Part shown: piece by piece, positions 1 to 64,000 of the stretch | Layout of the letters: the number at the start of each line of letters is the position of its first letter | How positions within the stretch are numbered: position 1 is the first letter of the stretch | UHGV virus genome: UHGV-0084588 | Reading direction: 5' to 3' (one strand) | From: a virus | DNA length: 64,000 bases | Notes under the pieces: generated by a model | The model's input: the letters and a program-made list of their open reading frames with translations, nothing else | The model's database searches: none | What the model was told of the DNA's origin: nothing | Made by a program: the position numbers and the translations under genes

Positions 1-32
1 GCGGCTATTCTAATGATTAGGAGAATATAGAG

Positions 33-428
33 ATGACCGCAATATTAGGTATAATGTCAAGAAAAGCTGATGCCATTACGACATTTATTGACCAATATAA
101 CAACTCACCGTATACACGTCTTAGATTGCGTAAACCCCAGAATAGTACAGAATGGGTTCGCTGGTTTAATATTTGGGATAAAACAATAAGTAAAATCAAT
201 CCGTTATTCAGAATTAGGGTTGAGCCTGCTTATTGGATTGTAATGGAAATATCGCTATTACGTATTATCGAAAAACGTCCTATAGACGTAAAGACGATGT
301 TTGGGGTAGATACGTATAAAATGTTGAACAATGGTTTTGTGGGTAATGGGGAACACACGTTGTATCAAGCGATGCTGGAAATGTGTTTGTTCGATTTAGT
401 TACTTACGAATTGGGGATTTCAAAATGA
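33..428 (+). CDS. hypothetical protein
   Basis: 131-aa ORF; AGGAGA Shine-Dalgarno about 7 nt upstream of ATG; stop overlaps next start (ATGA). Confidence 0.6.
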   Translation: MTAILGIMSRKADAITTFIDQYNNSPYTRLRLRKPQNSTEWVRWFNIWDKTISKINPLFRIRVEPAYWIVMEISLLRIIEKRPIDVKTMFGVDTYKMLNNGFVGNGEHTLYQAMLEMCLFDLVTYELGISK

Positions 429-889
429 ATTGCTTCGAATCTAAAGAAATTGTTGAGTTGTTTAAGCAGCGTGAGAAAACCGCTTTCCGTGACCTGTACG
501 ATTCTGATTATCGTCCACTGTTTGCGGTATTAATGCGACTGGATAAAGAACCCGAAGTCGCGTTAGCAGAGGTACAGCACCACCACGTCAGTTTCGTATT
601 AACCGAAAACATGAGCCGGTGGGTAGATGCTATGCTGATCCGTATTGGGCTCTTGGAAACACCACACCGTTGGGAAGTGGTTATTCAGAAATCATTATTC
701 CCACGGGAAGACATTTTCAACAACTATCGTCCGAAACAGTATTACAACCACGACGGGTCGCCGAAACGTGCTTTTCTGGCACCGCAACACTTCGTAACCT
801 ACGTAACGTTGCGTTACAAAGACACCGTGGTGCCGTTTGACACCTACCTGGAAATGCGTGAGATAATTTTAGGGAAGAATCCGTCATGA
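425..889 (+). CDS. hypothetical protein
   Basis: Start moved from 383 to the in-frame ATG at 425, which overlaps the upstream stop (ATGA); translationally coupled chain of small genes. Confidence 0.55.
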   Translation: MNCFESKEIVELFKQREKTAFRDLYDSDYRPLFAVLMRLDKEPEVALAEVQHHHVSFVLTENMSRWVDAMLIRIGLLETPHRWEVVIQKSLFPREDIFNNYRPKQYYNHDGSPKRAFLAPQHFVTYVTLRYKDTVVPFDTYLEMREIILGKNPS

Positions 890-1368
890 TTCAATTTTCC
901 GTTGATGCAGAAAGATTGGCGTCATTTAAAGAGCGTGCTCAGCTTGCAATCAAAAACGGCTATATTGAAAAAGGAGTTCGTGACACCTGTAAGCTAATCA
1001 ACGACCATCCACATTTGGCGACAATGTGGAGTTGTGAAGGCCACGGTATGTATTCTAAGTCACCTGGAAATCTGCATATCGTTTTTGCAACAGACGCTAT
1101 TGGAAGTCAGATTCCAATGCAGATTATGTCTATACTTGCAAAATCGGATTTACCGAATTTCTGGAATCTTAGTTTGTGTCGTCTTTATATACCAGATGCG
1201 TACACGGATTTGGTATATCTTGAACCTGACTACGGATTAAATACCGACGACACTTCTTACTGGTCTTGGAAAATCGGATACATGTGCTTGATTAATCGCC
1301 CTGCGTTAGTTGAGACACGTCAAGCTCTTTATAAAGCATTTCACACAGTATTAGTTGAGAATAAATAA
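886..1368 (+). CDS. hypothetical protein
   Basis: 160-aa ORF; ATGA overlap with upstream gene; TAATG overlap with downstream gene. Confidence 0.6.
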   Translation: MIQFSVDAERLASFKERAQLAIKNGYIEKGVRDTCKLINDHPHLATMWSCEGHGMYSKSPGNLHIVFATDAIGSQIPMQIMSILAKSDLPNFWNLSLCRLYIPDAYTDLVYLEPDYGLNTDDTSYWSWKIGYMCLINRPALVETRQALYKAFHTVLVENK

Positions 1369-2060
1369 TGGCTACCAAACAAAAGAAACCTCGTAACAAA
1401 AAGTATAACCCGAAAGCAGCTGCTAACCGTACCGCGCACACCATCGCTGAAAATGCGTTAAACCGCATTACTTTCGTCGGTAGCTCTATTCGTCCTATCG
1501 GTCCGTACGCAGGTCGTGGTTTCCAGTTTACAACGTCACCGCGTATGCGCATGGCAGCGACTGATATGTTAATCGGTGGTCTGTTTGACGAACCGCGTAA
1601 CTGGAAACTTTGGGTTGCGCATCTCTACGAAACAGATAATGGTGTACAGGCAGAAACCATCGTTGCAACGCTTGACGACTACACGTTAAGTGATTTCTGT
1701 CAGCACGGTGACAAAATCATTAAATCGCTACGTGAGACAGAAGAAAACTACTTCGGTTACGCTTTCGTTGCTGCACCTAACGAACGTTATGATTTTGACC
1801 AGGGAGAAGAACGCTTACTGGAAAACTTCATGCATTCTGGACTGTTAGACAAATCCCTACACTTACCTGAAGAAGAACTGATGGTTACGCGTAAGGATAT
1901 GGTAACGTTGCTGTTAGCCGATCGTGGTCGTTTTGATGTTACCGAATCCCATGTACGTAAAGTACAGAAGCTCGTGGATAAGGTCGACGAAACTGACCTG
2001 GACACTAGTGAAGTCGCAACGCGTATCCAATCGGTAGTCAATCAGGAAGAGGATTACTAA
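1368..2060 (+). CDS. hypothetical protein with basic N-terminus
   Basis: 230-aa ORF; Lys/Arg-rich N-terminus (MATKQKKPRNKKYNPK); start overlaps upstream stop (TAATG). Confidence 0.6.
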   Translation: MATKQKKPRNKKYNPKAAANRTAHTIAENALNRITFVGSSIRPIGPYAGRGFQFTTSPRMRMAATDMLIGGLFDEPRNWKLWVAHLYETDNGVQAETIVATLDDYTLSDFCQHGDKIIKSLRETEENYFGYAFVAAPNERYDFDQGEERLLENFMHSGLLDKSLHLPEEELMVTRKDMVTLLLADRGRFDVTESHVRKVQKLVDKVDETDLDTSEVATRIQSVVNQEEDY

Positions 2061-2062
2061 AC

Positions 2063-2593
2063 GTGATAGCGCGACTTGCGAGTCGGTTTAAGCAACGTCG
2101 GGCAAAGGCGGTCGAATGGCCGCCTATTACGCATGACGAGAAAGTAGTTTCTTTTTTGGAATATAACAAAGACCTGAAAAGATTAGGTGAGTTAATGCAC
2201 TTAACGGAACGTCAGGTTTTTGCTAAGATTTCAAGTAGTGTTTTACGTAAACAGGTAATTCCACACCTATCCTTTTCAGGGCAGGTTTTTGCAATAGCGA
2301 CAGAGGAATTTTTATCGATAGCGGGGAATGAAACCCCACGTATACGGTACTCAGTTACAGGTTCATCAGATGCGGTTGGTACAGTTGATTTCGGACGGTT
2401 GTATCAGAGCATTAAAAGTACGGGCCATATACATGTTAAACGGGTATCAGAAACTTCTGTAGTGATTTATCACCGTACTGAGAATGATTTGTTCGGGCGT
2501 GTTATAAGGCTAACAAACTTACGCAGTTTTTACGTTGATTTGCTTACAGAGTTTTATCCAGAACCATGGTGCTTTATAGATGAAAATAAATGA
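2063..2593 (+). CDS. hypothetical protein
   Basis: 176-aa ORF with GTG start 2 nt after upstream stop; no strong RBS, so the start is uncertain. Confidence 0.45.
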   Translation: MIARLASRFKQRRAKAVEWPPITHDEKVVSFLEYNKDLKRLGELMHLTERQVFAKISSSVLRKQVIPHLSFSGQVFAIATEEFLSIAGNETPRIRYSVTGSSDAVGTVDFGRLYQSIKSTGHIHVKRVSETSVVIYHRTENDLFGRVIRLTNLRSFYVDLLTEFYPEPWCFIDENK

Positions 2594-2792
2594 CGGATAT
2601 ATCATCACGGCAATTGTTTCAACTGCGCTGATTGTAACAATGTTGATGTTCTACGTTAAGACTTCCGACGAATCACGTAAAGAATCTCTTTATCGTGAAT
2701 GTATGGCAGGTACTACGGTAGATAATCCACGCTACGCTGAATTGGTAATGGCGTGTACGGATTACGCTAAACGAATGGGAGGTGGAGGATGA
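2580..2792 (+). CDS. small membrane protein
   Basis: 70-aa ORF with one hydrophobic helix (YIITAIVSTALIVTMLMFYV); conserved Cys pair shared with the next gene. Confidence 0.5.
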   Translation: MKINDGYIITAIVSTALIVTMLMFYVKTSDESRKESLYRECMAGTTVDNPRYAELVMACTDYAKRMGGGG

Positions 2793-2986
2793 AAATTTGG
2801 TTACCGATTCTAGTTTTTATCCTTATCGCAGGAGCACTAGCAAGTGCTGAGTACGATAATCGTGTTCTAGAAACAAAGCGCGAACTGTATCAGGACTGTA
2901 TAAAGGATTACACACCGGGTACAGAGCTTCATGCACAGGCTGTAAAAAGTTGTGCACTGATGGCCGAATCGCAGACTCGTTCCTAA
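2789..2986 (+). CDS. small membrane/secreted protein
   Basis: 65-aa ORF; N-terminal hydrophobic segment (IWLPILVFILIAGALASA); similar layout to 2580..2792, likely a paralog. Confidence 0.5.
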   Translation: MKIWLPILVFILIAGALASAEYDNRVLETKRELYQDCIKDYTPGTELHAQAVKSCALMAESQTRS

Positions 2987-3360
2987 TGCGAATCTGGACG
3001 CTACAACTCGCTAAGTGGCGATTAGCTAAGCAGAAAGGATTTCGCGCAGTGGATATCACTGTGAAGTCAGGGCGAAAGGAACTCGCCCCAGACTGGGATT
3101 TCCTAATGGCGTATAAAAACTCTGCCCAAGACGCCGCCGCTGAGCGTGAATACACGATAAAGTATTTGTACAAACTCGAACGACTGTTAGATACCGATGC
3201 CGAAACGTTGGTCTCGTTGCTTAGACACGAAGATTTGGTTTTGATGTGCTATTGTCCCGCAGGTAAGTTTTGTCATCGTCACCTACTGGCGAACAAACTT
3301 CAAGAAGTGGGAATGACGTTCGGTATCGATGTTGAGTTATGTGGAGAACTAACGGTCTGA
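2986..3360 (+). CDS. hypothetical protein with Cys/His cluster
   Basis: Start set to the ATG at 2986 overlapping the upstream stop (TAATG); C-terminal CYCPAGKFCHRH motif suggests metal binding; followed by a strong terminator. Confidence 0.5.
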   Translation: MRIWTLQLAKWRLAKQKGFRAVDITVKSGRKELAPDWDFLMAYKNSAQDAAAEREYTIKYLYKLERLLDTDAETLVSLLRHEDLVLMCYCPAGKFCHRHLLANKLQEVGMTFGIDVELCGELTV

Positions 3361-3383
3361 TTTGATATTTAGCTGCAAAATGA

Positions 3384-3431
3384 CCGCCTACCGCCCGATT
3401 CTATGGGCGGTAGGTGTTTTTATTTTTTTTT
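3384..3431 (+). terminator. rho-independent terminator
   Basis: GC-rich inverted repeat CCGCCTACCGCCC...GGGCGGTAGGTG followed by a T-tract of about 14 nt. Confidence 0.75.
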
Positions 3432-3447
3432 GATCTGGGAGGTTTTA

Positions 3448-4008
3448 GTGACTGCTTACGTACCTGATTTAAGTTTGTCCTCAGCCGAACTAGTGGTCGC
3501 TTTAATCAACCACGATAACGGTTCACGGTTGTCTCTAAGCGAAATCCGTATTAGCAACACTACGGCAAACCCATCCCCGACCACTTCGCGTCGTAACACA
3601 CTGACAGAGATTACAAAAATCAGGAAACCTGATGGTGCTTCTGTAGTTGTTTATTACGACCGTTTGGATGCGGACGAAGTGTTAGCGTCTGAACCTATTT
3701 TGATTTCGTTAGATGGTACTGAAGACAACCTTCGTGACATTTTAGGTGTTGTAAATGAATTCTGCGGAACGAACTTACAACCCGAGGATTTACGTGCTTC
3801 AGATATCACCTTAGGTAAAGAACCCATTGCTGTCAACGTTGCTGACGATTCCCCTGCGTGGATGAATGCGTTTATGGTGACGTTATTTGATACAACCGAA
3901 CGGGCATTGGCAAACGAAGAAGATGCAATCTTCTGTATTGATGATGAGGCCGTTCTTACCTTTGAGGTTCCAGATGACGGTACGGCTGAAGAAAATCCGG
4001 CTATATGA
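3448..4008 (+). CDS. fibre-associated paralog-family protein (family A, copy 1)
   Basis: GTG start with GGGAGG RBS 5 nt upstream (the ATG at 3403 lies inside the terminator hairpin); paralogous to 10163..10678 (VPDLSL, LINHDNG, CG.NLQP.DL motifs) and more distantly to 18506, 19368, 22511 and 23107. Confidence 0.6.
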   Translation: MTAYVPDLSLSSAELVVALINHDNGSRLSLSEIRISNTTANPSPTTSRRNTLTEITKIRKPDGASVVVYYDRLDADEVLASEPILISLDGTEDNLRDILGVVNEFCGTNLQPEDLRASDITLGKEPIAVNVADDSPAWMNAFMVTLFDTTERALANEEDAIFCIDDEAVLTFEVPDDGTAEENPAI

Positions 4009-4078
4009 GCTTGACGCTTTTACTGGTAATGGAGGCCAAAGTAAACTTTTATCAAGACTTAGTAAACCCAGATCATGA
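3974..4078 (+). pseudogene. truncated remnant of a tail-fibre N-terminal anchor domain
   Basis: 34-codon ORF MTVRLKKIRLYELDAFTGNGGQSKLL... closely resembles the N-termini of the fibre at 4213 (MAKAVKKIRLHDLRPYTGDIGEGVLLF) and of 10678 (MAELVGKVRIHELETLSEDITGVVVLA); overlaps the end of 3448..4008 in another frame, as the intact pair does at 10678. Confidence 0.4.
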
Positions 4079-4157
4079 GAACGCGGAATTGGACATCACT
4101 TTCACGTTAGAAGTTGATGGATTAAAACCAGTATAATAATCCGCTTATAAAAATGTT

Positions 4158-4190
4158 GGGGAGGTGCTTTACCTCCCCAGATCTTTTAGC
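4158..4190 (+). promoter_or_regulatory. stem-loop upstream of the tail-fibre start
   Basis: Perfect 8-bp inverted repeat GGGGAGGT-gcttt-ACCTCCCC followed by a short T-rich stretch, after a TATAAAAA box; terminator or 5' UTR structure. Confidence 0.4.
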
Positions 4191-4212
4191 TCCAGATAGA
4201 GAATTAAATATC

Positions 4213-7200
4213 ATGGCTAAAGCGGTAAAGAAAATACGTTTACACGATTTGCGTCCATACACCGGGGATATCGGTGAAGGCGTTTTACTTTTTTCGAAAG
4301 ACGAAAAAGATTATAAGTTACCCGTCCGCGAAATCGTTGCGGATATTGACACCGTCAGAAACGCGGTTGCTGATGCACAAACAGCTGCAGCCAAATCGCA
4401 GCAGTCTGCAACAGAAGCTACGCAAGCAAAAAATTTAGCGGAAACCGCGAAGCAACAAACTGACACGTTAGCTTCCACAGTCAGTGAGCAAGCGGGAACC
4501 GTTGCCACTAAAACTGCTGAAGTTAACAAAAAACACGCTGAAGTTTTAGCAGCGAAAACTGCCGTAGATACTGTTTCACAATCAGTAAATGAGAAGGCTC
4601 AAGCTGTCGCCACATCCGAACAATCTGTGACGGCTACGGCGGCTGATGTAACTAAGAAAGCAGAAACGGTTACGCAACAGGCCGGACAAGTTCAACAGAC
4701 GGCTACCAGCGTTGAAAATACCGCAGCTTCAGTCGAGGCCAGTAAAGGTGCAGTGGAGAAAATCGCTGCACAGGTCGCGAAAGATAAAGAAAGCTCAGAA
4801 GGGGCAGCTACGCGTTCGGAGTCAGCTGCCCTACGTGCGGAGAAAATCGCTGCCCAAGGATTAGTTGACGCTACTACAACCGGTAAAGGTATTGTTAAAC
4901 TTAACGATACCCTGACAAGCGATTCCGTGACTGAGGCTGCTACACCGTCCACGGTTAAACAGCTGAACGACGATTTACAGTTAAAAGCCAATAAACATTC
5001 GCCGAATTTTACGGGTAACCCGACATCCCCAAAACCGCCGAAGGACTCGAATGACACGAGTATCTCCACAACGTCCTGGGTGCGTGACGCGATTGCGGAA
5101 TTGGTTGGTTCTTCACCCGAGACGCTAAATACCTTAGCGGAATTAGCTGAGGCGTTAGGTAATGACCCTAACTTCGCAACAACGATCACTGAGGAACTTG
5201 CGCAGAAACAACCTCTCAGCCCGTTACTCACCGCTATTGCCGCAGTCACCACAGCGGCAAACAAACTCATGTATTTCACCGGCAGTAATAAAGTCGGATT
5301 AACAGATTTTACAGAAACGGCCAGATCCTTGTTAGCGAAAGGGTCAACTGCGGATATCATTAACTTCCTGGGTTTGAAACCCACCGTTGATAAAGCAAAC
5401 GGCGCATTACAGAAAAACTCTAACGGTGCTGATATCCCAAATAAAGAAACTTTTGCTCGCAACATCGGCCTATCTCCTGATACCTATCTGCGTTTCCGTG
5501 GCGAAATGCCTGTAGATGCTGATATTAACACATTTGCTCCAGATGCTAATTACACAGGAACATGGTCCAAGTCGACATCAACCAATGCGTCGATGGCAAA
5601 ACACTTCCCAGAAGACGGTGCAGTCGGTTATCTGGAAGTGTATAAAGCGGGCAACTACAGTGGAGCGCAACGTTTTACCTGCCGTAATGGTAACGTGTAC
5701 AACCGTATGTTGTCAGGTGCGTGGAACGGAACTAATGGCCCGTGGTCACCGTGGAGAATGGTAACTACCGGTGTACGTCCGTTATCTACATCGATCGATC
5801 TGAACTCCTTAGGCGGCGCTGAGCACATGGGTAACTGGCGTAACTCGTCCAGTTCGTTAGCGGTGTTCGACAGACATTATCCTGAAGAGGGCGGTAATGC
5901 GCAAGGCGTATTAGAAGTCATGGAAGGCGGTCTTTATGGACGGTTGCAACGATACACCACACGACATGGTACGATGTATGTCCGTGGTTTGACTGCGACT
6001 TGGGATTCTTCTAATCCGCAGTGGGAAGATTGGATTCAGGTTGGGTATCAGGTAGACGGTGCCTACTATAAGGGTAGCTTTAACGACTTAACTAAACCGG
6101 GCCGCTTTAGTGTTACCGGTGAGGCTACAGACAGTCCGTTAACAGACTCTGCTGGCGCAACCTTGCTAGGTGTTTGCGAAGTTACCTTACGCTTAGACGG
6201 TTCAGGCGTTGAACAAAATTATACCACATACGGTACAGGCGCAACTTCGAAAGGTCGCAAGTTCCAACGAATTCGTACAGGAAACGCCTGGAGCGAATGG
6301 CGAGAGATTTTCACATCCTATTCACTCCCGTTGACTTTAGGGATCGGTGGGGTTGCTGCTAAGGTCGATCCGTTAGACTGGCAAACATTCGACTTCGTTC
6401 CTGGCCAGATGATAAGTACACCGTTGAATACCATGAAAAATATTCCTGCGGGAATGGATTGGGGTGTTATCGACGGTAACTTGGTCACTATTCTTGTAGG
6501 GGCGTCGGAGGACACCGGTACTGGCCGGAGTATGTTGGTCTGGCGTGGTACAGTGTCTACTGCTAACTATCGCTTCTTTGCTGTTCGCGTCGCTGGTGAA
6601 AAGGGTAAACGTACTATTACTAGCCGCCAGATGCCCGTATTGAATGCAGCGCATACGTGGGCAGAAAAACAGACCTTTGCAAAAGGGTTATCGGGCGAAT
6701 TGACAGGTAATGCGTCAACGGCAACAAAACTGAAAACAGCCCGTTTAATCGGCGGTGTAAGTTTCGACGGTAGCGGCGACATTAGCCTCCCTGGTGTGAA
6801 CCAACAGGGTAATCAAAACACCTCTGGGAACGCGGGAACCGCAACCAAATTACAAACGGCTCGAAACATCAACGGTGTGAAATTTGATGGGTCTAGAGAC
6901 ATCAATATCAACACGTTGGTAGGACGTGGACGTGTTACTGCACTGTCTGGTTCAAACAAAGGTACACCCGGTATTCAGATGTACGAAGTTTACAATAACG
7001 GTTATCCAACCGCTTATGGTAACTTACTGCATTTGGGTGGCGCTACTGCGCTAGGTGAAGGCGAGCTGTTAATCGGATGGCCGGGGACGAGCGGTGCGCA
7101 CGCGCCTGTTTATATTCGTAGTCGACGTGATACGGCTGATGCACCGTGGTCAGATTGGGCACAAGTTTACACTGCCCGTGACAGCATTCCTGGCGTAAAT

Positions 7201-8655
7201 GCCACCGGTAATCAAGATACTACCGGCAACGCCGCTACCGCGACGAAACTGAAAACCGCTCGCAGGATCGGAGGCGTTACCTTTGACGGTACAGGTGATA
7301 TCAATTTACCGGGCGTTAACCAGCAAGGCAACCAGAATACGACAGGTAATGCAGCGACCGCTACTAAGTTACAAACCGCACGTAAGATCGGCGGTGTGCT
7401 TTTCGATGGGACAAAAGACGTTAATCTTCCTGGCGTAAACCAAACCGGTAACCAATCGACTACGGGGAATGCGGCGACAGCGACTAAGCTCCAGACTGCG
7501 CGAAATATAGGTGGTGTAGCTTTTGATGGTACTAAAGACATCAGTTTACCTGGAGTAAACCAAACAGGTAATCAGGCGACTACCGGAAACGCAGCCACGG
7601 CAACAAAGTTGCAAACCGCAAGAACCATTAACGGTATCGCATTTGACGGCACTAGAAATATATCGTTAGGACCTGCCGATATAGGTTGTCCGGCATCGCC
7701 TAGTGGTTGGTTAGAAACTGGCAAAGATGGCGGCGCAATAACTACAGCACAGCTAGTGACGTTATTGAAAAATAACGGCGCATTTACCACAAGATCGTGG
7801 GTTGCTCGCTGTGCATGGGCTTATGCCGCTAGTGCGTCCATACCACACAGCGAGACGGGTTGTGGTGTTATTCCGTTAGCTGGGGCCGTTATAGAAGTGA
7901 TTAGTAACGGTAATAGCACAAACAACTACACGATCCGTATAACGACTGCCACAACGGCGAGCGTCGGTGGCGCACTCACTAATGCGGAGTTTATCTACGT
8001 ATTTAACGGCGATACATACTCACCAGGCTGGCGTCGTGCTTACAATACGAGAAACAAGCCAACTGCTGCAGAAGTGGGTGCACTACCTTCGGGGGGCGGT
8101 ACTATAGGCGGCGATTTAACCGTTAACGGTAAATTGGCCACTAAATACCCTGATTTTCGAATCGCTTACGGTACCTACGGTTTTATTTTACGTAACGACG
8201 GTGCCAATACCTATTTCTTAGTAACCGACGCCGGACAAGCCGCAACGGGTTCCTGGAACGGATTACGCCCGTTGTCTTTTAATAATTCTAACGGCCAAGT
8301 AAACTTTGGACATAACGTTACTGGCAACGGTAACGGTTCGTTTAACGACGTACAGATTCGTTCTGACCGTCGTAACAAACGTAATCTGGTGAAGCTGGAT
8401 AAAGCTTTGGATCGGTTAGAGTTACTAACCGGTTATTTGTACGAAATTCAGCATCCGGATGACGGCTGGCAGACTTCTGTAGGTCTAATTGCTCAGGACG
8501 CATTAGAAGCGTTACCTGAACTTGTGTCTGAGGATGATGATGCCATTTCAGGCGAAAAACGTTTACGTCTAAACTACAATGGCGTTATTGCGCTGTTAGT
8601 AGAGGGTATGAAAGCGTTGCGTCAAGAGGTTAACGAAATTAAAGGAAGATCCTAA
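4213..8655 (+). CDS. long tail fibre protein with C-terminal intramolecular chaperone (S74-like)
   Basis: 1480 aa from the ATG at 4213. N-terminal Ala/Gln/Thr-rich segment; four copies of a W-containing ~70-aa knob-like domain; six 40-aa repeats (GNQNTTGNAATATKLQTAR.IGGV.FDGT.D..LPGVNQ) of the phage tail-fibre repeat type; C-terminal ~97 aa (SDRRNKRNLVKLDKALDRLELLTGYLYE...) resembles the self-cleaving chaperone of T5 pb1 / K1F endosialidase. Confidence 0.85.
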   Translation: MAKAVKKIRLHDLRPYTGDIGEGVLLFSKDEKDYKLPVREIVADIDTVRNAVADAQTAAAKSQQSATEATQAKNLAETAKQQTDTLASTVSEQAGTVATKTAEVNKKHAEVLAAKTAVDTVSQSVNEKAQAVATSEQSVTATAADVTKKAETVTQQAGQVQQTATSVENTAASVEASKGAVEKIAAQVAKDKESSEGAATRSESAALRAEKIAAQGLVDATTTGKGIVKLNDTLTSDSVTEAATPSTVKQLNDDLQLKANKHSPNFTGNPTSPKPPKDSNDTSISTTSWVRDAIAELVGSSPETLNTLAELAEALGNDPNFATTITEELAQKQPLSPLLTAIAAVTTAANKLMYFTGSNKVGLTDFTETARSLLAKGSTADIINFLGLKPTVDKANGALQKNSNGADIPNKETFARNIGLSPDTYLRFRGEMPVDADINTFAPDANYTGTWSKSTSTNASMAKHFPEDGAVGYLEVYKAGNYSGAQRFTCRNGNVYNRMLSGAWNGTNGPWSPWRMVTTGVRPLSTSIDLNSLGGAEHMGNWRNSSSSLAVFDRHYPEEGGNAQGVLEVMEGGLYGRLQRYTTRHGTMYVRGLTATWDSSNPQWEDWIQVGYQVDGAYYKGSFNDLTKPGRFSVTGEATDSPLTDSAGATLLGVCEVTLRLDGSGVEQNYTTYGTGATSKGRKFQRIRTGNAWSEWREIFTSYSLPLTLGIGGVAAKVDPLDWQTFDFVPGQMISTPLNTMKNIPAGMDWGVIDGNLVTILVGASEDTGTGRSMLVWRGTVSTANYRFFAVRVAGEKGKRTITSRQMPVLNAAHTWAEKQTFAKGLSGELTGNASTATKLKTARLIGGVSFDGSGDISLPGVNQQGNQNTSGNAGTATKLQTARNINGVKFDGSRDININTLVGRGRVTALSGSNKGTPGIQMYEVYNNGYPTAYGNLLHLGGATALGEGELLIGWPGTSGAHAPVYIRSRRDTADAPWSDWAQVYTARDSIPGVNATGNQDTTGNAATATKLKTARRIGGVTFDGTGDINLPGVNQQGNQNTTGNAATATKLQTARKIGGVLFDGTKDVNLPGVNQTGNQSTTGNAATATKLQTARNIGGVAFDGTKDISLPGVNQTGNQATTGNAATATKLQTARTINGIAFDGTRNISLGPADIGCPASPSGWLETGKDGGAITTAQLVTLLKNNGAFTTRSWVARCAWAYAASASIPHSETGCGVIPLAGAVIEVISNGNSTNNYTIRITTATTASVGGALTNAEFIYVFNGDTYSPGWRRAYNTRNKPTAAEVGALPSGGGTIGGDLTVNGKLATKYPDFRIAYGTYGFILRNDGANTYFLVTDAGQAATGSWNGLRPLSFNNSNGQVNFGHNVTGNGNGSFNDVQIRSDRRNKRNLVKLDKALDRLELLTGYLYEIQHPDDGWQTSVGLIAQDALEALPELVSEDDDAISGEKRLRLNYNGVIALLVEGMKALRQEVNEIKGRS
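6689..6909 (+). repeat. tandem 120-nt coding repeats (block 1, about 2 units)
   Basis: Repeated nucleotide units encoding ...TGNASTATKLKTAR.IGGV.FDGS.DI.LPGVNQ...; the minus-strand ORF 6567..6782 is a shadow of these. Confidence 0.7.
7189..7669 (+). repeat. tandem 120-nt coding repeats (block 2, 4 units)
   Basis: Units begin at about 7189, 7309, 7429 and 7549 (CCTGGCGTAAAC / CCGGGCGTTAAC ... GGTAA.CA...AC.AC.GG.AA.GC.GC.AC.GC.AC.AA); the minus-strand ORF 7212..7541 is a shadow. Confidence 0.8.
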
Positions 8656-9437
8656 TGGCAGTTGTCGGCGTAGGTGGTTGGATTGGTTCTTCAGCAAAAG
8701 CTGAAGCTGGTAACGAATGGATGTCTGGCGCGATGCGCACACTTGGTGTGCCGGTTCCAGGCTGGATGTCGCAATTGGCGGGAAAATCAAAAGAGGTCCA
8801 TTATTCTATTGGTGCTAACCATAGCTATAATAAGGATACTCTTATTAACTATTTACGTTCTTTAGGCTCTACTGCTGTCGTTGTGACTATTACGGGGGAT
8901 TTAGTGTCCCATAGTAGCACGGTTCCTTGTTTAGAATTCCCTAGCAATCTTCCAAATTCGTATATTACCCTCATCATCAATCCTGGGGTTACAGTATACG
9001 GCAGAGGAGGCAACGGCGGTTCTAACTCACCAGGCGGTGCAGGTGGAACCGCAATACAGAACGGAATAGGAAACAGACTGCGTATAACCAACCGTGGCGC
9101 TATTGCCGGAGGCGGTGGCGGCGGTGGCGGCGGTAACAGGGGTAGACTAACATTTGGTGGTGGCGGTGGTCGCCCATTCGGTGCTGGTGGGTCTTCCTCT
9201 CATATGAGTTCCGGTGCGGCTGCTGGTACTATTTCCGCTCCTGGTAGAGGATCTGTTGGTGAGGGGTCTCTTAGTGCATATACAGGCGGTTCGGGTGGTA
9301 ATGTCGGTGCTGCTGGAGGAAGATGTAATACTCATGGTAACGGTACAGAATATAACGGCGGAGCAGCTGGTAAAGCTGTTACTGGTAATGCGCCAAGATG
9401 GGACGCAGTAGGTGCAATATATGGTTCACGTGTTTAA
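8655..9437 (+). CDS. gp38-like tail-fibre adhesin with glycine-rich motifs
   Basis: N-terminus MAVVGVGGWIGSSAKAEAGNEWMS and the YGRGGNGGSNSPGGAGG / GGGGGGGGG / GGGGGRPFGAGGS segments match, from memory, the T2/T6-type gp38 adhesin; start overlaps the fibre stop (TAATG). Confidence 0.75.
   Translation: MAVVGVGGWIGSSAKAEAGNEWMSGAMRTLGVPVPGWMSQLAGKSKEVHYSIGANHSYNKDTLINYLRSLGSTAVVVTITGDLVSHSSTVPCLEFPSNLPNSYITLIINPGVTVYGRGGNGGSNSPGGAGGTAIQNGIGNRLRITNRGAIAGGGGGGGGGNRGRLTFGGGGGRPFGAGGSSSHMSSGAAAGTISAPGRGSVGEGSLSAYTGGSGGNVGAAGGRCNTHGNGTEYNGGAAGKAVTGNAPRWDAVGAIYGSRV
9108..9170 (+). repeat. GGC/GGT codon run encoding poly-glycine
   Basis: ggaggcggtggcggcggtggcggcggt... low-complexity triplet repeat inside the gp38-like gene. 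Confidence 0.6.
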
Positions 9438-9497
9438 TTTGAAAAAGTATGGGGGTACTCACTCCCCTCCTCGCATCTTTCAAAAGGTGGGGGTAAA

Positions 9498-10010
9498 ATG
9501 GCGGTAGCATCAGGATGGGTCGGATCTTCAGCTAAGAATGAAACTGGCGAACAATGGATGAGCGCTGCGGGTAGTAAATTAGGATTGGGTAGACCATTTA
9601 TGATGAGTCAAATGGTGGGCCGATCTACGGGTTGTAAAATTGCGACCGCTTACTACAAAGGGAATCCTCCTGATAAAGTTGAAAACTGGGGGGCCGTAGG
9701 TTCAGATTGGCCATTGGCTGAAAAGAACAAAGGCACAATTACTGGTGCTTCGAGCTGTGGTTTAGGTCGTTTAGTGGGGATCGTACTTACGCAAGCTCAC
9801 TACATTTCTGGTGTTCCACCCACTGCGGCTTTATACATCGCAGGAGGAAGGGCAAGTAATATTACAGTAACAGTTGGTGGGGTCTCACAAGTTTTCACCT
9901 ATAATAGTGTTATTAACGGTTTTCACTATTACTGGCAAGGAACACCTAGTTCGGCCTTTATAGCAGCAATGAAGAGAACGGGTGTTACACAAGATTTGAA
10001 AATTAGTTAA
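9498..10010 (+). CDS. gp38-like adhesin paralog (no glycine-rich region)
   Basis: N-terminus MAVASGWVGSSAKNETGEQWMSAAG parallels 8655..9437, with a different C-terminal domain; GGGGGTAAAATG RBS. Confidence 0.6.
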   Translation: MAVASGWVGSSAKNETGEQWMSAAGSKLGLGRPFMMSQMVGRSTGCKIATAYYKGNPPDKVENWGAVGSDWPLAEKNKGTITGASSCGLGRLVGIVLTQAHYISGVPPTAALYIAGGRASNITVTVGGVSQVFTYNSVINGFHYYWQGTPSSAFIAAMKRTGVTQDLKIS

Positions 10011-10162
10011 CTAATTGGGGTAAAACGACAACTAATGCTAGTAAAATAAGAGTTAGTGAATTCGTAATTCAATAATTTTTTATAGAAAGGCTGATTTATT
10101 AGAATCGGAGGGGGTAAGATGTTGCTAGAAACATTTCACCCCCTACCATAGGGAGTAAGCTT

Positions 10163-10678
10163 ATGGGGCAATTCGTGCCGGATTTGTCGTTAACTTCACT
10201 TAACATGGTTATTTCACTGGTTAACCATGACCTCCAGCTCGACTTGCAAGAGAACGAGGTTGAAGTCAGCGACGTAAAGACCAGTAACGAAATGGATCGT
10301 GACACCACTGCTGTTGTAAAGATAAAACGTCCGGACAACAGAACGTTGCAGATATATTACAACCGTTTAACCGCAGAGCGGTGGTTAAACCAGCAACCTA
10401 TCCTAGTAAAGGTTTCCGGTAATGGCTTTACCGCACACGATCTAATCGACGGAATTAACGCGGCTTGTGGTTGTAATTTACAACCCGACGATCTTACCGA
10501 CGAATCATTTACCGTAGGGAAAGACGCTGTAACGTTACAGGTTTCACCCAACTCGTTAGGTTATAAAGGCCAATTCTCCGTTCTGGTTTTCGGTAACGAT
10601 GAAGAAGCTGCTGTAGTAAAAGACAACGATTTAATCGTTACCGCAGATAACCGTGTCTTAACATTCGGAGGCCGCTAA
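10163..10678 (+). CDS. fibre-associated paralog-family protein (family A, copy 2)
   Basis: Paralog of 3448..4008; AGGGAG RBS; stop overlaps the next start (TAATG). Confidence 0.6.
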   Translation: MGQFVPDLSLTSLNMVISLVNHDLQLDLQENEVEVSDVKTSNEMDRDTTAVVKIKRPDNRTLQIYYNRLTAERWLNQQPILVKVSGNGFTAHDLIDGINAACGCNLQPDDLTDESFTVGKDAVTLQVSPNSLGYKGQFSVLVFGNDEEAAVVKDNDLIVTADNRVLTFGGR

Positions 10679-11298
10679 TGGCTGAACTGGTAGGAAAGGT
10701 GCGCATTCATGAACTGGAGACACTTTCAGAAGACATCACGGGTGTAGTAGTCTTAGCGTCTAAGGAACAAACTGAATACCAACTCCCGATTGAGAAATTA
10801 GGGGGTACCGAGGTTACAGTGAGTCCGTCAGCGAATAACATCCTTAAGTCTAACAACGATGGGTTGTTTGTTGACGGCACTCATCCGATTATACCAAAAA
10901 TGGATGCAAAAACCTTATCGGGAAATATGGTGGTAGAAAAAACGTTGACAGGTGGTGCGGTAATCTGCAAAACAACAGTTGACGTTAATAATAGACTGGG
11001 GGTTTCGCAATTATCTGGAGTGTCAATTTATAGCCAGTGTCTGTTGGAAAATAAATTGGTTTATCTGGGAGAAGACGGCAGTATTATTGATGCGTACTTC
11101 TACATTAGTAATACAAAGACCACAGCCAGTACAATAACCCACACCATTCGTGTTGTTTTAGCGAAGATACCCTCTAAAGTTATCGATATCACCGATTTGT
11201 CTGAAACCGAAGTACAATACGAGAATAGTAATTTACCTGTTAAGATCGTTATTAAACATCTTGCAGGGACAACACTTTCCCAGAACGGAATGAAATAA
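10678..11298 (+). CDS. short fibre-like protein sharing the N-terminal anchor of the long tail fibre
   Basis: N-terminus MAELVGKVRIHELETLSEDITGVVVLASKEQTEYQLP aligns with the first ~40 aa of 4213..8655; followed by a strong terminator. Confidence 0.6.
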   Translation: MAELVGKVRIHELETLSEDITGVVVLASKEQTEYQLPIEKLGGTEVTVSPSANNILKSNNDGLFVDGTHPIIPKMDAKTLSGNMVVEKTLTGGAVICKTTVDVNNRLGVSQLSGVSIYSQCLLENKLVYLGEDGSIIDAYFYISNTKTTASTITHTIRVVLAKIPSKVIDITDLSETEVQYENSNLPVKIVIKHLAGTTLSQNGMK

Positions 11299-11303
11299 AT
11301 TTT

Positions 11304-11350
11304 AGGTAGTAGGGGCTTAAGCCCCTACTACCTTTTCTTTTTTTTATTTT
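11304..11350 (+). terminator. rho-independent terminator
   Basis: AGGTAGTAGGGGC-ttaa-GCCCCTACTACCT hairpin followed by a T-run. Confidence 0.8.
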
Positions 11351-11353
11351 TTC

Positions 11354-11379
11354 TCAGATATATATTACCTAGGGGAGAG
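11354..11379 (+). promoter_or_regulatory. conserved 26-bp promoter-like motif (copy 1) with downstream hairpin
   Basis: TCAGATATATATTACCTAGGGGAGAG, one of four near-identical copies; followed by a hairpin and about 70 nt upstream of the ATG at 11426. Confidence 0.5.
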
Positions 11380-11425
11380 TGAAATTTACATTCACTCCAT
11401 TAGTTATAGCCGAAAGGAGGATTAG

Positions 11426-12277
11426 ATGTATCACCCGTATTATCTCCCGCGTATTCTAGCAAATAGGGACCCTGGTTATTACTACGAACAAACAAAGGGG
11501 TCTTTTAATCGACTTTACATTCGTGAATTTAATACCGACGAAATGACCGATGACCAGTATCTGGAGTATCTAAAAGACCTTTACAGTTTTTCAAAATCGA
11601 ATAAAGATGGCTTTGGACGTTCCGCAGTCATTAGAGATGGTGAATATCGCCATTTGGCTAAGCCTGTTACGTACCCTATTGTTACGCGAGCTTATACGTC
11701 GGATAGGCAATATATTGCTGAACTAAAATTTCCTTTACGGATAGACGGGCCTCAAATTAGCGCTATAGAAGTAGAAATTCAACCAATTGCTGAAAACTAT
11801 ATTGAGGACTACTTCAAGAAAGCTAAAGACGTACTCGACGAGGGTTTAAGTTACTCTGAAGAAGGCACGATTTGTCTTCTCTCGTTACTCACGAAGACTT
11901 ACGTCACGGCAAATTTCCGTGTCTCTGATTCCAGTAACTACAATACACTTACTCCCTCTAAGACAAAATCGGTTTATTGGGACGATCGGTTAGTCGACAG
12001 ACAACGCTGGCTTACTATCTTAGATAGAGTAAAATTCGAACCCCCTAAACACACCGAAGACAATTTTATTTTATTGCACAACTTCGAACCAATTTATATT
12101 CCAACGCATTTTGATCAAGCCTTACGTCATCGGTTGAAGTATGTGTTGGAATTACGGTACGGAAAGATAAACGGACTAACCTGTTCCGGTGAATTGGGTG
12201 AAGAAGAACGCGAGAAGATAAAAATCGTGTTTGATAAGTTGGTTGAAGATTACATTAAGAAGGAAGGGCAATTATGA
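11426..12277 (+). CDS. hypothetical protein
   Basis: 283-aa ORF; AAAGGAGG RBS. Confidence 0.65.
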   Translation: MYHPYYLPRILANRDPGYYYEQTKGSFNRLYIREFNTDEMTDDQYLEYLKDLYSFSKSNKDGFGRSAVIRDGEYRHLAKPVTYPIVTRAYTSDRQYIAELKFPLRIDGPQISAIEVEIQPIAENYIEDYFKKAKDVLDEGLSYSEEGTICLLSLLTKTYVTANFRVSDSSNYNTLTPSKTKSVYWDDRLVDRQRWLTILDRVKFEPPKHTEDNFILLHNFEPIYIPTHFDQALRHRLKYVLELRYGKINGLTCSGELGEEEREKIKIVFDKLVEDYIKKEGQL

Positions 12278-12717
12278 AACCAAATACTACTAACGGCATT
12301 ATGCTACTTTGTGATTCTGAAACGTTAGCAAATCGCATTCGTGGTTTGATGCAAGTACGTTGGCGGCAGAAAGTTCTCGTGGATTACGATGCACCGTTTG
12401 TTCACATTACCTGGCTGCCAGAAGCTAGTGATTTCAAAGAACGTATAACCACGAGAAGAATTAAAGAATGGTTATCGGCAATCATTAATAAACAGATTAC
12501 CGTTATCAATTTCCAACTTTTCGGTACCGCTGAAGAACATGAAATCTTGAAGCAGTGTTTAAGAGACTTGGGTCTTTCCTCTTCTGTTCGTGGTAGCTGC
12601 TACACGGCTTACTTTATCGGTTCACTTGAACTGTTTAAGAATACACTAATGCTTCAACTAAAAGACGACTACAAACTTTTAGATAAAATCGATTTCGAAT
12701 TCCCAGGCATGATTTAA
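12274..12717 (+). CDS. hypothetical protein
   Basis: 147-aa ORF; ATGA overlap with the upstream gene. Confidence 0.6.
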   Translation: MKPNTTNGIMLLCDSETLANRIRGLMQVRWRQKVLVDYDAPFVHITWLPEASDFKERITTRRIKEWLSAIINKQITVINFQLFGTAEEHEILKQCLRDLGLSSSVRGSCYTAYFIGSLELFKNTLMLQLKDDYKLLDKIDFEFPGMI

Positions 12718-12763
12718 GGAATCATAGCTTAATCACCCCACCATTTACCTAAAGGAGCATTAA

Positions 12764-13279
12764 ATGTCAGTAAATATTAACATGAATCTTTATACTAAAC
12801 GTGAACGTCAGATTCTGGCGAATCAACCTGGTGTTACGACTATCGACGGTAAACCTATTGACCGTTTAAAAGTTATCGTTGCGCGAAATTGTCATGAACA
12901 CGATTGGGACATTACCTACTTCCGTTGTTGTTCGGTCGCAAATGCGCTTACTCAACTCTCTAACTACCACTCAGGACCGCTATTAAAAGACTGGGTTTGG
13001 TTAGTGCCAAGAACACCCACAGCAATTGAGTATCCCGCTGGACTAGTTTATATTCGACCTGTCGCTTATCCAGAGCGTCTGAAAGAATATCTTGAAGTTA
13101 TCTGGAACCGTCCTCGTAAAGAGCTGGTGACGATTATTAATTTACTGCAGCAGATCGAAATCCCCGGCGTTTCGAATTTGAAACTCACGTCTCGCGATAT
13201 TAACCAGGCTTACTGGGAACTGGAGTGGACAGAACCGAAATTCGAAAACACTAACCGTATTTTCTTGCACCGGGGGTAA
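12764..13279 (+). CDS. hypothetical protein
   Basis: 171-aa ORF preceded by the conserved TTTACCTAAAGGAGCATTAAATG initiation context. Confidence 0.65.
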   Translation: MSVNINMNLYTKRERQILANQPGVTTIDGKPIDRLKVIVARNCHEHDWDITYFRCCSVANALTQLSNYHSGPLLKDWVWLVPRTPTAIEYPAGLVYIRPVAYPERLKEYLEVIWNRPRKELVTIINLLQQIEIPGVSNLKLTSRDINQAYWELEWTEPKFENTNRIFLHRG

Positions 13280-13281
13280 AA

Positions 13282-13563
13282 ATGTTAGATTGGTTGTTGG
13301 GTTTAATTAACACACGTCAACAGGAGCTTTATAAAGAAAACACGCGATTACGGCAGGAGCTTAGTAACAATCGTCAGACCAAACGACAATTAATTCGGAT
13401 GGTAAAACAACAGGCGCGTTGTATACGTGATATCGATTATCAGTATCACCGTCTGAATACCTTAGACCCAACAACAAAAGCCCTCGGTGGGACAATCGGA
13501 CACGCACGTAAAGTCAGTCACGATGCGTTAGTTCGATTAGATACAATAGAAGAGAAACTGTGA
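13282..13563 (+). CDS. hypothetical coiled-coil protein
   Basis: 93-aa ORF; GGGGGTAAAA RBS; predicted helical (NTRQQELYKENTRLRQELSNNRQTKRQLIRMVKQQ). Confidence 0.55.
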   Translation: MLDWLLGLINTRQQELYKENTRLRQELSNNRQTKRQLIRMVKQQARCIRDIDYQYHRLNTLDPTTKALGGTIGHARKVSHDALVRLDTIEEKL

Positions 13564-13605
13564 TATAACCCCTCTCAGGAAATCCTGAGAGGGGGGAGTA
13601 ACGAT

Positions 13606-13980
13606 ATGTCATTACTGTTATACAAATTCAGATGTTGGCTAGACACTTCGTTTAAAACCTGGGCTTGCGGCAAGAATGTCACAACGGTAGTTAAATCGGG
13701 TGACTGGTATACGGAAATTATTACATTAGCAAATGGAGGATTGCAAAACGTACAAGTTCGTAACGTAGTTGTTAGAATAGGACGTGAAGGAGGTGCAATC
13801 TTCAACTCTGAATACTATCAAGTTTCTGCCCTGGAGTTAAAAAACGGTCCGATTTTATTTATCGGTACAGCACAACACCTTTACGATACAGTTGTTAAGT
13901 TTGCTGAAAGGGTAAAACGTTTAAATGATTCGCTTAGTAAGTTTATTAAAGAAACTGAACGAACTACGGTGGAGATTTAA
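13606..13980 (+). CDS. hypothetical protein (tandem paralog 1)
   Basis: 124 aa; shares WACGKNVTTVVKSGDWYTE...NG.L.NV.VR.V.V..GR.GG..F.SE and LF..TAQ..YD with 13984..14370. Confidence 0.6.
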   Translation: MSLLLYKFRCWLDTSFKTWACGKNVTTVVKSGDWYTEIITLANGGLQNVQVRNVVVRIGREGGAIFNSEYYQVSALELKNGPILFIGTAQHLYDTVVKFAERVKRLNDSLSKFIKETERTTVEI

Positions 13981-13983
13981 AAG

Positions 13984-14370
13984 ATGCGTTTATTTTACTT
14001 AAAAAGGCGTTTGTCATTAAAAGCCCAACTGTTTGTTAACGAGAAAGTTAAAAACTGGCTGTGCGGTAAAAGGGTACAATATGTCGTTAAAGAAGGAGAC
14101 TGGTATACGGAGGTTGTGACTTCCCCTAACGGTGAACTTATAAACGTTACTATTCGTGACGTTATGGTTAAGGTTGGTAGGGGTGGCGGTCGGTTGTTTG
14201 AATCGGAAACTATAAGAGTCGCTGCTAAACAATTGAAAGATGGTCGAGTTTTATTCAATGTTACCGCCCAGAAATACTACGACAATTTATTCGAGTGTCA
14301 ACGAGCAATGGACAGAATGACCCGTGAGATGCGAAGAATGCACATTACGGAGATCACAATAGGAGTTTAA
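13984..14370 (+). CDS. hypothetical protein (tandem paralog 2)
   Basis: 128 aa; paralog of 13606..13980. Confidence 0.6.
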   Translation: MRLFYLKRRLSLKAQLFVNEKVKNWLCGKRVQYVVKEGDWYTEVVTSPNGELINVTIRDVMVKVGRGGGRLFESETIRVAAKQLKDGRVLFNVTAQKYYDNLFECQRAMDRMTREMRRMHITEITIGV

Positions 14371-14681
14371 TGATGGAAAATAAAATCGCGAACACATCGG
14401 CACCTGAGAACATTGTCAATTATATTCTCAGAGGCGGGTTATTAGAAGACAACAAAGAAACGTGCGATAAACTCGTTTCTCAACTACTGCCTATTCGTTC
14501 AGAATACTGCGAAATCGTTATCTTAGGTTCCGAGTATTGTGTACGCTCTTACTGCCGACGTTTCGAAGCCCTACGTGTACCTCGTACGTTAGGTGGTGTG
14601 ATCTTACTGATCTCATCTTTTCAAGACGCCCATGTGCGTGTGGCGACCTGGATTGCCAGAGGAGGTAACAGTGGTTTTTAA
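14370..14681 (+). CDS. hypothetical protein
   Basis: 103-aa ORF; start overlaps the upstream stop (TAATG). Confidence 0.55.
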   Translation: MMENKIANTSAPENIVNYILRGGLLEDNKETCDKLVSQLLPIRSEYCEIVILGSEYCVRSYCRRFEALRVPRTLGGVILLISSFQDAHVRVATWIARGGNSGF

Positions 14682-14979
14682 ATTGCTAGGTTTCGGAAAA
14701 TGCAAAGAGTGCGCAAAGCACGAAGAATTTATCAAGCTATTAGAAGAAACAGTTGAAACACAACAAGAACTCATTTCTGAATACCGTGCGAAAACTGGTT
14801 CAGTAGAATATCTGACCATCCTTGTTTGTGCTATTGCTGAGTTGGGTTGTGAGGGGGAATTGCCTAAAGAGGAGATATTAAAACTATTAAAAGAAAAAAC
14901 GTCGTTTTACCGTAAAGATATTGAAGCGTGTAAACGTGAGGTTAAAAGAGCTAACTGGGAGGTTATCAATGAAGCGTGA
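14671..14979 (+). CDS. hypothetical protein
   Basis: GTG start with GGAGG RBS 5 nt upstream; the ATG at 14632 has no RBS; Lys/Glu-rich with a CKEC motif. Confidence 0.45.
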   Translation: MVFKLLGFGKCKECAKHEEFIKLLEETVETQQELISEYRAKTGSVEYLTILVCAIAELGCEGELPKEEILKLLKEKTSFYRKDIEACKREVKRANWEVINEA

Positions 14980-15250
14980 AACTATTGTATTTTGTCAAAA
15001 CGGTGATGTAAAACAATACCGGGGCAAGAAGTTAATTCGTACGTTAGATTATCGCGAAGCAAAACGTTTCGTTGAAGAGTGTGCGTGGTTAATGCATTAC
15101 GAAGGGAACTATCGCGCCATCTTAGAAGCACCGCGTTTAGAACGTGCAGTTGCGCAGATGGCAATAGGTAATCCTAAGAACTGTTACCTGGCCCGTAAGC
15201 CCAAATACCTACAGCGTGTCTCGCTAGGCAGTTTTATTGCGGGTTTTTAA
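14969..15250 (+). CDS. hypothetical protein
   Basis: Internal ATG at 14969 with GGGAGG RBS, overlapping the upstream stop, preferred over 14921. Confidence 0.5.
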   Translation: MKRETIVFCQNGDVKQYRGKKLIRTLDYREAKRFVEECAWLMHYEGNYRAILEAPRLERAVAQMAIGNPKNCYLARKPKYLQRVSLGSFIAGF

Positions 15251-15261
15251 TAAAAATATTT

Positions 15262-15287
15262 TCAGATATATATTACCTAGGTGAGAG
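15262..15287 (+). promoter_or_regulatory. conserved 26-bp promoter-like motif (copy 2) with downstream hairpin
   Basis: TCAGATATATATTACCTAGGTGAGAG followed by the perfect hairpin GTGAGAGT-tcagtt-ACTCTCAC; 70 nt upstream of the ATG at 15332. Confidence 0.5.
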
Positions 15288-15331
15288 TTCAGTTACTCTC
15301 ACTTAACGAAACCATTTTAGGAGAATATACC

Positions 15332-15826
15332 ATGAACTTCACTAGACTTGATTACACTAACGAATTAGTCGACAAAGAAAAATACAAATTCACGATTGAC
15401 TTGGGTTACGGGCTGTGGGACGTAGAAAAAGATATTCTACACAAAGAATTCCGTGAGCAATTCGGTGCATTATTCTGCGCAGGATTCCGTAGAAATTCTA
15501 TTGATATCGGTTATGGTGCAACACCGTATAGCGACGAAGAAATGTTTACGCTGATAACACAGATTATCGGAACTCGTGTGGCTAAACGTTTTAATTATTC
15601 TAACGAACTTGTTTCGAAAGAACATTACAAGTTCACTGTTAGACTACCTGTTCCTCTCTTTAAAGAAGATAAGAATAGACTCTATAAAGCCCTACAAACC
15701 GAATTCGGTAAAACGCTCAAAATAGGGTTCCGCAGTCGTAGTATCGATATCGGAATTAGCGTAGACGTGTGCAGTGACGATGACCTTTACGAATTAGTTT
15801 CGGAAGTTATCGGAAAACACCTCTAA
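15332..15826 (+). CDS. hypothetical protein with internal tandem duplication
   Basis: Start at the ATG at 15332 (TAGGAGAATATACC RBS). Two ~85-aa halves repeat (YTNELVDKEKYKFTIDLGYGLW vs YSNELVSKEHYKFTVRLPVPLF; GFRRNSIDIGYG vs GFRSRSIDIGIS). Confidence 0.6.
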   Translation: MNFTRLDYTNELVDKEKYKFTIDLGYGLWDVEKDILHKEFREQFGALFCAGFRRNSIDIGYGATPYSDEEMFTLITQIIGTRVAKRFNYSNELVSKEHYKFTVRLPVPLFKEDKNRLYKALQTEFGKTLKIGFRSRSIDIGISVDVCSDDDLYELVSEVIGKHL

Positions 15827-15870
15827 GCGTAAATTAACGCTTCAGCTTGTAAAACCAAAAGGAAAATAAA

Positions 15871-16647
15871 ATGAAAACTATCGAGTTTAAGAATAGTAGT
15901 CTTTGGGCATACACGCACATCATTACGAGTTTCCTGAGAAACGTTACTCCACATCTTGCTTATCAGATTTATGGGAATGAGCTCACTATCGGTGGTTTTA
16001 ACGAGGATGAATTAAAACGAGCAAAAGAGTTCATTGACGATGTTCTTCGTGGTGAAGCAACGTGTTTAGTTGCAAGTTACGTTGCTAAAGACAAAGGAAG
16101 ATTAAACGTCATGGCAATTTTCAGATCGTTCTCCGAAAAAGTATACGAAGTTGAGAAGATTAGTCATACCGTTTATATTGTTTACTTTAAACGTTCGGCG
16201 GAGAAAAACGCTGATAAAATTCTGGAGTATTTCGACTGTAACCCGGGGGAAGGTATGGATGTCTATACGCTCGGTTACGATGGGGTACCTCACCGGAATA
16301 ACCTTATTCGCATTGACGAACCTTTTTCAGTCAATGACGATTCCTCGCCTATAGAGATGGTTCTGGTACACAAAGATCGTTTCGCGCATTACGACTCTGA
16401 TACTATTCAACGTGTCCTGAACAACGTTAATATACAGTTTTCACAAACCGAGCACTTAGTACGTGCATGTCTTAGGTCTAATGGCACAACATCATTTTTC
16501 TTCGAACGTCAAACCGTTTGGCAAACTTATCTGGCTCTGATGGAAGAACTTGATAGGATCGAGCCAGTTCAGGTTGGTGCAAATTGCTTATATTGGATAA
16601 AAACAAAAGGGTTCATGAATGAAAACGCTCAATTCAGATTTGCGTGA
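15871..16647 (+). CDS. hypothetical protein
   Basis: 258-aa ORF; AAAAGGAAAATAAA-ATG context. Confidence 0.6.
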   Translation: MKTIEFKNSSLWAYTHIITSFLRNVTPHLAYQIYGNELTIGGFNEDELKRAKEFIDDVLRGEATCLVASYVAKDKGRLNVMAIFRSFSEKVYEVEKISHTVYIVYFKRSAEKNADKILEYFDCNPGEGMDVYTLGYDGVPHRNNLIRIDEPFSVNDDSSPIEMVLVHKDRFAHYDSDTIQRVLNNVNIQFSQTEHLVRACLRSNGTTSFFFERQTVWQTYLALMEELDRIEPVQVGANCLYWIKTKGFMNENAQFRFA

Positions 16648-17047
16648 TTACATCCGTCAGTACCCAGCCAGTATTCCTGTACTGGCTTCACTTACGCTTT
16701 CAGGTACTGACGTTAACATCTTAACGGTGGAACAGTTCCACGAGATAATAAAAACCGCCTATAACTCCATTACCGCAACGTCAGTACGTAAACGTTGCGA
16801 TTATCCCGACGGGGATTTCGGCACCGAGATGTTTACCGATTACGCAGTTGCGTTTCTGTTAGGACGACACTGCCTCGATAAACTTAACACTGCAGTAGAA
16901 GGGGAAACAGTGACGGAAATAGTCAACGCTTGGCAGCAACGTATTCTGAGCGACCCTTACTGCCGCCAGGCGTTAAAACGAATGTCCACAACGGCGATTA
17001 CAAACGACCAGCGTGCTTTAGAGTTCTTTAAGCACAACTACAGCTAA
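16619..17047 (+). CDS. hypothetical protein (paralog of 17908..18339)
   Basis: 142 aa; N-terminal LNSDLRDYIRQYP.SIPVLA parallels LNDEIRNYIRNNPIALGVLA of 17908. Confidence 0.55.
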   Translation: MKTLNSDLRDYIRQYPASIPVLASLTLSGTDVNILTVEQFHEIIKTAYNSITATSVRKRCDYPDGDFGTEMFTDYAVAFLLGRHCLDKLNTAVEGETVTEIVNAWQQRILSDPYCRQALKRMSTTAITNDQRALEFFKHNYS

Positions 17048-17069
17048 TTTACCAAAAGGAAAAAATGAC

Positions 17070-17831
17070 ATGTTTAATATCGAAATTACCCCGCTCGTTA
17101 AAACTGAAATCCGTCCGGTTCCTGAAGCACAGTTACTCGATCAACTTTATCGCATATTCCTGGATAAAGGTGTACATTTCCGTGTAGAGCAGGTCAACGA
17201 TGAAAGCATCGTATTCTACTGGACTCACTGCAACGATTATCTTTGCGACACTATTGCGAAAGAAATCGGTGAGTTACTCAACTCAGCAGAAGGTACCACG
17301 AACACTCGGGTGGAAACGACCGAGACTGAACAACCGAAAGTAGAAGAACAGCAGAAAGACGAACCACACGTCCTCTGGTACGAAGGTAAGAAGATTAAGG
17401 AAATTAAAGAAGCGTTAGAGACCCTCTATCCCGACGATTTAGGTATTTATTCGGATAACGATAAGATCGTCGTTCGATTGAAGAAAGACGATCGTAATCT
17501 CATGGAAGAAATTAGTTCCATCGCTGAGCTGATCGATAACGATGCCGTTCGACTTATTTCGATTCATGGTATCGGAAAAGATACCGCTGATGAACTCATG
17601 CGTGTGGCTGTGCACGAACACAAGGAGAAAATTCATCAATCCGTTTACAAAGGTGAAACACTCACCGTTTTGATCGACAACGATGTTGAGGTTTTCAAAT
17701 CATTAACGAACTTTTTGCGAATTGTTTCAACGGATTCTTATATCGAAAAAGCACGTGCCTTGGTTCTCGAAAAGCTTTTTAATATTTACAACAAAGATTG
17801 CGATTGTCCTAATTGTCAAAAACGTCGTTAA
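17070..17831 (+). CDS. hypothetical protein with helix-hairpin-helix-like motif and C-terminal Cys cluster
   Basis: 253 aa; LISIHGIGKDTADELM resembles an HhH DNA-binding motif; C-terminal CDCPNCQKRR. Confidence 0.5.
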   Translation: MFNIEITPLVKTEIRPVPEAQLLDQLYRIFLDKGVHFRVEQVNDESIVFYWTHCNDYLCDTIAKEIGELLNSAEGTTNTRVETTETEQPKVEEQQKDEPHVLWYEGKKIKEIKEALETLYPDDLGIYSDNDKIVVRLKKDDRNLMEEISSIAELIDNDAVRLISIHGIGKDTADELMRVAVHEHKEKIHQSVYKGETLTVLIDNDVEVFKSLTNFLRIVSTDSYIEKARALVLEKLFNIYNKDCDCPNCQKRR

Positions 17832-17854
17832 TTAACGACATTCTAAATTCAACC

Positions 17855-17885
17855 AAGGGGTGGTTTACCGCCCCTCTATTATTGT
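17855..17885 (+). terminator. rho-independent terminator
   Basis: AGGGGTGG-ttta-CCGCCCCT hairpin followed by a T-rich tract. Confidence 0.6.
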
Positions 17886-17907
17886 ATTTACCTAAAGGAG
17901 TATTAAA

Positions 17908-18339
17908 ATGTTTTTCGTATTAAATGATGAAATCCGTAACTACATTCGTAACAATCCGATTGCTCTGGGCGTTTTAGCAGGTTTCTGTCGCCCAAATACT
18001 GACTTCGATTTAGTTAAGTTAGAAGAATATCAGGAAATTGTGAATACTAACTACATGCACATCTGTAGCTGGGGTAAACGTCCTCGTGAAGAGTACCCTG
18101 TAGGTGAGTTAGGTGACACTATGCATCGTGACCAGAATCTGATGCACGAATTCGTTGAATACACACTGGAAAATCTTAACTATCCGCTTCTGGTCGACAC
18201 TGTACCAGAAATGGTTGACGAATGGTTAAGTCGTGTTTACAATGACCCTACTACCAACAAGTTACTGAGTCAGATGTCGCAAACTTCTCGTGATATCGAC
18301 ACTCGCACCCTAATGTACTTAGCACACAACGTTCGCTAA
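17908..18339 (+). CDS. hypothetical protein (paralog of 16619..17047)
   Basis: 143 aa; preceded by the conserved TTTACCTAAAGGAGTATTAAAATG context. Confidence 0.6.
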   Translation: MFFVLNDEIRNYIRNNPIALGVLAGFCRPNTDFDLVKLEEYQEIVNTNYMHICSWGKRPREEYPVGELGDTMHRDQNLMHEFVEYTLENLNYPLLVDTVPEMVDEWLSRVYNDPTTNKLLSQMSQTSRDIDTRTLMYLAHNVR

Positions 18340-18346
18340 CCTCACT

Positions 18347-18400
18347 CCGCTATAGACCGAAGTCTATAGCGGAATTAATTTTCTTTCCCTTTTCTTTTTT
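18347..18400 (+). terminator. rho-independent terminator
   Basis: CCGCTATAGAC-cgaa-GTCTATAGCGG hairpin followed by a long T-rich tract. Confidence 0.75.
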
Positions 18401-18505
18401 GTTATTTTGACGCTACGTTACTTACCTTCTACTCGGCTATTCCTATGCTGGCTGAGGGATGTAAAACGACCTCTTAAACCTTTTTACTTATTGTGAGTTA
18501 ACGCG

Positions 18506-19354
18506 ATGTCTCTTACGTCAAAACAGAAACTGCTAAAACTCATCAACACTGAAAACAATATTGTTCCGCCATTGACCTTCAGTGATGTTGATATCGGCGA
18601 ACCTACTGGTACTGGGGTTGATACCCAGGTGGTTCTGACTTCTAAACTCAAAGGCGATGAGTCTACTACTTTAACGGTGACTTACCATCGTCGTAATTTG
18701 CCAGAATACCTAACAGGCGAGTTGGTATTCGGTAACGACGGTGTTGTAACTGCTGCAGATTTGCTTAATGCAATCAACGCAAAATACGATTTAAATATTC
18801 TGCCGTCAGATATCGTTGATGCGAAAGTTGAAGGTAAAACCCACCAACTTGCCGCTAACGAGAAATCCTACGAGTGGTGTGGCGAAGTGACACTTACGCT
18901 ACGCGATCCTATTGATCTGGCTAAACTGCTACCTGTTACTCAATTAGAAAACCTGGTAGAGTATCCGTCCACCAAGAAAGGTAACGCTGCGGTTTATTCT
19001 TATCCGATTGACTTCACCGCAGAAAAAGATTACCTTGATCCGATTACCATTAACGACACCGTAGACTTAGTAGAGTTAGCTACTAAACTGACTAACGTTG
19101 TTGACGAGAAATGGGTAAGCGTACCTAAGAACGCTGCTAATAACTTGTTCGGTGCTAAGGTTATCTACGATGGCCCTACCGCAGGTTTCGAAGGCGCAAA
19201 TGCGAAGTACACGCGTGTGCTGGTACTCGCCCTAAGCGGTATGTGTTCTAACCTGACCGGTAAACTGTTAATTCACTTTAACGGAACCGATCGTCCGAAG
19301 TCGAAGATTGAATTAGCCAAGACTAATTCGGTCTTACCGGGATTCTTAGATTAA
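18506..19354 (+). CDS. paralog-family protein (family A-related)
   Basis: 282 aa; N-terminus LINTENN...FSDVDIGEPTG...TLTVTYHRRNL...DLLNAINAKYDLNILPSDI aligns with 3448, 10163, 19368, 22511 and 23107. Confidence 0.6.
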   Translation: MSLTSKQKLLKLINTENNIVPPLTFSDVDIGEPTGTGVDTQVVLTSKLKGDESTTLTVTYHRRNLPEYLTGELVFGNDGVVTAADLLNAINAKYDLNILPSDIVDAKVEGKTHQLAANEKSYEWCGEVTLTLRDPIDLAKLLPVTQLENLVEYPSTKKGNAAVYSYPIDFTAEKDYLDPITINDTVDLVELATKLTNVVDEKWVSVPKNAANNLFGAKVIYDGPTAGFEGANAKYTRVLVLALSGMCSNLTGKLLIHFNGTDRPKSKIELAKTNSVLPGFLD

Positions 19355-19367
19355 GAGGATTACAGTA

Positions 19368-19844
19368 ATGACCAGTCAAGAAACTATCTTCGACCTTATT
19401 AAAAAGGCTAACCCAGACGCCGAGCTCGACACCGCCAAAGTCACATTGGGTGAGCCCGTCGTAAGTACCGGTACGTACAACACCGAAATTACGGTTGCGC
19501 CGGTGAAGAATCTCGGTTATGTTAATAAGCAAACGTTCCAGTATAACCGCATTGATGCAGGTTTGTATTTCCTCAACGTATTGCCGAAACTGTTAGTTGA
19601 AACAGCCACCACGACTGCGGACTTGCTGCCTGTAATTAACGAGCAGTATGGCTTAACCCTTACCGAAGACGATGTGTGGGTAGAGCAGGTTGGTGCGTTA
19701 CCGCTAGACGGCAGTGCAATCGAGCACGGTATTTTCTTCCGCCCAGAGTGTCTAACCTGGGTCGGTGGTTTTACAGTGCGTGTTGCGCGTAAACCGTCTG
19801 TCGAGACACCGCCAGCTAAGCCATCGCGCGCTAAGAAGAAATAA
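19368..19844 (+). CDS. paralog-family protein (family A-related)
   Basis: 158 aa; same motif series (DLIKKANPD...VTLGEP...QYNRID...ADLLPVINEQYGLTLTEDDV). Confidence 0.6.
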   Translation: MTSQETIFDLIKKANPDAELDTAKVTLGEPVVSTGTYNTEITVAPVKNLGYVNKQTFQYNRIDAGLYFLNVLPKLLVETATTTADLLPVINEQYGLTLTEDDVWVEQVGALPLDGSAIEHGIFFRPECLTWVGGFTVRVARKPSVETPPAKPSRAKKK

Positions 19845-19848
19845 CTAC

Positions 19849-19882
19849 AGGGTGGGGTAATCCCACCCTCTTTTCTTTTTTT
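19849..19882 (+). terminator. rho-independent terminator
   Basis: AGGGTGGGG-taat-CCCACCCT hairpin followed by a T-run. Confidence 0.8.
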
Positions 19883-19906
19883 GTGTAAAAAGAGGAGTTA
19901 AACAAA

Positions 19907-20497
19907 ATGGCCGAACGTTGGACTAAAGAAGGTATTATTGAATCAAAAACAGATTTAGAGGGTGGGTACGTGAACGACCCTGACGATAAAGGTGGGGAAA
20001 CCTGTCACGGGGTAACACTGACAACTGCACGCGAATACGGGTACAAAGGAAGAATGAAAGATCTGACCCGTGCGCAAGCGTTTGATATTTACGATCGTGG
20101 TTGGTGGAAGAAACTTAAACTCGATGAGATTTTCGCTATCTCGCCGATACTCGCAGACCGGATGTTTGATTTTGGTATTAACTCTGGCCGTGTTAACTGT
20201 GTGAAATCATTACAACGTATTCTCAACGTTTTAAATAACGAAGGGAAACTTTACGCAGATATTGACACCGACGGTGGCATGGGCCCTAAAACGCTAGGTG
20301 CCCTGAATGCTTATCTGAATTACCGTAAAGGCGAGGGATTAGGCATCTTAATCTTTGCGTTAATCTCACACCAGGTAACCTACTACACGGAAATCTCCGA
20401 AAAGCGTAAGAAGAATGAAAAATTCGCTTACGGCTGGTACGGACGCGTGTACAGGGAAATGCCGGATTATGTAGTGAAGGCGGGGTTAGTAAAATGA
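19907..20497 (+). CDS. GH108-type lysozyme with peptidoglycan-binding domain (putative endolysin)
   Basis: N-terminal EGGYVNDPDDKGGETCHGVT matches the GH108 signature; C-terminal part resembles PG_binding_3; AGAGGAG RBS. Confidence 0.7.
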   Translation: MAERWTKEGIIESKTDLEGGYVNDPDDKGGETCHGVTLTTAREYGYKGRMKDLTRAQAFDIYDRGWWKKLKLDEIFAISPILADRMFDFGINSGRVNCVKSLQRILNVLNNEGKLYADIDTDGGMGPKTLGALNAYLNYRKGEGLGILIFALISHQVTYYTEISEKRKKNEKFAYGWYGRVYREMPDYVVKAGLVK

Positions 20498-20598
20498 ATT
20501 GGTTTGCTAAACTCTTAGCACTATTGTGGAAAGCGTTAACGTCTGGACGGAAACGTAAAGACGAAAAGCGTGGGTACGAATTTTTCTGGTTTCTATAA
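20494..20598 (+). CDS. small amphipathic peptide (34 aa), possible lysis accessory
   Basis: ATG overlaps the lysozyme stop (ATGA); MNWFAKLLALLWKALTSGRKRKDEKRGYEFFWFL; absent from the ORF track because it is under 60 aa. Confidence 0.3.
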   Translation: MNWFAKLLALLWKALTSGRKRKDEKRGYEFFWFL

Positions 20599-20613
20599 GG
20601 GAAGGTGTGGGTA

Positions 20614-21279
20614 ATGGAGAAGCTTCAATATAAACGTTTAGACAATAAGTGGTTTGTATTAACGGAGGATTACCATTATCCGTTTACGTTACGCGAGATT
20701 TATCACGACCACGTACACTTAGACCGTGCGGTTTATTTAACGGGTGTATTGCCTGACACGCAACTGTGGTTAACAGCACCGAAAGGGTTCGTTACCGATT
20801 TAGCGTCAATTCCTGATCACCTCCAGGGAATTTTCCATCCTGACGGACCGTGGGCACCTGCGGCCTGTATTCACGACTTACTCTATCAAAAATGCAACAC
20901 AGAGCGTAGCTATCCCATGACACCGGGTGGTAACGTTTCGCGTTTTATCGATAAAGAGTTCTCTGACTTAACTTTCCTGCGTATTATGCAGTCGTTGGAA
21001 ATCTCGCCTTATATCTGCCAAACATTTTATAAGGCTGTTGTTGAATTCGGCTGGGATGCCTACGTAGATCCTAATGCAAAGCCATCCTACAACACTAACG
21101 CGTTTCGTACGTTAGATTACAATCGAAACTATTTATTCGTTCGCGAGTTTAAGGAACCTGCAATCCCTGACCACGAACGTATTGATATCACCACAGATTG
21201 TCCCGTTAATGTCAAATACCTGAACATCAAACGGGCATTTCTGTCTGGGAGGGAAGATGTTTCATCCAAATCCGAGTAA
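20614..21279 (+). CDS. DUF1353-like protein
   Basis: Start at the ATG at 20614 (AGGGAAGG RBS); GFVTDLASIPDHLQGIF...AACIHDLLYQ resembles the DUF1353 motif as recalled. Confidence 0.45.
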   Translation: MEKLQYKRLDNKWFVLTEDYHYPFTLREIYHDHVHLDRAVYLTGVLPDTQLWLTAPKGFVTDLASIPDHLQGIFHPDGPWAPAACIHDLLYQKCNTERSYPMTPGGNVSRFIDKEFSDLTFLRIMQSLEISPYICQTFYKAVVEFGWDAYVDPNAKPSYNTNAFRTLDYNRNYLFVREFKEPAIPDHERIDITTDCPVNVKYLNIKRAFLSGREDVSSKSE

Positions 21280-21772
21280 CTTTAAACTCAGAGAGTTAGT
21301 ACCACAGTCCTATATTGCCAAATACGGTGATTCCGCAATTCGGTTTATGAATCCGTTGTTAATGATTTCCCTACAACAGATTCGTAACCGTTTCGGTAGA
21401 ATGGTGATTAACTCAACTGCCGCACAACAGCGCGGACTAAGAACCTTAGATTTCTTTATTAATCAAGAAAAGCCTAAGGGTGGTAGTTATAAACAACGTG
21501 CGTTGCAGCTTTACGCCGATTCAGGAAGTCAACACAAATTCGGTAACGCTATTGATGCAACGTTGTTGGATAGCACCGTAAAACAGGTTCACGACTATAT
21601 CGCTGCTAACCCTGACGAGTTTCCGTTCATTCACTTTATTGAATGTGATATCAGTTGGTTACACATCGACGTTCGTAACCAACCTAACATTACTTTCTGG
21701 TCACCAAACCGTGGCACTGTGAAGGTTGTTAAGCAAAAGCCAATCGATTGGAGCGCCTTAGTCGAGATTTAA
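21257..21772 (+). CDS. peptidase M15 family (LAS superfamily) peptidoglycan hydrolase
   Basis: GSQHKFGNAIDA fits the S-x-H-x-x-G-x-A-x-D zinc-binding signature, with a downstream WLHIDVR histidine. Confidence 0.6.
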   Translation: MFHPNPSNFKLRELVPQSYIAKYGDSAIRFMNPLLMISLQQIRNRFGRMVINSTAAQQRGLRTLDFFINQEKPKGGSYKQRALQLYADSGSQHKFGNAIDATLLDSTVKQVHDYIAANPDEFPFIHFIECDISWLHIDVRNQPNITFWSPNRGTVKVVKQKPIDWSALVEI

Positions 21773-21855
21773 CTATTTCTAAGGTGTTTATACCTTATTT
21801 TGTATAAAGACGCTTAGAATGCGTTTTACGCACGATTTGGCGGTTAAAATGAATA

Positions 21856-21890
21856 TACCCTACTCCCGTTAAGGAGTAGGGTACTTTTTA
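21856..21890. terminator. bidirectional terminator between convergent genes
   Basis: TACCCTACTCC-cgttaa-GGAGTAGGGTA hairpin flanked by A/T-rich runs, between the plus gene ending at 21772 and the minus gene ending at 21888. Confidence 0.7.
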
Positions 21891-22370
21891 TTGTTCCGCA
21901 GGATGGAGCATTGTTCCAGTGTCAGGCGCTACACCTTCTATACAGCGGAAGAAAGTAATGCCTTTACCATCGCCCGTTTTATATTCTAAAGTAGAATACG
22001 CAAATGTTGGTGTTTTTGAAAGCAAACCATTTACACGGTAGTAACGTTGTCCCGTGATAGGATCAATATTCCCATTAACTTTACCTAATAAATCTTTATA
22101 AAGTTGGGGCGACTCAATCTTACCATTTGGCCAAGTGGCTACCCAATTAGCACCAGTATCGACTACGGTTACTGAGCCTAACATTAGATTAGTCGAGCTG
22201 ACGACAGGTTTGTAATTTGCAAAATCTTGCTCTACACCCATGCAGGTGTAAATAACCATGTCGTGTGGCTCCACCGGCACAGTCGAGAATTGGCCGTTAC
22301 CATTTGGTTGTAAGGCACATCCTGCTAATGAAAAAACACCAAGCATAACGATAAGAAAACGCTTTATCAT
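21888..22370 (-). CDS. lipoprotein
   Basis: Start taken at the ATG at 22370 (AAGGTG RBS); MIKRFLIVMLGVFSLAGC carries a lipobox before the Cys; convergent with the lysis-like block. Confidence 0.6.
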   Translation of the reverse strand: MIKRFLIVMLGVFSLAGCALQPNGNGQFSTVPVEPHDMVIYTCMGVEQDFANYKPVVSSTNLMLGSVTVVDTGANWVATWPNGKIESPQLYKDLLGKVNGNIDPITGQRYYRVNGLLSKTPTFAYSTLEYKTGDGKGITFFRCIEGVAPDTGTMLHPAEQ

Positions 22371-22433
22371 ACTTTTCACCTTTTTTATAAAAAGTTAAAA
22401 AAAATATTTTTACAGACAACCCTTACTGCCGAC

Positions 22434-22463
22434 TGTCATAACAATTAACACCACTTCTATAAT
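22434..22463 (+). promoter_or_regulatory. possible sigma70-type promoter (perfect -10)
   Basis: TATAAT at 22458..22463 about 47 nt upstream of the ATG at 22511; the -35 region matches poorly. Confidence 0.3.
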
Positions 22464-22510
22464 CCGAACAATACTATGCAATCCACCCTGCCAACCACGA
22501 GGTAAATACG

Positions 22511-23041
22511 ATGGCTAAAACCTTCCAACAGCAACTTATTGACGCTGTTAATACCAAAAACAGTACCCTGGACCCCGCACTCACCGTAGCTGATGTTGAC
22601 TTTGGTGCTGTTGCTGAGTTCACCGGAGAAGCTGGCCGCAACACTAAAATTACCCTGACCGCCAAGGAAGAAAGCCAGCACTTCAAGGGCGAGAAAGAAT
22701 TCCACTATACTCGTCTTTCATGCGACATCGTTGGTGAAGTTGAAGTAACTGCACCTGCTACCGATTTCGATTCAGCAGCGAAAATCCTGGCGAAAGTTAA
22801 CGCAGCCATGGCTGAGAAAGGGTACACCGATGACGAGTTCGGTGAAAACGACCTGCAAAGTATTTCTCGTGAAGAAGAAGGCAAAACCATTTACGTAGTA
22901 ACTGTTGTGGCCGGACACCTGAAGTTCCTGCCAGGCACTGTTGCAACGTATAAAGTTACTCCTCCGGCTCCTGAGAAAGTAGCACTGGACGGTCTGGAAG
23001 GTGAACTGGATAGCTTCACTGCACCGCTTCCTAAAGAGTAA
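22511..23041 (+). CDS. paralog-family protein (family A-related)
   Basis: 176 aa; paralog of 23107..23637 and of the 18506/19368/3448/10163 family. Confidence 0.6.
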   Translation: MAKTFQQQLIDAVNTKNSTLDPALTVADVDFGAVAEFTGEAGRNTKITLTAKEESQHFKGEKEFHYTRLSCDIVGEVEVTAPATDFDSAAKILAKVNAAMAEKGYTDDEFGENDLQSISREEEGKTIYVVTVVAGHLKFLPGTVATYKVTPPAPEKVALDGLEGELDSFTAPLPKE

Positions 23042-23046
23042 TTGAA

Positions 23047-23080
23047 CCGGGGGGGGGGTAACCTCCCCCGATATTTCTTT
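23047..23080 (+). terminator. hairpin terminator containing a G10 homopolymer
   Basis: CCGGGGGGGGGG-taa-CCTCCCCCG followed by a T-rich stretch. Confidence 0.5.
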
Positions 23081-23106
23081 AACCCGCATTTTAAGGATTT
23101 AAGATA

Positions 23107-23637
23107 ATGGCCGCTACTAACCAGATGATGTTGGTCGCGCTTTATAATGCTGCTAACACTGAGCTACCACATCAGATTACTGATAAAGAAGTGTCCTTTG
23201 GTCTCCCTACTGCGCTGGAAGGCAAAAGTAAGAATACCAAAGTTACCATGACTGCACTACCGGGTTCTGAGAATTTCAAAGGCGCAATCGAGCTGCATTA
23301 CGATCGTCTGGAGCCGGGTGTTGTAGGACGTATTGAACTAACTGACGATTTGTCTCGTTGGGAAGATCAAAACGAATTGCGCGCATGGTTACAATATTAC
23401 ATCAACAAAGTAAAACCTGACGACGCTATCGCACCTGGTGACGTTGTGTACAGCACCGAAGACCAGAAAGACGAACATGATAACGTCACACTGCGTACGG
23501 TAACGTGCACCGTTACTGAAAAGAACCTCCGTTATAAACCGGGTGTAATGGCAACTTTCGTAATTACGCCGAAAGTTGTTGACAATCGTATTGACCTGGC
23601 CACTACCAACGGCGAGCTGGACGGCTTTACGTCCTAA
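23107..23637 (+). CDS. paralog-family protein (family A-related)
   Basis: 176 aa; TAAGGATTTAAGATAATG context. Confidence 0.6.
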   Translation: MAATNQMMLVALYNAANTELPHQITDKEVSFGLPTALEGKSKNTKVTMTALPGSENFKGAIELHYDRLEPGVVGRIELTDDLSRWEDQNELRAWLQYYINKVKPDDAIAPGDVVYSTEDQKDEHDNVTLRTVTCTVTEKNLRYKPGVMATFVITPKVVDNRIDLATTNGELDGFTS

Positions 23638-23639
23638 GA

Positions 23640-23692
23640 AAAATAAAAAAATACCTACCTCCCGTAATAGGAGGTAGGTATATCTTTTTTTC
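23640..23692. terminator. bidirectional terminator
   Basis: A-run, then ATACCTACCTCC-cgtaata-GGAGGTAGGTAT, then T-run, between convergent genes. Confidence 0.8.
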
Positions 23693-23700
23693 ACTGTCGA

Positions 23701-24372
23701 TTACAGCCCTTGCTCTAACGCAAACGCTTTTATCGAATCGTAATCACGCGCCTCAGCCCAAGCCCTGACTTCTTTTTTCTGCTCAGACATTGCGTGGTGT
23801 AGTCTTTGATCACGCGCAACGATTGCTGCCATCAGCGCTTTGCACTGCTCTAACGAAAAAGGTTCGATGCGGGTGTTAGCCGTGTCCAACCAATAACTCG
23901 GTGCTGTTTCAGACTGGATATACTGGCCCAACATTTGACGAGACGTTTCGTCCGCTTGGAAGTAGCGACCATCGACTTCAATATATCCGTGGCGCTGATC
24001 TTCATAACGGTGTTCCATCTCCAACATGATTTTCTGGATATCGAGATAGATGTAACGCGCCGTCGAACGCATATTCGTTCGAATCTCTTCCAGGTTAATC
24101 TCCAGAACGTCAGTAATGAATTCTTTTGCTTTGTTCAGTGTAAACTTCGACTCGATAGGAGACATTTCGTAAGTTTTCATCTGGGCTAAAGCTTCTTCAT
24201 CACTCATCCCTTCAATCAACTTGTAGTGCAGTAATGCACAGAACCCCGTACGTCCACGGTCTTCGTTACCTACACGTTCCATGTAGTTACCATGGCGGTC
24301 AATTGGTAGATCGTGCGCGAAATAACGTGCGCGAATCTCTTCTTTCGTTAAGCTTTTGTTAGAAGCAGACAT
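23701..24372 (-). CDS. hypothetical protein (last gene of the radical SAM block)
   Basis: 223-aa ORF overlapping the upstream gene by about 25 nt. Confidence 0.55.
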   Translation of the reverse strand: MSASNKSLTKEEIRARYFAHDLPIDRHGNYMERVGNEDRGRTGFCALLHYKLIEGMSDEEALAQMKTYEMSPIESKFTLNKAKEFITDVLEINLEEIRTNMRSTARYIYLDIQKIMLEMEHRYEDQRHGYIEVDGRYFQADETSRQMLGQYIQSETAPSYWLDTANTRIEPFSLEQCKALMAAIVARDQRLHHAMSEQKKEVRAWAEARDYDSIKAFALEQGL

Positions 24373-24914
24373 TCTTCTTCTCCAACCATACCTAATTCTT
24401 GCAGCAAGCCAAAATCAATCAACTGGAAGGTTTCAGAGAGATCGTTTGACCACACCACGTTTGCAATGTCGCGTTCTTCATCGGATAATTGCGGTAACAC
24501 ATTTTCGTTGAACGTCTGATGCTCTACGTAATAAGCATCGTAGATAGACGTAGAACGCAAGCAACGGATTGGCAGTCTTGGGAAAGACACCGCTAATGCA
24601 GCAATAGATGCGCTGCTCGGATTCTCCGCAGAATAGCGAAGCAATTCGATTTTGTGGCGCGGATAGTCCAGTACGCGTTGCTCGAAACCCGGATTACGTT
24701 TTTCGATTTCAACAACGGACTCATGACCTGTTTCTGTACAGTAAACGGGAATCATCACGTTTAGCCCGTACTTAATTAACAGAGGTTTAATCTCATCTGT
24801 AAAGTCTTCGCCAGGGATAATGGCGTGAACGTTATAGAGTTTATGTTTGCGCAGAAAACGCTCAACCAGATGGAGTTTACGCTTCGTAAAATTGTGGATC
24901 AGAATTGATTTCAT
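24348..24914 (-). CDS. hypothetical protein
   Basis: Start taken at the internal ATG at 24914 (GAGG about 9 nt upstream); overlaps the 3' end of the radical SAM gene. Confidence 0.45.
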   Translation of the reverse strand: MKSILIHNFTKRKLHLVERFLRKHKLYNVHAIIPGEDFTDEIKPLLIKYGLNVMIPVYCTETGHESVVEIEKRNPGFEQRVLDYPRHKIELLRYSAENPSSASIAALAVSFPRLPIRCLRSTSIYDAYYVEHQTFNENVLPQLSDEERDIANVVWSNDLSETFQLIDFGLLQELGMVGEEECLLLTKA

Positions 24915-26211
24915 TATTTGCCTCAGTAGGTTGTGCATTTAAAGCACGTTTAGCTTGCTCACGCTCACGCGTACATTTCGGACAGTAACAAACAGACGAA
25001 TCGTGCAGTGACGATGCGTGGACGGTACCCGTACGTTGACGCCAGTATTCTGCTGCCATCAGTTTTGCGGTCGTCCAGCCACATTGACGACGTTCAGCGT
25101 GGTACGCCTTACGGTCTTCCAGTGTCCCTTCACCGTTTTCGTAGGAAGCAGCTGCACAGCTGCCACAACCGTGTTTCATCGGACAGCCTAAGCACGTTTC
25201 AGGGTAGTTAGTATATTGCGTCTGAATCTCTTCCAGCAGCTTCCCGTCATCTAAACTAACGAACTCGCGACCAACTAATTCAAACACCGCAGAACGTGAC
25301 GTTACCGTTGACATAAAACGGTTACAACCGTATACCTTGCGGTCAAAACCTAAACAGGTCATGAACGTTAACGTACCACAGAACGGACGTAGGCGATCTG
25401 GGTTATAACGATGCGTGTCGTCATACAGCAGCTTATCGCGCCAATCTGGGTCCCAAATCTGACGGAAATCCAGACCTTCGGGAATGATATGTGACAACAC
25501 GTTACGTGGATTGGTGTGCAACCCTTTCTCAATCCAATAATCCATCACGTCGATCATCTGCAACGCAATATCCGTTGCCATGCTCCGTGGAAGAATATCT
25601 TCGTACGTAACGTTACCTGAAATCGTACCGCCACCGGCAACATCGATTAGCGATTTCATACTCGCTGCATAATGCGGTAACGTTTCGGTCGTAAAGGTTG
25701 CCTTGATACCCAGTTCAGCAATACCGACTTCTTTTAAGTAGTTATAGCCACGAACAGCGGCTTCGTAAGAACCTTGACGCGTCGTGGTAAAGATACGATA
25801 GCGGTCATGGACTTCTGGTAAACCGTCGATAGAAACACCGATGGAGAGTTTGTCTTTCCAACGCTCAACAATCTCACGGTTTAACGGGCGATCTAACAAC
25901 GTACCGTTAGTTGAGATACTGAACATATACGGGCGATTGTGCTCCTTACACAACTGTTCTGCGGTTTCGAACGCCGCTAACAGCAGTTTCGGTTGCATAA
26001 AAGGCTCACCGCCGATGATATCAATAATGACGTCGATGTTCGGAATATCTTTATCGCGCTCAAAACACGCGTGTAAGAAATCCACGATATCCGCCGCTTT
26101 GTTATTACGCGGATACTTACGTTCGTAACAATACTCACAGTCTAAGTTACAAGACAGATTCGTTACCACCTGGTAAGTACGTTGAGAACGTGGTGCTTCA
26201 TTATTGCTCAT
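24877..26211 (-). CDS. radical SAM enzyme with C-terminal SPASM-like Cys cluster
   Basis: CNLDCEYC (CxxxCxxC) at residues 21-28, GGEPF SAM-binding motif, and C-terminal CLGCPMKHGCGSC plus additional Cys, as in SPASM maturases. Confidence 0.75.
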   Translation of the reverse strand: MSNNEAPRSQRTYQVVTNLSCNLDCEYCYERKYPRNNKAADIVDFLHACFERDKDIPNIDVIIDIIGGEPFMQPKLLLAAFETAEQLCKEHNRPYMFSISTNGTLLDRPLNREIVERWKDKLSIGVSIDGLPEVHDRYRIFTTTRQGSYEAAVRGYNYLKEVGIAELGIKATFTTETLPHYAASMKSLIDVAGGGTISGNVTYEDILPRSMATDIALQMIDVMDYWIEKGLHTNPRNVLSHIIPEGLDFRQIWDPDWRDKLLYDDTHRYNPDRLRPFCGTLTFMTCLGFDRKVYGCNRFMSTVTSRSAVFELVGREFVSLDDGKLLEEIQTQYTNYPETCLGCPMKHGCGSCAAASYENGEGTLEDRKAYHAERRQCGWTTAKLMAAEYWRQRTGTVHASSLHDSSVCYCPKCTREREQAKRALNAQPTEANNEINSDPQFYEA

Positions 26212-27118
26212 CTTTGCTTATCCTTTTACGCTCTGCATAAATCACGCGTTTAATGTACTCGTAAGCACCTACTCCAATAGAGCAAGCGAGCTGATTGCAG
26301 CCACCGTTTAAGATAGCTGGGGCATTCTGAAGCTGATGTTCTGTTCCATCTGCGTTCAAATACAACTCTTCGCTACAAACATTACACTCGTTTTCGAAAA
26401 TCTTGCTGACAGACACGCCGCACGATTCTCCAGTTTGGACGTTCAACCGTTCCATATTCTCCTGAATTTTTAAATAGCCATAAACGAAGTTCATGACGTG
26501 ATCAGGAGACAATGGTTTTGGCATCTGCGCATCAAACATTAGAGAAAACGCACGGGGACGATAGTGGTACATCGCACGATGCAAATCCACAATATCTTCA
26601 TACCAGCGCTTATCCGCTAACTGGTCACGCGTAATCACAGCCCAGGTTTGGAAATTATCGAGTTCGTATAACGCTTCCAATGCTTCGTGGCTATCCTCTT
26701 CAATAAAGCGCATAAAAGGGCGCTCAGAACGCTTGTAGCCATCAATTGATACAAACACATGCTCAAAGTCTTTTAGCAGCGTAAGATGCGATTTACGCAG
26801 TTTTAAGCCGTTGGTATACAAGTGATGCTCAAGGTGCGGATGAGACACTTTCAATTCGTTAACGAAATCCTCAATCTTACGTTGGACGAGTAGCGGCTCG
26901 CCACCGGTCCAATGTATTTCCTTAATAGCCGGATTCTCTTGTAGTAATTCCAGGATACGTTCGCGTTGAAAAGCACGAGACGAATCTTCACGATTCATGT
27001 AGTAGGCTCCACCGCAGAAACTACAATCTAGGTTACACTTAGACGTCGTAACTACGGACAATATAGTGGGTTTATCGTACAACTTCGTCGAGATCCTGGA
27101 TTCCACATTGTCTATCAT
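26201..27118 (-). CDS. radical SAM enzyme (second, shorter)
   Basis: CNLDCSFC (CxxxCxxC) near the N-terminus, GGEPLL motif, and a C-terminal Cys cluster (CNVCSEE...GGCNQLACS); overlaps the downstream gene by 11 nt. Confidence 0.7.
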   Translation of the reverse strand: MIDNVESRISTKLYDKPTILSVVTTSKCNLDCSFCGGAYYMNREDSSRAFQRERILELLQENPAIKEIHWTGGEPLLVQRKIEDFVNELKVSHPHLEHHLYTNGLKLRKSHLTLLKDFEHVFVSIDGYKRSERPFMRFIEEDSHEALEALYELDNFQTWAVITRDQLADKRWYEDIVDLHRAMYHYRPRAFSLMFDAQMPKPLSPDHVMNFVYGYLKIQENMERLNVQTGESCGVSVSKIFENECNVCSEELYLNADGTEHQLQNAPAILNGGCNQLACSIGVGAYEYIKRVIYAERKRISKDEQ

Positions 27119-27138
27119 TGCAGGTTGCTCCAGTATTT

Positions 27139-28026
27139 TTAAATATAATCGATGGCGAATAAAGGATCTTCGTCGAAGTTAACACCTGGTTTTAAAATCA
27201 GTGGTGAATTATACGCTTCCAGTAAACGGTTAAGTTCGTTGTAGCGGCTATTCATCCGTTTGAGGTCTTCTAAGGTTACAACACGGTCCAGCATCGGTTT
27301 AACCGCTGCGGCTTCCTCGTCAGTCAATTTAACTTTCGACAACAGGAAACTGACGAGTTTAGAAATGTCCGCTTCGGTGGCTGGACTCTGACCGAAACGT
27401 ACCTGAACCATGTGCTGCATCCACGGTTTACGAATGCGTTTCGTAATCACGTGTTCGTCAGTAATGGCTTTCCAAACCGAACGCTCACGAATCCATTCAA
27501 ACTTATAGCTGTACGCCATTAAGTCAGCCAGATGCGTAATTCCGAGTTCTTGATAACCTTCAATATCGATATACGGTTCCGTATCAAAATACTCTTTGGT
27601 ATCCTTTTCAACCAAAGCGTAGTAGTTAGGGAACGCACCCAGGTAGTCTGGGCTCCACCAACGACGGGCCATCGGTTTAGCATCGAGTTCTTCAAACGGC
27701 GTGAACATAAGTTCTAAGTCAACTGTATTATTTAACACACCGTCGCTAAAGAAATATTTGCCGTCGATAAGTTTACCGCGTTGTGAGTTATCACCGGTAA
27801 AGACAACAATGCTTTCGCCAACCATATCACGAATTTTAAACGTGTTCTCAACCGTAAAGTTGTCACGATTAGCGATATGACGGCCGCGCACTTTCGGCCA
27901 TTCCCCAGGAATCATGGCAATTAAACGTACGTCGTCGGCAAGATGGTGACGTACCGAATCAGGGGAAGAGATGTGAAGTGGATGATTGAACGTTGTCGTA
28001 TATGCAAGATGTAGATCGTTCTTCAT
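27139..28026 (-). CDS. hypothetical protein
   Basis: 295-aa ORF between the Cys-rich genes and the radical SAM genes. Confidence 0.55.
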   Translation of the reverse strand: MKNDLHLAYTTTFNHPLHISSPDSVRHHLADDVRLIAMIPGEWPKVRGRHIANRDNFTVENTFKIRDMVGESIVVFTGDNSQRGKLIDGKYFFSDGVLNNTVDLELMFTPFEELDAKPMARRWWSPDYLGAFPNYYALVEKDTKEYFDTEPYIDIEGYQELGITHLADLMAYSYKFEWIRERSVWKAITDEHVITKRIRKPWMQHMVQVRFGQSPATEADISKLVSFLLSKVKLTDEEAAAVKPMLDRVVTLEDLKRMNSRYNELNRLLEAYNSPLILKPGVNFDEDPLFAIDYI

Positions 28027-28094
28027 TGATTACTCCAATTATTTCACGGTCAAACGGTCATTCAGGCTATAGAGTCTACCACTGGAGGGTTTAC

Positions 28095-28301
28095 TTACCT
28101 TCCCCCCGCACCTTTACTACAGCTACCACTGCACGCCCAGCTACAACTGCCGTTACAGTTATAGTGGGTTAATGGTAATCCTGCCAAGTTATTCGTCGTG
28201 GACACCGTACCTTGGTTAGCGATGTAGTTATTCGCGTCTGAGGTTTTGATGTAGCCTTCAACCTGACCGATTCTGTCTCGAATATTTTTGAGGGAAATCA
28301 C
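28095..28301 (-). CDS. Cys-rich leader/core small protein 3 (short core)
   Basis: GTG start with AGGAGGTGA RBS; leader MISLKNIRDRIGQVEGYIK..., then HYNCNGSCSWACSGSCSKGAGGR. Confidence 0.6.
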   Translation of the reverse strand: MISLKNIRDRIGQVEGYIKTSDANNYIANQGTVSTTNNLAGLPLTHYNCNGSCSWACSGSCSKGAGGR

Positions 28302-28311
28302 TTCTCACCTC

Positions 28312-28707
28312 CTATCGTCCTGTACACGCTGAGCAACCGCCAGTACAGCTACTGGAACACGATGCTGTGCACCCGCCAGAACAAGTGCCTGAGCACAGGT
28401 TAGCACACCCACCTGAACAACTCCCCGAGCACCCTGAACACGAAGTGGAACACCCTGACGTACAGTTTGCAGAACATGAGGAACCACAACCGCCGGACGC
28501 GTTCCCAGTACACCCACCAGAACAACTCGAACAGGTAAACGAACACGTACCCGCACAGTCGTAATGCGCACGATTCTGACCGCCGAACAGGTCTGCGTTA
28601 TTCGTACCTTTATTGCGGATATAGTTCTGTACACCCGTGGTATTTTTCAGTGCGATACTATCGACGTTATTAAGACGTCTTACTAATTCAGATAAACCGA
28701 CTGCCAT
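28312..28707 (-). CDS. Cys-rich leader/core small protein 2
   Basis: Leader MAVGLSELVRRLNNVDS... then an ~80-aa core of C-[ST]-x-x-C repeats (HYDCAGTCSFTCSSCSGGCTGN...); GGGGGAAG RBS. Confidence 0.65.
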   Translation of the reverse strand: MAVGLSELVRRLNNVDSIALKNTTGVQNYIRNKGTNNADLFGGQNRAHYDCAGTCSFTCSSCSGGCTGNASGGCGSSCSANCTSGCSTSCSGCSGSCSGGCANLCSGTCSGGCTASCSSSCTGGCSACTGR

Positions 28708-28716
28708 TTCTTCCCC

Positions 28717-29109
28717 CTATCGTCCAGAGCATCCGCCGGAGCAAGCACCCGAACAGTTATGCGAACAACGTCCAGTACAACTTCCGGTACAGGTACTTGT
28801 ACAACTGCTAGAACAACCGCCAGAACAGCCAGAGCATCCTGAACAGTTACCCCCACAGGACGAAGAACAGCTACCCACACAAGCGGCTGAACAGTTACCT
28901 GAACAGCTAGAGCAACCGTGACTACATCCGTTAGAACATGTCCACGAACACGTTCCTCCGCAGTCTAAACGTGAAGGTGTCCAACCAGAAAACGAATCTG
29001 CCGCGTTATGCGCTTTCGATGCGACCTGCGCATCGACACGAGGGCCGGTAGCGACTGTATTTTCTACTACGGTTAACCGATCGCGCATTTGTTTAACACT
29101 AATCGCCAT
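28717..29109 (-). CDS. Cys-rich leader/core small protein 1
   Basis: Leader MAISVKQMRDRLTVVEN... then SRLDCGGTCSWTCSNGCSHGCSSCSGNCS... ending GCSGR; AAGGAAG RBS. Confidence 0.65.
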   Translation of the reverse strand: MAISVKQMRDRLTVVENTVATGPRVDAQVASKAHNAADSFSGWTPSRLDCGGTCSWTCSNGCSHGCSSCSGNCSAACVGSCSSSCGGNCSGCSGCSGGCSSSCTSTCTGSCTGRCSHNCSGACSGGCSGR

Positions 29110-29113
29110 TACG

Positions 29114-29164
29114 CTTCCTTAAAATTAAAATAGAGGAGGAACCAGCCATAAGCATAGTTCCTCC
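29114..29164 (-). terminator. hairpin/terminator between the fibre genes and the Cys-rich cluster
   Basis: 8-bp stem GGAGGAAC/GTTCCTCC with a 14-nt loop; on the minus strand it is followed by TCTATTTTAATTTT. Confidence 0.5.
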
Positions 29165-29174
29165 TGTAATAAAA

Positions 29175-30374
29175 TTATCTCGTACCTGCTTCTGCCTGAA
29201 CGTCATCACGGGACGTCAAGTTAGCGTTAACGTGCACTGAAGCCTGAACCACACCGCCGTATTTCTTGTGCAGGTAACCTGTGTGTGGGTTATCCGCCGC
29301 AATATGGTTTTGTAGGTTCTGATTCGCCTGACTGATTGCGTTCGTGTTATTCGCAACCTGTTGTTTAAGCGCATCCAAGTTTTGTTGCAGATTATCAATT
29401 TTCTGATCGGTCTCATTACCCCGCTGTTCTAACGCAGCAATGCGCTGAATCGCTTGGTTGAGCTTGGTGTTCAGATCGTTGATATTTTTCTGTAACTGTA
29501 ACACTAACGAGTTTAGGTTCGCCAGTGCCAGTGCCATTTTCTGGTAGTTTTGTGCAACGACGTTAAGTTGGTCGTTCCACGCTTCCAGAGATTTGACAAC
29601 AGCATCAATACGTTTTCCTAACGCTTCGTCCGCTTTCTTCAATGCGTTGATTTCAGTAATCGTTGCATCAATGGCAGACTGCACGTCGCGGATAAGCGCA
29701 CGGATTTCCGTTTCCGTTAACCCGTTAACCTGATGAATATCCAGATGGTGGACATTACCAGTGGAGTTAATGTGCGCGTTCAGCGCGTCCAGGAAATCGT
29801 TTTTCAGGCTATCGAGAATCGCTTTGATGTTCTCAAGCTGTACAGCATCGCCCGCAGTTATCGCATCTTTAATACCGGCGAGCACTGTAATGATGTATTC
29901 GAAGCCGTAGATATCGCCGACGTCTTTATACGTTGGTGCCGAAGGAAACGTGTCCGGCACATTTCGCAAGTCTTTAAAGCCAACAGTTCGATTATCGAGA
30001 TTCAACTCGGCAATCGCTTGCTCAATCGCGGTCACAACTGCAGACTGTGGACCACCAACTACTTGCGCCGATACCGTGATATCGGTCGGAATCGCGGTGT
30101 TCGTTACAACAACCGCCATTACTACTTCCCGGTTCTTCGTCAATTTCTCGTAAGCCGGGTGTGCAAAAATCAGCTCATAGTCCGTTCCACGCTCATACGT
30201 CGCTCCAGGTCGATTGGCAACCCGCAAGCGGAACGTATCGGCATAAAACGGGCCATCAGGGAAAGCAAACGCACGGTTAACTTTACCTGTACCTAACGTA
30301 ATCTGACGCTCCACGGCGTTAGAGGTTAGGGTTCCCGTTAAATCTAAAGGGTATTGGTATACAATGGAGGCCAT
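29175..30374 (-). CDS. fibre-like protein with N-terminal anchor motif and coiled-coil shaft
   Basis: Start at the ATG at 30374 (AAGGAGAG RBS); N-terminal FAFPDGPFYADTFRLRV...GTDYELIF shared with the three giant tailspikes; long heptad-like region. Confidence 0.6.
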   Translation of the reverse strand: MASIVYQYPLDLTGTLTSNAVERQITLGTGKVNRAFAFPDGPFYADTFRLRVANRPGATYERGTDYELIFAHPAYEKLTKNREVVMAVVVTNTAIPTDITVSAQVVGGPQSAVVTAIEQAIAELNLDNRTVGFKDLRNVPDTFPSAPTYKDVGDIYGFEYIITVLAGIKDAITAGDAVQLENIKAILDSLKNDFLDALNAHINSTGNVHHLDIHQVNGLTETEIRALIRDVQSAIDATITEINALKKADEALGKRIDAVVKSLEAWNDQLNVVAQNYQKMALALANLNSLVLQLQKNINDLNTKLNQAIQRIAALEQRGNETDQKIDNLQQNLDALKQQVANNTNAISQANQNLQNHIAADNPHTGYLHKKYGGVVQASVHVNANLTSRDDVQAEAGTR

Positions 30375-30414
30375 GGCCACTCTCCTTAATCCGAGACGTC
30401 CTTGTCTCGTGGCG

Positions 30415-33400
30415 TTAAGATGTAAACATAAGATTGAACTGGAGCTTATCGATATCGCGAGTTTGTGCTGGGTTAACCGCATCGTACGTGGTTGCCACGT
30501 AGACCGTTAACGTGCCGTCAGAAAACGCGGTTTTCACCGGTGGTGTAGTCCCTGTCTGTCCATCAGTTACAATGACGACAGGTTGAGCCGGGAGTTGACG
30601 AAACTGACTCTTAACCGCTTTATACACCAAACCAGATTGTGCCGCTTGCTCTGTGGCGGTGTACACGATAAACGGTGTGTCGATATCTGTCTGTTTAATG
30701 ACAGTGTTCGTCTCAACGTCAATCAGCTGAACAGCACCAAATTTGGTCCGGTAACTATCGTATTCATTTTTTGGAATGACAAACGTAGCATGAAGGCGGA
30801 CTTCGGCGGCTGGCTTAAATCCCGCGTGTTCTTTTTCCAGGTAACTGTTAGCAGTTAGCGTTACTGTCTGTTCAGTCATCGTACCGCCAGACTGATTTAG
30901 CCCGTAACGAACTTGAGTTATACCTGTCGGGGCCGCAAGCCTGATTTTCAGTCGACGATTAGTAGTACCAGGATCGCCAGGTACTTTAACACGCAGACTC
31001 AATGCCAGATATGCATACTCGCCGGTAGTCGGTTTCGTATACGCACCCAACCACTTCATGTTCGCGGTTGCTGCTTGTTTGTTCTCAGAAGCAGTAGCCG
31101 CTGCAACGTTCGCAGCAACCGCTTTCTGCCAGAACTGGTCAGCGCAGTTCTCATACGCCACCCTGCTGATACTTTTATAACCTGAATAGGTTTCCTGTAC
31201 CGGCAACCTGGGCCGCGTTGCAATCCCGGACAACGTATTCCATTTCTGGCCATCGACATACCCAGCACCCTTGCTCGCAGATGCTGTAATGGCTTTAACG
31301 GGTTTATTAACCACTGTTAATAGTGGACCAGTTTTCCTGTCGAACGCCTGCGCCACATCGTGCTGATCAACAACCGAGGCATGATTTTCCAGCTCTTTTA
31401 CACGACCTAACCGTTTTACTTTATCGATACTGATATCCGTAATACGGTTCGAATCAGTGGTTACTGTCCCAACAAACAGTCTCGACGAGGTATCAGCTAA
31501 CTGCTCTAAACCGATGCGGTATTGGGCAGTAGAACCGACCACTTCAGCATAAACGTAGAATGTCTGGTTAGCGTGATTAGTCGGGAATTCATCGCTTAAA
31601 TCAACGGACCATCTTGGAACGGTATATCTTTTATTTCCAAAACTTAACTCGGTTTCCTCCGTCAGATAGAAATTCCAACCGCTCTGTGTTTGTACGCCGC
31701 CAATAATAATCTTATCGATAACAGTATATTTTTTGTTAAACAAATCAGAGATTCTATACTGTTCGCCACCGAGATACAACTCGTTTAAATCTTCCGAGTT
31801 ACAAGTCAATAGCGCGATGCCCGAGAGATCGGGTATATAGACTTCAGATGTATTATTCAGCGTATACGTATAGCCCCACGCCCGATGAATTTCGCCGGTA
31901 AACCATTCTCCTTTTTTAGTCAAGTTTATCCCAAAAGCAAAAGAAATCTCTGATCCTACAAGATTCCCGCCAACCAGGTTATGTATTGAGAATCTGAACT
32001 TTTGTCCGTCTTGCGAATAAAGGAAAACTTGACCGGAGCGTTGTTTAAGTTCACCATTAAAAGCTGTGGGTGAGAGATTAATGGCGTTACTGGCCACTTT
32101 TTCCCTGAACGTCATCATTCTCGCTTCCGAACTAACGAACCTTATGACCCCGTTGGTTATAGTCGGTTTTACCTGAAAGAAGTAAAAAGCAAACTTATTT
32201 ACCCCGTCAGTGTCTTTATAGATAAGACTCACTATCGCGATACAAAGCGGACCACCAGACATCGTTTGACCAAGCACCCAAAAGGACAAACTGTAGTTGT
32301 TCTTTTTGGTCTTAGCTACGCTAATCCGCTCATAGGCGTTGCCGTTAGAAGCCCCAGAGAACTGGCTGGACTGAACAATATTAGTCAACTTCGCCCATTC
32401 TGCCGCATCGATAGACAACCGATCACTAGCCACCGTAGTGGTACCGTAAACAACTTTACATGGTTTACTTTCAGCACCGATAAAGTAAGCCCCATCTAGT
32501 AGACCTTTCGGTATGTCTGGCGTAACAACCAGCGGTATATTTGTCAATACGCCGTATTCGTTCGCTTTTTTTTCAACACGGCGGGATGTTGGTCCAAACC
32601 CGCCGTATCCAGGATAACCATAAGTCGTATCTTTATCATATTCGGCTTCAATGAAATAAGCCGTTTTTTGATGTTTAAGCCATACTTTGTTTGTTCCTGG
32701 GAAGAACAATGGGAAGGTCATAGACGGTTTCCACACCGAACCCACCACAGGGTTTATCCGATTTTCAAACGTAGATTGCCCCTCATACCCCGCACTCAAC
32801 TTAACATAGTCCAGATAACTAACTCCTTCTGGGAGTTTCTGGTAATGGAGAGATGGTGCAAGTTGTTTTTCTGTCGAACAGCAGCAAGAATAAACCATAT
32901 CACCGACACAGATTCTATTGTCGGCCATATAGCCAGAACTTCGAGTAGCCCATTTCCATTTCAGCTCTATTTTTGTTCCGTCTTTTAAGTAGCAACCTGT
33001 AGTATCGATTTTGATTGGGAAGATGTTAGTTGTCTCTAACCCAACCTCCCCGGTTAATAGGTCGAGACGATAAGCACCATTCCATGGCCCGAATGTGGTA
33101 CCTTTCGTTGAAGAAAAACCAAGACAAACGCCAGACACGCCGACGGTTAACAAGTGACCGTCCTTAACAACGGGCGTTATCCATCTTGACACCCCTCTAG
33201 TTAATTGTAAATTCACTGTCCACAACGCTTTGCCTTCCGCAGTGAAGTAGGCAAGACGCTTCGTATTCGGATTATCTACATCGAACGCGCCAGGTTCAAC
33301 CAAATCGGCACACTTACCGATTTTTCGTGTAGAGCTTAAATCAACCTGTTCAAACCGATCGGTTTTATTAAGCCGCAATAACCCAACACGGAACATAGGT

Positions 33401-35601
33401 TGCGGAGTATCCTTAATGTAGTCCACCAGACTATTGTTTTTCAGATCGGCCATTAGCATCGTACGCAAAACATAAACGCCATTATCGGCTATGACCACAC
33501 GATCCATGAACATATTCGGCACAAATTCCCATGTTGTTTCTGAAACAAATTCTGAGAAAGTTACCAACCTGACATCGGTATGTTTGGTGTAATCCATTGA
33601 ACCGTTCAGTTTAACTAAATAATAATTATCGTCGCTGCCCTTCGCTATAAATGCTTCGGTACCAGTAACGGTAATTTCTTTTAGTTCCACCCCCGGATAA
33701 TTCGTCTCTAACCCTTTCGGCTTATAACGGAAAGTTGTTTTGTAAATTTCACCGAGACTTTTGTCGTTTTTTAACCCAGCAACAGCGTAATAAATACCCT
33801 CAGTTCCCGGAAGGGCAGATTTAGAACTAATTAAAGCATAAAGCTTACCTTGTTGTACCCCTATAACCATCTGGAGCGCATCCATGTTTTTACCATAACC
33901 TTCGTAATTACCCATCGACAAGATCGGCAATATCGAATTGTTGGTATATTTGCTCCCGGCCGTTGTCCATGCGGGCAAGAGGGTATTCAGTTTATCAGAG
34001 ACCTTCTTAATCTCTTTTGCGAACAACCACCCTTGGCGTGATGTGACGGCTTTATCATTCGTGGTATCAATCGCATCCCACAGCTGTAAGATACCGTCCA
34101 CTGTTGCGCTACCGATCGGGACATTATCCAAATCAGCGGTAGTGTGCGTGTGTACCTTCAAACTTTTATTTTTCAGCACGTTCGCTAATGCTTTTGTTAC
34201 CGGTTTAGCGATGGGTGTGGTGTTATTCATCTTATCGATACCGAAATCGGCCTTCGTTAAGGTTAACACCATGTTGTCGCCTGTCTTAACAAACCCTTTA
34301 CCGTTAACCGTGTAGTCGTCGTCAACGTACAAGTCCAACCGGTCTTTTAATTCGGTCACAGCCTTTTGGGAAATAGCAGTGCCTAGCGCTACAGAGGTTG
34401 CGATATTCGTAATCGAAAACACCCCATAAACCGACTCGGTTGCTGTGGGAATATTCGCATTCAACGTTAGTGGGTTAGACTGCTTCGCTGTACCGTACGG
34501 TTTTACGGTGTCAGACGATTTGAAATAGGCGTTCGCTTCAAGTAACGTTACAGACGTCAGGTACATGTTCACCATTTCTGGTGTAACCAAATACACAGAG
34601 TTATAGACCGGTGCTAATACATCCTGTTCTGACCCAGAATGTACCCAAAGCGTATTCAGCCCCGCACTAAACTCAACCGCCAAACCGGATTCGTTGTTGT
34701 CTTGGTCTGCTTTAATCACTAACGGTTGTGGTGAAGTAATTAACCACTTATCACCACGGATGCTGATGATGTGTCCACCCGGTGTTTTAAACGTTAGTTC
34801 ATTACCGTTCGTGGTACCCCAACGACCGTAAACGGTACCGAGGGCTTCGCCCATTAACTGTTCAACGTCTGATTGCTCAATGCCCGCCGAACCCATCAGC
34901 GTAGCCAGTTGGTCAATTGTCAACCCAAACGCTTTTGTAGCGTCAACAGCACGTCCTAAAACCGGAAGGGCCCCAACGTCATTGGTCGTATACTGGTGAG
35001 CGTTAGGATTAAGGTGGTGTTGGTATAGTTCTTCATCGAAAATCTTTTTACCGTTCTCGTAAATCAGGTTAGTGACTTCGGTGAAGGCCGCATCTAACTC
35101 TGTTGAACGCTGAATGATTTTCTTGCGGATATCGTTCAACGCTTTAACGACCTCGTCCCTCAGAATCGCTTCTTCTAAGTTAGCAGGGGGGTCGATTGGT
35201 TGAATAACCGGCGCGTACGCCATTAACTCCGACCAGTCCACGTTACGTGGGTCTTTCAGGTCAGTACGAACTAAGAACTTCCCGATTTCAGATTGCGGTA
35301 CACGGTATTGACGTGCTACCCCTAAAATCTCATATTCGATTTCTGTTGCAGTAAGCAACATAAACCCGCCATAAATCTGATCTTGTTCAGCTTCTGCGAG
35401 TTCTTTAAAGTAATAGCCTAAATAGTAGTCCAACCCCTCAATCAGAGTACGACGTCCGTTAGGCGCGGTATCGTCGGCTACTGTGAGTTTTAATCCGATA
35501 CGATAAAAAGGTCCTTCAGGCGGAATGACCACGTTAAATCGGTTAGGGTACGTCGTTGTGCTTAGCGTACCGTTAAACTGCGCCGCGTCTTCTCTCGGCA
35601 T
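30415..35601 (-). CDS. giant tailspike/tail-fibre protein (1728 aa)
   Basis: N-terminal VIPPEGPFYRIGLKLTV...LIEGLDYYL anchor motif (T7 gp17 / T4 gp10-like as recalled); a tail-fibre-type segment with KVHTHTTADL; AGGAG RBS. Confidence 0.75.
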   Translation of the reverse strand: MPREDAAQFNGTLSTTTYPNRFNVVIPPEGPFYRIGLKLTVADDTAPNGRRTLIEGLDYYLGYYFKELAEAEQDQIYGGFMLLTATEIEYEILGVARQYRVPQSEIGKFLVRTDLKDPRNVDWSELMAYAPVIQPIDPPANLEEAILRDEVVKALNDIRKKIIQRSTELDAAFTEVTNLIYENGKKIFDEELYQHHLNPNAHQYTTNDVGALPVLGRAVDATKAFGLTIDQLATLMGSAGIEQSDVEQLMGEALGTVYGRWGTTNGNELTFKTPGGHIISIRGDKWLITSPQPLVIKADQDNNESGLAVEFSAGLNTLWVHSGSEQDVLAPVYNSVYLVTPEMVNMYLTSVTLLEANAYFKSSDTVKPYGTAKQSNPLTLNANIPTATESVYGVFSITNIATSVALGTAISQKAVTELKDRLDLYVDDDYTVNGKGFVKTGDNMVLTLTKADFGIDKMNNTTPIAKPVTKALANVLKNKSLKVHTHTTADLDNVPIGSATVDGILQLWDAIDTTNDKAVTSRQGWLFAKEIKKVSDKLNTLLPAWTTAGSKYTNNSILPILSMGNYEGYGKNMDALQMVIGVQQGKLYALISSKSALPGTEGIYYAVAGLKNDKSLGEIYKTTFRYKPKGLETNYPGVELKEITVTGTEAFIAKGSDDNYYLVKLNGSMDYTKHTDVRLVTFSEFVSETTWEFVPNMFMDRVVIADNGVYVLRTMLMADLKNNSLVDYIKDTPQPMFRVGLLRLNKTDRFEQVDLSSTRKIGKCADLVEPGAFDVDNPNTKRLAYFTAEGKALWTVNLQLTRGVSRWITPVVKDGHLLTVGVSGVCLGFSSTKGTTFGPWNGAYRLDLLTGEVGLETTNIFPIKIDTTGCYLKDGTKIELKWKWATRSSGYMADNRICVGDMVYSCCCSTEKQLAPSLHYQKLPEGVSYLDYVKLSAGYEGQSTFENRINPVVGSVWKPSMTFPLFFPGTNKVWLKHQKTAYFIEAEYDKDTTYGYPGYGGFGPTSRRVEKKANEYGVLTNIPLVVTPDIPKGLLDGAYFIGAESKPCKVVYGTTTVASDRLSIDAAEWAKLTNIVQSSQFSGASNGNAYERISVAKTKKNNYSLSFWVLGQTMSGGPLCIAIVSLIYKDTDGVNKFAFYFFQVKPTITNGVIRFVSSEARMMTFREKVASNAINLSPTAFNGELKQRSGQVFLYSQDGQKFRFSIHNLVGGNLVGSEISFAFGINLTKKGEWFTGEIHRAWGYTYTLNNTSEVYIPDLSGIALLTCNSEDLNELYLGGEQYRISDLFNKKYTVIDKIIIGGVQTQSGWNFYLTEETELSFGNKRYTVPRWSVDLSDEFPTNHANQTFYVYAEVVGSTAQYRIGLEQLADTSSRLFVGTVTTDSNRITDISIDKVKRLGRVKELENHASVVDQHDVAQAFDRKTGPLLTVVNKPVKAITASASKGAGYVDGQKWNTLSGIATRPRLPVQETYSGYKSISRVAYENCADQFWQKAVAANVAAATASENKQAATANMKWLGAYTKPTTGEYAYLALSLRVKVPGDPGTTNRRLKIRLAAPTGITQVRYGLNQSGGTMTEQTVTLTANSYLEKEHAGFKPAAEVRLHATFVIPKNEYDSYRTKFGAVQLIDVETNTVIKQTDIDTPFIVYTATEQAAQSGLVYKAVKSQFRQLPAQPVVIVTDGQTGTTPPVKTAFSDGTLTVYVATTYDAVNPAQTRDIDKLQFNLMFTS

Positions 35602-35619
35602 CGTAAAGACTCCTACTTT

Positions 35620-35658
35620 TAAATAAAATGGATACCCCTCCCCATTACAGGGAGGGGT
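35620..35658 (-). terminator. hairpin between tailspike genes
   Basis: ACCCCTCC-ccattacag-GGAGGGGT, followed on the minus strand by a U-rich stretch and the RBS of the next gene. Confidence 0.5.
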
Positions 35659-35695
35659 TACCTACGGACACACAACTGCCCGCAGGCAGTCTGTC

Positions 35696-38600
35696 CTAAG
35701 TACGATCCCCTAACTGCTTCCCGTTAAGTTCTCGTTTCAGTACAGCCAGAATCCACTTCCACGCTTTACTCGTGATGTGGTACGGGTTGCGTTTCTCCAT
35801 TAAGAACTGACTTTCGCCGCTACGGAGTTCGAAACTCTGTGCATTGAGTTGATCTTGACGGACGCTTTTCTCGTCAGTGACATCTAACGAACAAGCGAAG
35901 TTAAGTTCATAACCTTCTGGATTATTGCCGGGTGGTTCTAAGACAATATAAATGTCCTGACCTACACGTAAGTCCTTTGGCGTAAGAGTAATCGCTTTAC
36001 CTGTATCAGAGGCGGTCGAAAGCGCAAAAGATACGCTATCAATAGCCGATACATACGGGTCCTTCCCGGCATCACCGATAATCACTTTACCCGGCCAGTT
36101 AGACTTCACCGTCCCGGCCACTTTTGCAACGCGATACTGCTGTTTATCAGCACCTTGTGCAAAGCGTAAAATGAGTTTATGGCGATAACGACTCGCAGCA
36201 GCTTTAGTCGTGCTCCACTCATTATTCCAGGAAGCGTTGAGTTCACCTTTCTTGGCCATCAAGGCACCACGAGACAGCTTACGGTCAAAGAACTGCGCAG
36301 GCAACTGACCGTCATGGGAAACAGCAACACTTCCCTGTCCGGTTGGCAGCGCGATGCTTTCTGTAACGCGGTATTTTTGACTAACCTCATAAGTCGCAGG
36401 GTCAATCACAGACTGACTAAAATCAACGTCTTTGGTATCAGCCAAATACCCAACGGACGAATCCAGATACGATTCGAACAACGAACGTAAGTAATGGTAC
36501 TTATCAATGTCGACGTTACTCGTAGCCGGATCAATCAGCGCGTGACTAATCGTTACACGGCATTTCGCAGACAGTTCTTTAAACGACAATCCCACACCGT
36601 CGCCAGTGAAATAATCCACTAAATCGAACGGGAATTGAATCTCCAGCTGTCGATGTTTAACTGTTGTCGTTCCGAACTGTGAGAACGTCAGTGCTAAACG
36701 TAATACCCGACTGTTTACGTTGTAACGATAGCGAATCATGCCACGAGGTGCATGGTTTGCAGAAATTTTATCTCGACCGGCACCCCAACCTATCAAGTCG
36801 AGCGTCGCCGCGTTGGTTTCCTCACCGTTGAACAACACATCCTTAAACGTTGCGGCCACTGCCGTTTCCCCAGACTCCTCCATCACTAACGGAATATCCG
36901 TAACAGCAGAATCTGAACGGGAACCAATCCCCAACTTACAGGTTTTGGTAGTTAGGTCAATGCGCAGATAGCGACGTTTAACGCTGCTACCTTGCGTTGA
37001 CGTGCATAGAACCAAATCCGGCGCAGCAGCAAGGGCTTGCGTTCCACCAACATCGTCAACATCGAACGCAAACGAGCCTTCGAATGTCGGTGCGTTGTTT
37101 TCTTTCGGGTTAAATGGTGTAAACCAACAATACGGCGTAGCACCTTCAGGTATCACAACGTATTGAAGACTCGACTTCACGTTTTGGTTGTGTGCGTAGG
37201 TATAAAGGCCGCGACTGACAAGATGGAAAACATCCCCTGTAGCGGTTGCTAACGGTTTCCTAAAGATACACGCTCTTGGTTCAGCAATAGCACGGTTTAA
37301 TAACGGCAGCCGTGGGTTATCCGTTAACGCCCAGTCAACAGCGCTGAGTCCGTGTGCCTTACGAGTGCTGATGTGCTCGCTAACTTCCGCACTTTTCCCG
37401 AAATCAAACGTGGTTTCAAACCCCACAGTTTTATTCGCGTAAGACTGACCAGGAACGATATCAACATATCCGATATAACCGCGCTCTGGGTCAACGGCAA
37501 TACTCTGAATCGGTTCAGCACGCGAATACAGAGAGCCTGTGAGCATGTTAACGTATAAATAGTGACGAACCCCTACGTGCGTTGTAACAAACTCCTGGAG
37601 AAGCTCTACGCGCGTTTCAGGACCACTGAAATAAACGGGGTAATCACCATCGTAAACTTCGAACTGTACCGCTGCGGATTTAGTCGTGTCGCTACACTCG
37701 GCTTTAACCGCCACTGTGTAATTTTCAACGTCTGCTGACGTTTCATACACCGCGACGAGTGGAGACTCGCCTGAAGCGGCCTGGATACCGTTAATGTAAA
37801 CCGTAACCTGACCACCCCCAGCAGCATAAACCCAGAGCTTCGGTTGGTATGCTTTTACACGCGTTTTTGCCAATACAGTAATAACTGACTGGTCACCCAT
37901 CTGTGTAGCAGTCTTACCTACCGGGACAGACTGGAACCCCATCAATGGCGGTTCTTCAATACCCGTCCAGTTGATCCCCGTACCGTTACTCACCTTACCC
38001 GTAGCCCAAGTCAGCTCAAGTTGGTTATTCGGTGAGAACCAGTTAAACATCGGGGTGGTTTGCAGGTCAATCGCACCGGTAACGGTACTGTCACCTTTCG
38101 TGCCGTCCAGCAAATAGAAATATTTCAAATCCTGAACGGAGATTGCCGTACCCTGGCTATTAAATCGCCAGTCTGCGCCTTTTACAGCAGCGAAATCCGT
38201 GACTGTTCCTTCTTTCGCATTTGCAATTGCCGCAGCGACCACACTTAAACGTGCCGAAAGCTCTTTTAAGATGTTCGGTACCACTGCACGGTTTTCAACC
38301 AAACCGTTCTGGTTAGTTGCATAACGACCAATACCGTAAACAGATTGAGAAGCTTTATAAATGCCTAACTCCGACCAATCGTGATGATGGCCTACATCTG
38401 CTAGACCGCTAACCGCCTTAGTTAACTCGGTTGACAACGGTTTGTCAAGGTCTGCGGTGTTATCCGCTTGCCCTAACCCCAGGTCAGCTTTCGTGATTGT
38501 CCTGGAGCCGTCATTCATTGGCTTACCGTTAATCATGGTCGTTTTAGCCACATACCCTGATAGGTCGGTCGAATAAGGTGTTAATGACGCTGGCGTTGCT

Positions 38601-39880
38601 GCAACCCCAACCGTTTCTGTACCTTTACCAGTTTTAAGCTTAACAACACCTTTTTCAGCGGTTGTCGCTTTCGTCGGGTCGATAGTACCCACGATAGGAT
38701 CGGTCCGAGAGCCTTTACCGGTGAAGCTAATCCCATTACGGCCTTCGATGTACACCTTCGAGTCATCAGGGTCACCGCCGCCGCTCCCGCCAGCATCAGG
38801 ATCTTGTTGGTATTCCATCAACGCCGTGGTAGTCAGTAACGGGTTACCATTCAGGGTGAGTTTGTTCATCCCTAAAGCATCGCCGGTTGACTCGATACGT
38901 AAGGTGTTTTTACCAGCACGCCAGTTAATGTAACGTCCTGCACCCGTTCCCTCCAGATGCCCTACCGCCAACACCACAGAACCGTTGGATTTTAACGTAA
39001 AGCCATCATTCGCAAAAATGATTTCTGACTCACCGTTTTTTGAGCGGAATTGTGCACGGTTTCCTGACACCGTACAGTTAAACACACCCCGTACTTCTGA
39101 AGAAATCCAGTGGGAGATATACGTGTCAATAACTGACTGTGGTAAACGAAACGCTTTCAGTTCATCCGTCAGTGCTTTCAACTTTAACCCGTACGCCATA
39201 AAGGTGTCGGGTGTTTTCAAGTTAACAGGATGTGCGCTAATCTGTGCAGAAGTAGTTTGGTGCGGGTTGGTTTCCGCGATGTGTGCCGGGTAGTTAAATG
39301 CTTCGATTTCTTTACCCAGAGCGGTGACTAACGCTTTAACTTCGGCTAATTTATCTTTAATTAGTTGGTTAGCGTCGTCGGTTTTCAATTCAACATCGTG
39401 GACCGCTGACGCTAAATATTTTTTGTTCAGCAAATCCGCCCAGGACGTTGCCGCAGGCGTAGCCGGGTATAACGACGGTCTGCCTTCTAATAACAGCCAA
39501 TCAGCGCTGACTGGGTTATTCAAATATTTCACCAGCTCATCGAGAATGTCAACAAACGGGTCGTAGAACGTACCACCGAGCATTTGTCCTTCAAAGGTTA
39601 CGATGCCCTTGATGGATGGGTTGATAAGGTGTACCCCACAATACACGTTGGCTGCTACCGAGTCATCCAGTTCTGTCAGTTGGTATTGCAGTTCGTAGTC
39701 CACCCCACGACTCAGTGGGGTGGTTGAACCTGGTTGTCTGACGACTAAATCTTCAAAGAACGGGCGATGGTCTAAAATCACCACCCGATCGTTGTTGTTT
39801 TCTGACCCGATGATACGCTCCTCTAAGAAGTGATTCTCGGTTTTCGTCCCCCGAGGATCGTAAGGATACGCTTTCATCAA
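35696..39880 (-). CDS. giant tailspike/tail-fibre protein (1394 aa)
   Basis: N-terminal RVVILDHRPFFEDLVVRQPG...GVDYELQY anchor motif; internal tail-fibre-repeat-like segment (ATTAEKGVVKLKT...TKADLGLGQADNTADLDKPLS) with VGHHHDW. Confidence 0.75.
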   Translation of the reverse strand: MMKAYPYDPRGTKTENHFLEERIIGSENNNDRVVILDHRPFFEDLVVRQPGSTTPLSRGVDYELQYQLTELDDSVAANVYCGVHLINPSIKGIVTFEGQMLGGTFYDPFVDILDELVKYLNNPVSADWLLLEGRPSLYPATPAATSWADLLNKKYLASAVHDVELKTDDANQLIKDKLAEVKALVTALGKEIEAFNYPAHIAETNPHQTTSAQISAHPVNLKTPDTFMAYGLKLKALTDELKAFRLPQSVIDTYISHWISSEVRGVFNCTVSGNRAQFRSKNGESEIIFANDGFTLKSNGSVVLAVGHLEGTGAGRYINWRAGKNTLRIESTGDALGMNKLTLNGNPLLTTTALMEYQQDPDAGGSGGGDPDDSKVYIEGRNGISFTGKGSRTDPIVGTIDPTKATTAEKGVVKLKTGKGTETVGVAATPASLTPYSTDLSGYVAKTTMINGKPMNDGSRTITKADLGLGQADNTADLDKPLSTELTKAVSGLADVGHHHDWSELGIYKASQSVYGIGRYATNQNGLVENRAVVPNILKELSARLSVVAAAIANAKEGTVTDFAAVKGADWRFNSQGTAISVQDLKYFYLLDGTKGDSTVTGAIDLQTTPMFNWFSPNNQLELTWATGKVSNGTGINWTGIEEPPLMGFQSVPVGKTATQMGDQSVITVLAKTRVKAYQPKLWVYAAGGGQVTVYINGIQAASGESPLVAVYETSADVENYTVAVKAECSDTTKSAAVQFEVYDGDYPVYFSGPETRVELLQEFVTTHVGVRHYLYVNMLTGSLYSRAEPIQSIAVDPERGYIGYVDIVPGQSYANKTVGFETTFDFGKSAEVSEHISTRKAHGLSAVDWALTDNPRLPLLNRAIAEPRACIFRKPLATATGDVFHLVSRGLYTYAHNQNVKSSLQYVVIPEGATPYCWFTPFNPKENNAPTFEGSFAFDVDDVGGTQALAAAPDLVLCTSTQGSSVKRRYLRIDLTTKTCKLGIGSRSDSAVTDIPLVMEESGETAVAATFKDVLFNGEETNAATLDLIGWGAGRDKISANHAPRGMIRYRYNVNSRVLRLALTFSQFGTTTVKHRQLEIQFPFDLVDYFTGDGVGLSFKELSAKCRVTISHALIDPATSNVDIDKYHYLRSLFESYLDSSVGYLADTKDVDFSQSVIDPATYEVSQKYRVTESIALPTGQGSVAVSHDGQLPAQFFDRKLSRGALMAKKGELNASWNNEWSTTKAAASRYRHKLILRFAQGADKQQYRVAKVAGTVKSNWPGKVIIGDAGKDPYVSAIDSVSFALSTASDTGKAITLTPKDLRVGQDIYIVLEPPGNNPEGYELNFACSLDVTDEKSVRQDQLNAQSFELRSGESQFLMEKRNPYHITSKAWKWILAVLKRELNGKQLGDRT

Positions 39881-39890
39881 AAAATTCTCC

Positions 39891-42800
39891 TTAATCGCGA
39901 ATGATTACCGCCTGCACTTTATTGTTGGTGTCGATAAACGACATTACGCGCTCCTTGTTAAGATAAGGAGGTATCGGTAACGCAGCGTAATCCGCCAGGC
40001 TGTTATTAAATTCAGTTGCCACTAACGCATTAAGCGTTTCGGGGTCTGAGCTGACACCGGCCAATTCCATGACGCGTACTCGATTTAATGAGGAATAGTT
40101 GCTAATATAGTCCAACAACGTACCGTAGACTTTATTCGCAGTTGCGCTGTCTGCTGTAGAGCGGATGTTGGCACGAACCTCATCCTCATAAAGTCCCCCT
40201 AAACCGTAGTAAATAGGGGTATACGGATCATTAACAATAGGTTCGATATTGAACCCGGTTAAACGGTCGACTAATGGGATTTTCTGCGTAGTTCCCCCTG
40301 CTGCCGTACAGCTTACGTATTTATCTGTCGTGGATAAAAACACCACGATAGTATACACAGTGCCAGCTAAAGTCAGCGATGCATTAAACGTTATTGCGTT
40401 GTTTGCACCACGGGTGTGGGTAAACGTTACGTCAGGTTGTAATGAACTCCACGGTGCAGCTGTAACACGCTTCGTTGGTGTGAAACCTACCACTACCGAT
40501 TTCCCGCTACCGAAGTTCAAACCGAACCCTGCGTAACAATATTCACCGTTACTGTCAGTTAAACGATAACCGCGAGTGATGAGTAATGACAACCGCATAA
40601 ACTCGCCGTCGGTGTTCTTCCAACAACCTAAAACAGTTTCTAACACTGTTCCGGTTTTTGCGTTGCTTTCTGTTTCCCAACTTACCCGCATTCCTGCGTT
40701 TTTGAAAGTCGGGAATAAGTTGTGAATAAAACCATGAAGGTTATCACTTACCCCTTTCGCATCGAAAACCCACTTTGATGCGAGCTGGTCGTATTTCACC
40801 CCGTCTAAGGCTCTATACTGTCCACCGACGACATAACGCCAATCTGCTTCACCACGTACTACTGCCTGGAGTCCCGAAGCCCAGCAGGGCGCACCTACCG
40901 TTAAGTTAGCTAACCCAAGCACTGCACGTGTCGTGGAGCGGTGAATATGCGCGTTATCGTCAGCAGCGTGATCTTTCAGTTCACGGAAATCGTCCAGCCG
41001 TGTGACGTTACGCATCTCTGTAACGAACACTTCAGAAAGGTCATTGACGCCGATTAATCCCACACGCGTCATGGTATCCGTTTCAGCCTGACTGTAGCTG
41101 TCGTGAATAATGTACTTCGCTTTGTTGTCAACAATATCAACAAAAATCCCCGCGTAGATTTCTGTATTCAACTTCGGAAAACGTTCACTGACGTTAATCG
41201 TCGTCAACGGCACGGTGTATGTTTCGCCACCGATAAAATACGTTGATGCTGGAAGTGTAACCAGTATTTTGTCTTTGACCGTAACATCAATTAAGTCGTT
41301 ACCAGACTTACCAAAACGTATAATGTCGAGACGTGCCTCCGAGTCAACACCCCCGACAGCACTTTCCAATTTTTCAATCTGGGTAGTCTGCGCCATTACC
41401 ACACTGCCATCGAGTGCTAAAGTCGCGTCGTCCACATCCAGACCAAATTTAATCAAGCCACGTTTCGCGGTGGTTGCGTTCCCGGTACCAAATGCGGTAA
41501 ATGGGTGGTGGTGTACTTTAGGCGAATATTTATCTAACTCCGCCTGCTGTGCTGTGGAGATCGGCAAATCGACATCGGGTGTATTCGCAACGTTACCCAA
41601 ACCAAAGGTAATTTTGTCGATAGTAACTGAGCTGGTAAGTTGCATGTCGTTAATGTACGATTTAGCTGCAACTAGTTTACCGGTAAACTCAGCGTCCAGT
41701 TTTTCAATCAATGCGGGGGTTGCTGCGAGATTTTCAGCCGTACCGAATTCGTCCGTTAACTGCCAACACGCTAACGTAGTAACGTCTTCGGCAACCGGAA
41801 GAATAAACGTTGCTACGAATGGCGATGCTTTAATCCCACTACCGGTAAGTTCCACCGTAGCTGTAGATGCACCGTAGAATAATCCCGTACCACCTGCAGT
41901 ATTGCCCGGCAAATACGGCGCTACCGTGGTGGGGTCTAAGAGCTTCTTACCACGCCACAGTAATCCTCGGTCATCGGGATATAGCACAAGCTGGTTGTCG
42001 CCCGCTTGCAACGTTACCGGGTTGTTACCCACGTTAACATCAGTAGAACCTTGGCCGATGAACTTAATGGATTTCGGGTCAACGACAAACTGGGCACCTA
42101 AACGGGTCCCGTCAACGACATCGGGCGCTTTCTTAATGGTAACCGTGTTACCTTTATTCCCCGAGCTAATAGTGACGTTGTCAGCAACATTACCGATCAA
42201 TGATTTAAAGTGGTGGCTATTCTCCAATGCTTCTAGTGCAGCGTCCATGTTAGTGAAGTTAACACGTGCACTATATGTCTTGCCGTTTATGGTAATAACG
42301 ACATCAAACACGTTCCCTGTGCGTTTCAGTTGAAAACGCAGCGTAAAATCCCCATCCGGTATTGCTGGATTAGGAGCTTGGGAAAGATACTGAACTTCCG
42401 GTGTGGGATTCGAAAAACCGTTCAGTTCCAACTTAACGCCGACTTTACCCGCAGAAATTTCACCTGTAAGCTGGATAAATTTTCCAGAGTTAGTACCAGG
42501 TTTCTGATAGAAACGTAGGCTAACCGTACCGACGGCTTCATTACCAGACGCTGTTTTACGTCCGGTAACAATAAAGTCAATATCTTGCAGGTTAGCAGGT
42601 ACCGCATTAAAAGAAGTGGTGAATCCACTCTTCGTTCCTGTGTAACGAAGCGCACCGTGATACCTGTGACCATTACTAACGTAGCTTTCGCTAAAACGAG
42701 GACTCACGTATTTCGACATTGACACCGGGTCAACTTCCGTCGTGAACGAAGTAAAACCGGGCAGCGTTCCAATAGTTCCGTTAGCCGTTTTCGTAGCTGA

Positions 42801-44213
42801 CGTGCGTAATAGTTTCTTTTGTGCTGTCAACGTCGCTTGTGTTGGATACTTAGCATTAACATAGTCCGTTAACTGCGGCTTCGTTTTTCCGTAAGCTAAT
42901 GCTGCATCCGACGCAATGCCGTTCAACTCTAACGCACGGATCGGACCCCACGTATCTGTGTGTGGGTTGTCCTTACGTGTAACGTGTTCGTGCGCAGGCG
43001 CATTACGATACAGCTGCTCAACTAACTGATGATACTTAACTATTAACTGGTAAACATCGTTATCGACGTCGGGCTCCGGCGCACCGGGTAAAGAACGAAT
43101 TTGAACATAATCGTTTTCAGCCGCATACCAGTTCAGGTTAATGTTCGTTTTAGACTTCAACCATTTGGCTACATTCGTTTTCGAATACCCTGCCGAGAAC
43201 TCATCAGGCGGCGTATCGACGTTGAATGTATAATCCATGGTCTGTTTATTTGTTTTTACTACGATTACGTAAACGCCGTTTCCGGGCTGACGGGTTACAC
43301 TAAAATCGATATCGTTTTTTAACTCATCGTCAGTTAAACCGTTGATTAAAGTATAATCGTAGTTTGTTGAACCACTGCCAATAGCGACAGTTAAGACCAG
43401 TGAGATTTTGCGCTGTTTTAGCTGTAACCGTAGAATGCTTGCACCGCCGTTGGCATAACAGAGCATCCAATCGATCTGCTCGTTCGGATTCAACTTTGTC
43501 ATGTCTGGCAGAATAGCAGGAATTCTGTGTTTCACCGACAGGGAATAGTCGTTAAAGGTTGTCGCGTTATAACTCAGGCTATAACGGTGGCGAGCTGTGT
43601 TGTAGGTGAAACCGCCTTTATTATCGTACGCGGCATACTGCTCGGAAGTGATAACCTTGCTATTAGCACGATATTCCAAATCCAGTGTGTTGCGTGCGAT
43701 TGGGTTAAGCCGACTCACGACTTCCCCTAACGAATCGCCTACCCCAGCAATGGCCTGCATTAGCTCCAGTTCACCTTTCCAATTCTCCCAATCGAACTGG
43801 ATATCGACCGGTGGAAAGTAAACGTCTCCGATAACGGTGTCCCACTGACACGCGGAAGGGTATTTACCTTTATTAAGCTCGCGCTCTGCGGTAATCTGCT
43901 CTTGGGTTGCTTCACCGCAACCAACGGCATGGTAATCTACAGTAAAGTTCGATTTGTATTTGTCATTAACAATCCAAATCATCCCGTGAATGAGATAGGC
44001 TGTGCGCAACATACCAGTCTCGTACGGGTGTGTAATAACGTAATCGTCGCCTAAGGTCAGTATTTTGCCGCCGCTCTTGACCACCAGGGATGTGGTGAAA
44101 AAAGGGGCGTGGGCAGGTACCAACATTCGGTATTTCGTACCAATGACGGCGACCGCTTCACCGGTTATTTTATTCCCCGGTTTTTTGAAGTGTGGGTCTA
44201 AGACGACAGCCAT
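39891..44213 (-). CDS. giant tailspike/tail-fibre protein (1440 aa)
   Basis: N-terminal YRMLVPAHAPFFTTSLVVKSGGKILTLGDDYVITHPY anchor motif; FGLGNVANTPDVDLPIS and KVHHHPF segments. Confidence 0.75.
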   Translation of the reverse strand: MAVVLDPHFKKPGNKITGEAVAVIGTKYRMLVPAHAPFFTTSLVVKSGGKILTLGDDYVITHPYETGMLRTAYLIHGMIWIVNDKYKSNFTVDYHAVGCGEATQEQITAERELNKGKYPSACQWDTVIGDVYFPPVDIQFDWENWKGELELMQAIAGVGDSLGEVVSRLNPIARNTLDLEYRANSKVITSEQYAAYDNKGGFTYNTARHRYSLSYNATTFNDYSLSVKHRIPAILPDMTKLNPNEQIDWMLCYANGGASILRLQLKQRKISLVLTVAIGSGSTNYDYTLINGLTDDELKNDIDFSVTRQPGNGVYVIVVKTNKQTMDYTFNVDTPPDEFSAGYSKTNVAKWLKSKTNINLNWYAAENDYVQIRSLPGAPEPDVDNDVYQLIVKYHQLVEQLYRNAPAHEHVTRKDNPHTDTWGPIRALELNGIASDAALAYGKTKPQLTDYVNAKYPTQATLTAQKKLLRTSATKTANGTIGTLPGFTSFTTEVDPVSMSKYVSPRFSESYVSNGHRYHGALRYTGTKSGFTTSFNAVPANLQDIDFIVTGRKTASGNEAVGTVSLRFYQKPGTNSGKFIQLTGEISAGKVGVKLELNGFSNPTPEVQYLSQAPNPAIPDGDFTLRFQLKRTGNVFDVVITINGKTYSARVNFTNMDAALEALENSHHFKSLIGNVADNVTISSGNKGNTVTIKKAPDVVDGTRLGAQFVVDPKSIKFIGQGSTDVNVGNNPVTLQAGDNQLVLYPDDRGLLWRGKKLLDPTTVAPYLPGNTAGGTGLFYGASTATVELTGSGIKASPFVATFILPVAEDVTTLACWQLTDEFGTAENLAATPALIEKLDAEFTGKLVAAKSYINDMQLTSSVTIDKITFGLGNVANTPDVDLPISTAQQAELDKYSPKVHHHPFTAFGTGNATTAKRGLIKFGLDVDDATLALDGSVVMAQTTQIEKLESAVGGVDSEARLDIIRFGKSGNDLIDVTVKDKILVTLPASTYFIGGETYTVPLTTINVSERFPKLNTEIYAGIFVDIVDNKAKYIIHDSYSQAETDTMTRVGLIGVNDLSEVFVTEMRNVTRLDDFRELKDHAADDNAHIHRSTTRAVLGLANLTVGAPCWASGLQAVVRGEADWRYVVGGQYRALDGVKYDQLASKWVFDAKGVSDNLHGFIHNLFPTFKNAGMRVSWETESNAKTGTVLETVLGCWKNTDGEFMRLSLLITRGYRLTDSNGEYCYAGFGLNFGSGKSVVVGFTPTKRVTAAPWSSLQPDVTFTHTRGANNAITFNASLTLAGTVYTIVVFLSTTDKYVSCTAAGGTTQKIPLVDRLTGFNIEPIVNDPYTPIYYGLGGLYEDEVRANIRSTADSATANKVYGTLLDYISNYSSLNRVRVMELAGVSSDPETLNALVATEFNNSLADYAALPIPPYLNKERVMSFIDTNNKVQAVIIRD

Positions 44214-44282
44214 TATCTACTCCTATAGTCCGTGGGCGTCGAAGTTCATACTATGACTTGAATCTATAGAGGAAAAAGAGCT

Positions 44283-45545
44283 GTGACTACTGCTTATCAA
44301 GTGCGGCCCGACAGCGCTTTTGGCTTCTCTCGAGAGTCCCGTACCTGGGGAGCCATCGATGTCACGCAACCCTTAACTACGTTGTGTTCAGACTACCACA
44401 CCTTTGAGATCGGTTTAAGTGCACTTGGTAAAGACTATACGTTAATCAGTCAATACCATCTTGCTGAACTACAAAACCGAACAGACACTTTACAAGATTG
44501 GTTAAATGAAAAGGCCGGAAACGTCATTCCCACTCTAAAAGCCGGATTGCCGAAACTGGAATTCAGTTGGGCACATTACCAATCAATTAATGCCGATGTA
44601 CCTGTCGAAACATATCTGTGTCCACCAGGGTACCACCACAGTCAAGATTTCAGCCTAGACGATGCTGATGACGTTGTCGTCGTTTGTGAGGACAAGTGGA
44701 AAGACAAATACCGTAATAGTGTGCTGTACAACATTAACGGTCAATGGGTACCGCACCAGACGGATACCGTAGGTGTGCGATTGCCTGGGGCCGGTAAAAT
44801 CGTACGGAGAGCATGTACGCCAGATATTGGCTGTATGGTTTTTGGTCAGCTAGGGAATGTTAAAACCTATCCAATCGCCAACCTTACGCTAAACAAGCTC
44901 GACACTACACGCGACTATTACTCCACGTTAATGATATCGCTGCCTGAGTCTATTACGGGGAAAACCGTGGGTTTCGTCATAGGCGGATTGTTACGTTGGT
45001 TGCCCCCGGACGGTTATTTCTCTGACCGTGCGATCATGATTTCTTTACCGAATTTTGATCTTGCACGGACCGTTCTGGAAACCCGCCGTTATTACGACTG
45101 GGATAGCATCGGTGTAGGGGATTTATCATCGCCTACCAACGTTCAACGTATTCGTAACCCTGAAACACTGAAGGCGCTTTTACTCCACGAATCCTCTTTT
45201 ATCTTTACGGTAGATAATCCGTATTTAGAAGAAGAAGTTGTGGGTGTTTCGCATAACGCCGTTTGGGGACGCTGTTACCTCAAGGACCCCAACGATCCTG
45301 ATTCTGAAAAACCATTAGGGTACTTAAATAATCGATTTGGTAAGACGGTAGGTTATTGGCCTACGTGGGAGGAAGGTGAGTGGGTATTTAACACTACCGA
45401 ATTCGACAGTCAAAACTACGTCTTTCGTGAAGCCCGGTGGTATAATCAGAAGAAGATTAACGATGCTCAAGCAATCGTTGGTCCATTCGGTCCCTGGGAA
45501 AAAGTGTATTTAGAAATGCATCGCTTTAAAGCACGAAAAAAATAA
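44283..45545 (+). CDS. hypothetical protein
   Basis: 420-aa ORF with GTG start (GAGGAAAAAGAG upstream); divergent from the tailspike block; followed by a strong terminator. Confidence 0.5.
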   Translation: MTTAYQVRPDSAFGFSRESRTWGAIDVTQPLTTLCSDYHTFEIGLSALGKDYTLISQYHLAELQNRTDTLQDWLNEKAGNVIPTLKAGLPKLEFSWAHYQSINADVPVETYLCPPGYHHSQDFSLDDADDVVVVCEDKWKDKYRNSVLYNINGQWVPHQTDTVGVRLPGAGKIVRRACTPDIGCMVFGQLGNVKTYPIANLTLNKLDTTRDYYSTLMISLPESITGKTVGFVIGGLLRWLPPDGYFSDRAIMISLPNFDLARTVLETRRYYDWDSIGVGDLSSPTNVQRIRNPETLKALLLHESSFIFTVDNPYLEEEVVGVSHNAVWGRCYLKDPNDPDSEKPLGYLNNRFGKTVGYWPTWEEGEWVFNTTEFDSQNYVFREARWYNQKKINDAQAIVGPFGPWEKVYLEMHRFKARKK

Positions 45546-45550
45546 AGTAA

Positions 45551-45593
45551 CCTCCTACCCTCTAAGAGGGTAGGAGTAGCACGTTTTTTTTTT
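45551..45593 (+). terminator. rho-independent terminator
   Basis: CTCCTACCCTC-taag-AGGGTAGGAG hairpin followed by a T-run of about 11 nt. Confidence 0.8.
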
Positions 45594-45597
45594 TCGC

Positions 45598-45807
45598 TTA
45601 GTCTTTTTTGTAGACAATCGCGTTACCGTGCAGTTTGTTGTTGCCGGAAATACCGATAACTTTGAATGCGTCGCCGCCAATTTTTTCGGCTTCAGCAGCC
45701 AGTTTACCAGTTACATGATCAACGGTATCGCCGAAAGCGCTGACGTTACCGATTTTCTTAAACTCTTCTGGAATATGCTCAGCAGAAGAGAACTCTTTAA
45801 TAGACAT
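45598..45807 (-). CDS. DUF1471 (BhsA/McbA/YdgH-like) domain protein lacking a signal peptide
   Basis: Start at the ATG at 45807 (GGAGAG RBS); C-terminal ...GDAFKVIGISGNNKLHGNAIVYKKD parallels the BhsA C-terminus (...SFRITSVTGPNTLHGTAVIYK) as recalled. Confidence 0.55.
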   Translation of the reverse strand: MSIKEFSSAEHIPEEFKKIGNVSAFGDTVDHVTGKLAAEAEKIGGDAFKVIGISGNNKLHGNAIVYKKD

Positions 45808-46013
45808 AACAGCTCTCCATTTCAAAAGGTTAGTGGTCTAAGACCGACGTGTGTTACAACCGAAGCATAAGATAGCTCCTCCCCGTAGGGAGGAGTAGAG
45901 TGCGCGAAAAAAGTGGCCTGCTTAACTAAACGATGGGTTTAAGAAAAGTGTTGATAAAAAGTTTTACCAACGTCAGGTCACAATATATAAAAACAACGTA
46001 AGAAAAAGGGGAA

Positions 46014-46979
46014 TTATTGCGGAGGTGATGTCGGGCCATGTTTACCTTGGTGAATGTGAACGCTAAAGGTAATACCAGAAATAACGGCATCTTTAACCGT
46101 AAAGACACCGACGCCTTTGCCAGTACCGCCGTATTTGAAGTTCTTAGCGATTTCCAGATTACCGGTGAACATCGCTTCATTCCCTTCTTGTTTAAAGTTC
46201 GGCGTTTTAAATGTTGTCGAACTCCCTGCTTCCGTTAACCAGGTTTGTGTTTTAAACGTAACGGATTTCGCTGCTTCCGTATTGCGAACTTCGCATTTTT
46301 CATTAATTGTTTTCGTTTCCAGGTTAATAGAACGCTTTGAATAAATGAACGCATCTTCTTTGTTGATGTTCACTTTTGAAAGCATCGCATTCTCAAAACC
46401 TAAATCGTCTTCCACCGAGTTAATGTAATACTTATTCCCTTTGTGGTCAACACACTGCCACGTGCCATTTGCATTATCAAACTGAAATAACCACGCCGCT
46501 TTCTCGCCGTTCACCATACTTGTTCTTAGCGTGATATGTTTGTCAATCGTCGAGATATTCAACACATACGCATTGGACAGGTCATCCGCCATCTGGTTTT
46601 CAGGGTCAGCAGACCACGCGTAAACCGCATCCTCTAATCGCTTAACGTTAGCGAAGTTCAGATCAATCCAAAAATAAATATCGGTTTTCCCCAAACGTAA
46701 CAAGATAACGTAATCTTCTCGTTTAACGTCAGGGGAATTAATTCGGTTGGAGTTAAACTTCCACCACTTTGCTGTTATCGTGTTACCCGTCTTAATGGTT
46801 AGGTTATCTGTTGCACCAGACGTTTCATGCGTCTTTTCAGTTGCTGAAGAAACAGATTGCACCACGGTAGGGTTAGCAAAGTTGGTTTCAATTGGTATCA
46901 CTTTTACCCGATCTGTACCACGGGGTTTGTCTTCCGCGACGATACCAATTGAGAAAAAATCAACACTGGATTTCTCCAT
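46014..46979 (-). CDS. possible baseplate central spike protein (gpV/gp138-like)
   Basis: 321 aa; N-terminal GIVAEDKPRGTDRVKVIPIE resembles the OB-fold start of spike proteins; C-terminal SVHIHQGKHG His cluster as at spike tips. Confidence 0.4.
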   Translation of the reverse strand: MEKSSVDFFSIGIVAEDKPRGTDRVKVIPIETNFANPTVVQSVSSATEKTHETSGATDNLTIKTGNTITAKWWKFNSNRINSPDVKREDYVILLRLGKTDIYFWIDLNFANVKRLEDAVYAWSADPENQMADDLSNAYVLNISTIDKHITLRTSMVNGEKAAWLFQFDNANGTWQCVDHKGNKYYINSVEDDLGFENAMLSKVNINKEDAFIYSKRSINLETKTINEKCEVRNTEAAKSVTFKTQTWLTEAGSSTTFKTPNFKQEGNEAMFTGNLEIAKNFKYGGTGKGVGVFTVKDAVISGITFSVHIHQGKHGPTSPPQ

Positions 46980-47007
46980 CGGGACGTTCCTTAGATCGGA
47001 ATTGAAT

Positions 47008-47033
47008 TCAGATATATATTACTTAAGTGAATA
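47008..47033 (+). promoter_or_regulatory. conserved 26-bp promoter-like motif (copy 3) with downstream hairpin
   Basis: TCAGATATATATTACTTAAGTGAATA followed by an 11-bp stem (TAGGGACTGAA/TTCAGTCCCTA); unlike the other copies it lies about 390 nt upstream of the next ATG. Confidence 0.45.
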
Positions 47034-47398
47034 GGGACTGAAGTACCAGTTCAGTCCCTACGGACACGTTTCATTCGAAACGGATTGATTAAACCATTTG
47101 GGGAGACAGATCATGTCTACTAAAAAAAGAAAGTCTCAATGAGCTGCTCAAACGTCTTAAAGACTACACTCCATTTAGTACCTTCCGATAACAGGTACTA
47201 AAATTTTACAGTCTGCCCCTTTATTCTGCTACTCGGGATACCGGTAGGGGGTAGGGGGCATTATGTATACGGATATAAATAGCGGAGGTATACGTAGTAT
47301 ACCGACATACTCTTCCCAGAGGAACGTAGTGACTTCCTTATTCCTCTTCTGCAATCCATAATAATAGACTCCCCTTTATTGAGATTAGCGAGTAAATC

Positions 47399-48136
47399 AT
47401 GAGAGAATTATTAGACGATATCTTTACTAACACCAGTTTAGAACTTTCTTCTACCGTTGTTAACGAACTATTAAAACAATCGCAACCTGCTAAGTTAATC
47501 GATGCTGGAACAATTAAACCTGAAGATTATCCAGACAGTGACGTTATCGACTGTATGATTGACGAATACGTGATAGGCAGTTACGCCAACCGCGTCTTCT
47601 TCGTTATTAATACCGAAACCAGTGTCATGTTAATCTATAAGTTGATCAGTGATGCCGAACTTGAAGTTGTGGCTGACCACATTCGTCTTCTTGCGAACAC
47701 GCCTACTAGTATCGATGATGTGCTTATTGGGAACGGTTGGGCTTTACCACCACTATTCTCTTACTTCCCTCTGTTTAGAAATGGGATAGGGTTACTCCGA
47801 AATGCAGAAAAGCTTCCCGATAACGTCGAGTTATCACTGCTTGGACCCGGCATCGATCTTTGTCCATTAGAAGACGAGGGCACGCTATATGGTTTGCGCA
47901 TCTATGTTTCTGTGTTAAAGGGTTACCGCGTTATTGAACTGATTGCATCCGACTTAGCAAAACAGATCCCAGATGTGGAAACGATTTCTAAAGCCACCCA
48001 CCTGGTTGAGATTAACTCAGACGATCCCTTATTGAAATATCACGAGAAAATTGATCTTCGTAAAATCGCCACGATGAGAGGGTGGAGTTGTGCTGAGATT
48101 ACGAAGGACTATCTGCTGTTAATTAAAACCGCGTAA
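47399..48136 (+). CDS. hypothetical protein (paralog array member 1)
   Basis: 245 aa; C-terminal ...RGWSCAEITKDYLLLIKTA is related to the GW...QLLF.AD ends of the next three genes. Confidence 0.55.
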   Translation: MRELLDDIFTNTSLELSSTVVNELLKQSQPAKLIDAGTIKPEDYPDSDVIDCMIDEYVIGSYANRVFFVINTETSVMLIYKLISDAELEVVADHIRLLANTPTSIDDVLIGNGWALPPLFSYFPLFRNGIGLLRNAEKLPDNVELSLLGPGIDLCPLEDEGTLYGLRIYVSVLKGYRVIELIASDLAKQIPDVETISKATHLVEINSDDPLLKYHEKIDLRKIATMRGWSCAEITKDYLLLIKTA

Positions 48137-48166
48137 TTAAGAAAACCGAAAAAAGGAGAATATACC

Positions 48167-48721
48167 ATGTTTCAAACTGAACTGAAAAATGAAATTATCC
48201 AAACCCTTGAAAAAGGCGTAGGCGAACATTTCTTTGTCCGTCCTTATACCGTACTGACCAATACCATTATCCAGCCAGGTGCGATGATAGTAGGGGTAAG
48301 TGTACAAGCTGTAGAGGAAGCCCCGCTGCGTCGTAACATCACACGTAAAAACCATATTCCATTTAGAACGGGTTTTACAAATTACTTTCAGAGCTTACTG
48401 AAAGATAGCGTTTGGAAAACAGGCAGCTTCTTCCACGAAGGGAAGACTTCCACGCTGGTTTATAAAGAGAACACCAAGTATCTGGTTGATTTTCTCTTAG
48501 CGCGTCAATACGATTTCTTTCCTTCACCCACCGGTCTCACCCCAGACAATCCGAGTAAGCTGTTAAACCAAGACGAAGCTGAAGCACTGCGTGCACAACT
48601 GAGAAAAGAAGGTTGTGATGTCGATGACCATGAAACCTTAATCGGGGTTGCTAAAGCACACGGTTGGTATACCGTGCGTGTATTTGGGCGTCAGATGTTG
48701 TTCTTAGCTTATAACGTTTAA
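48167..48721 (+). CDS. hypothetical protein (paralog array member 2)
   Basis: 184 aa; AAAAGGAGAATATACC-ATG; C-terminal AHGWYTVRVFGRQMLFLAYNV. Confidence 0.6.
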   Translation: MFQTELKNEIIQTLEKGVGEHFFVRPYTVLTNTIIQPGAMIVGVSVQAVEEAPLRRNITRKNHIPFRTGFTNYFQSLLKDSVWKTGSFFHEGKTSTLVYKENTKYLVDFLLARQYDFFPSPTGLTPDNPSKLLNQDEAEALRAQLRKEGCDVDDHETLIGVAKAHGWYTVRVFGRQMLFLAYNV

Positions 48722-48732
48722 AGGATGGTATC

Positions 48733-49860
48733 ATGCATATCTGTCATAACGCACCGTCGCACAAACTTTATCTTGAATTGCTTTTCGAGGACTACAAGAA
48801 AGGGGTGCCGAAAATATTACTTAGCATCCCGCCTGATACGCAAACTGAATTGTTCGGTCGCGTTTTTGGTTGTACCGTTAACGCTTTGCCAGAACCAATC
48901 TGTGCGCCTGTGGATAATTGTGTTTTCGACGAACGAATTGAGGATTTTCAATTCACCTTTTACGTAAACGATTCTTTACTGTACGATAAACTCTATGTTC
49001 GTGAGTTGAAATCAAATCAGCGGTTAATGTACCGCGTCTATCCGCCCCACAGAGGGTCGATACTAGAGTATAAAATCAGACGGCTACCTTACGAGGGTGT
49101 GAATTTACTCGACCAGCAGGATATGGCTTTTCTGGAAGAACTCTGTGGATTTGAAATTGAGAAGATTCACGTAACCCAGGAAATATCCCGAAACGTACCT
49201 AGTCGTCATACCCCTTACGGTGGGTTTCCGTACGAGTTCACCGACACAGGACTAAGGCTCGTAACCGAATTTAACGACGTAATGTATTACGCAGTGTGTA
49301 TTGAACGTAAAGTAGTGGAGAAAGAAATGACAAGTACATTGAAAGAAGAATTAGCCCAATTCATTCGTGATGTTGAAGAGAAAAGCAAGAGCGATCACAT
49401 TTTCTCACAACGTTATCCTGAACTTATTGACGAAACCACCGATAGTGTCGTCGATGGTATACGCATTTTCCCAAGTGGTCTTGCAATTTACCGACTGCCT
49501 AGTGTTAATCAGCTTAAAGTCATGGAAATGCTAAAAGACGTTTTAGCAGAAGCAGGTTGGGAATATCGTTTCGATTGCAATTTCGAAGGGATGGCGTTAT
49601 TCGTTACAAAGAAAAATTATACGTTGTCAATCGATCTGCCCAAAAGTCAATATTACAGTTTCTTCCCGAAAGCGGATGACCGCACTGAAAAAGAACCTGC
49701 GATGTTACTTGATGCGGCAGAGTCCAATACGCTAATGATACATCTGCGGACGATTGATAAAGAGTTAACTACCAGTCATTTAACGACGATCGGTAAAGAT
49801 TACGGTTGGAAATCTGTCGAACCGTATGGCAGTCAGCTACTGTTTGTTGCTGACCTCTAA
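48733..49860 (+). CDS. hypothetical protein (paralog array member 3)
   Basis: 375 aa; C-terminal DYGWKSVEPYGSQLLFVADL. Confidence 0.6.
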   Translation: MHICHNAPSHKLYLELLFEDYKKGVPKILLSIPPDTQTELFGRVFGCTVNALPEPICAPVDNCVFDERIEDFQFTFYVNDSLLYDKLYVRELKSNQRLMYRVYPPHRGSILEYKIRRLPYEGVNLLDQQDMAFLEELCGFEIEKIHVTQEISRNVPSRHTPYGGFPYEFTDTGLRLVTEFNDVMYYAVCIERKVVEKEMTSTLKEELAQFIRDVEEKSKSDHIFSQRYPELIDETTDSVVDGIRIFPSGLAIYRLPSVNQLKVMEMLKDVLAEAGWEYRFDCNFEGMALFVTKKNYTLSIDLPKSQYYSFFPKADDRTEKEPAMLLDAAESNTLMIHLRTIDKELTTSHLTTIGKDYGWKSVEPYGSQLLFVADL

Positions 49861-49886
49861 TAAGTGAAACTACACTTTCTCTAACT

Positions 49887-49910
49887 GCCGCGCTTTAGTC
49901 GCGGCTTTTG
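49887..49910 (+). terminator. weak hairpin terminator
   Basis: GCCGCG-cttta-gtCGCGGC followed by TTTTGTT. Confidence 0.4.
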
Positions 49911-49928
49911 TTAAGAAGGAAAAAAGAA

Positions 49929-50708
49929 ATGAAAATCCATTTAGACGACCTCTTTAAAACTGAACCGTACATGGTTAAAGGTTCGCTGGCTTCATTGTTG
50001 CTAGACGATAGATACCATCGAACGCTACAATTACAATCGGTAGAAACCGCGCCAACGGGAATTGAAGACGTGGGTCTTTACCAACGTATCACTCACACAC
50101 GTGGAGAATATCGTCGATATAAACCCGATACACTGACCGTTAAGCTTTGGCAAGTGGGCACAGGCAAGGTATTAAGTTATCGCGCCGTTGGTCTGTACCA
50201 CGTTGAACGTGCTTACACATGGTTAGAAGAAGTTAAAGAAATGGATTACGACCAGCTAAGCAAAAGACTTCGTGACCATAACGCCAGTTTACCGTTACGT
50301 AATTATTTCTCCACAGTTGAAAATAGTCGTTGTTTCGTTTCTCGCGAATCCATGATATTACCTGGAACTGACGTTCAGACGACGCTAAAAGACGTGGTTG
50401 TAAAGAAAGTCTTTCATGAGTCTGAACACGTTGGGTTTCGTATCTATTTAACCCACAAGAGACCATTTACCGTGATTCATGTTGTTACCGTACCCGAAGG
50501 ATCAGCAGTCTCTCGGGAACTTCCTGATGCTCGCGACCGTTGCCCTAATGAGCCGCTCTACTTAATGTCAGGAACAAAATCAACCGCGTTGATGTCTCGT
50601 TACAGCATGATAGATGTTGTTGACGCTGCTATGAAGCTAGGTTGGAAAGAAGTGCAGCAACACGGTAAACAGTTGCTGTTTATTGCCGATGTAAAACTTA
50701 ATTATTAG
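49929..50708 (+). CDS. hypothetical protein (paralog array member 4)
   Basis: Start at the ATG at 49929 (AAGGA RBS); C-terminal KLGWKEVQQHGKQLLFIADV. Confidence 0.55.
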   Translation: MKIHLDDLFKTEPYMVKGSLASLLLDDRYHRTLQLQSVETAPTGIEDVGLYQRITHTRGEYRRYKPDTLTVKLWQVGTGKVLSYRAVGLYHVERAYTWLEEVKEMDYDQLSKRLRDHNASLPLRNYFSTVENSRCFVSRESMILPGTDVQTTLKDVVVKKVFHESEHVGFRIYLTHKRPFTVIHVVTVPEGSAVSRELPDARDRCPNEPLYLMSGTKSTALMSRYSMIDVVDAAMKLGWKEVQQHGKQLLFIADVKLNY

Positions 50709-50720
50709 TGAGGTGGAACC

Positions 50721-51299
50721 GTGTACCGATTAATAGAAATGCGAAAAGACGTTTGGTTGGAAAATCTCGTCGATGGGGAGCTTGAGGGAGTTGGGCTTTC
50801 CTTACCAGAAAGGGCGGACACGGTATTAGCCTTTCTGATAAAGCGGGCAGCGAATGAACCTGTGGGGATTTTCGACGTGGATTACAAAGAACCGCGCGGA
50901 ATTCGTTTACGTAACATCTGTTGTGGTTTAGAGAACTTGACGGCAAGTCCTTTCGTAAACTACGCAAAACGTAAACTCCAGCCAGGGCAACATCTCTGGG
51001 TAGTTCTAGCGCCAGATATTCGCATTATGCGAGACGACCTGACTGCGTTTGTGCAAGCAACGAAAGTCAGTTTGTACAATCCTAATGCGGAACGTACCGA
51101 TATGCCGTTTACAATCACCTTAGAAGACGATGGAACGCAAGAGGGCATTGAGGCGATTACGGAATTAGTAAACTCTTATCCGGTTGCATCTATCGAGTTA
51201 GAAAACCCAAACCGATTACCGTTGGGGGATTTACTCGAATGGATTGAGCTGAATACTGAGTTCCTCATTAACTCCCGACAATATCGGTTCGATGTATAA
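50721..51299 (+). CDS. hypothetical protein
   Basis: 192-aa ORF with GTG start (GAGGTGG RBS). Confidence 0.5.
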   Translation: MYRLIEMRKDVWLENLVDGELEGVGLSLPERADTVLAFLIKRAANEPVGIFDVDYKEPRGIRLRNICCGLENLTASPFVNYAKRKLQPGQHLWVVLAPDIRIMRDDLTAFVQATKVSLYNPNAERTDMPFTITLEDDGTQEGIEAITELVNSYPVASIELENPNRLPLGDLLEWIELNTEFLINSRQYRFDV

Positions 51300-51303
51300 C
51301 GTC

Positions 51304-51336
51304 GGTGGGGGTAAACCCCCACCTTTTATTTTTTGT
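51304..51336 (+). terminator. rho-independent terminator
   Basis: GGTGGGGG-taaa-CCCCCACC followed by TTTTATTTTTTG. Confidence 0.8.
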
Positions 51337-51357
51337 TCGTCAACATTAAAAATAATT

Positions 51358-51383
51358 TCAGATATATATTACTTAGGTGAGAG
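51358..51383 (+). promoter_or_regulatory. conserved 26-bp promoter-like motif (copy 4) with downstream hairpin
   Basis: TCAGATATATATTACTTAGGTGAGAG followed by GAGTTA-tgat-TAACTC; 72 nt upstream of the ATG at 51430. Confidence 0.5.
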
Positions 51384-51429
51384 TTATGATTAACTCATTT
51401 ATACATTAACGCCTTAAAGGAGCAAAACA

Positions 51430-51891
51430 ATGAAATTTTTTACTTCCTTTTTAACCATCCTCTTAACGCTGGGTCTCAATACTGCACACGCAGCAATCAA
51501 TAGCTGGGAACAAATCCAGTCTCCAGACCAAGCCATCTACGAAATCGAAGACACTGAAGGCAACAGCCTCTCTATCAATTGCAGTACAGAAACCGCCAAT
51601 CGTAAATTTTACGGGCACAATGTTTGGTATTACGGAGAACCTGCAGGGGCAACAAACGCTGAGGATAACGCGCTCGATATTGTCGTAAATGGTAAAAAAT
51701 ACCGTATCCCTACCATCGACGGTAGCGACCGTTCAGAACAAGCCTGGGCGGATTTCATTAAAGCGGTCGGTGGGGCAAACCATTTTAGCTTGCTTATTAA
51801 CGATAACGTGGCAGCAGGGTTTACCGTAGAAGGCGAACGCCTTAACGAAACGTTTTTCCAGAACTGTGGACACAGCCGTCCTAACAAATAA
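51430..51891 (+). CDS. secreted protein (signal peptide)
   Basis: MKFFTSFLTILLTLGLNTAHA-AINSW is a typical Sec signal peptide with an AHA cleavage site; AAAGGAG RBS. Confidence 0.65.
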   Translation: MKFFTSFLTILLTLGLNTAHAAINSWEQIQSPDQAIYEIEDTEGNSLSINCSTETANRKFYGHNVWYYGEPAGATNAEDNALDIVVNGKKYRIPTIDGSDRSEQAWADFIKAVGGANHFSLLINDNVAAGFTVEGERLNETFFQNCGHSRPNK

Positions 51892-51919
51892 ATATTAATC
51901 TTTTTTAGAGTGCGTGAAA

Positions 51920-52306
51920 ATGAATATCAGAACTATACTTTATACTATCATTATTTTCTGTGCGGTCGGAATTACTGGCACTTATGCTTTCGGTGATTCG
52001 GATGTCCGCTATTACGAACCGGCTCCTGACTCACCCATTATCAACCCGGATGAGTCCCCTACGTTAATGCGCAGTTTCGGTAAACTGCAAGTTTATCGTT
52101 TAGTGCGTGGTGAAACGTGTACGGGATTACTCATTGCTGACACCCGTGCACAAGTCTACCAACGTCTAACCGATATTGCTTGCGAACAACCGAAAGTAAT
52201 GTCAGTTAGTATCCATCCGCTATCAGTTGGTAACTATACCGCTGTGGACTTCTTTCATAACGCCGAATTAATTGGCCGTGTTACTTTAAATCGTCCTGCT
52301 GAATAA
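51920..52306 (+). CDS. secreted/membrane-anchored small protein
   Basis: MNIRTILYTIIIFCAVGITGTYAFG N-terminal hydrophobic segment; an alternative GTG start exists at 51914. Confidence 0.5.
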   Translation: MNIRTILYTIIIFCAVGITGTYAFGDSDVRYYEPAPDSPIINPDESPTLMRSFGKLQVYRLVRGETCTGLLIADTRAQVYQRLTDIACEQPKVMSVSIHPLSVGNYTAVDFFHNAELIGRVTLNRPAE

Positions 52307-52324
52307 TCTAAAGGAGTAGTTGCA

Positions 52325-52810
52325 ATGAAACGTTTACATACGCTGATGTTCTTTCTGGTTTTCTTGTTTATCGGTGCCACACCAACTGTAGATGCGGCCT
52401 CCGTAGACGAATTACTTACCTGTGATGGAAACGCTTGGGAAGGTCAGCCAAATGCGTGCCCGAACATCAACGACTTGTACGATACCGATAAGTCATTTAA
52501 AGCTGTTGTTGATAAAACACTAGACCCGGTGGGACTGGATGGTATGTTCGGCTCTAAAGGTTACATGGATGGTCCTGGCGGTAACATGTATCCGGTAAAC
52601 ATCAACAACAAAATCTGGATTGAAAGTGGTGGTTGTAAAGCTAATGCTTGTGGCTGGGAATACATCGTAACGCTATACAACCCACACACCAAGAAACTCG
52701 TCGGTTATTACTACAACATCGACCCCGGTTATCTGATTTGGTTCGGTGATATCGGTGTTGCTGAATTCGCTTACCTGGTTAAGAAATACGCGGAACAATC
52801 TAAATACTAA
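52325..52810 (+). CDS. secreted protein (signal peptide)
   Basis: MKRLHTLMFFLVFLFIGATPTVDA-ASV; AAGGAG RBS; several Cys in the mature part. Confidence 0.65.
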   Translation: MKRLHTLMFFLVFLFIGATPTVDAASVDELLTCDGNAWEGQPNACPNINDLYDTDKSFKAVVDKTLDPVGLDGMFGSKGYMDGPGGNMYPVNINNKIWIESGGCKANACGWEYIVTLYNPHTKKLVGYYYNIDPGYLIWFGDIGVAEFAYLVKKYAEQSKY

Positions 52811-52821
52811 GGACTTTTATC

Positions 52822-53232
52822 ATGAAAACTATCATCAACACTCTTCTCATTGCAATTGCTATTCTGTTCTCTGTTAACGTATCAGCAAAAACAATACAGT
52901 TGCCAGACGGTATTAAGTACGTCAATAGCACCGACGATTTCTACTGTACGGAAATTGACGGTCTGTACTGCCAGGCGAAGAACCTGTTTAAATACAAAGG
53001 TAGCAGATACGTGTTCATCGTTGAGCAAGGTGGTGCCTGGTGCTACGACAGCCCAATGTCTGTACTCAACCTCGAAACGTGGAAGGCACAACGTCTTGAA
53101 TACAACGACAAACATTTGTGCTCAGGCAACAACAAACCATTCTTCAAAGTCGTAGATGGTGTACCGATGGTAGGGATATTAGACACTTCGGAAAAACCTA
53201 TCGTTGTAGCTATGGATAAACTTAAAATTTAA
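52822..53232 (+). CDS. secreted protein (signal peptide)
   Basis: MKTIINTLLIAIAILFSVNVSA-KTIQ; Cys-containing mature part. Confidence 0.65.
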   Translation: MKTIINTLLIAIAILFSVNVSAKTIQLPDGIKYVNSTDDFYCTEIDGLYCQAKNLFKYKGSRYVFIVEQGGAWCYDSPMSVLNLETWKAQRLEYNDKHLCSGNNKPFFKVVDGVPMVGILDTSEKPIVVAMDKLKI

Positions 53233-53242
53233 GGAGTAACTC

Positions 53243-53632
53243 ATGCGTCTCATCTGCGCTTTAGCATTCTTCTTCTCCCTGGGTGTAGCGGCATCTACTC
53301 AAGTTAACGATTTACTGCTAACCCCAAACAACAATACCGATTACCAGTACAATCCTCCGGGGTTTGAAGTTTGTGAAGTCGGTGAAACAATCTGCCAAGA
53401 AGTCGGCGCAGACGGGCGCTATATTCTGGTAAAAGCTGATGGTGGCACAATGTGTCCCGCAGGTTATTACTTTCTTCTCGATTCCGTTGCAAGAGAGGTT
53501 CTTCCTATCACCACGAAAACGTGCGACCCTACTGTTGTCTTAACTCTCGCTAAAAGCAAATCTCGCGACCGTTATCTGATCGTTATCGAAGAACGGGGCA
53601 AGATGGCTGGCGCTATCGAATTAGATCATTGA
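53243..53632 (+). CDS. secreted protein (signal peptide)
   Basis: MRLICALAFFFSLGVAAS-TQV; AAGGAG RBS; followed by a terminator. Confidence 0.65.
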   Translation: MRLICALAFFFSLGVAASTQVNDLLLTPNNNTDYQYNPPGFEVCEVGETICQEVGADGRYILVKADGGTMCPAGYYFLLDSVAREVLPITTKTCDPTVVLTLAKSKSRDRYLIVIEERGKMAGAIELDH

Positions 53633-53642
53633 GTGTAGTCTT

Positions 53643-53670
53643 GGCCCCGGAATGTCCGGGGTCCTTTTTT
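53643..53670 (+). terminator. rho-independent terminator
   Basis: GCCCCGG-aatgt-CCGGGGT followed by CCTTTTTT. Confidence 0.75.
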
Positions 53671-53700
53671 ACGACATGTTTTACCTAAAGGAGTATTAAA

Positions 53701-54177
53701 ATGCAATTATCTAACGTCTATCAAGCTGCGCAATTTCATCATGACCTGTCGGCTAAACCTGAACAAATTCGCCACAACTTAACGGTGGCCTGGAAACTGC
53801 TGCGCATCGCAGAAGCCGCACGCCTTAACGATCAGTCAACGATTATCGACACTGTGCGCACATTACATCCAGTTGACCTGGAAACAATCTGGACATTTGA
53901 TTTAACCCGAATTTATCATCGCCGTTTTAATGCGGCGGTTGACGCAATCCGGCCTTACTTTCACCACCTGCGGACAACACGCGAAAATGACACCGCGCTC
54001 GAATGGGTATTGGTACAAAGCGTATGGAGCGACTACATTTATCTCCTTTCTTTAGAGACGGGTGAATGTATCGTTGCTAACGAAGTTTTTTCAAGTAACG
54101 CAGAAATGTATCGTTCCTTCGCGACGATTAAAGGTGAAACACAGCCTATTTTATCACTCACGCACTTAGGGCTATAA
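53701..54177 (+). CDS. hypothetical protein
   Basis: 158-aa ORF preceded by the conserved TTTTACCTAAAGGAGTATTAAAATG context. Confidence 0.6.
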   Translation: MQLSNVYQAAQFHHDLSAKPEQIRHNLTVAWKLLRIAEAARLNDQSTIIDTVRTLHPVDLETIWTFDLTRIYHRRFNAAVDAIRPYFHHLRTTRENDTALEWVLVQSVWSDYIYLLSLETGECIVANEVFSSNAEMYRSFATIKGETQPILSLTHLGL

Positions 54178-54180
54178 TTA

Positions 54181-54213
54181 GCCCGGCCCCGTTTATTCGG
54201 GGCTTCTTTTTTT
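54181..54213 (+). terminator. rho-independent terminator
   Basis: GCCCCG-tttattc-GGGGC followed by a T-run. Confidence 0.75.
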
Positions 54214-54233
54214 GATCTAAAAGGAAAGACCAG

Positions 54234-54842
54234 ATGAACGAAATTACCTTAGTTCGTTTTCTTGAAGCGATGCAAAATGCAGAGCGTTTTTCGCATACGC
54301 CTTTATTCATCGACTTAATGGAAGAGGAAGTAGAGGGCTTCCTGGCGTATCCACGCTTACGGGAGTATTTTAAACGTAAAACGCCGAATGCTTACGAAAA
54401 ATTGGTTTACGCACTTGAGAACAGTTCAACATTGTTAACGACGCCTTTCAAGGCGTTGGAGGCTTTAGACCCGGCTGGTACCACAAGTATCCCACAACGT
54501 GTTGTGTTCTACTATATCGACCACGATCGAATTAAAGCCGATGTTGTTAACTGGATCTCTGAAAACGCAGTTCCAGAAACACGCACTTTTAATCTCTGTC
54601 CTGTAGAAGAAGGGTGGAAGGTCGGCAATCACTATTCTTATCCATACCAATCCATTAAATCACCGTTTTTATACCCGGTTTATCTGGACGACGTTACGCC
54701 AGGAAATTGCATTCCGGTAACAAACCTGATCTGTGCACTGACAATGGAAGTCTTAGCCACAAAGGCGGGACAGGTTTGGGTAGAAAACGCGAAGAACATC
54801 GATTATTGGACTTCAATGGGTTATCACCCATATACCAAATAA
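54234..54842 (+). CDS. hypothetical protein
   Basis: 202-aa ORF; AAAGGAAAGACCAG-ATG. Confidence 0.6.
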   Translation: MNEITLVRFLEAMQNAERFSHTPLFIDLMEEEVEGFLAYPRLREYFKRKTPNAYEKLVYALENSSTLLTTPFKALEALDPAGTTSIPQRVVFYYIDHDRIKADVVNWISENAVPETRTFNLCPVEEGWKVGNHYSYPYQSIKSPFLYPVYLDDVTPGNCIPVTNLICALTMEVLATKAGQVWVENAKNIDYWTSMGYHPYTK

Positions 54843-54847
54843 CGTTT

Positions 54848-54890
54848 GGGAGAACCTTCGGGTTCTCCCTTCTCTGTTTTTTTTTCTTTT
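54848..54890 (+). terminator. rho-independent terminator
   Basis: GGGAGAACC-ttcg-GGTTCTCCC followed by a long T-tract. Confidence 0.8.
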
Positions 54891-54921
54891 TACACCACAC
54901 TCCGTCTTTATGGAGGTGGGT

Positions 54922-57426
54922 ATGCTAAAAGTTGAACGCATTATACTCAAAGGTTTTACGGGGATGGGATTACATGAAATTGAAACTTTCGATTTCACTA
55001 TCCAGTCTCCAACAACAATTATCCTGGGTGGGAACGGTTGCGGGAAAACCAGTCTACTGTCTGTATTCTTACCCTTAGCACCGGCTAAAACTGAATTCAG
55101 AGACGGCGGTTCTTACACGAACTACTGTTTAGTTGGTGATCAACGGTATCGATTCAAAGTTGCCCGTAAAGGTAACTCTTTGGTTTGCGATATTGAAAAT
55201 CTGACCACGGGAGCAAAGATCGTCGAGCAAGGTAATGCGAAGGTCTACAACTCCCGTGTTGAAGAAATCACGGGTATTACGAAAGAAATTAAAGAACTAT
55301 TAAATGGTGATGTTTTGTTAACCGATGCGGGAACCGAATTACGCCGTAAATGGTTTTACCGTTTAAGTACCTCTGATCTCACATACGCGTTAGGGTTTTA
55401 TCAACGTTTGCGTAAAAACCTTACCGCCTTAAATGGGGGTATTGAAATCACCAGTCGCAAGATTGCCGAATTACGGACGCGTGTTATTGAGAACGAGGAA
55501 GAACGACAACAATTAGCAACGAGATTAAAAGGTCTGGAATCGGATTTACGTGAACTGAACCGAGAAATCGAACAGTTGCCAGGATTAAATCGTGCTGTCA
55601 CGATCGAAACAATCCAAGCGTTATTAAACGGTTTGGGTCCAACCATCGACGCAATATTACAACATCGTGGTGGGTTGCCTACTGATGAACAGATACTGGT
55701 CGCCCGACAAAATGAAGCGACAGCCCGCGAAGCCGTCGTTTCTACCGAAACAGAGGTATCGATGTTGAATAAAGATTTATCGCTATTGATGGATGAGTCA
55801 ACACGACAAGACTACCTGATGCGGAATCACGAAGGTCTCAAGAATACACTGGCACGTTTACGTGAGTTACTTACCAAGTGGGACACCGAACATCTCTTTC
55901 CAGGTTTATTTAACGATAACGTTAATTTAGACCAACTTCGTGCGGCTACCGATGCGCGTGTTTGGGGACAACGGTTGGGGACAACACTGGACGCTATTCA
56001 TTCAACCGAGAAACTCAATGTTTTGGAAGAACGTCTTCTGGTGATGGATCAAAAAACCGCAGGATTACGGGATAGACTCCAGCGAGTGGAGAACGTTTTA
56101 CAGAATTTAAATCACGAGCGTAACCACTACTTAGAAACGGCAGAAGTGGATTGTCCGCAGTGTCGGTTTAAGTTTCGGCCAGGTGTTACGCGTTCTTTAC
56201 CTGAACTCGAGTCATCGATTCGTGGACAACAACAGCAGCGGACGGAACTGCAAACGCAGTTAGAGACTTTATTACGCGATCGTGTTGAATTAGAATCTGA
56301 TGTAACTTATATGCGGCAGGTTCGTGAGATTGTACTGACGTATTCAAAAGACCCTGTATTGAGCATGTTCTTTAAGCGTTTGCAAGAACGTAACGTTTTC
56401 ACAGAGTCTCGCGAGCAGTTCGGGAGTCTATGCGCAGCGTTTGACGGTGAGTTGTACTCTGCTATTGAGTACCATGAAACCCGACAACGGTTAGTGAAAG
56501 CGGAAAAAGAATGGCAGGATGCCGTGGCGGCCGTTGGTAACGTCGATGGTGCTTTACAACAAAAGATCGCCTTCCAACAGTCACGGTTAGGTAAAGCCAC
56601 AGAGATGCTCTCAATGCGTCGTAGAGAGCACGAACTGGCTAACACGACACTTACCTATCTAGTGAATGTTAAACGTGCTGTAGATGATTTCAGTGCGTTA
56701 TTCGAACGGTTAGAGAGTGATGTTAAGGTTACTTTGACAAATACGGTCGTCGAGGAGCTCTTACGAGTGCGGGAAGGGAAGCTGGATGCTTTTACAACTG
56801 CACGCGAACGTTATCGTCAGATGGAAAACGAATTGAATCAGCTCAACAGTTTGGAGCGCGAACTTACAGACTTACAAGCCCAACAGTTCAATAACAAACT
56901 GATGATTCAAGCCTTCTCGCCAGAAAAGGGTGTACTTAGAAAGTATTTTTACAACGCTATCGTTAGAATCACAGAGTTAATGACGCGTTATATCGAACAG
57001 GTCTGGACGTACCCCATGCGCGTTATGCCCTGTGATCTCACTGACGGTGATTTGGATTATACTTTTCCTGTCCAGCTAAAAACGCACCCTGAGCCTGTTC
57101 CTGACGTGCGTAAAGGGTCTAAGGCACAGCGTGCTATATTTAATCTGATGTTCAGACTGACTGCGTACAAAGCGTTGAAGTTGCATCAGTTTCCGTTGCT
57201 TTTGGATGAGCCTTCGGAAGGCATGGACGAGGAGCACCGTAATAACCTGGTCGGCTTTATTAAAACGTTAGCAAACTCGGGAGAATTTTCACAGCTGTTG
57301 GTAGTCTCCCACGAAGCCGAGGTTCATTCTAAACTTAATGAAGCATCGTACTGTGTCATCGAACCGGAAGGAGTGACATTGCCTGCGGTGTATAACGAAG
57401 GAGTAAAAATTGTTTATGCAAACTGA
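54922..57426 (+). CDS. SMC/Rad50/RecN-like ABC-type ATPase with long coiled-coil
   Basis: Start at the ATG at 54922 (GGAGGTGGG RBS). N-terminal Walker A ILGGNGCGKTSLLSVF; about 550 aa of Glu/Leu/Arg/Gln-rich coiled-coil with a central CPQC hook-like motif; C-terminal Walker B LLLDEPSEGMD and VVSHEAEV. Confidence 0.65.
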   Translation: MLKVERIILKGFTGMGLHEIETFDFTIQSPTTIILGGNGCGKTSLLSVFLPLAPAKTEFRDGGSYTNYCLVGDQRYRFKVARKGNSLVCDIENLTTGAKIVEQGNAKVYNSRVEEITGITKEIKELLNGDVLLTDAGTELRRKWFYRLSTSDLTYALGFYQRLRKNLTALNGGIEITSRKIAELRTRVIENEEERQQLATRLKGLESDLRELNREIEQLPGLNRAVTIETIQALLNGLGPTIDAILQHRGGLPTDEQILVARQNEATAREAVVSTETEVSMLNKDLSLLMDESTRQDYLMRNHEGLKNTLARLRELLTKWDTEHLFPGLFNDNVNLDQLRAATDARVWGQRLGTTLDAIHSTEKLNVLEERLLVMDQKTAGLRDRLQRVENVLQNLNHERNHYLETAEVDCPQCRFKFRPGVTRSLPELESSIRGQQQQRTELQTQLETLLRDRVELESDVTYMRQVREIVLTYSKDPVLSMFFKRLQERNVFTESREQFGSLCAAFDGELYSAIEYHETRQRLVKAEKEWQDAVAAVGNVDGALQQKIAFQQSRLGKATEMLSMRRREHELANTTLTYLVNVKRAVDDFSALFERLESDVKVTLTNTVVEELLRVREGKLDAFTTARERYRQMENELNQLNSLERELTDLQAQQFNNKLMIQAFSPEKGVLRKYFYNAIVRITELMTRYIEQVWTYPMRVMPCDLTDGDLDYTFPVQLKTHPEPVPDVRKGSKAQRAIFNLMFRLTAYKALKLHQFPLLLDEPSEGMDEEHRNNLVGFIKTLANSGEFSQLLVVSHEAEVHSKLNEASYCVIEPEGVTLPAVYNEGVKIVYAN

Positions 57427-57595
57427 TTGGTTCCGTCGTTTTATGGACGCGGCGGGGTTTGGTTTCATGTCCATTCTAGCGGTTCTTTATGTCATGTTTT
57501 GCGTGGTGATGATTTTATGGGTAGTTTCATCTTATCTGATTAAACTATCGTGGGGTTCAATTTGGCGTCAACGTGAATGCGAATGGCGGAATTAG
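57410..57595 (+). CDS. small membrane protein
   Basis: 61 aa with a hydrophobic core (FGFMSILAVLYVMFCVVMILWVVSSYLI); TTG at 57410 or ATG at 57416 as start; overlaps the end of the ATPase gene. Confidence 0.45.
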   Translation: MFMQTDWFRRFMDAAGFGFMSILAVLYVMFCVVMILWVVSSYLIKLSWGSIWRQRECEWRN

Positions 57596-57606
57596 GAGAA
57601 GGGAAT

Positions 57607-57705
57607 ATGGTTGAAGGGGTTCTGTTAACACTTGGTGCGATGTGGTTAATCGGTAAAGGTTTAAACTTGCTGGTTAAACAACACAGATGGGCGTTTGAAG
57701 ATTAA
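57607..57705 (+). CDS. small membrane peptide (32 aa)
   Basis: AGGAGAAGGG RBS then ATG; MVEGVLLTLGAMWLIGKGLNLLVKQHRWAFED; under 60 aa, so not in the ORF track. Confidence 0.35.
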   Translation: MVEGVLLTLGAMWLIGKGLNLLVKQHRWAFED

Positions 57706-57762
57706 ACGCCCAAATAATCCGGAAAATACCCTCCGGCGTGAGGGTATTACTAGGAGCAGAAA

Positions 57763-57891
57763 ATGACCTCGATAAACACTACGAATGTAGCGATATCCGC
57801 ATTATACGATGCGGAACTTTCATGGGGTGGATTAATAATCACCACGGCCATATTAGCCGCAGCGGCATTCGTCATCGCGCGTTGGTTTTAA
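57763..57891 (+). CDS. small membrane peptide (42 aa)
   Basis: TAGGAGCAG RBS then ATG; MTSINTTNVAISALYDAELSWGGLIITTAILAAAAFVIARWF; preferred over the overlapping 57738..57941 track ORF, which has no RBS. Confidence 0.35.
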   Translation: MTSINTTNVAISALYDAELSWGGLIITTAILAAAAFVIARWF

Positions 57892-57922
57892 TTTTACTTT
57901 TTTGCGTCTCTAAGGTTTGCAA

Positions 57923-58366
57923 ATGGAAATTTATTTGTTGAACGCATCTTCTAAAGTCGGCGAACGACAAGCTGCCGATTTACTCAAACTACACTACCGT
58001 TACTTGGACCACCAGGCTACATTACTAAAAATCAAAACGTCGGTACCGAAATTAAAAGCTCGACAACTGATCGAAGGTAACTGCATAGTTCTGGTGTATC
58101 AGGATGATGTCGCGGTAGGATACTGTAGTTATCGGAATCGTAACGGTTCACTTAAGATACGTTCGGTATACGTGCTCCCAGACTATCGTCAGCGGGGTGT
58201 AATGAAAGAGATTTTCAAAGCAATTGCCGCCGATGAAGTTTTCGGTGAAATTGTTACTGGCATGTATGCGAAATGTAAAGAAGCAAAAGAGTATTTCATC
58301 CGACGCGGTTATCAGGCGGTTTACTCACACGATCGTGAGTGGGTCGATTTTAGCAAAACATTCTAA
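57923..58366 (+). CDS. GNAT-family acetyltransferase-like protein
   Basis: SVYVLPDYRQRGVMKEIFKAI resembles GNAT motif A (acetyl-CoA binding, Q/R-x-x-G-x-G/A); 148 aa from the ATG at 57923. Confidence 0.45.
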   Translation: MEIYLLNASSKVGERQAADLLKLHYRYLDHQATLLKIKTSVPKLKARQLIEGNCIVLVYQDDVAVGYCSYRNRNGSLKIRSVYVLPDYRQRGVMKEIFKAIAADEVFGEIVTGMYAKCKEAKEYFIRRGYQAVYSHDREWVDFSKTF

Positions 58367-58432
58367 AACAATAAAAGCTCTCTTGGCGTACCTCACTATG
58401 AGTGTGAGAAATTTACGTCAGGAGAGCTAATT

Positions 58433-58678
58433 ATGTTAAAATCGTACGGAGTGGGTGGTTTGGATACGAGTATTTGTTGGAAAGAATACGAACGTGCAAA
58501 AGCGTTCTTACAACATCCCAATGTAGGGACAATAGGTAAGGTCTGTTTCGGCAAACCTACGTTGACAGCTTGTATCCAAGGGGCTTTAGGAACGTTGCCA
58601 CCCGAAACACATTTCGAGCCTGAGGAGAATACGAATGTTCACAGAGAACCCATCAATTTACGGCATACCGTTGAATGA
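58433..58678 (+). CDS. hypothetical protein
   Basis: 81-aa ORF; GGAGAG RBS. Confidence 0.5.
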   Translation: MLKSYGVGGLDTSICWKEYERAKAFLQHPNVGTIGKVCFGKPTLTACIQGALGTLPPETHFEPEENTNVHREPINLRHTVE

Positions 58679-59003
58679 AATTGACATTCTACAAATTTGT
58701 TATCAGTGCGACGACTTTGGTAACACGCAGGTAACAGAGCTAGTTAAGCTTTTAGGTTACTTACCTGAAATCGAGCTACCTTTTGTTAAACCCAGCTTGG
58801 TTCGTCGTGCATCGTGTCGCGAAGCTTATTTGTTGTGGAAACACAATATTTCAGTAGAGAAGGTCTGGGACCGCATGAACGATCATCAGTTCCGTGAACA
58901 GGTTGTGCACACGCTCAATTTGGCACTGACTATGCAACGGCTGGGCTTACAACACGAAGGTTTAGAAGCGGCGGTCAAACAATGGATTACAAAAAATCGC
59001 TAA
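58635..59003 (+). CDS. hypothetical protein
   Basis: 122-aa ORF; GAGGAG RBS; overlaps the upstream gene. Confidence 0.55.
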   Translation: MFTENPSIYGIPLNEIDILQICYQCDDFGNTQVTELVKLLGYLPEIELPFVKPSLVRRASCREAYLLWKHNISVEKVWDRMNDHQFREQVVHTLNLALTMQRLGLQHEGLEAAVKQWITKNR

Positions 59004-59090
59004 TGGGTAAAACATATATCGCTATACTTGTCGAGCTATCAATCGGCGGTACACGTTTTAATACTACACATCAACTACGGCCGATTCGTT

Positions 59091-59588
59091 ATGTTAACGG
59101 TACGTAAAGAATCTGAAATTGGTAACGATCTTTTTAATGCGCCCGAAGACTATAAAGTCGTTACCATTAACTGTGTAGGAGCAATGGGTCGCGGTATTGC
59201 GCTGGCGTGCCGTGAACGCTACCCCAACCTTTATCAAGATTACCGTAAGCGGTGTCGCGAAGACGAAATTAAGATTGGAAGTGTTTACGTTTACCCTGAT
59301 GAAAAGTGCATCTTGCTCCCCACGAAAACACATTGGCGTTTAAAGTCCCAGGTTTCTTATGTTACTGCGGGCATTACCGCATTAGCAGATTGTATTGAAG
59401 AACTGGATACCAGCGTTGCTATCCCTCCACTGGGAATGGCAAATGGGTGGTTAGATTCCTGGGAAAGACAAGAAATCTTCTTGTGGCTTTACAAAAAACT
59501 TGAACCGAGGAGGCAACGCTACACGTTATACTTACCCGATAAGCTGTACCGAGAAGCAGAGTCATTAATTCCAAACTCTTTTAAATAG
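59091..59588 (+). CDS. macrodomain protein (TARG1/OARD1-like ADP-ribose hydrolase)
   Basis: From the ATG at 59091: GNDLFNAPEDYKVVTINCVGAMGRGIALACRERY...AIPPLGMANGWLDSWERQ parallels human TARG1 ([34 protein letters not shown]...SMPRIGCGLDRLQWENV) as recalled; no clear RBS, so the start is uncertain. Confidence 0.55.
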   Translation: MLTVRKESEIGNDLFNAPEDYKVVTINCVGAMGRGIALACRERYPNLYQDYRKRCREDEIKIGSVYVYPDEKCILLPTKTHWRLKSQVSYVTAGITALADCIEELDTSVAIPPLGMANGWLDSWERQEIFLWLYKKLEPRRQRYTLYLPDKLYREAESLIPNSFK

Positions 59589-59688
59589 ATATTATCATTA
59601 GGGCACACAACAAAGGAGTATTAGCTGTCCGCGCCGTCATTTCGTCTTACGGAATACGGAAATGTATAAATCCAACTGGAGAAACAAA

Positions 59689-60387
59689 ATGTTTCGTATC
59701 TTCTTTCTTTTACTGGTAACACTTTTCGCGTTTAACGCACAGGCGTCAACGTCAACGCCGCAAACTAAACATCAGCGTGAATTTACACAAATCCAACATC
59801 GGTTCGAAAAGGTCAGTCCGTTAATTGTGGAAATCTCACGAAAGCAAGGCGTTGATCCTAAGCTGATGATTACGCTGATTTATCGCGAATCGCGTTTTGA
59901 TCCCAAGGCTTACAACAAAAGCACACGAGCGCACAGCCTAGTACAGATGCTTCCAAGTACCAAGCGCAATCTGCTAAAGCTTTATGGAAAAGAATTAGGT
60001 CTTAGTCAGAACGCTGATTTGTATAATCCGCGTAACGCTGTTTTGCTGGCTACCGCGTATGTTAAACATCTTGAGAAGGGGTTAACCAAACGACTCAAAC
60101 GCAAGCCCACCATGGCTGAAGTTGCGTTAGCTTACCACTGGGGTGAAAGTGGCGCTCACACGCGAATCAAAAGCAAATCTCGAGCAGCACAACGAGAAAT
60201 GGCAGGCTTTATGAAAGACGCCGCGTTCTATAGCGCGAAAATCGATGTGCCTGTTGTTGTGGGCTCGGCCCCACGTCAGCTTGCGTTTGCGAAGAAAACA
60301 CCACGTCAGATTCAATTGGCGGAAGTTAGTAAAATTTGGGATACGATAAACACGAGTTTTCCAATCAATAGAGGAGTTACCCTTTGA
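59689..60387 (+). CDS. secreted lytic transglycosylase (SLT domain)
   Basis: Start at the ATG at 59689: signal peptide MFRIFFLLLVTLFAFNAQA, then ESRFDPKAYNKSTRAHSLVQMLPST matching the SLT catalytic motif (E-S...GLMQ-x-MP-x-T). Confidence 0.65.
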   Translation: MFRIFFLLLVTLFAFNAQASTSTPQTKHQREFTQIQHRFEKVSPLIVEISRKQGVDPKLMITLIYRESRFDPKAYNKSTRAHSLVQMLPSTKRNLLKLYGKELGLSQNADLYNPRNAVLLATAYVKHLEKGLTKRLKRKPTMAEVALAYHWGESGAHTRIKSKSRAAQREMAGFMKDAAFYSAKIDVPVVVGSAPRQLAFAKKTPRQIQLAEVSKIWDTINTSFPINRGVTL

Positions 60388-60893
60388 GCATCGTTGTAAC
60401 CGATTGGTATAAAGGCATTACAAAAGCCGCACAACTAACCGCGAAAGATATTTACGGTATCGTCCGAAGCAGCATCGAAGACGAGATTAAATCGGATGAA
60501 GAATTCGCAGAGAAACACGAATTTTACGATGCTTTACCTACAGCATTCGGTGATGACGAAGAAGAAGGTTTAGAGTTTGACTGGAATGTCAACCTTGCCT
60601 TGCTGTGGATTTGTGGTTTACGTCCAACGGTAAAAGAAACCGAAGAAGGGAAAGTCTTGCTTTGGAATTTTACCGGACAGTATAACCGTAGCCTAGTCTT
60701 TAAACAGGCGTATATGGACGCTACTGTAGAACTTCAGAAACTGCTACTTGGCGAAAACACATACTGCCAGCGTAGTTTTCTAACGATTCTGGAAAAACTT
60801 GTGTTAACACACAAAGTCTGGCGTAAAGAAGACGCCCCAGAGCACATGTTCATTTTAGAGTACGCTGTCATTCCAAATCAGCCGTTCTTCTAA
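60384..60893 (+). CDS. hypothetical acidic protein
   Basis: 169-aa ORF with TTG start (AGAGGAG upstream); overlaps the upstream stop. Confidence 0.45.
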   Translation: MSIVVTDWYKGITKAAQLTAKDIYGIVRSSIEDEIKSDEEFAEKHEFYDALPTAFGDDEEEGLEFDWNVNLALLWICGLRPTVKETEEGKVLLWNFTGQYNRSLVFKQAYMDATVELQKLLLGENTYCQRSFLTILEKLVLTHKVWRKEDAPEHMFILEYAVIPNQPFF

Positions 60894-60898
60894 TCTCT

Positions 60899-60937
60899 AC
60901 CCCTTACCCTTTACGGAGTAAGGGGTAATTTTATTTT
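60899..60937 (+). terminator. rho-independent terminator
   Basis: CCCCTTAC-cctttacgga-GTAAGGGG followed by TAATTTTATTTT. Confidence 0.7.
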
Positions 60938-60959
60938 CATTCCCTAAAGGAACAGAGAT

Positions 60960-61439
60960 ATGATAAAATTCATTTGGCGTTACCCAACACGTTTTTGGTT
61001 TGTGGTGCTTGAACTGTGTATGGTTCTTGTAGCGGTTACTTTTATCGATGCACCTGCCTCACAGTTGACCATTTTCTGTCTTTTCGTGGCAGTTCCTGTA
61101 TGGGTTATTGCGAAGGCTATTAAGTTCGCCATGGTGAGTTGGGCGAATTATACGTGTCCGTATAAACCTAGACAAATCATGAACTGGTTAATGTTTATTG
61201 AAGAACGTTTACCGGCGCAACGTAAATTACTGGGCTGGTCGTCAATGTTAGATATTGCGCTAGAAACCAATGCAAAGTTCCCCGGCGCGAAAAACCCGTA
61301 TTTGCTGTTGGCGGTAATTGTTGCGCAACAAAAACTGGTAGGCGATCGTTGGTTGCCAGAAGAAGCGAAAGCGTATATCCGTAAACATCCAAAAGCTTTT
61401 TACTCGGTAGGTCAATGGCGTAACTTACCACTATTTTAA
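60960..61439 (+). CDS. membrane protein
   Basis: 159 aa; two N-terminal hydrophobic helices (FWFVVLELCMVLVAVTFI; IFCLFVAVPVWVIAKAI). Confidence 0.6.
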   Translation: MIKFIWRYPTRFWFVVLELCMVLVAVTFIDAPASQLTIFCLFVAVPVWVIAKAIKFAMVSWANYTCPYKPRQIMNWLMFIEERLPAQRKLLGWSSMLDIALETNAKFPGAKNPYLLLAVIVAQQKLVGDRWLPEEAKAYIRKHPKAFYSVGQWRNLPLF

Positions 61440-61492
61440 CTTTTTACATAACCCTTAGTTGATTTGAACAAACCTAAAAGAGGACTATTAAA

Positions 61493-62425
61493 ATGACTTT
61501 TCCATCTGAAGTAATTTACGAACTGGCTAACACTCTACGTCGTCGTTATAGCTACCATATGCTGCAAACCAGCGTAGGTCCAACCGCTGCTTTTCTGCGT
61601 AACCATTTCCTAGGCAGCAATCAGTCTTCAATTACGCAGGAAACGATTTTCTCTATCGATCGTACCACCGATATTCTTCCGATTGACTGTGCAATTGCGG
61701 TTCAAAATGGGGATACGTTCAACTTCGCCATGGGAATGCGCCATACAACCGTTACTGTTGACCCAAGCGTGGGGATCGAACATTCTTTCATGCGTAATCC
61801 GTATCCACTGTCGGATAACTGGTTCGTTGTTGTAGAACAAGGCGTGAATAAGTACGAAGTTGTTGCGGCGCACGACGAATCTTTCTTTGGTTTGGGGGAG
61901 ATTTCACGTCCCCTGGAAATTGCTCTCGAACTTCGACAGGGTAATATCGGATTAAATGGGGGTGTTGTCTACTTCATCCTGAGCAACTGGGCGCATGTGA
62001 GCCACGTCCTGAGAAAAGCTGACGCAACGTTCCATGCAACAAAAGTAAGTTACTTCTCCGCTGAGAATAAAGTTCAAGACGAAGAAGAAACAGTACCTGG
62101 CACAGAAGTCGCCGTTTGTGAAAACTACGACGATCTGAAATCTGTACTCGTTAAGCGTGATGTTTTCGAATCGTTAAACCTGGATTTCCCTGGTGACGAA
62201 AATGAAATATCCGTAGCTGATCTGGTAGAAGCATTGTGTCAGAAAGACCAAGCTAACGAAATTAGCGACGAAGAAGCGGAACTCTTCCAAGTTCAACAAC
62301 TCGTCAGCAAGGTTATCGGTGGCCAGGAAATCGTTGACACCCTTATGGCTTTACCGCCGAAGAAACGTACTCAAAAGTACATTCGTGAACTGGTTCTTGA
62401 CAAGCTGGGCCAAACCAAAAAATAA
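61493..62425 (+). CDS. hypothetical protein (paralog of 62487..63035)
   Basis: 310 aa; N-terminal FPSEVIYELANTLRRR...FLRNHFLG parallels the next gene; acidic C-terminal tail. Confidence 0.6.
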   Translation: MTFPSEVIYELANTLRRRYSYHMLQTSVGPTAAFLRNHFLGSNQSSITQETIFSIDRTTDILPIDCAIAVQNGDTFNFAMGMRHTTVTVDPSVGIEHSFMRNPYPLSDNWFVVVEQGVNKYEVVAAHDESFFGLGEISRPLEIALELRQGNIGLNGGVVYFILSNWAHVSHVLRKADATFHATKVSYFSAENKVQDEEETVPGTEVAVCENYDDLKSVLVKRDVFESLNLDFPGDENEISVADLVEALCQKDQANEISDEEAELFQVQQLVSKVIGGQEIVDTLMALPPKKRTQKYIRELVLDKLGQTKK

Positions 62426-62431
62426 TCTAAG

Positions 62432-62468
62432 ACCCCTACTCCTCCGGGAGTAGGGTTAATTCTTTTTC
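62432..62468 (+). terminator. rho-independent terminator
   Basis: CCCTACTC-ctccgg-GAGTAGGG followed by TTAATTCTTTTT. Confidence 0.8.
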
Positions 62469-62486
62469 CATCTTAGGAGTATTAAA

Positions 62487-63035
62487 ATGTTTCCATCGTC
62501 TGAATATTTAACTCATCTGGCTTACGGTATTCGCCGTGGTTCTGTTTTCCGCACACGTTTAAAGGATATAAATTTCCTGGCTAATTTCTTATATAACCAT
62601 TTTGGTGATGGAACTAACGTTTACAAAAAGATCACCTCAACACAACTTTATTCCCTTATAGCGGCGTCTGAAATCGTACCTACAGATATTTGGCGATTCA
62701 AACGTTATAACGGAGATATTACAATCAGTTTTCTTGATCATTCCCCTATTACCGTTGAAATCGCCGATCGTATTGACATTAATAGTGAAATGTCTGGTTG
62801 GAAGATTCTGTTTGATTGTGGCAATCGTTATGCGGTACTTGGCTCCTCTGATGAACGTGACTTCCCATTCGACAGGCCCTACTATTACCTTAGCGAAGAT
62901 GATTTCCCGGATAAAGAATCCAATATCTATTTAAACGGGGATACCGTTTACTTCATTTTTCGTACTTGGAACGACGTTGCTGCTATGATTGCTCAAGGCG
63001 TCATCGATTACCGTAAGCTAGAAGTCGACATTTAA
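62487..63035 (+). CDS. hypothetical protein (paralog of 61493..62425)
   Basis: 182 aa; TAGGAGTATTAAAATG context. Confidence 0.6.
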   Translation: MFPSSEYLTHLAYGIRRGSVFRTRLKDINFLANFLYNHFGDGTNVYKKITSTQLYSLIAASEIVPTDIWRFKRYNGDITISFLDHSPITVEIADRIDINSEMSGWKILFDCGNRYAVLGSSDERDFPFDRPYYYLSEDDFPDKESNIYLNGDTVYFIFRTWNDVAAMIAQGVIDYRKLEVDI

Positions 63036-63078
63036 AATAAAAGCTACCCTACTCCTTCTGGAGTAGGGTAATCTTTTT
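63036..63078. terminator. bidirectional terminator between convergent genes
   Basis: A-run, then TACCCTACTCC-ttct-GGAGTAGGGTA, then T-run; same stem sequence as the hairpin at 21856. Confidence 0.8.
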
Positions 63079-63700
63079 AGTTAACTAACCCGTTAGCTTT
63101 AAGAATCTCTAACATTTGGTTGTTTAACTCTTTTAATTTTTTGTTTTCTTCTGTCAACGCAGCAACTTTCTCGCCTAACGGAATAGACTCACGAATTTTA
63201 TTTTTTCGTGCCGCTTCCATCTGCAAGTGTTGTTCCTCCGTTACCTTCCCCTCATACTCGAGAGTTGTAATTTCAACTTTCGGTTCAATCCCCAGAGTAT
63301 GCGTGAGAATATCTGAAACGTCTTTTGTTATAGACGACACTTTCACGTAATCCGGTACTAGTGCCAAATCTACCACTAACACATTTCGTTGATACGTGAT
63401 CCCGGATAAACCTGGGTACGATTCCAGGTAGGTGTCAGGTATGTATACAACTTGACCATCACGAGATTTAAATGTCAAAATCGACGCACTAACATTCGCA
63501 TCTGCTAAATATTCTTCACGCCCTAGCCCTGCTGGCTGGTAATACGAATTATAAACGTCGATATTCTGACGTACTAAATCTGGGAAGGTACGCGATGCCT
63601 CTACCGTATAAATGACTGTCTCGGCTAAAGTAAATGGTGTTTTTACTTTAAACAGACCCGTGGTGTTGACTGGTACCTGTAGTGGTAAACGCGTAGCCAT
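63077..63700 (-). CDS. hypothetical protein
   Basis: 207-aa ORF with a C-terminal coiled-coil-like tail (EKVAALTEENKKLKELNNQMLEILK). Confidence 0.6.
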   Translation of the reverse strand: MATRLPLQVPVNTTGLFKVKTPFTLAETVIYTVEASRTFPDLVRQNIDVYNSYYQPAGLGREEYLADANVSASILTFKSRDGQVVYIPDTYLESYPGLSGITYQRNVLVVDLALVPDYVKVSSITKDVSDILTHTLGIEPKVEITTLEYEGKVTEEQHLQMEAARKNKIRESIPLGEKVAALTEENKKLKELNNQMLEILKANGLVN

Positions 63701-63703
63701 TCA

Positions 63704-63916
63704 TTACTCCTCGTCTAACTCGCTGTACCATTTCGCTTTCCGAGACAGGATTCGATATTCCACATTATCGTACTCAAATACCCAGAAATAGTTATCGGGG
63801 TCTGCCTCATCGACCAGTTTTACAATGTCTAAGCTGGTTTGATACGGGTGGTATTCTTCCGCAGCAATAAGTGCCTGGAAGAATAACGCCAACCATTCGG
63901 TCGTTGTTTTCGACAT
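63704..63916 (-). CDS. hypothetical small acidic protein
   Basis: 70-aa ORF immediately upstream of 63077..63700 on the minus strand. Confidence 0.5.
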   Translation of the reverse strand: MSKTTTEWLALFFQALIAAEEYHPYQTSLDIVKLVDEADPDNYFWVFEYDNVEYRILSRKAKWYSELDEE

Positions 63917-64000
63917 ACGTGCAATATCAGGGTTAGTCGTCGCAATTAACGCATAATCCGGGATAGTTTCGTGTAAGGTCGCTTTCCGCGTATCATTTTC

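What the first reader, a model, noticed from the sequence alone, without database searches (positions are those of the whole stretch)
29175..44213. Four consecutive fibre/tailspike genes, three of 1394-1728 aa, sharing an N-terminal anchor motif and His-triad segments
All four minus-strand genes begin with a related ~40-aa segment (P-[FY]-[FY]...hydrophobic...G-x-DY-x-[LIFY]) reminiscent of the T7 gp17 / T4 gp10-type attachment domain. Their large C-terminal parts are unrelated to each other, suggesting several distinct receptor-binding or depolymerase specificities on one particle. Conserved V-H-x-H segments next to tail-fibre-repeat-like motifs suggest metal-binding sites.
Basis: partly seen in the sequence, partly recalled or inferred. 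Interest (0 to 1): 0.6.

Follow-up and report, generated by a model that had tools for sequence, protein, structure and literature searches.

The report
Jumbo-phage baseplate fibre gene set
These four genes encode the baseplate fibre proteins of an SPN3US/phiKZ-type jumbo phage, a protein family already known from proteomics and cryo-EM, so the finding is real but is a new member of a known kind.

Summary
The four minus-strand genes are real. Corrected coordinates are g1 29175-30374, g2 30415-35601, g3 35696-39877 and g4 39891-44213. They are orthologs of Salmonella phage SPN3US gp167-gp170 and distant homologs of phiKZ gp131/133/134/135. In g2, g3 and g4 the similarity runs on for ~500 aa, through a tail-fibre-repeat segment that ends in a conserved H-x-H, and includes a second ~100-aa shared module. 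Only the distal parts are unrelated. SPN3US orthologs are tail-associated virion proteins. In phiKZ, cryo-EM places six such N-domains plus a six-helix bundle beneath gp130, and the gp130 homolog lies next door (44283-45545, +). The T7 gp17/T4 gp10 analogy gets no support from Pfam or fold search. The beta-helix depolymerase idea is not supported for g2, whose modelled body falls in the beta-propeller class with lectin-like beta-sandwiches. Distal modules show recombinational exchange between close relatives, as expected for receptor-binding parts. New here: g1 belongs to the family, His pairs sit at three levels, and g4 has a lineage-specific 200-aa insertion. Verdict: new member of a known kind, modest interest.

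The parts
29175..30374 (-). g1: small paralog (399 aa), ortholog of SPN3US gp167. Layout: N-domain, helix, His pair (H201/H209), ~140-aa coiled coil, second His pair (H357/H364). No distal globular domain.
   Evidence: phrog_2163 E 5e-104 and coiled-coil Pfam hits; 67-82% identity to Asesino/SPN3US/EaH2 orthologs; SD and start; conserved His
29880..30374 (-). g1 gp131-like N-terminal domain (res 1-165)
   Evidence: best phiKZ-type match is the gp135 equivalent, E 1.4e-17
30415..35601 (-). g2: 1728-aa fibre protein, ortholog of SPN3US gp168
   Evidence: phrog_7449 E 0 over the full length; synteny
35092..35601 (-). g2 N-terminal domain (res 1-170)
34144..34152 (-). g2 H-x-H (H484, H486), at the end of a 'NT..KP.T..AL..K' tail-fibre repeat unit
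   Evidence: the repeat family is shown
31732..33921 (-). g2 large all-beta body (res 561-1290): beta-propeller class plus beta-sandwich domains. Only 15-25% identical to known orthologs over res ~700-1300.
31348..31731 (-). g2 second shared module (res 1291-1418), ending in the His pair H1407/H1414
   Evidence: hhalign against g4 P 1.4e-14; His conserved in all 7 orthologs
30418..31347 (-). g2 distal domain (res 1419-1728); exchanged by recombination between near relatives
   Evidence: For res 1401-1728 identity is 74-86% and dS is 1.21, against 0.21 for the rest of g2
35634..35658 (-). 11-bp GC-rich hairpin followed by a T-rich run in the g3-g2 gap (terminator-like)
35696..39877 (-). g3: 1393-aa fibre protein, ortholog of SPN3US gp169
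   Evidence: phrog_8078 E 0; tblastn 69-74% identity in the first 220 aa to phiEaH2/Asesino/SPN3US
39428..39877 (-). g3 N-terminal domain (res 1-150), confidently modelled beta-rich fold
   Evidence: AF2 pLDDT >90 for res 1-100; BFVD hits only to jumbo-phage virion proteins
39248..39427 (-). g3 long alpha-helix (res 152-194) and invariant His pair H199/H206 (AHIAETNPH)
   Evidence: invariant in 67 sequences; same element in the phiKZ-type paralogs
38381..38389 (-). g3 H-x-H (H497, H499)
37613..38050 (-). g3 candidate lectin-like beta-sandwich (res ~610-755)
   Evidence: Family profile against the PDB: lectins 6t0q/6kbj E 8e-5, but per-domain i-E 0.0076, so weak
36278..37477 (-). g3 hypervariable distal segment (res 801-1200)
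   Evidence: 66-74% identity to the near relative against 92-99% elsewhere; pS 0.76, saturated
39891..44213 (-). g4: 1440-aa fibre protein, ortholog of SPN3US gp170 (1237 aa)
   Evidence: phrog_7557 E 0
43734..44213 (-). g4 N-terminal domain (res 1-160)
43074..43661 (-). g4 mosaic domain inserted between the N-domain and the helix/His element (res ~185-380). About 70% identical to SPN3US but only 14-29% to the Erwinia-phage orthologs.
42954..43073 (-). g4 helix and His cluster H408/H410/H418 (APAHEHVTRKDNPH)
42054..42743 (-). g4 lineage-specific insertion (res 491-720), absent from all five annotated orthologs
   Evidence: gap in all orthologs; no tblastn match in 50,697 phage records; present in the Logan contig L007; one partial Proteus mirabilis protein, 69% identity; no internal duplication
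41505..41513 (-). g4 H-x-H (H901, H903)
40935..41318 (-). g4 second shared module (res 966-1093), ending in H1082/H1089
44283..45545 (+). Divergently transcribed homolog of phiKZ gp130 / SPN3US gp171, the baseplate protein beneath which the fibres dock in phiKZ.
   Evidence: blastp against the SL2 gp130 equivalent E 2e-12 over 410 aa; phrog_3337; conserved synteny in 6 phages and in phiKZ-like SL2; PMC5105663 Table 4; PMC13250141

Best explanation
The four genes encode the peripheral baseplate fibre set of an SPN3US-like nucleus-forming jumbo phage (Chimalliviridae).

Common layout. All four proteins start with a gp131-like N-terminal domain (~150 aa). It is followed by a long alpha-helix that ends in a conserved H-x6-(NP)H pair.

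Attachment (inferred by homology with phiKZ). Six such N-domains and their six helices pack together as the base of a fibre. This base docks beneath the gp130 homolog, which is encoded next door on the opposite strand.

The three giant members (g2, g3, g4). They continue through a common ~300-aa shaft that contains a widespread tail-fibre repeat ending in H-x-H. After a variable body comes a second shared module with another His pair. They end in mutually unrelated distal domains: a beta-propeller with lectin-like sandwiches in g2, a possible lectin-like sandwich in g3, and a lineage-specific insertion in g4. These distal parts contact the host surface and are exchanged by recombination between related phages.

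The small member (g1). It has only a coiled coil after the anchor, so it most likely acts as a structural partner, not as a receptor binder.

Shown versus inferred. Shown: homology, domain layout, conservation, synteny and the recombination pattern. Inferred: the docking geometry, the oligomeric state, metal binding by the His pairs, and receptor binding.
For: Orthology and synteny with SPN3US gp167-171, Asesino gp187-191, phiEaH2, Kwan and Phobos.

SPN3US proteomics. gp167-170 are detected in virions (PMC5694885 supplement). The paper reports gp168-170 absent from a tailless mutant and similar to phiKZ gp131. gp171 is the phiKZ gp130 homolog, is essential and is tail-associated (PMC5105663).

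N-domain. An HMM built without any phiKZ sequence hits the phiKZ-type gp131/133/134/135 equivalents at E 1e-17 to 1e-30. All of these carry the helix plus H..NPH element.

phiKZ cryo-EM atlas (PMC13250141). Six gp131-like N-domains plus a six-helix bundle sit beneath gp130, with 12 fibres per baseplate.

Structure. AF2 model of g3 1-560: confident N-domain, a 43-residue helix, then extended modules. BFVD structural neighbours are exclusively jumbo-phage virion or fibre proteins.

Family-wide conservation. The 550-aa N-module is joined to variable C-termini in proteins of 780-2500 aa. P39, H199 and H206 are invariant; H497 and H499 are >=90% conserved.

Variation. Identity to orthologs falls from 60-85% at the N-terminus to 15-40% at the C-terminus. 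Distal patches have saturated or strongly elevated dS between near relatives.

g2 distal fold. Beta-propeller and lectin-like.

Non-redundancy. phiKZ TnSeq recovered no insertions in gp131-135, so each appears essential (PMC12676376).
Against: - No direct data exist for this phage; every virion or location statement is transferred from SPN3US and phiKZ.
- The phiKZ fibre base was built by docking AF3 models into 4.5-A density, and its authors call the hetero-hexamer a candidate.
- The phiKZ paralogs are far smaller (about 460-771 aa) than g2-g4, so the geometry may differ.
- Spacing between the second and third His levels differs greatly (g2 ~920 aa, g3 ~340 aa, g4 ~180 aa). This fits separate homotrimers better than one in-register heteromer distal to the shaft.
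- SPN3US spectral counts (gp167 about 1.4-2.5 times gp168-170 per kDa) do not discriminate between 1:1:1:1 and 3:1:1:1.
- The lectin match for g3 is weak.
- The window also encodes an unrelated classical P1/P2-type fibre. That fibre could be the primary receptor binder.
Confidence: 0.78

Rival explanations
1. One reading: four independent homotrimeric fibres or tailspikes. Each is anchored separately by its own N-domain and each is a separate receptor-binding or depolymerase specificity, so one particle carries up to four host-range determinants.
For: - The distal parts are mutually unrelated apart from one ~100-aa module.
- Each large protein has its own recombination hot-spot.
- Unequal spacing between the conserved His levels favours homotrimeric distal parts.
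- SPN3US gp168-170 are roughly equimolar.
- With two trimers per docking site, 12 sites would hold 24 trimers, that is six of each paralog. This arithmetic is my own inference.
Against: - phiKZ density shows six N-domains per attachment site and only two kinds of site (PMC13250141), so attachment is not one protein per site.
- All paralogs are retained in fixed order in every genus examined.
- In phiKZ each paralog is essential, which is unexpected for interchangeable host-range modules.
- g1 has no distal binding domain.
- No beta-helix depolymerase signature was found.
Confidence: 0.35
2. Strict phiKZ-type hetero-hexamer. One paralog contributes three chains and the other three contribute one chain each to a single fibre base. 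Every fibre would then be a branched, multi-headed object carrying three different giant arms. Most likely composition: g1 x3 with g2 + g3 + g4 as a heterotrimer through the shared shaft, each giving its H-x-H to a common axial site.
For: - The phiKZ model is gp131x3 + gp133 + gp134 + gp135.
- Both phage groups have four N-domain paralogs.
- The spacing from the first His pair to the H-x-H is nearly equal: 282 aa in g2 and 291 aa in g3. For g4 orthologs that lack the insertion I estimate about 285 aa.
- In SPN3US, gp167 is more abundant per kDa than gp168-170, which are close to equimolar.
- All phiKZ paralogs are essential.
Against: - The phiKZ assignment rests on docking at 4.5 A and is described as a candidate.
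- The gp167 excess is about 1.4-2.5-fold, not 3-fold, and spectral counts are crude.
- The 200-aa insertion in this lineage's g4 lies inside the putative common shaft.
- g2-g4 all resemble gp131 most closely and not gp133-135, so there is no one-to-one orthology with the phiKZ subunits.
- No multimer prediction could be run here.
Confidence: 0.3
3. The proteins are enzymatic tailspikes (capsule or O-antigen depolymerases, or sialidase/glycosidase-type enzymes) that degrade a surface polysaccharide.
For: - The phiKZ atlas notes that the gp131 propeller fold is often associated with enzymatic activity.
- Erwinia and Klebsiella relatives infect capsulated hosts. This is background knowledge.
Against: - The four proteins and 40 relatives give no Pfam glycosidase or lyase domain; the only trace is one sub-threshold CE2_N hit.
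- Identity to the propeller enzymes is 5-12%, and equally good matches are non-catalytic lectins and Kelch domains.
- The reported receptor of SPN3US is the flagellum (PMC11428620).
Confidence: 0.15

Closest known systems
SPN3US virion 'Paralog family C' (gp168, gp169, gp170) plus gp167 and gp171 (Thomas et al. 2016, PMC5105663; Ali et al. 2017, PMC5694885)
   Same: Same gene order, strand arrangement and sizes: 399/1728/1393 aa here against 400/1727/1376 aa in SPN3US, and the same 420-aa divergent neighbour. Identity is 70-82% in the N-terminal modules. The family was already described as baseplate/tail-fibre candidates related to phiKZ gp131 and was shown to be in the virion.
   Different: - The C-terminal regions are only 13-45% identical.
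- g2 residues ~700-1300 are essentially replaced (15-27%).
- g4 is 200 aa longer because of a lineage-specific insertion.
- The 2017 paper listed three members; here the gp167 ortholog (g1) is shown to carry the same N-domain (g1-g3 P 3.5e-12).
phiKZ gp131 and its paralogs gp133/134/135: crystal structure of the gp131 C-terminal domain (PDB 4GBF, Sycheva et al. 2012) and the 2026 cryo-EM atlas (PMC13250141)
   Same: - Homologous N-terminal domain (HMM E 1e-17 to 1e-30).
- The same helix plus H-x6-7-NPH element.
- Four N-domain paralogs in a row.
- A gp130 homolog adjacent on the opposite strand.
- g2 carries a beta-propeller-class domain, the fold class of the gp131 C-terminus.
   Different: - Sequence identity is only ~25%, and no similarity beyond the N-domain was detected between the window proteins and the phiKZ-type paralogs (no PDB hit to 4GBF).
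- Three members here are 1400-1700 aa, against 457-771 aa in phiKZ.
- There is an extra ~300-aa shaft with a PF03406-like repeat and a conserved H-x-H in the same place in g2, g3 and g4, and a second shared module. In the phiKZ-type paralogs scanned, H-x-H occurs only at other, non-equivalent positions.
- There is no one-to-one orthology: g2-g4 all resemble gp131 most closely, and g1 resembles gp135.
T4 gp37/gp12, R-type pyocin and P2-type fibres with H-x-H metal sites; Pfam PF03406 'Phage tail fibre repeat'
   Same: - An 'A-T-x-x-x-x-G...A-A-T-P' motif and a 'N-T-x-D-x-x-K-P-x-S...A-L...H-x-H' unit lie within an extended fibre shaft.
- Some relatives pass the PF03406 threshold.
- The histidines are highly conserved, as expected for axial metal ligands.
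   Different: - The window proteins themselves do not reach the PF03406 threshold.
- There is a single H-x-H per chain, not a stack of them.
- The commoner variant of the repeat in other giant proteins uses H-x6-7-NPH or NPxFTG and has no H-x-H.
- No solved structure contains this repeat, so metal binding is unproven.
T7 gp17 N-terminal adaptor domain / T4 gp10
   Same: Functional analogy only: an N-terminal part that fixes a fibre to the tail or baseplate.
   Different: No sequence-family hit. No structural match: the best PDB Foldseek hit has E 0.2 and is to an unrelated T5-like neck protein.

Membership tests
gp131-like baseplate fibre proteins of chimalliviruses (SPN3US paralog family C) | N-terminal gp131-like domain (~150 aa) | tested here: met
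   All four proteins: phrog_2163; hhalign P 1e-2 to 3.5e-12; the domain HMM hits the phiKZ-type gp131/133/134/135 equivalents at E 1e-17 to 1e-30
gp131-like baseplate fibre proteins of chimalliviruses (SPN3US paralog family C) | Alpha-helix after the N-domain (contributes to the six-helix bundle in phiKZ) | tested here: met
   g3 model has a helix at 152-194. The aligned helix-plus-H..NPH segments are present in g1, g2 and g4 and in the phiKZ-type paralogs. Only g3 was modelled.
gp131-like baseplate fibre proteins of chimalliviruses (SPN3US paralog family C) | Clustered paralogs next to the gp130/gp171 docking-protein gene | tested here: met
   window 44283-45545(+) against the phiKZ-type gp130 equivalent, E 2e-12; synteny
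gp131-like baseplate fibre proteins of chimalliviruses (SPN3US paralog family C) | Located at the baseplate periphery of the virion | not testable with these tools
   Known only for orthologs and homologs: SPN3US mass spectrometry and tailless mutant; phiKZ immuno-gold labelling and cryo-EM
gp131-like baseplate fibre proteins of chimalliviruses (SPN3US paralog family C) | Hetero-hexameric fibre base (six N-domains per site) | not testable with these tools
   No multimer prediction is available; the SPN3US spectral-count ratios are inconclusive
phiKZ gp131 C-terminal seven-bladed beta-propeller (PDB 4GBF) | Sequence or fold homology of the C-terminal domain to 4GBF | tested here: inconclusive
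Tailspike depolymerases (right-handed parallel beta-helix, pectate-lyase-like) | Parallel beta-helix catalytic domain | tested here: not met
T7 gp17 N-terminal / T4 gp10 attachment domains | Sequence-family or fold similarity of the N-terminal domain | tested here: not met
   No Pfam hit at E<=0.1; Foldseek against the PDB gives no hit below E 0.2, and neither protein is among the top 50
Pfam PF03406 Phage tail fibre repeat (T4 gp34/gp37, lambda Stf type) | Score above the gathering threshold | tested here: not met
   The window proteins give no hit. Five relatives do pass (P0028 at 29.6 bits against a cut-off of 22; 4 of 23 in the g2 family, best E 4e-9), in the segment equivalent to g3 ~404-440. 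This makes it a divergent relative of the repeat.
H-x-H axial metal sites of trimeric fibres (T4 gp37/gp12, R-pyocin fibre) | Conserved H-x-H in an extended trimeric shaft | tested here: met
   H-x-H is conserved in 7/7 orthologs of g2, g3 and g4 and in >=90% of 67 relatives. The trimeric state itself was not tested.
H-x-H axial metal sites of trimeric fibres (T4 gp37/gp12, R-pyocin fibre) | Bound Fe/Zn ion coordinated by six His from three chains | not testable with these tools
   Requires a structure or metal analysis; no solved structure contains this repeat

The most novel reading that the evidence does not exclude
Each baseplate fibre of this phage group is a single branched hetero-oligomer. 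The shared N-domains and helices of g1-g4 form one six-chain base. The common shaft of g2, g3 and g4 is a heterotrimer clasped by axial metal ions, which are bound by the invariant His pairs at up to three levels. Beyond the shaft the three giant chains splay into three different receptor-binding heads: a beta-propeller, a lectin-like head, and a lineage-specific insert. One fibre would then read three ligands at once, and the heads would be swapped independently by recombination.
Probability: 0.25. Interest if true: 0.55.

Novelty: new member of a known kind. Interest (0 to 1): 0.3.

Why it matters
Chimalliviruses (phiKZ, SPN3US and the Erwinia jumbo phages) are being developed for therapy and biocontrol, yet their host-recognition apparatus is poorly defined.

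This window adds a divergent example of the conserved four-paralog fibre cassette. It gives a domain map showing which parts are fixed: the N-domain, the helix, the His pairs, the shaft and the second shared module. It also shows which parts are exchangeable: g2 residues ~700-1300 and 1400-1728, g3 801-1200, and the g4 insertion. That map tells where host-range engineering could be done without breaking assembly.

The analysis also highlights a widespread but structurally uncharacterised ~48-aa fibre repeat with invariant histidines.

It does not reveal a new kind of system.

Tried and rejected
- Word-indexed homolog searches gave few useful relatives for the N-module (8 hits, swamped by repeat proteins) and for g2 (6 hits). 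The exhaustive HMMER search was needed.
- Single-sequence PDB searches for g2 and g3 found nothing meaningful. The profile search for g4 also found nothing.
- Foldseek of the N-module against the PDB gave no significant match, so the T7 gp17/T4 gp10 idea was dropped.
- I looked for a solved structure of the 48-aa repeat to learn what the histidines do. There is none.
- I tested whether the g4 insertion is an internal duplication or is borrowed from g1-g3. No similarity was found. It has no match in 50,697 phage records, and only a partial Proteus mirabilis fragment turned up elsewhere.
- I looked for further N-domain copies in the window. There are none beyond the four.
- I looked for one-to-one orthology between g1-g4 and phiKZ gp131/133/134/135. 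Only g1~gp135 is suggestive.
- The sigma-70 promoter scan gave fewer matches than the shuffled control (14 against 25). It is uninformative for a phage that uses its own RNA polymerases.
- I considered using SPN3US spectral counts to settle the stoichiometry. The ratios (1.4-2.5 to 1) fall between the competing models.

Full report
WHAT IS THERE.
The window comes from a jumbo phage related to Salmonella phage SPN3US and to Erwinia phages phiEaH2 and Asesino. Megablast of the 15-kb region finds only those genomes, at 71-78% identity over short stretches. The four minus-strand ORFs exist. Two starts need correcting.
- g1 begins at ATG 30374. An AAGGAG lies 7 nt upstream, orthologs are 399-400 aa, and the 30482 ATG lies inside g2.
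- g3 begins at ATG 39877.
The genes are therefore g1 29175-30374 (399 aa), g2 30415-35601 (1728 aa), g3 35696-39877 (1393 aa) and g4 39891-44213 (1440 aa). They are collinear with SPN3US gp167-170, Asesino gp187-190 and the equivalents in phiEaH2, Kwan and Phobos. In every case a 415-420-aa gene is transcribed divergently next to the cassette. An independent metagenomic contig (Logan SRR22359498, L007) carries the same cassette with protein sizes 1440/1401/1728/399 aa. Per-100-aa identity to the window is mostly 92-100% and falls to 66-86% in the divergent patches.

IS THE SHARED N-TERMINAL MOTIF REAL?
- PHROG family phrog_2163 matches the N-terminus of all four proteins.
- Profile-profile comparison of the first 165 residues, using six-phage ortholog alignments, gives P from 3.5e-12 (g1-g3) to 1e-2 (g1-g2). 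Every protein is linked to at least two others at P <= 5e-4.
P39 is invariant, and F40, G58 and D60 are >=90% conserved in 67 family representatives.
- An HMM of the domain finds exactly four copies in the window.
- AlphaFold2 on a 67-sequence alignment models residues 1-100 of g3 at pLDDT >90 as a beta-rich domain. A 43-residue helix (152-194) follows.

WHAT ELSE IS SHARED?
- g2 and g3 align over ~480 residues (E 1.6e-19). g4 carries the same shaft displaced by about 400 residues (g3 340-519 vs g4 751-923, E 2e-10).
- After the helix, all four proteins have a His pair of the form H-x6-(N-P/A)-H. In g3 these are H199 and H206, invariant in 67 sequences.
- The shaft of g2, g3 and g4 contains an 'A-T-x-x-x-x-G...A-A-T-P' motif. 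Relatives score above threshold for Pfam PF03406 at that position.
- The shaft also contains a 'N-T-x-D-x-x-K-P-x-S...A-L' unit that ends in H-x-H (g2 484/486, g3 497/499, g4 901/903).
- The exhaustive HMMER search shows this ~48-aa unit is a widespread fibre repeat, present in 5-21 tandem copies in other giant proteins. There it usually ends in H-x6-7-NPH or NPxFTG and not in H-x-H. The two kinds of His segment in the window proteins are therefore variants of one repeat.
- A second shared module of ~90-125 aa, ending in another H-x6-H pair, occurs at g2 1291-1418, g3 755-846 and g4 966-1093 (P 1.4e-14 and 1.2e-4).
- Everything else in the C-terminal parts is mutually unrelated.

WHAT IS IT?
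The family is already described.
- Thomas et al. 2016 and Ali et al. 2017 defined SPN3US 'Paralog family C' (gp168, gp169, gp170; 188, 149 and 135 kDa). These are low-abundance virion proteins, absent from a tailless mutant and similar to phiKZ gp131, and were called baseplate/tail-fibre candidates.
- Their supplementary table also lists gp167 (44.8 kDa) as a virion protein without assigning it to the family. My comparisons place its ortholog g1 in the family.
- The g3 N-domain finds 188 phage records by tblastn, spanning chimalliviruses: phiKZ-likes, 201phi2-1, Goslar, RSL2, Ea35-70 and Serratia 2050HW.
- In phiKZ-like SL2 the hit is the 771-aa gp131 equivalent, whose C-terminal half is PDB 4GBF.
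- An N-domain HMM built without any phiKZ sequence detects the gp131, gp133, gp134 and gp135 equivalents at E 1e-17 to 1e-30. It does not detect gp132. All of these, including the N-domain-less gp132, carry the helix plus H..NPH element.
- The 2026 cryo-EM atlas of phiKZ (PMC13250141) reports that each fibre-attachment site lies beneath gp130. [quoted passage not shown]
- The window ORF 44283-45545(+) is the gp130 homolog (E 2e-12 over 410 aa). Its SPN3US counterpart gp171 is essential and tail-associated.
- BFVD structural neighbours of the modelled N-module are exclusively jumbo-phage virion proteins (56 hits at E<1e-3).
- The PDB holds no significant match (best E 0.2). Together with the absence of Pfam hits, this removes support for the T7 gp17/T4 gp10 analogy.

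DISTAL PARTS.
- Identity to orthologs falls from 60-85% in the first ~500-600 residues to 15-40% beyond. g2 residues ~700-1300 are essentially replaced (15-27%).
- No right-handed beta-helix is among the top 60. The depolymerase-beta-helix proposal is therefore not met for g2, but a propeller glycosidase cannot be excluded.
- The g3 family profile weakly matches fungal lectins at residues ~610-755 (E 8e-5; per-domain 0.0076).
- g4 has a mosaic domain (res ~185-380; ~70% identical to SPN3US but 14-29% to Erwinia phages).
- g4 also has a 200-aa insertion (res ~491-720) absent from all five annotated orthologs. It has no match in 50,697 phage records and is present in the Logan relative. Its only other match is a partial protein from a Proteus mirabilis assembly. 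It is not an internal duplication.
- Between the window and its near relative the background is dS 0.2-0.5 with dN/dS 0.04-0.09. Three patches stand out: g3 801-1200 has saturated synonymous sites (pS 0.76); g2 1401-1728 has dS 1.21 against 0.21 for the rest of the gene; g4 501-700 has dS 0.68 and dN/dS 0.22. The distal modules are thus exchanged by recombination, as is typical of receptor-binding domains.
- SPN3US is reported to use flagella as its receptor (PMC11428620).

HOW IT MOST LIKELY WORKS.
Shown: homology, layout, conservation, synteny and the recombination pattern.
Inferred: the four N-domains and helices form the fibre base that docks beneath the gp130 homolog at the baseplate periphery. 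The conserved His pairs at the ends of helical or repeat segments act as axial clasps, probably metal-binding by analogy with T4 gp37/gp12 and R-pyocin fibres. g2-g4 project different binding heads. g1, which has only a coiled coil, is a structural partner.

The oligomeric state is open.
- For a phiKZ-like heteromer: four paralogs in both phage groups; all phiKZ paralogs essential in TnSeq; strict retention of all four genes across genera; near-equal spacing between the first His pair and the H-x-H in g2 and g3.
- For homotrimers, possibly two per site: very different spacing between the second and third His levels (about 920, 340 and 180 aa), and the insertion inside the g4 shaft.
- SPN3US spectral counts (gp167 about 1.4-2.5 times the others per kDa) do not decide between them.

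VERDICT.

Modest new points:
- g1 (the gp167 ortholog) belongs to the family.
- Conserved His pairs sit at three levels.
- g2, g3 and g4 share a second module.
- g2 has a propeller-class body.
- The g4 insertion is specific to this lineage.

Noticed in passing
window 4153-8655 (+) and 8655-9437 (+): A 1500-aa classical tail-fibre protein (phrog_6722, E 1e-286). It is mosaic, with 48-73% identity in segments to P1 gpS, P2 gpH, SSU5 and Goslar fibres. A 260-aa 'tail fiber protein; host specificity / adhesin' gene (phrog_2056, phrog_1121) follows it. GC there is 0.47-0.50 against 0.40-0.44 in the flanks. No SPN3US-group phage is among the best hits, so this looks like a horizontally acquired second receptor-binding locus of enterobacterial type.
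   Followed up: partly
window 28312-28707 (-) and 28717-29109 (-): Two tandem paralogs of 131 and 130 aa (both phrog_6085, unknown function) lie immediately downstream of g1 on the same strand. They may be fibre assembly factors. Relatives have different small genes at this position.
   Followed up: no
window 35634-35658 (-); also 45552-45576 (-): Strong 11-bp GC-rich hairpins with T-rich tails. One is in the 94-nt gap between g3 and g2, preceded by a second small hairpin (CTGCC-TGCG-GGCAG). The other lies just past the end of the gp130-homolog gene. They suggest the fibre cassette is transcribed as two units (g4-g3 and g2-g1) or is attenuated.
   Followed up: no
window 24877-26211 (-) and 26201-27118 (-): Two adjacent radical-SAM domain genes (phrog_1802, E 4e-114 and 3e-62), conserved in Asesino (gp180/181) and in the Logan relative. 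They lie a few genes downstream of the fibre cassette. Their function is unknown.
   Followed up: no
proteins P0031, P0042, P0053, P0101: A ~48-aa tandem repeat, 'GLGNVDNT-D--KP-S-A-Q-ALD...H......NPH-VTKAQ', or a variant ending in NP-FTG. It occurs in 5-21 copies in many 1000-2700-aa proteins from public data. It has no Pfam model and no solved structure. The single units in g2-g4 are diverged copies.
   Followed up: partly
P0164 (Proteus mirabilis assembly, 523-bp contig); P0001 (ENA contig); L007 (Logan SRR22359498): Close relatives of this phage appear in public assemblies. One is a 36-kb Logan contig whose cassette proteins are mostly 92-100% identical per 100-aa bin (66-86% in the divergent patches). 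Another is a fragment in a Proteus mirabilis isolate assembly that matches the g4 insertion at 69%. This hints that phages with this g4 insertion may infect Proteus or related Enterobacterales.
   Followed up: partly
L003 8305-8637 (phiKZ-like SL2 gp212, the gp132 equivalent): This 110-aa 'tail protein' has no N-domain but carries the helix plus H-x6-NPH plus GLGNV element. It could supply a helix or cap to the fibre bundle. No equivalent small gene was seen inside the window cassette.
   Followed up: no
window 54910-57426 (+): An 838-aa SbcC-like nuclease subunit (phrog_77, E 2e-90). It is consistent with the SPN3US-like genome context (gp186 in SPN3US).
   Followed up: no

What the first reader, a model, noticed from the sequence alone, without database searches (positions are those of the whole stretch)
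45598..45807. Phage-encoded DUF1471 (BhsA/McbA-like) homolog lacking its signal peptide
The 69-aa protein matches the mature domain of small enterobacterial periplasmic stress proteins (C-terminal ...GNNKLHGNAIVYK) but starts directly with the domain, implying cytoplasmic localisation. This is a likely host-derived gene that may act as a decoy in biofilm or stress signalling, and it ties the host to the Enterobacterales.
Basis: partly seen in the sequence, partly recalled or inferred. Interest (0 to 1): 0.5.

Follow-up and report, generated by a model that had tools for sequence, protein, structure and literature searches.

The report
Signal-less DUF1471 gene in jumbo phage
A giant phage of enterobacteria carries a real, conserved copy of a small bacterial envelope-stress domain (DUF1471) stripped of its export signal; the gene family is already in databases and its function is still unknown, so this is a modestly interesting but not extraordinary gene.

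Summary
Window 45598-45807 (minus strand) encodes a 69-aa protein that is one complete DUF1471/PF07338 domain (38.2 bits, cut-off 27). The predicted fold is the DUF1471 fold, and there is no signal peptide.

It is not a recent host pick-up. It is this phage's copy of PHROG 8068 / SPN3US gp172. Every SPN3US-like jumbo phage of Enterobacterales that I examined has this gene at the same site, between the central-spike gene and an outer-baseplate gene. A Vibrio relative has an empty gap there.

The gene sits in its own cassette: a hairpin, a TATG motif of the phiKZ late-promoter type, a 59-nt leader, a strong ribosome-binding site, the CDS and a bidirectional terminator. It is under purifying selection.

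Deeply divergent alleles have been swapped between phage genera independently of the flanking genes.

Published SPN3US proteomics shows that gp172 is made. Its signal falls as particle purification improves, and it is absent from the most sensitive virion analysis. It is therefore not a stable virion part.

My best reading is a late, cytoplasm-retained accessory protein that reaches the outside by lysis. The "signalling decoy" idea is untested. The "BhsA" annotation in several GenBank records is not justified.

The parts
45598..45807 (-). CDS of the 69-aa signal-less DUF1471 protein (orthologue of SPN3US gp172, PHROG 8068)
   Evidence: AlphaFold2 pLDDT 89.3 with DUF1471 topology. dN/dS is 0.03-0.26 wherever dS is unsaturated.
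45813..45818 (-). Shine-Dalgarno sequence GGAGAG, 5 nt upstream of the ATG
   Evidence: Read from the sequence. An equivalent GGAGA/GAGGA box is present in all 13 orthologous loci.
45808..45866 (-). Predicted 59-nt 5' leader, from the putative start-site G at 45866 to the ATG. It contains a small hairpin (GGTCTAAGACC on the + strand) at 45835-45845.
   Evidence: Relatives have an AGAC-loop-GTCT hairpin at the same relative place. Inferred; not tested for covariation.
45866..45869 (-). TATG motif (window context CTTATGC); putative middle/late promoter and transcription start of the phiKZ type
   Evidence: A TATG lies 36-66 nt upstream of the ATG in 13 of 13 orthologous loci; where two occur (Wellington, SNUABM_9) the conserved copy lies further upstream. 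phiKZ late promoters are defined by TATG with G as +1 (PMC4666361; PMC7598289). The flanking tail genes share a conserved back-to-back TATG element.
45876..45895 (-). G+C-rich hairpin (8 bp) separating the spike gene from the DUF1471 cassette
   Evidence: Relatives have a hairpin plus a T-run here. In the window the T-run is missing, so terminator strength is uncertain.
45903..45917 (-). Conserved non-coding element GCCACTTTTTTCGCG; function unknown
   Evidence: GCCACTTTTTTC(G/A)GC is conserved in Seoulvirus, Erskinevirus, Machinavirus and Wellington loci. It occurs as such only once in the window.
45536..45594 (.). Bidirectional intrinsic terminator shared with the convergent 420-aa gene. It has an 11-bp stem at 45552-45576, a T11 run at 45584-45594 on the + strand, and a T-rich tract at 45536-45546 on the - strand.
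   Evidence: -20 to -31 kcal/mol. An equivalent hairpin is present in the loci examined.
46014..46979 (-). Context: central tail spike. It is a homologue of phiKZ gp164 and has a C-terminal apex resembling that of Mu gp45.
   Evidence: PDB 6orj, E=1.6e-21. Mu gp45 matches residues 268-320 at E~1e-3. phrog_3216 baseplate assembly protein. Role taken from PMC13250141.
44283..45545 (+). Context: homologue of the phiKZ gp130 outer-baseplate connector and of SPN3US gp171 (essential, tail-associated)
   Evidence: PDB 9xqd, E=2e-8. phrog_3337. PMC5105663. PMC13250141.
44244..44258 (.). Context: back-to-back TATG elements (AGTCATAGTATGAAC on the - strand) in the divergent gap between the 420-aa gene and the 1440-aa fibre-like gene
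   Evidence: GGTCATA[GA]TATGA[AC]C is conserved in the 10 related phages; the window reads AGTCATAGTATGAAC, one mismatch to it.

Best explanation
Shown:
- The ORF encodes a complete DUF1471 (YdgH/BhsA/McbA-like) domain with no export signal.
- It is the window phage's copy of a gene (PHROG 8068, SPN3US gp172) found in every SPN3US-like jumbo phage of Enterobacterales that I examined.
- The gene lies in the gap between the convergent central-spike gene and the outer-baseplate gene. A Vibrio relative has nothing in that gap.
- It forms a self-contained cassette: hairpin, conserved TATG motif, leader, strong ribosome-binding site, CDS and bidirectional terminator.
- It is under purifying selection.
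- Its alleles have been exchanged between phage genera independently of the flanking genes.
- The SPN3US orthologue is translated during infection but is not a reproducible component of well-purified virions.

Inferred:
- The domain was captured once from an enterobacterial host, and the signal peptide was lost.
- The protein is made late, together with the tail proteins, by the phage's non-virion RNA polymerase.
- It stays soluble in the cytoplasm.
- It reaches the extracytoplasmic world, where all characterised DUF1471 proteins act, only when the cell lyses, either free or loosely stuck to particles and debris.
- There it most likely binds an envelope or matrix component of Enterobacterales as a host-interaction accessory. 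It is not a building block of the baseplate.
For: Identity:
- Pfam, NCBIfam and PHROG matches.
- AlphaFold2 pLDDT 89.3. The best PDB fold matches are YdgH-C, RcsF, STM1478-N, SrfN and YahO.
- No hydrophobic N-terminus in 12 of 12 phage orthologues.

Distribution:
- 60 phage records, all SPN3US-like. A bacterial query finds the same clade and no other phage.
- Synteny holds in 5 genera.
- Vibrio phage pVa-21 has the two flanking genes with a 318-nt gap and no such ORF.

Selection: dN/dS is 0.03-0.26. GC content equals the phage background.

Regulation:
- TATG is present in 13 of 13 loci.
- The same motif is conserved, back to back, in front of both neighbouring tail genes in the 10 related phages, with one mismatch to the shared 15-nt consensus in the window.
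- phiKZ late promoters are defined by TATG.
- The phage's AT-rich early-type motif occurs 4 times in the window but not here.
- A strong bidirectional terminator follows the gene.

Independence from neighbours:
- Allele types A and B are 41-49% identical, although the flanking genes are 82-89% identical within a genus.
- Spearman correlation of identity matrices: DUF1471 against spike 0.42, against the gp171 homologue 0.38; spike against the gp171 homologue 0.94.
- Nucleotide identity dips over the gene: to 31-71% over the CDS in the Machinavirus pair (flanks mostly 65-91%) and to 41-66% from the 3' end of the spike gene through the CDS in the Seoulvirus pair (flanks 70-91%).

Proteomics of SPN3US gp172:
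- 13 PSM in a crude differential-centrifugation pellet.
- 6 and 3 PSM in CsCl-step preparations.
- 0 PSM in tailed virions purified by step plus buoyant-density gradients.
- 0 PSM in three tail-rich preparations where gp171 gave 23-39 PSM.
- Not listed in four preparations from 2016.
- Not listed in the 2023 triplicates, which report non-virion traces down to 2 PSM.
Against: - The gene sits inside the baseplate and fibre module and appears to share the tail genes' promoter class. That is also what a minor tail protein or an assembly factor would look like.
- The SPN3US authors label gp172 'Tail'. They found it at 81% coverage in CsCl-step virions, with a PSM/mass ratio (0.86) close to the portal's.
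- A 7-kDa protein is easily lost from gel-based MS, so the negative results are weak.
- Late timing rests on a 4-nt motif and on analogy with phiKZ. No transcript data were available to me.
- No binding partner, envelope-related or otherwise, is known.
- The phage proteins are acidic (pI 4.6-6.3). This differs from the basic, polyanion-binding face of SrfN (PMC4092069).
Confidence: 0.4

Rival explanations
1. It is a true minor tail or baseplate component. It is peripheral and either salt-labile or too small to detect reliably. It displays a host-derived envelope-binding domain on the virion.
For: - Location between the spike and outer-baseplate genes, next to the fibre paralogues.
- Shared TATG motif.
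- Detected in CsCl-step virions at 81% coverage.
- Labelled 'Tail' in PMC7411985 Table S2.
- No signal peptide is needed for a protein assembled into virions in the cytoplasm.
Against: - 0 PSM in tailed virions purified by step plus buoyant-density gradients.
- 0 PSM in three tail-rich preparations that contain gp171 and gp173.
- 2 PSM in a heads-only preparation.
- Absent from the 2016 and 2023 data sets.
- phiKZ and pVa-21 build homologous baseplates without it.
- Its alleles do not co-vary with the spike, the gp171 homologue or the fibre N-terminus.
Confidence: 0.2
2. It is an assembly chaperone or catalyst for the spike, baseplate or fibres. It associates transiently with intermediates and is absent from finished virions, as with T4 gp57A or gp51.
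For: - Small, late-type protein encoded in the tail module.
- Most abundant in the crude pellet that contains tails and assembly intermediates.
- Lost on further purification.
Against: - It has its own promoter and terminator, rather than being co-transcribed with a client gene.
- Alleles are exchanged independently of all three neighbouring genes.
- Relatives with homologous spike and gp130-like proteins lack it.
- Nothing in the DUF1471 literature I read suggests chaperone activity (PMC4092069).
Confidence: 0.12
3. One reading: a cytoplasmic decoy that interferes with host biofilm or stress signalling inside the infected cell.
For: - No signal peptide.
- Not a stable virion protein.
- Cassette-like, horizontally exchanged accessory gene.
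- The family is restricted to Enterobacterales, as are the phage hosts.
Against: - Characterised DUF1471 proteins and the RcsF fold relative act in the periplasm, at the outer membrane or outside the cell (PMC4092069). No cytoplasmic partner is known.
- The gene carries the tail-gene-type TATG motif and lacks the phage's early-type motif. This is a poor fit for a host take-over factor.
- The phage is lytic, so biofilm signalling of the doomed cell is of doubtful value.
Confidence: 0.13

Closest known systems
SPN3US gp172 and its orthologues (PHROG 8068; RefSeq YP_009153466.1 'DUF1471 domain-containing protein')
   Same: - Same length, same start and same domain.
- Same position between the spike (gp173) and gp171 homologues.
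- Same cassette layout.
- 41-80% amino-acid identity.
   Different: - The window's allele is type A (closest to SPAsTU, Asesino and SNUABM_9). SPN3US itself carries the divergent type B (44% identity).
- The window phage is not in the phage collection searched. It is common as ~225-kb metagenome contigs.
Enterobacterial single-domain DUF1471 proteins (BhsA/YcfR, YbiJ, McbA/YbiM, YahO, YhcN, SrfN)
   Same: - Same Pfam domain and the same predicted beta-alpha-beta-alpha-beta-beta fold.
- The conserved G..S..G...L...L..KA...GA..F.I....G.N..HG.A..YK core is retained.
   Different: - No Sec signal peptide.
- Acidic rather than mostly neutral or basic.
- Scores far below every NCBIfam equivalog cut-off (BhsA 46.8 against 90). 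It is therefore not an orthologue of any named paralogue.
- Encoded by a lytic jumbo phage.
RcsF (outer-membrane lipoprotein sensor)
   Same: Same fold (TM-score 0.87 normalised to the query). This matches what Eletsky et al. reported for DUF1471.
   Different: About 12% identity. No lipobox, no disulfide cysteines and no export signal. This is a fold resemblance only.
Phage morons / autonomous accessory cassettes
   Same: - Single small gene with its own promoter-like element and terminator, inserted between two conserved convergent structural genes.
- Absent from an outgroup.
- Phylogeny discordant with the flanks.
   Different: - Classical morons are in temperate phages, expressed from host-type promoters in lysogens.
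- Here the phage is a lytic jumbo phage, the promoter motif is the phage's own late type, and the gene is fixed in the whole clade.

Membership tests
DUF1471 / PF07338 (YdgH/BhsA/McbA-like domain) | Sequence match above Pfam's gathering score over the whole domain | tested here: met
   38.2 bits against 27. Profile positions 2-55 of 55 are covered. A profile of 8 phage sequences hits the YahO structures 2ma4 and 2noc at E~1e-6.
DUF1471 / PF07338 | Alpha+beta fold: short strand 1, short helix, strand 2, long helix, strands 3 and 4 (Eletsky 2014) | tested here: met
   The AlphaFold2 model (pLDDT 89.3) has E4-6, helical turn 9-11, E16-26, H29-42, E47-54 and E59-68. The top Foldseek PDB hits are the DUF1471 structures and RcsF. 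This is a prediction, not an experimental structure.
DUF1471 proteins as periplasmic or secreted proteins | N-terminal Sec signal peptide (typical of bacterial members, not part of the Pfam domain) | tested here: not met
   The most hydrophobic 10-residue window scores 0.3-1.24 in 12 phage orthologues and 2.06-2.82 in bacterial representatives. Among 91 library representatives, only the phage clade forms a coherent signal-less group.
BhsA (NCBIfam NF047859 equivalog), the name used in several GenBank phage records | Score at or above the equivalog cut-off over the full length | tested here: not met
   46.8 bits against a cut-off of 90, covering only model positions 30-85. YbiJ, YahO, McbA and YhcN are also far below their cut-offs. 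The 'multiple stress resistance protein BhsA' labels are over-annotation.
Virion (tail) structural protein of SPN3US-like phages | Reproducible presence in highly purified virions, co-fractionating with tails | tested here: inconclusive
   From published tables only. PSM counts were 6 and 3 in CsCl-step preparations and 13 in a crude pellet. Counts were 0 in step-plus-buoyant tailed virions and in tail-rich preparations. The protein is absent from the 2016 and 2023 data sets. The balance is against a stable component, but a 7-kDa protein is hard to detect.
Spike-tip (PAAR-like) protein, as phiKZ gp163.1 or T4 gp5.4 encoded next to the spike gene | PAAR-type fold capping a blunt beta-helix spike | tested here: not met
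   The fold is DUF1471, not PAAR. The neighbouring spike already carries a Mu gp45-like apex at residues 268-320. Information on gp163.1 comes from PMC13250141.
Autonomous accessory (moron-like) cassette | Own promoter and terminator; insertion relative to an outgroup; phylogeny discordant with the flanks | tested here: met
   (motif and hairpin level only; no transcript data). for the empty site in pVa-21. for the discordance.

The most novel reading that the evidence does not exclude
A host envelope-stress domain has been domesticated by a whole clade of jumbo phages as an exchangeable, late-made effector that bypasses Sec. It would be released at lysis, or carried as a labile passenger on the tail. 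It would then act on the envelope, LPS or biofilm matrix of neighbouring Enterobacterales, for example by conditioning the next host's surface or masking debris. The allele types would reflect an arms race with host surface variation.
Probability: 0.15. Interest if true: 0.6.

Novelty: new member of a known kind. Interest (0 to 1): 0.33.

Why it matters
DUF1471 proteins are among the most strongly stress-induced small proteins of enterobacteria, yet they have no known molecular mechanism. A phage version has been kept for a long time without its export signal. It is exchanged between phage genera and is encoded among the host-recognition genes. That makes it a natural experiment that could expose what the domain binds.

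SPN3US already has an amber-mutant genetic system and rich proteomics, so this is testable.

On the practical side, several GenBank phage records call this gene 'multiple stress resistance protein BhsA'. That label is not justified and could mislead safety screens of therapeutic jumbo phages.

Tried and rejected
1. Recent host-to-phage transfer. Rejected: the gene is syntenic in 5 genera, GC content equals the phage background, and dS is saturated.
2. BhsA orthologue. Rejected: it scores below every NCBIfam equivalog cut-off.
3. Longer ORF starting at TTG 45825, or a hidden signal peptide upstream. Rejected.
4. Stable virion protein. This was my working idea after reading the 2017 SPN3US paper. 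I weakened it after reading the 2016, 2020 and 2023 tables.
5. Spike-tip analogue of phiKZ gp163.1, suggested by its position next to the spike gene. Rejected on fold, and because the spike has its own apex.
6. Co-evolution with the adjacent spike, gp171 homologue or fibre N-terminus. Not found.
7. Donor lineage by phylogeny. The NJ tree of 69 columns recovers the phage orthologues as one clade, but with only 95 of 200 bootstraps. The BhsA/YbiJ-like group scores best, but no donor can be named. The first tree script timed out.
8. Literature. I found no paper linking phages and DUF1471. The SPN3US infection time-course proteomics paper (Weintraub 2019) is not held. The pSal-SNUABM-04 paper has no proteomics. 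One literature search was wasted by a loose setting.
9. TATG enrichment in intergenic DNA of the window is only modest (32 observed, 18.5 expected). The promoter argument therefore rests on cross-phage conservation, not on counts.

Full report
**1. The observation**

Window 45598-45807 on the minus strand is a 69-aa ORF (ATG at 45807, TAA at 45598-45600) preceded by GGAGAG five bases upstream.
- It matches Pfam PF07338 (YdgH/BhsA/McbA-like, DUF1471) at E=1.4e-9 and 38.2 bits, against a gathering score of 27, over the whole 55-position profile.
- NCBIfam models of the E. coli paralogues match only their mature parts (BhsA model positions 30-85 of 85). All scores are far below the equivalog cut-offs: BhsA 46.8/90, YbiJ 33.8/110, YahO 24.9/90, McbA 22.9/110, YhcN 18.8/125.
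- PHROG 8068, a phage family of unknown function, matches end to end at E=4.5e-32.
- An AlphaFold2 model built from 8 phage sequences is confident (pLDDT 89.3, pTM 0.75). It has the DUF1471 topology: strand 4-6, short helix, strand 16-26, helix 29-42, strands 47-54 and 59-68. This matches the description by Eletsky et al. (PMC4092069).
- Its best PDB fold matches are YdgH-C (4evu), RcsF (2y1b), STM1478-N (2m2j), SrfN (2ma8) and YahO (2noc).

The protein is therefore a complete mature DUF1471 domain.

**2. No export signal**

- The most hydrophobic 10-residue window in the first 35 residues scores 0.3-1.24 in twelve phage orthologues. It scores 2.06-2.82 in bacterial representatives.
- An exhaustive profile search of 1.84 billion representatives returned 91 proteins at E<=1e-3. 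The top four are about 69 aa and start with the domain. Most of the rest are roughly 74-95 aa (commonly about 84), with the match starting around residue 30.
- The 15 other representatives without a hydrophobic N-terminus look like fragments or mis-started ORFs.
- The upstream in-frame TTG would add only MKWRAV.

**3. What phage, and how old is the gene**

- tblastn finds the protein in 60 phage records. All are 197-251-kb SPN3US-like jumbo phages of Salmonella, Erwinia, Escherichia, Cronobacter and Proteus, with 40-80% identity.
- At least one further member, Caitlin, was missed only because of the E-value threshold.
- A bacterial BhsA-like query finds the same clade and no other phage among 50,697 records. 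The viral structure library gives only two significant fold hits, both from this clade.
- In five genera (Seoulvirus, Erskinevirus, Machinavirus, Wellingtonvirus, Derbicusvirus) the gene lies at the same place. It follows the ~302-321-aa 'baseplate assembly protein' and converges on a ~415-420-aa virion protein. Giant fibre-like paralogues lie next door.
- The 321-aa neighbour is a homologue of the phiKZ central spike gp164 (PDB 6orj, E=1.6e-21), with a C-terminal apex like that of Mu gp45. The 420-aa neighbour is a homologue of phiKZ gp130, an outer-baseplate connector under which the fibres attach (PMC13250141). Its SPN3US orthologue gp171 is essential and tail-associated (PMC5105663).
- In the nearest outgroup, Vibrio phage pVa-21, the two flanking genes are adjacent and convergent. 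The spike homologues are 42% identical. The 318-nt gap between them has no DUF1471 ORF.
- The window gene's GC content (0.429) is that of its neighbours (0.42-0.46).
- dN/dS is 0.03-0.26 wherever dS is not saturated.
- The nearest named bacterial homologues are from Citrobacter, Kluyvera, Phytobacter, E. coli and Shigella.

I infer one old capture from an enterobacterial host, with loss of the signal peptide, then fixation in the clade. An NJ tree recovers the phage orthologues as one clade, but with only 95 of 200 bootstraps. Synteny is the stronger argument.

**4. Regulatory anatomy**

- The gene is bracketed by hairpins. An 8-bp G+C hairpin (45876-45895) lies upstream. An 11-bp hairpin (45552-45576) lies downstream, flanked by T11 on one strand and a T-rich tract on the other. 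The downstream hairpin is a bidirectional terminator shared with the convergent gene.
- Between the upstream hairpin and the ATG, all 13 loci compared keep a TATG, usually TA[GC]TATGC, 36-66 nt from the start codon. The surrounding sequence has diverged. Where two TATGs occur (Wellington, SNUABM_9), the conserved copy lies further upstream.
- In phiKZ, late promoters are defined by TATG with G as the start site, and each of its four bases is needed for transcription by the non-virion RNA polymerase (PMC4666361; PMC7598289).
- In the divergent gap between the two neighbouring tail genes, GGTCATA[GA]TATGA[AC]C, two TATGs back to back, is conserved in the 10 related phages. The window's copy (44244-44258) reads AGTCATAGTATGAAC, one mismatch to this consensus.
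- A 19-nt AT-rich motif, CAGATATATATTACYTAGG, occurs four times in the window (0.05 expected) in front of other operons, but not here. It is of the kind that marks early promoters in such phages.

I infer that the gene is a monocistronic middle/late unit co-regulated with the tail genes. This rests on motifs only.

**5. The cassette moves**

Pairwise identities reveal the following allele groups:
- Type A: window, SPAsTU, a Logan contig, Asesino, phiEaH2 and SNUABM_9 (71-97% within the type).
- Type B: SPN3US, SNUABM_29 and Caitlin (74-84% within the type).
- Type C: CR5 and Phobos.
- Wellington is intermediate.

Types A and B are only 41-49% identical. Both types occur within Seoulvirus and within Machinavirus, where the flanking genes are 82-89% identical. 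Conversely, alleles are more alike across genera than their flanks are. Identity matrices correlate at 0.94 between the spike and the gp171 homologue, but at only 0.38-0.49 between DUF1471 and either flank or the fibre N-terminus. Nucleotide identity dips over the gene in two intra-genus pairs: to 31-71% over the CDS in SNUABM_9/Caitlin (flanks mostly 65-91%), and to 41-66% from the 3' end of the spike gene through the CDS in SPAsTU/SNUABM_29 (flanks 70-91%). The gene is therefore an exchangeable module. It is not co-adapted to its neighbours.

**6. Is it in the virion?**

The SPN3US orthologue gp172 (44% identical) was reported as 'the smallest SPN3US virion protein'. It gave 6 spectra at 81% coverage and was missing from one mutant (PMC5694885). 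Reading all the tables changes the picture.
- 2016: not listed in four particle preparations that contain gp171 and gp173.
- 2020, PSM by preparation:

| Preparation | gp172 PSM |
|---|---|
| Crude differential-centrifugation pellet | 13 |
| CsCl-step preparations (two) | 6 and 3 |
| Tailed virions, step plus buoyant-density gradients | 0 |
| Heads | 2 |
| Three tail-rich preparations (gp171 gave 23-39 PSM) | 0 |

- 2023: no entry among the wild-type and tailless triplicates, which list non-virion traces down to 2 PSM, nor in the chymotrypsin run.

The protein is therefore made. Its amount falls as purification improves, and it does not track tails. One caveat applies: a 7-kDa protein is easily lost in gel-based MS.

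**7. Mechanism**

Best reading (confidence about 0.4): a late-made accessory protein retained in the cytoplasm. It reaches the extracytoplasmic space, where all characterised DUF1471 proteins and the fold relative RcsF act, by lysis rather than by Sec. It would be free or loosely attached to particles and debris, and would bind some envelope or matrix component of Enterobacterales. The conserved and precise loss of the signal peptide argues against action in the periplasm of the infected cell.

Rivals:
- A salt-labile peripheral tail component (0.2).
- An assembly chaperone (0.12).

No evidence bears directly on any partner.

**8. Comparison and novelty**

- The protein is a member of DUF1471 by sequence and predicted fold.
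- It lacks the family's usual export signal.
- It is not an orthologue of BhsA, so several GenBank annotations over-reach.
- It belongs to an existing but unstudied phage family (PHROG 8068; RefSeq already says 'DUF1471 domain-containing protein' for SPN3US).
- I found no paper discussing it.
- As far as I can tell, the new points here are the empty-site comparison, the cassette anatomy, the allele exchange and the re-reading of the proteomics.

I rate it a new member of a known kind, with interest about 0.33.

Noticed in passing
window 11355-11373, 15263-15281, 47009-47027, 51359-51377 (+ strand): A 19-nt AT-rich motif, CAGATATATATTACYTAGG, occurs four times (0.05 expected by chance). At least two copies follow a terminator and precede + strand operons. 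It is probably this phage's early (virion RNA polymerase) promoter consensus. One copy sits just beyond the spike gene and would drive the unannotated genes from 47399 onward.
   Followed up: partly
window 44244-44258: A palindromic back-to-back TATG element (consensus GGTCATA[GA]TATGA[AC]C) lies in the 69-nt divergent gap between the gp130-like gene and the 1440-aa fibre-like gene. It is conserved in the 10 related phages compared; the window's copy, AGTCATAGTATGAAC, has one mismatch. It looks like a bidirectional late promoter.
   Followed up: yes
L005 (Erwinia phage Wellington) 2787-3347, directly downstream of its DUF1471 gene: Wellington gp189 (186 aa) is a second, very divergent signal-less DUF1471 domain fused to a long acidic, probably disordered tail. 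An extra 52-aa ORF (gp191) also sits in this gap. The site between the spike and baseplate genes appears to be a hot spot for small accessory genes.
   Followed up: partly
window 45598-45807; loci L018-L023: The exact 69-aa sequence is indexed in 875 blocks of the public assembly collection. These include many ~223-228-kb metagenome contigs and one NCBI metagenome assembly (GCA_948296085.1). Yet the window has almost no near-identical DNA match among 50,697 deposited phage genomes. This looks like a widespread, uncultured SPN3US-like jumbo phage.
   Followed up: partly
cluster of P0010/P0099 (CR5-type allele): The CR5-type orthologue occurs on ~224-kb contigs in more than 100 assemblies deposited as Salmonella enterica. 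CR5-like jumbo phages may therefore often be co-sequenced with Salmonella isolates, as a carrier state or as contamination.
   Followed up: no
window 28312-28707 and 28717-29109 (- strand): Two tandem paralogous ~130-aa ORFs have C-terminal halves made almost entirely of Cys/Gly/Ser repeats (GCSGxC, CSSSC, and similar). They lie inside the tail module. I did not search for homologues.
   Followed up: no
window 45903-45917 (- strand): The element GCCACTTTTTTCGCG lies between the spike gene and the DUF1471 cassette. It is conserved in four of the five phage genera. It is not a hairpin and occurs as such only once in the window. Its function is unknown.
   Followed up: partly
window 46014-46979 (- strand): The central spike combines a phiKZ gp164-like body with a C-terminal apex resembling that of Mu gp45 (ending ...HIHQGKHGPTSPPQ). 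phiKZ instead uses a separate tip protein, gp163.1. SPN3US-like phages may therefore lack a separate spike tip.
   Followed up: partly
window 39891-44213 and orthologues (first 360 aa): The N-terminal third of the adjacent giant fibre-like protein is strongly mosaic. It is 70% identical between the window and SPN3US but 45-48% identical to the other Seoulvirus, Erskinevirus and Machinavirus members compared. This pattern is discordant with the neighbouring gp171 homologue.
   Followed up: no
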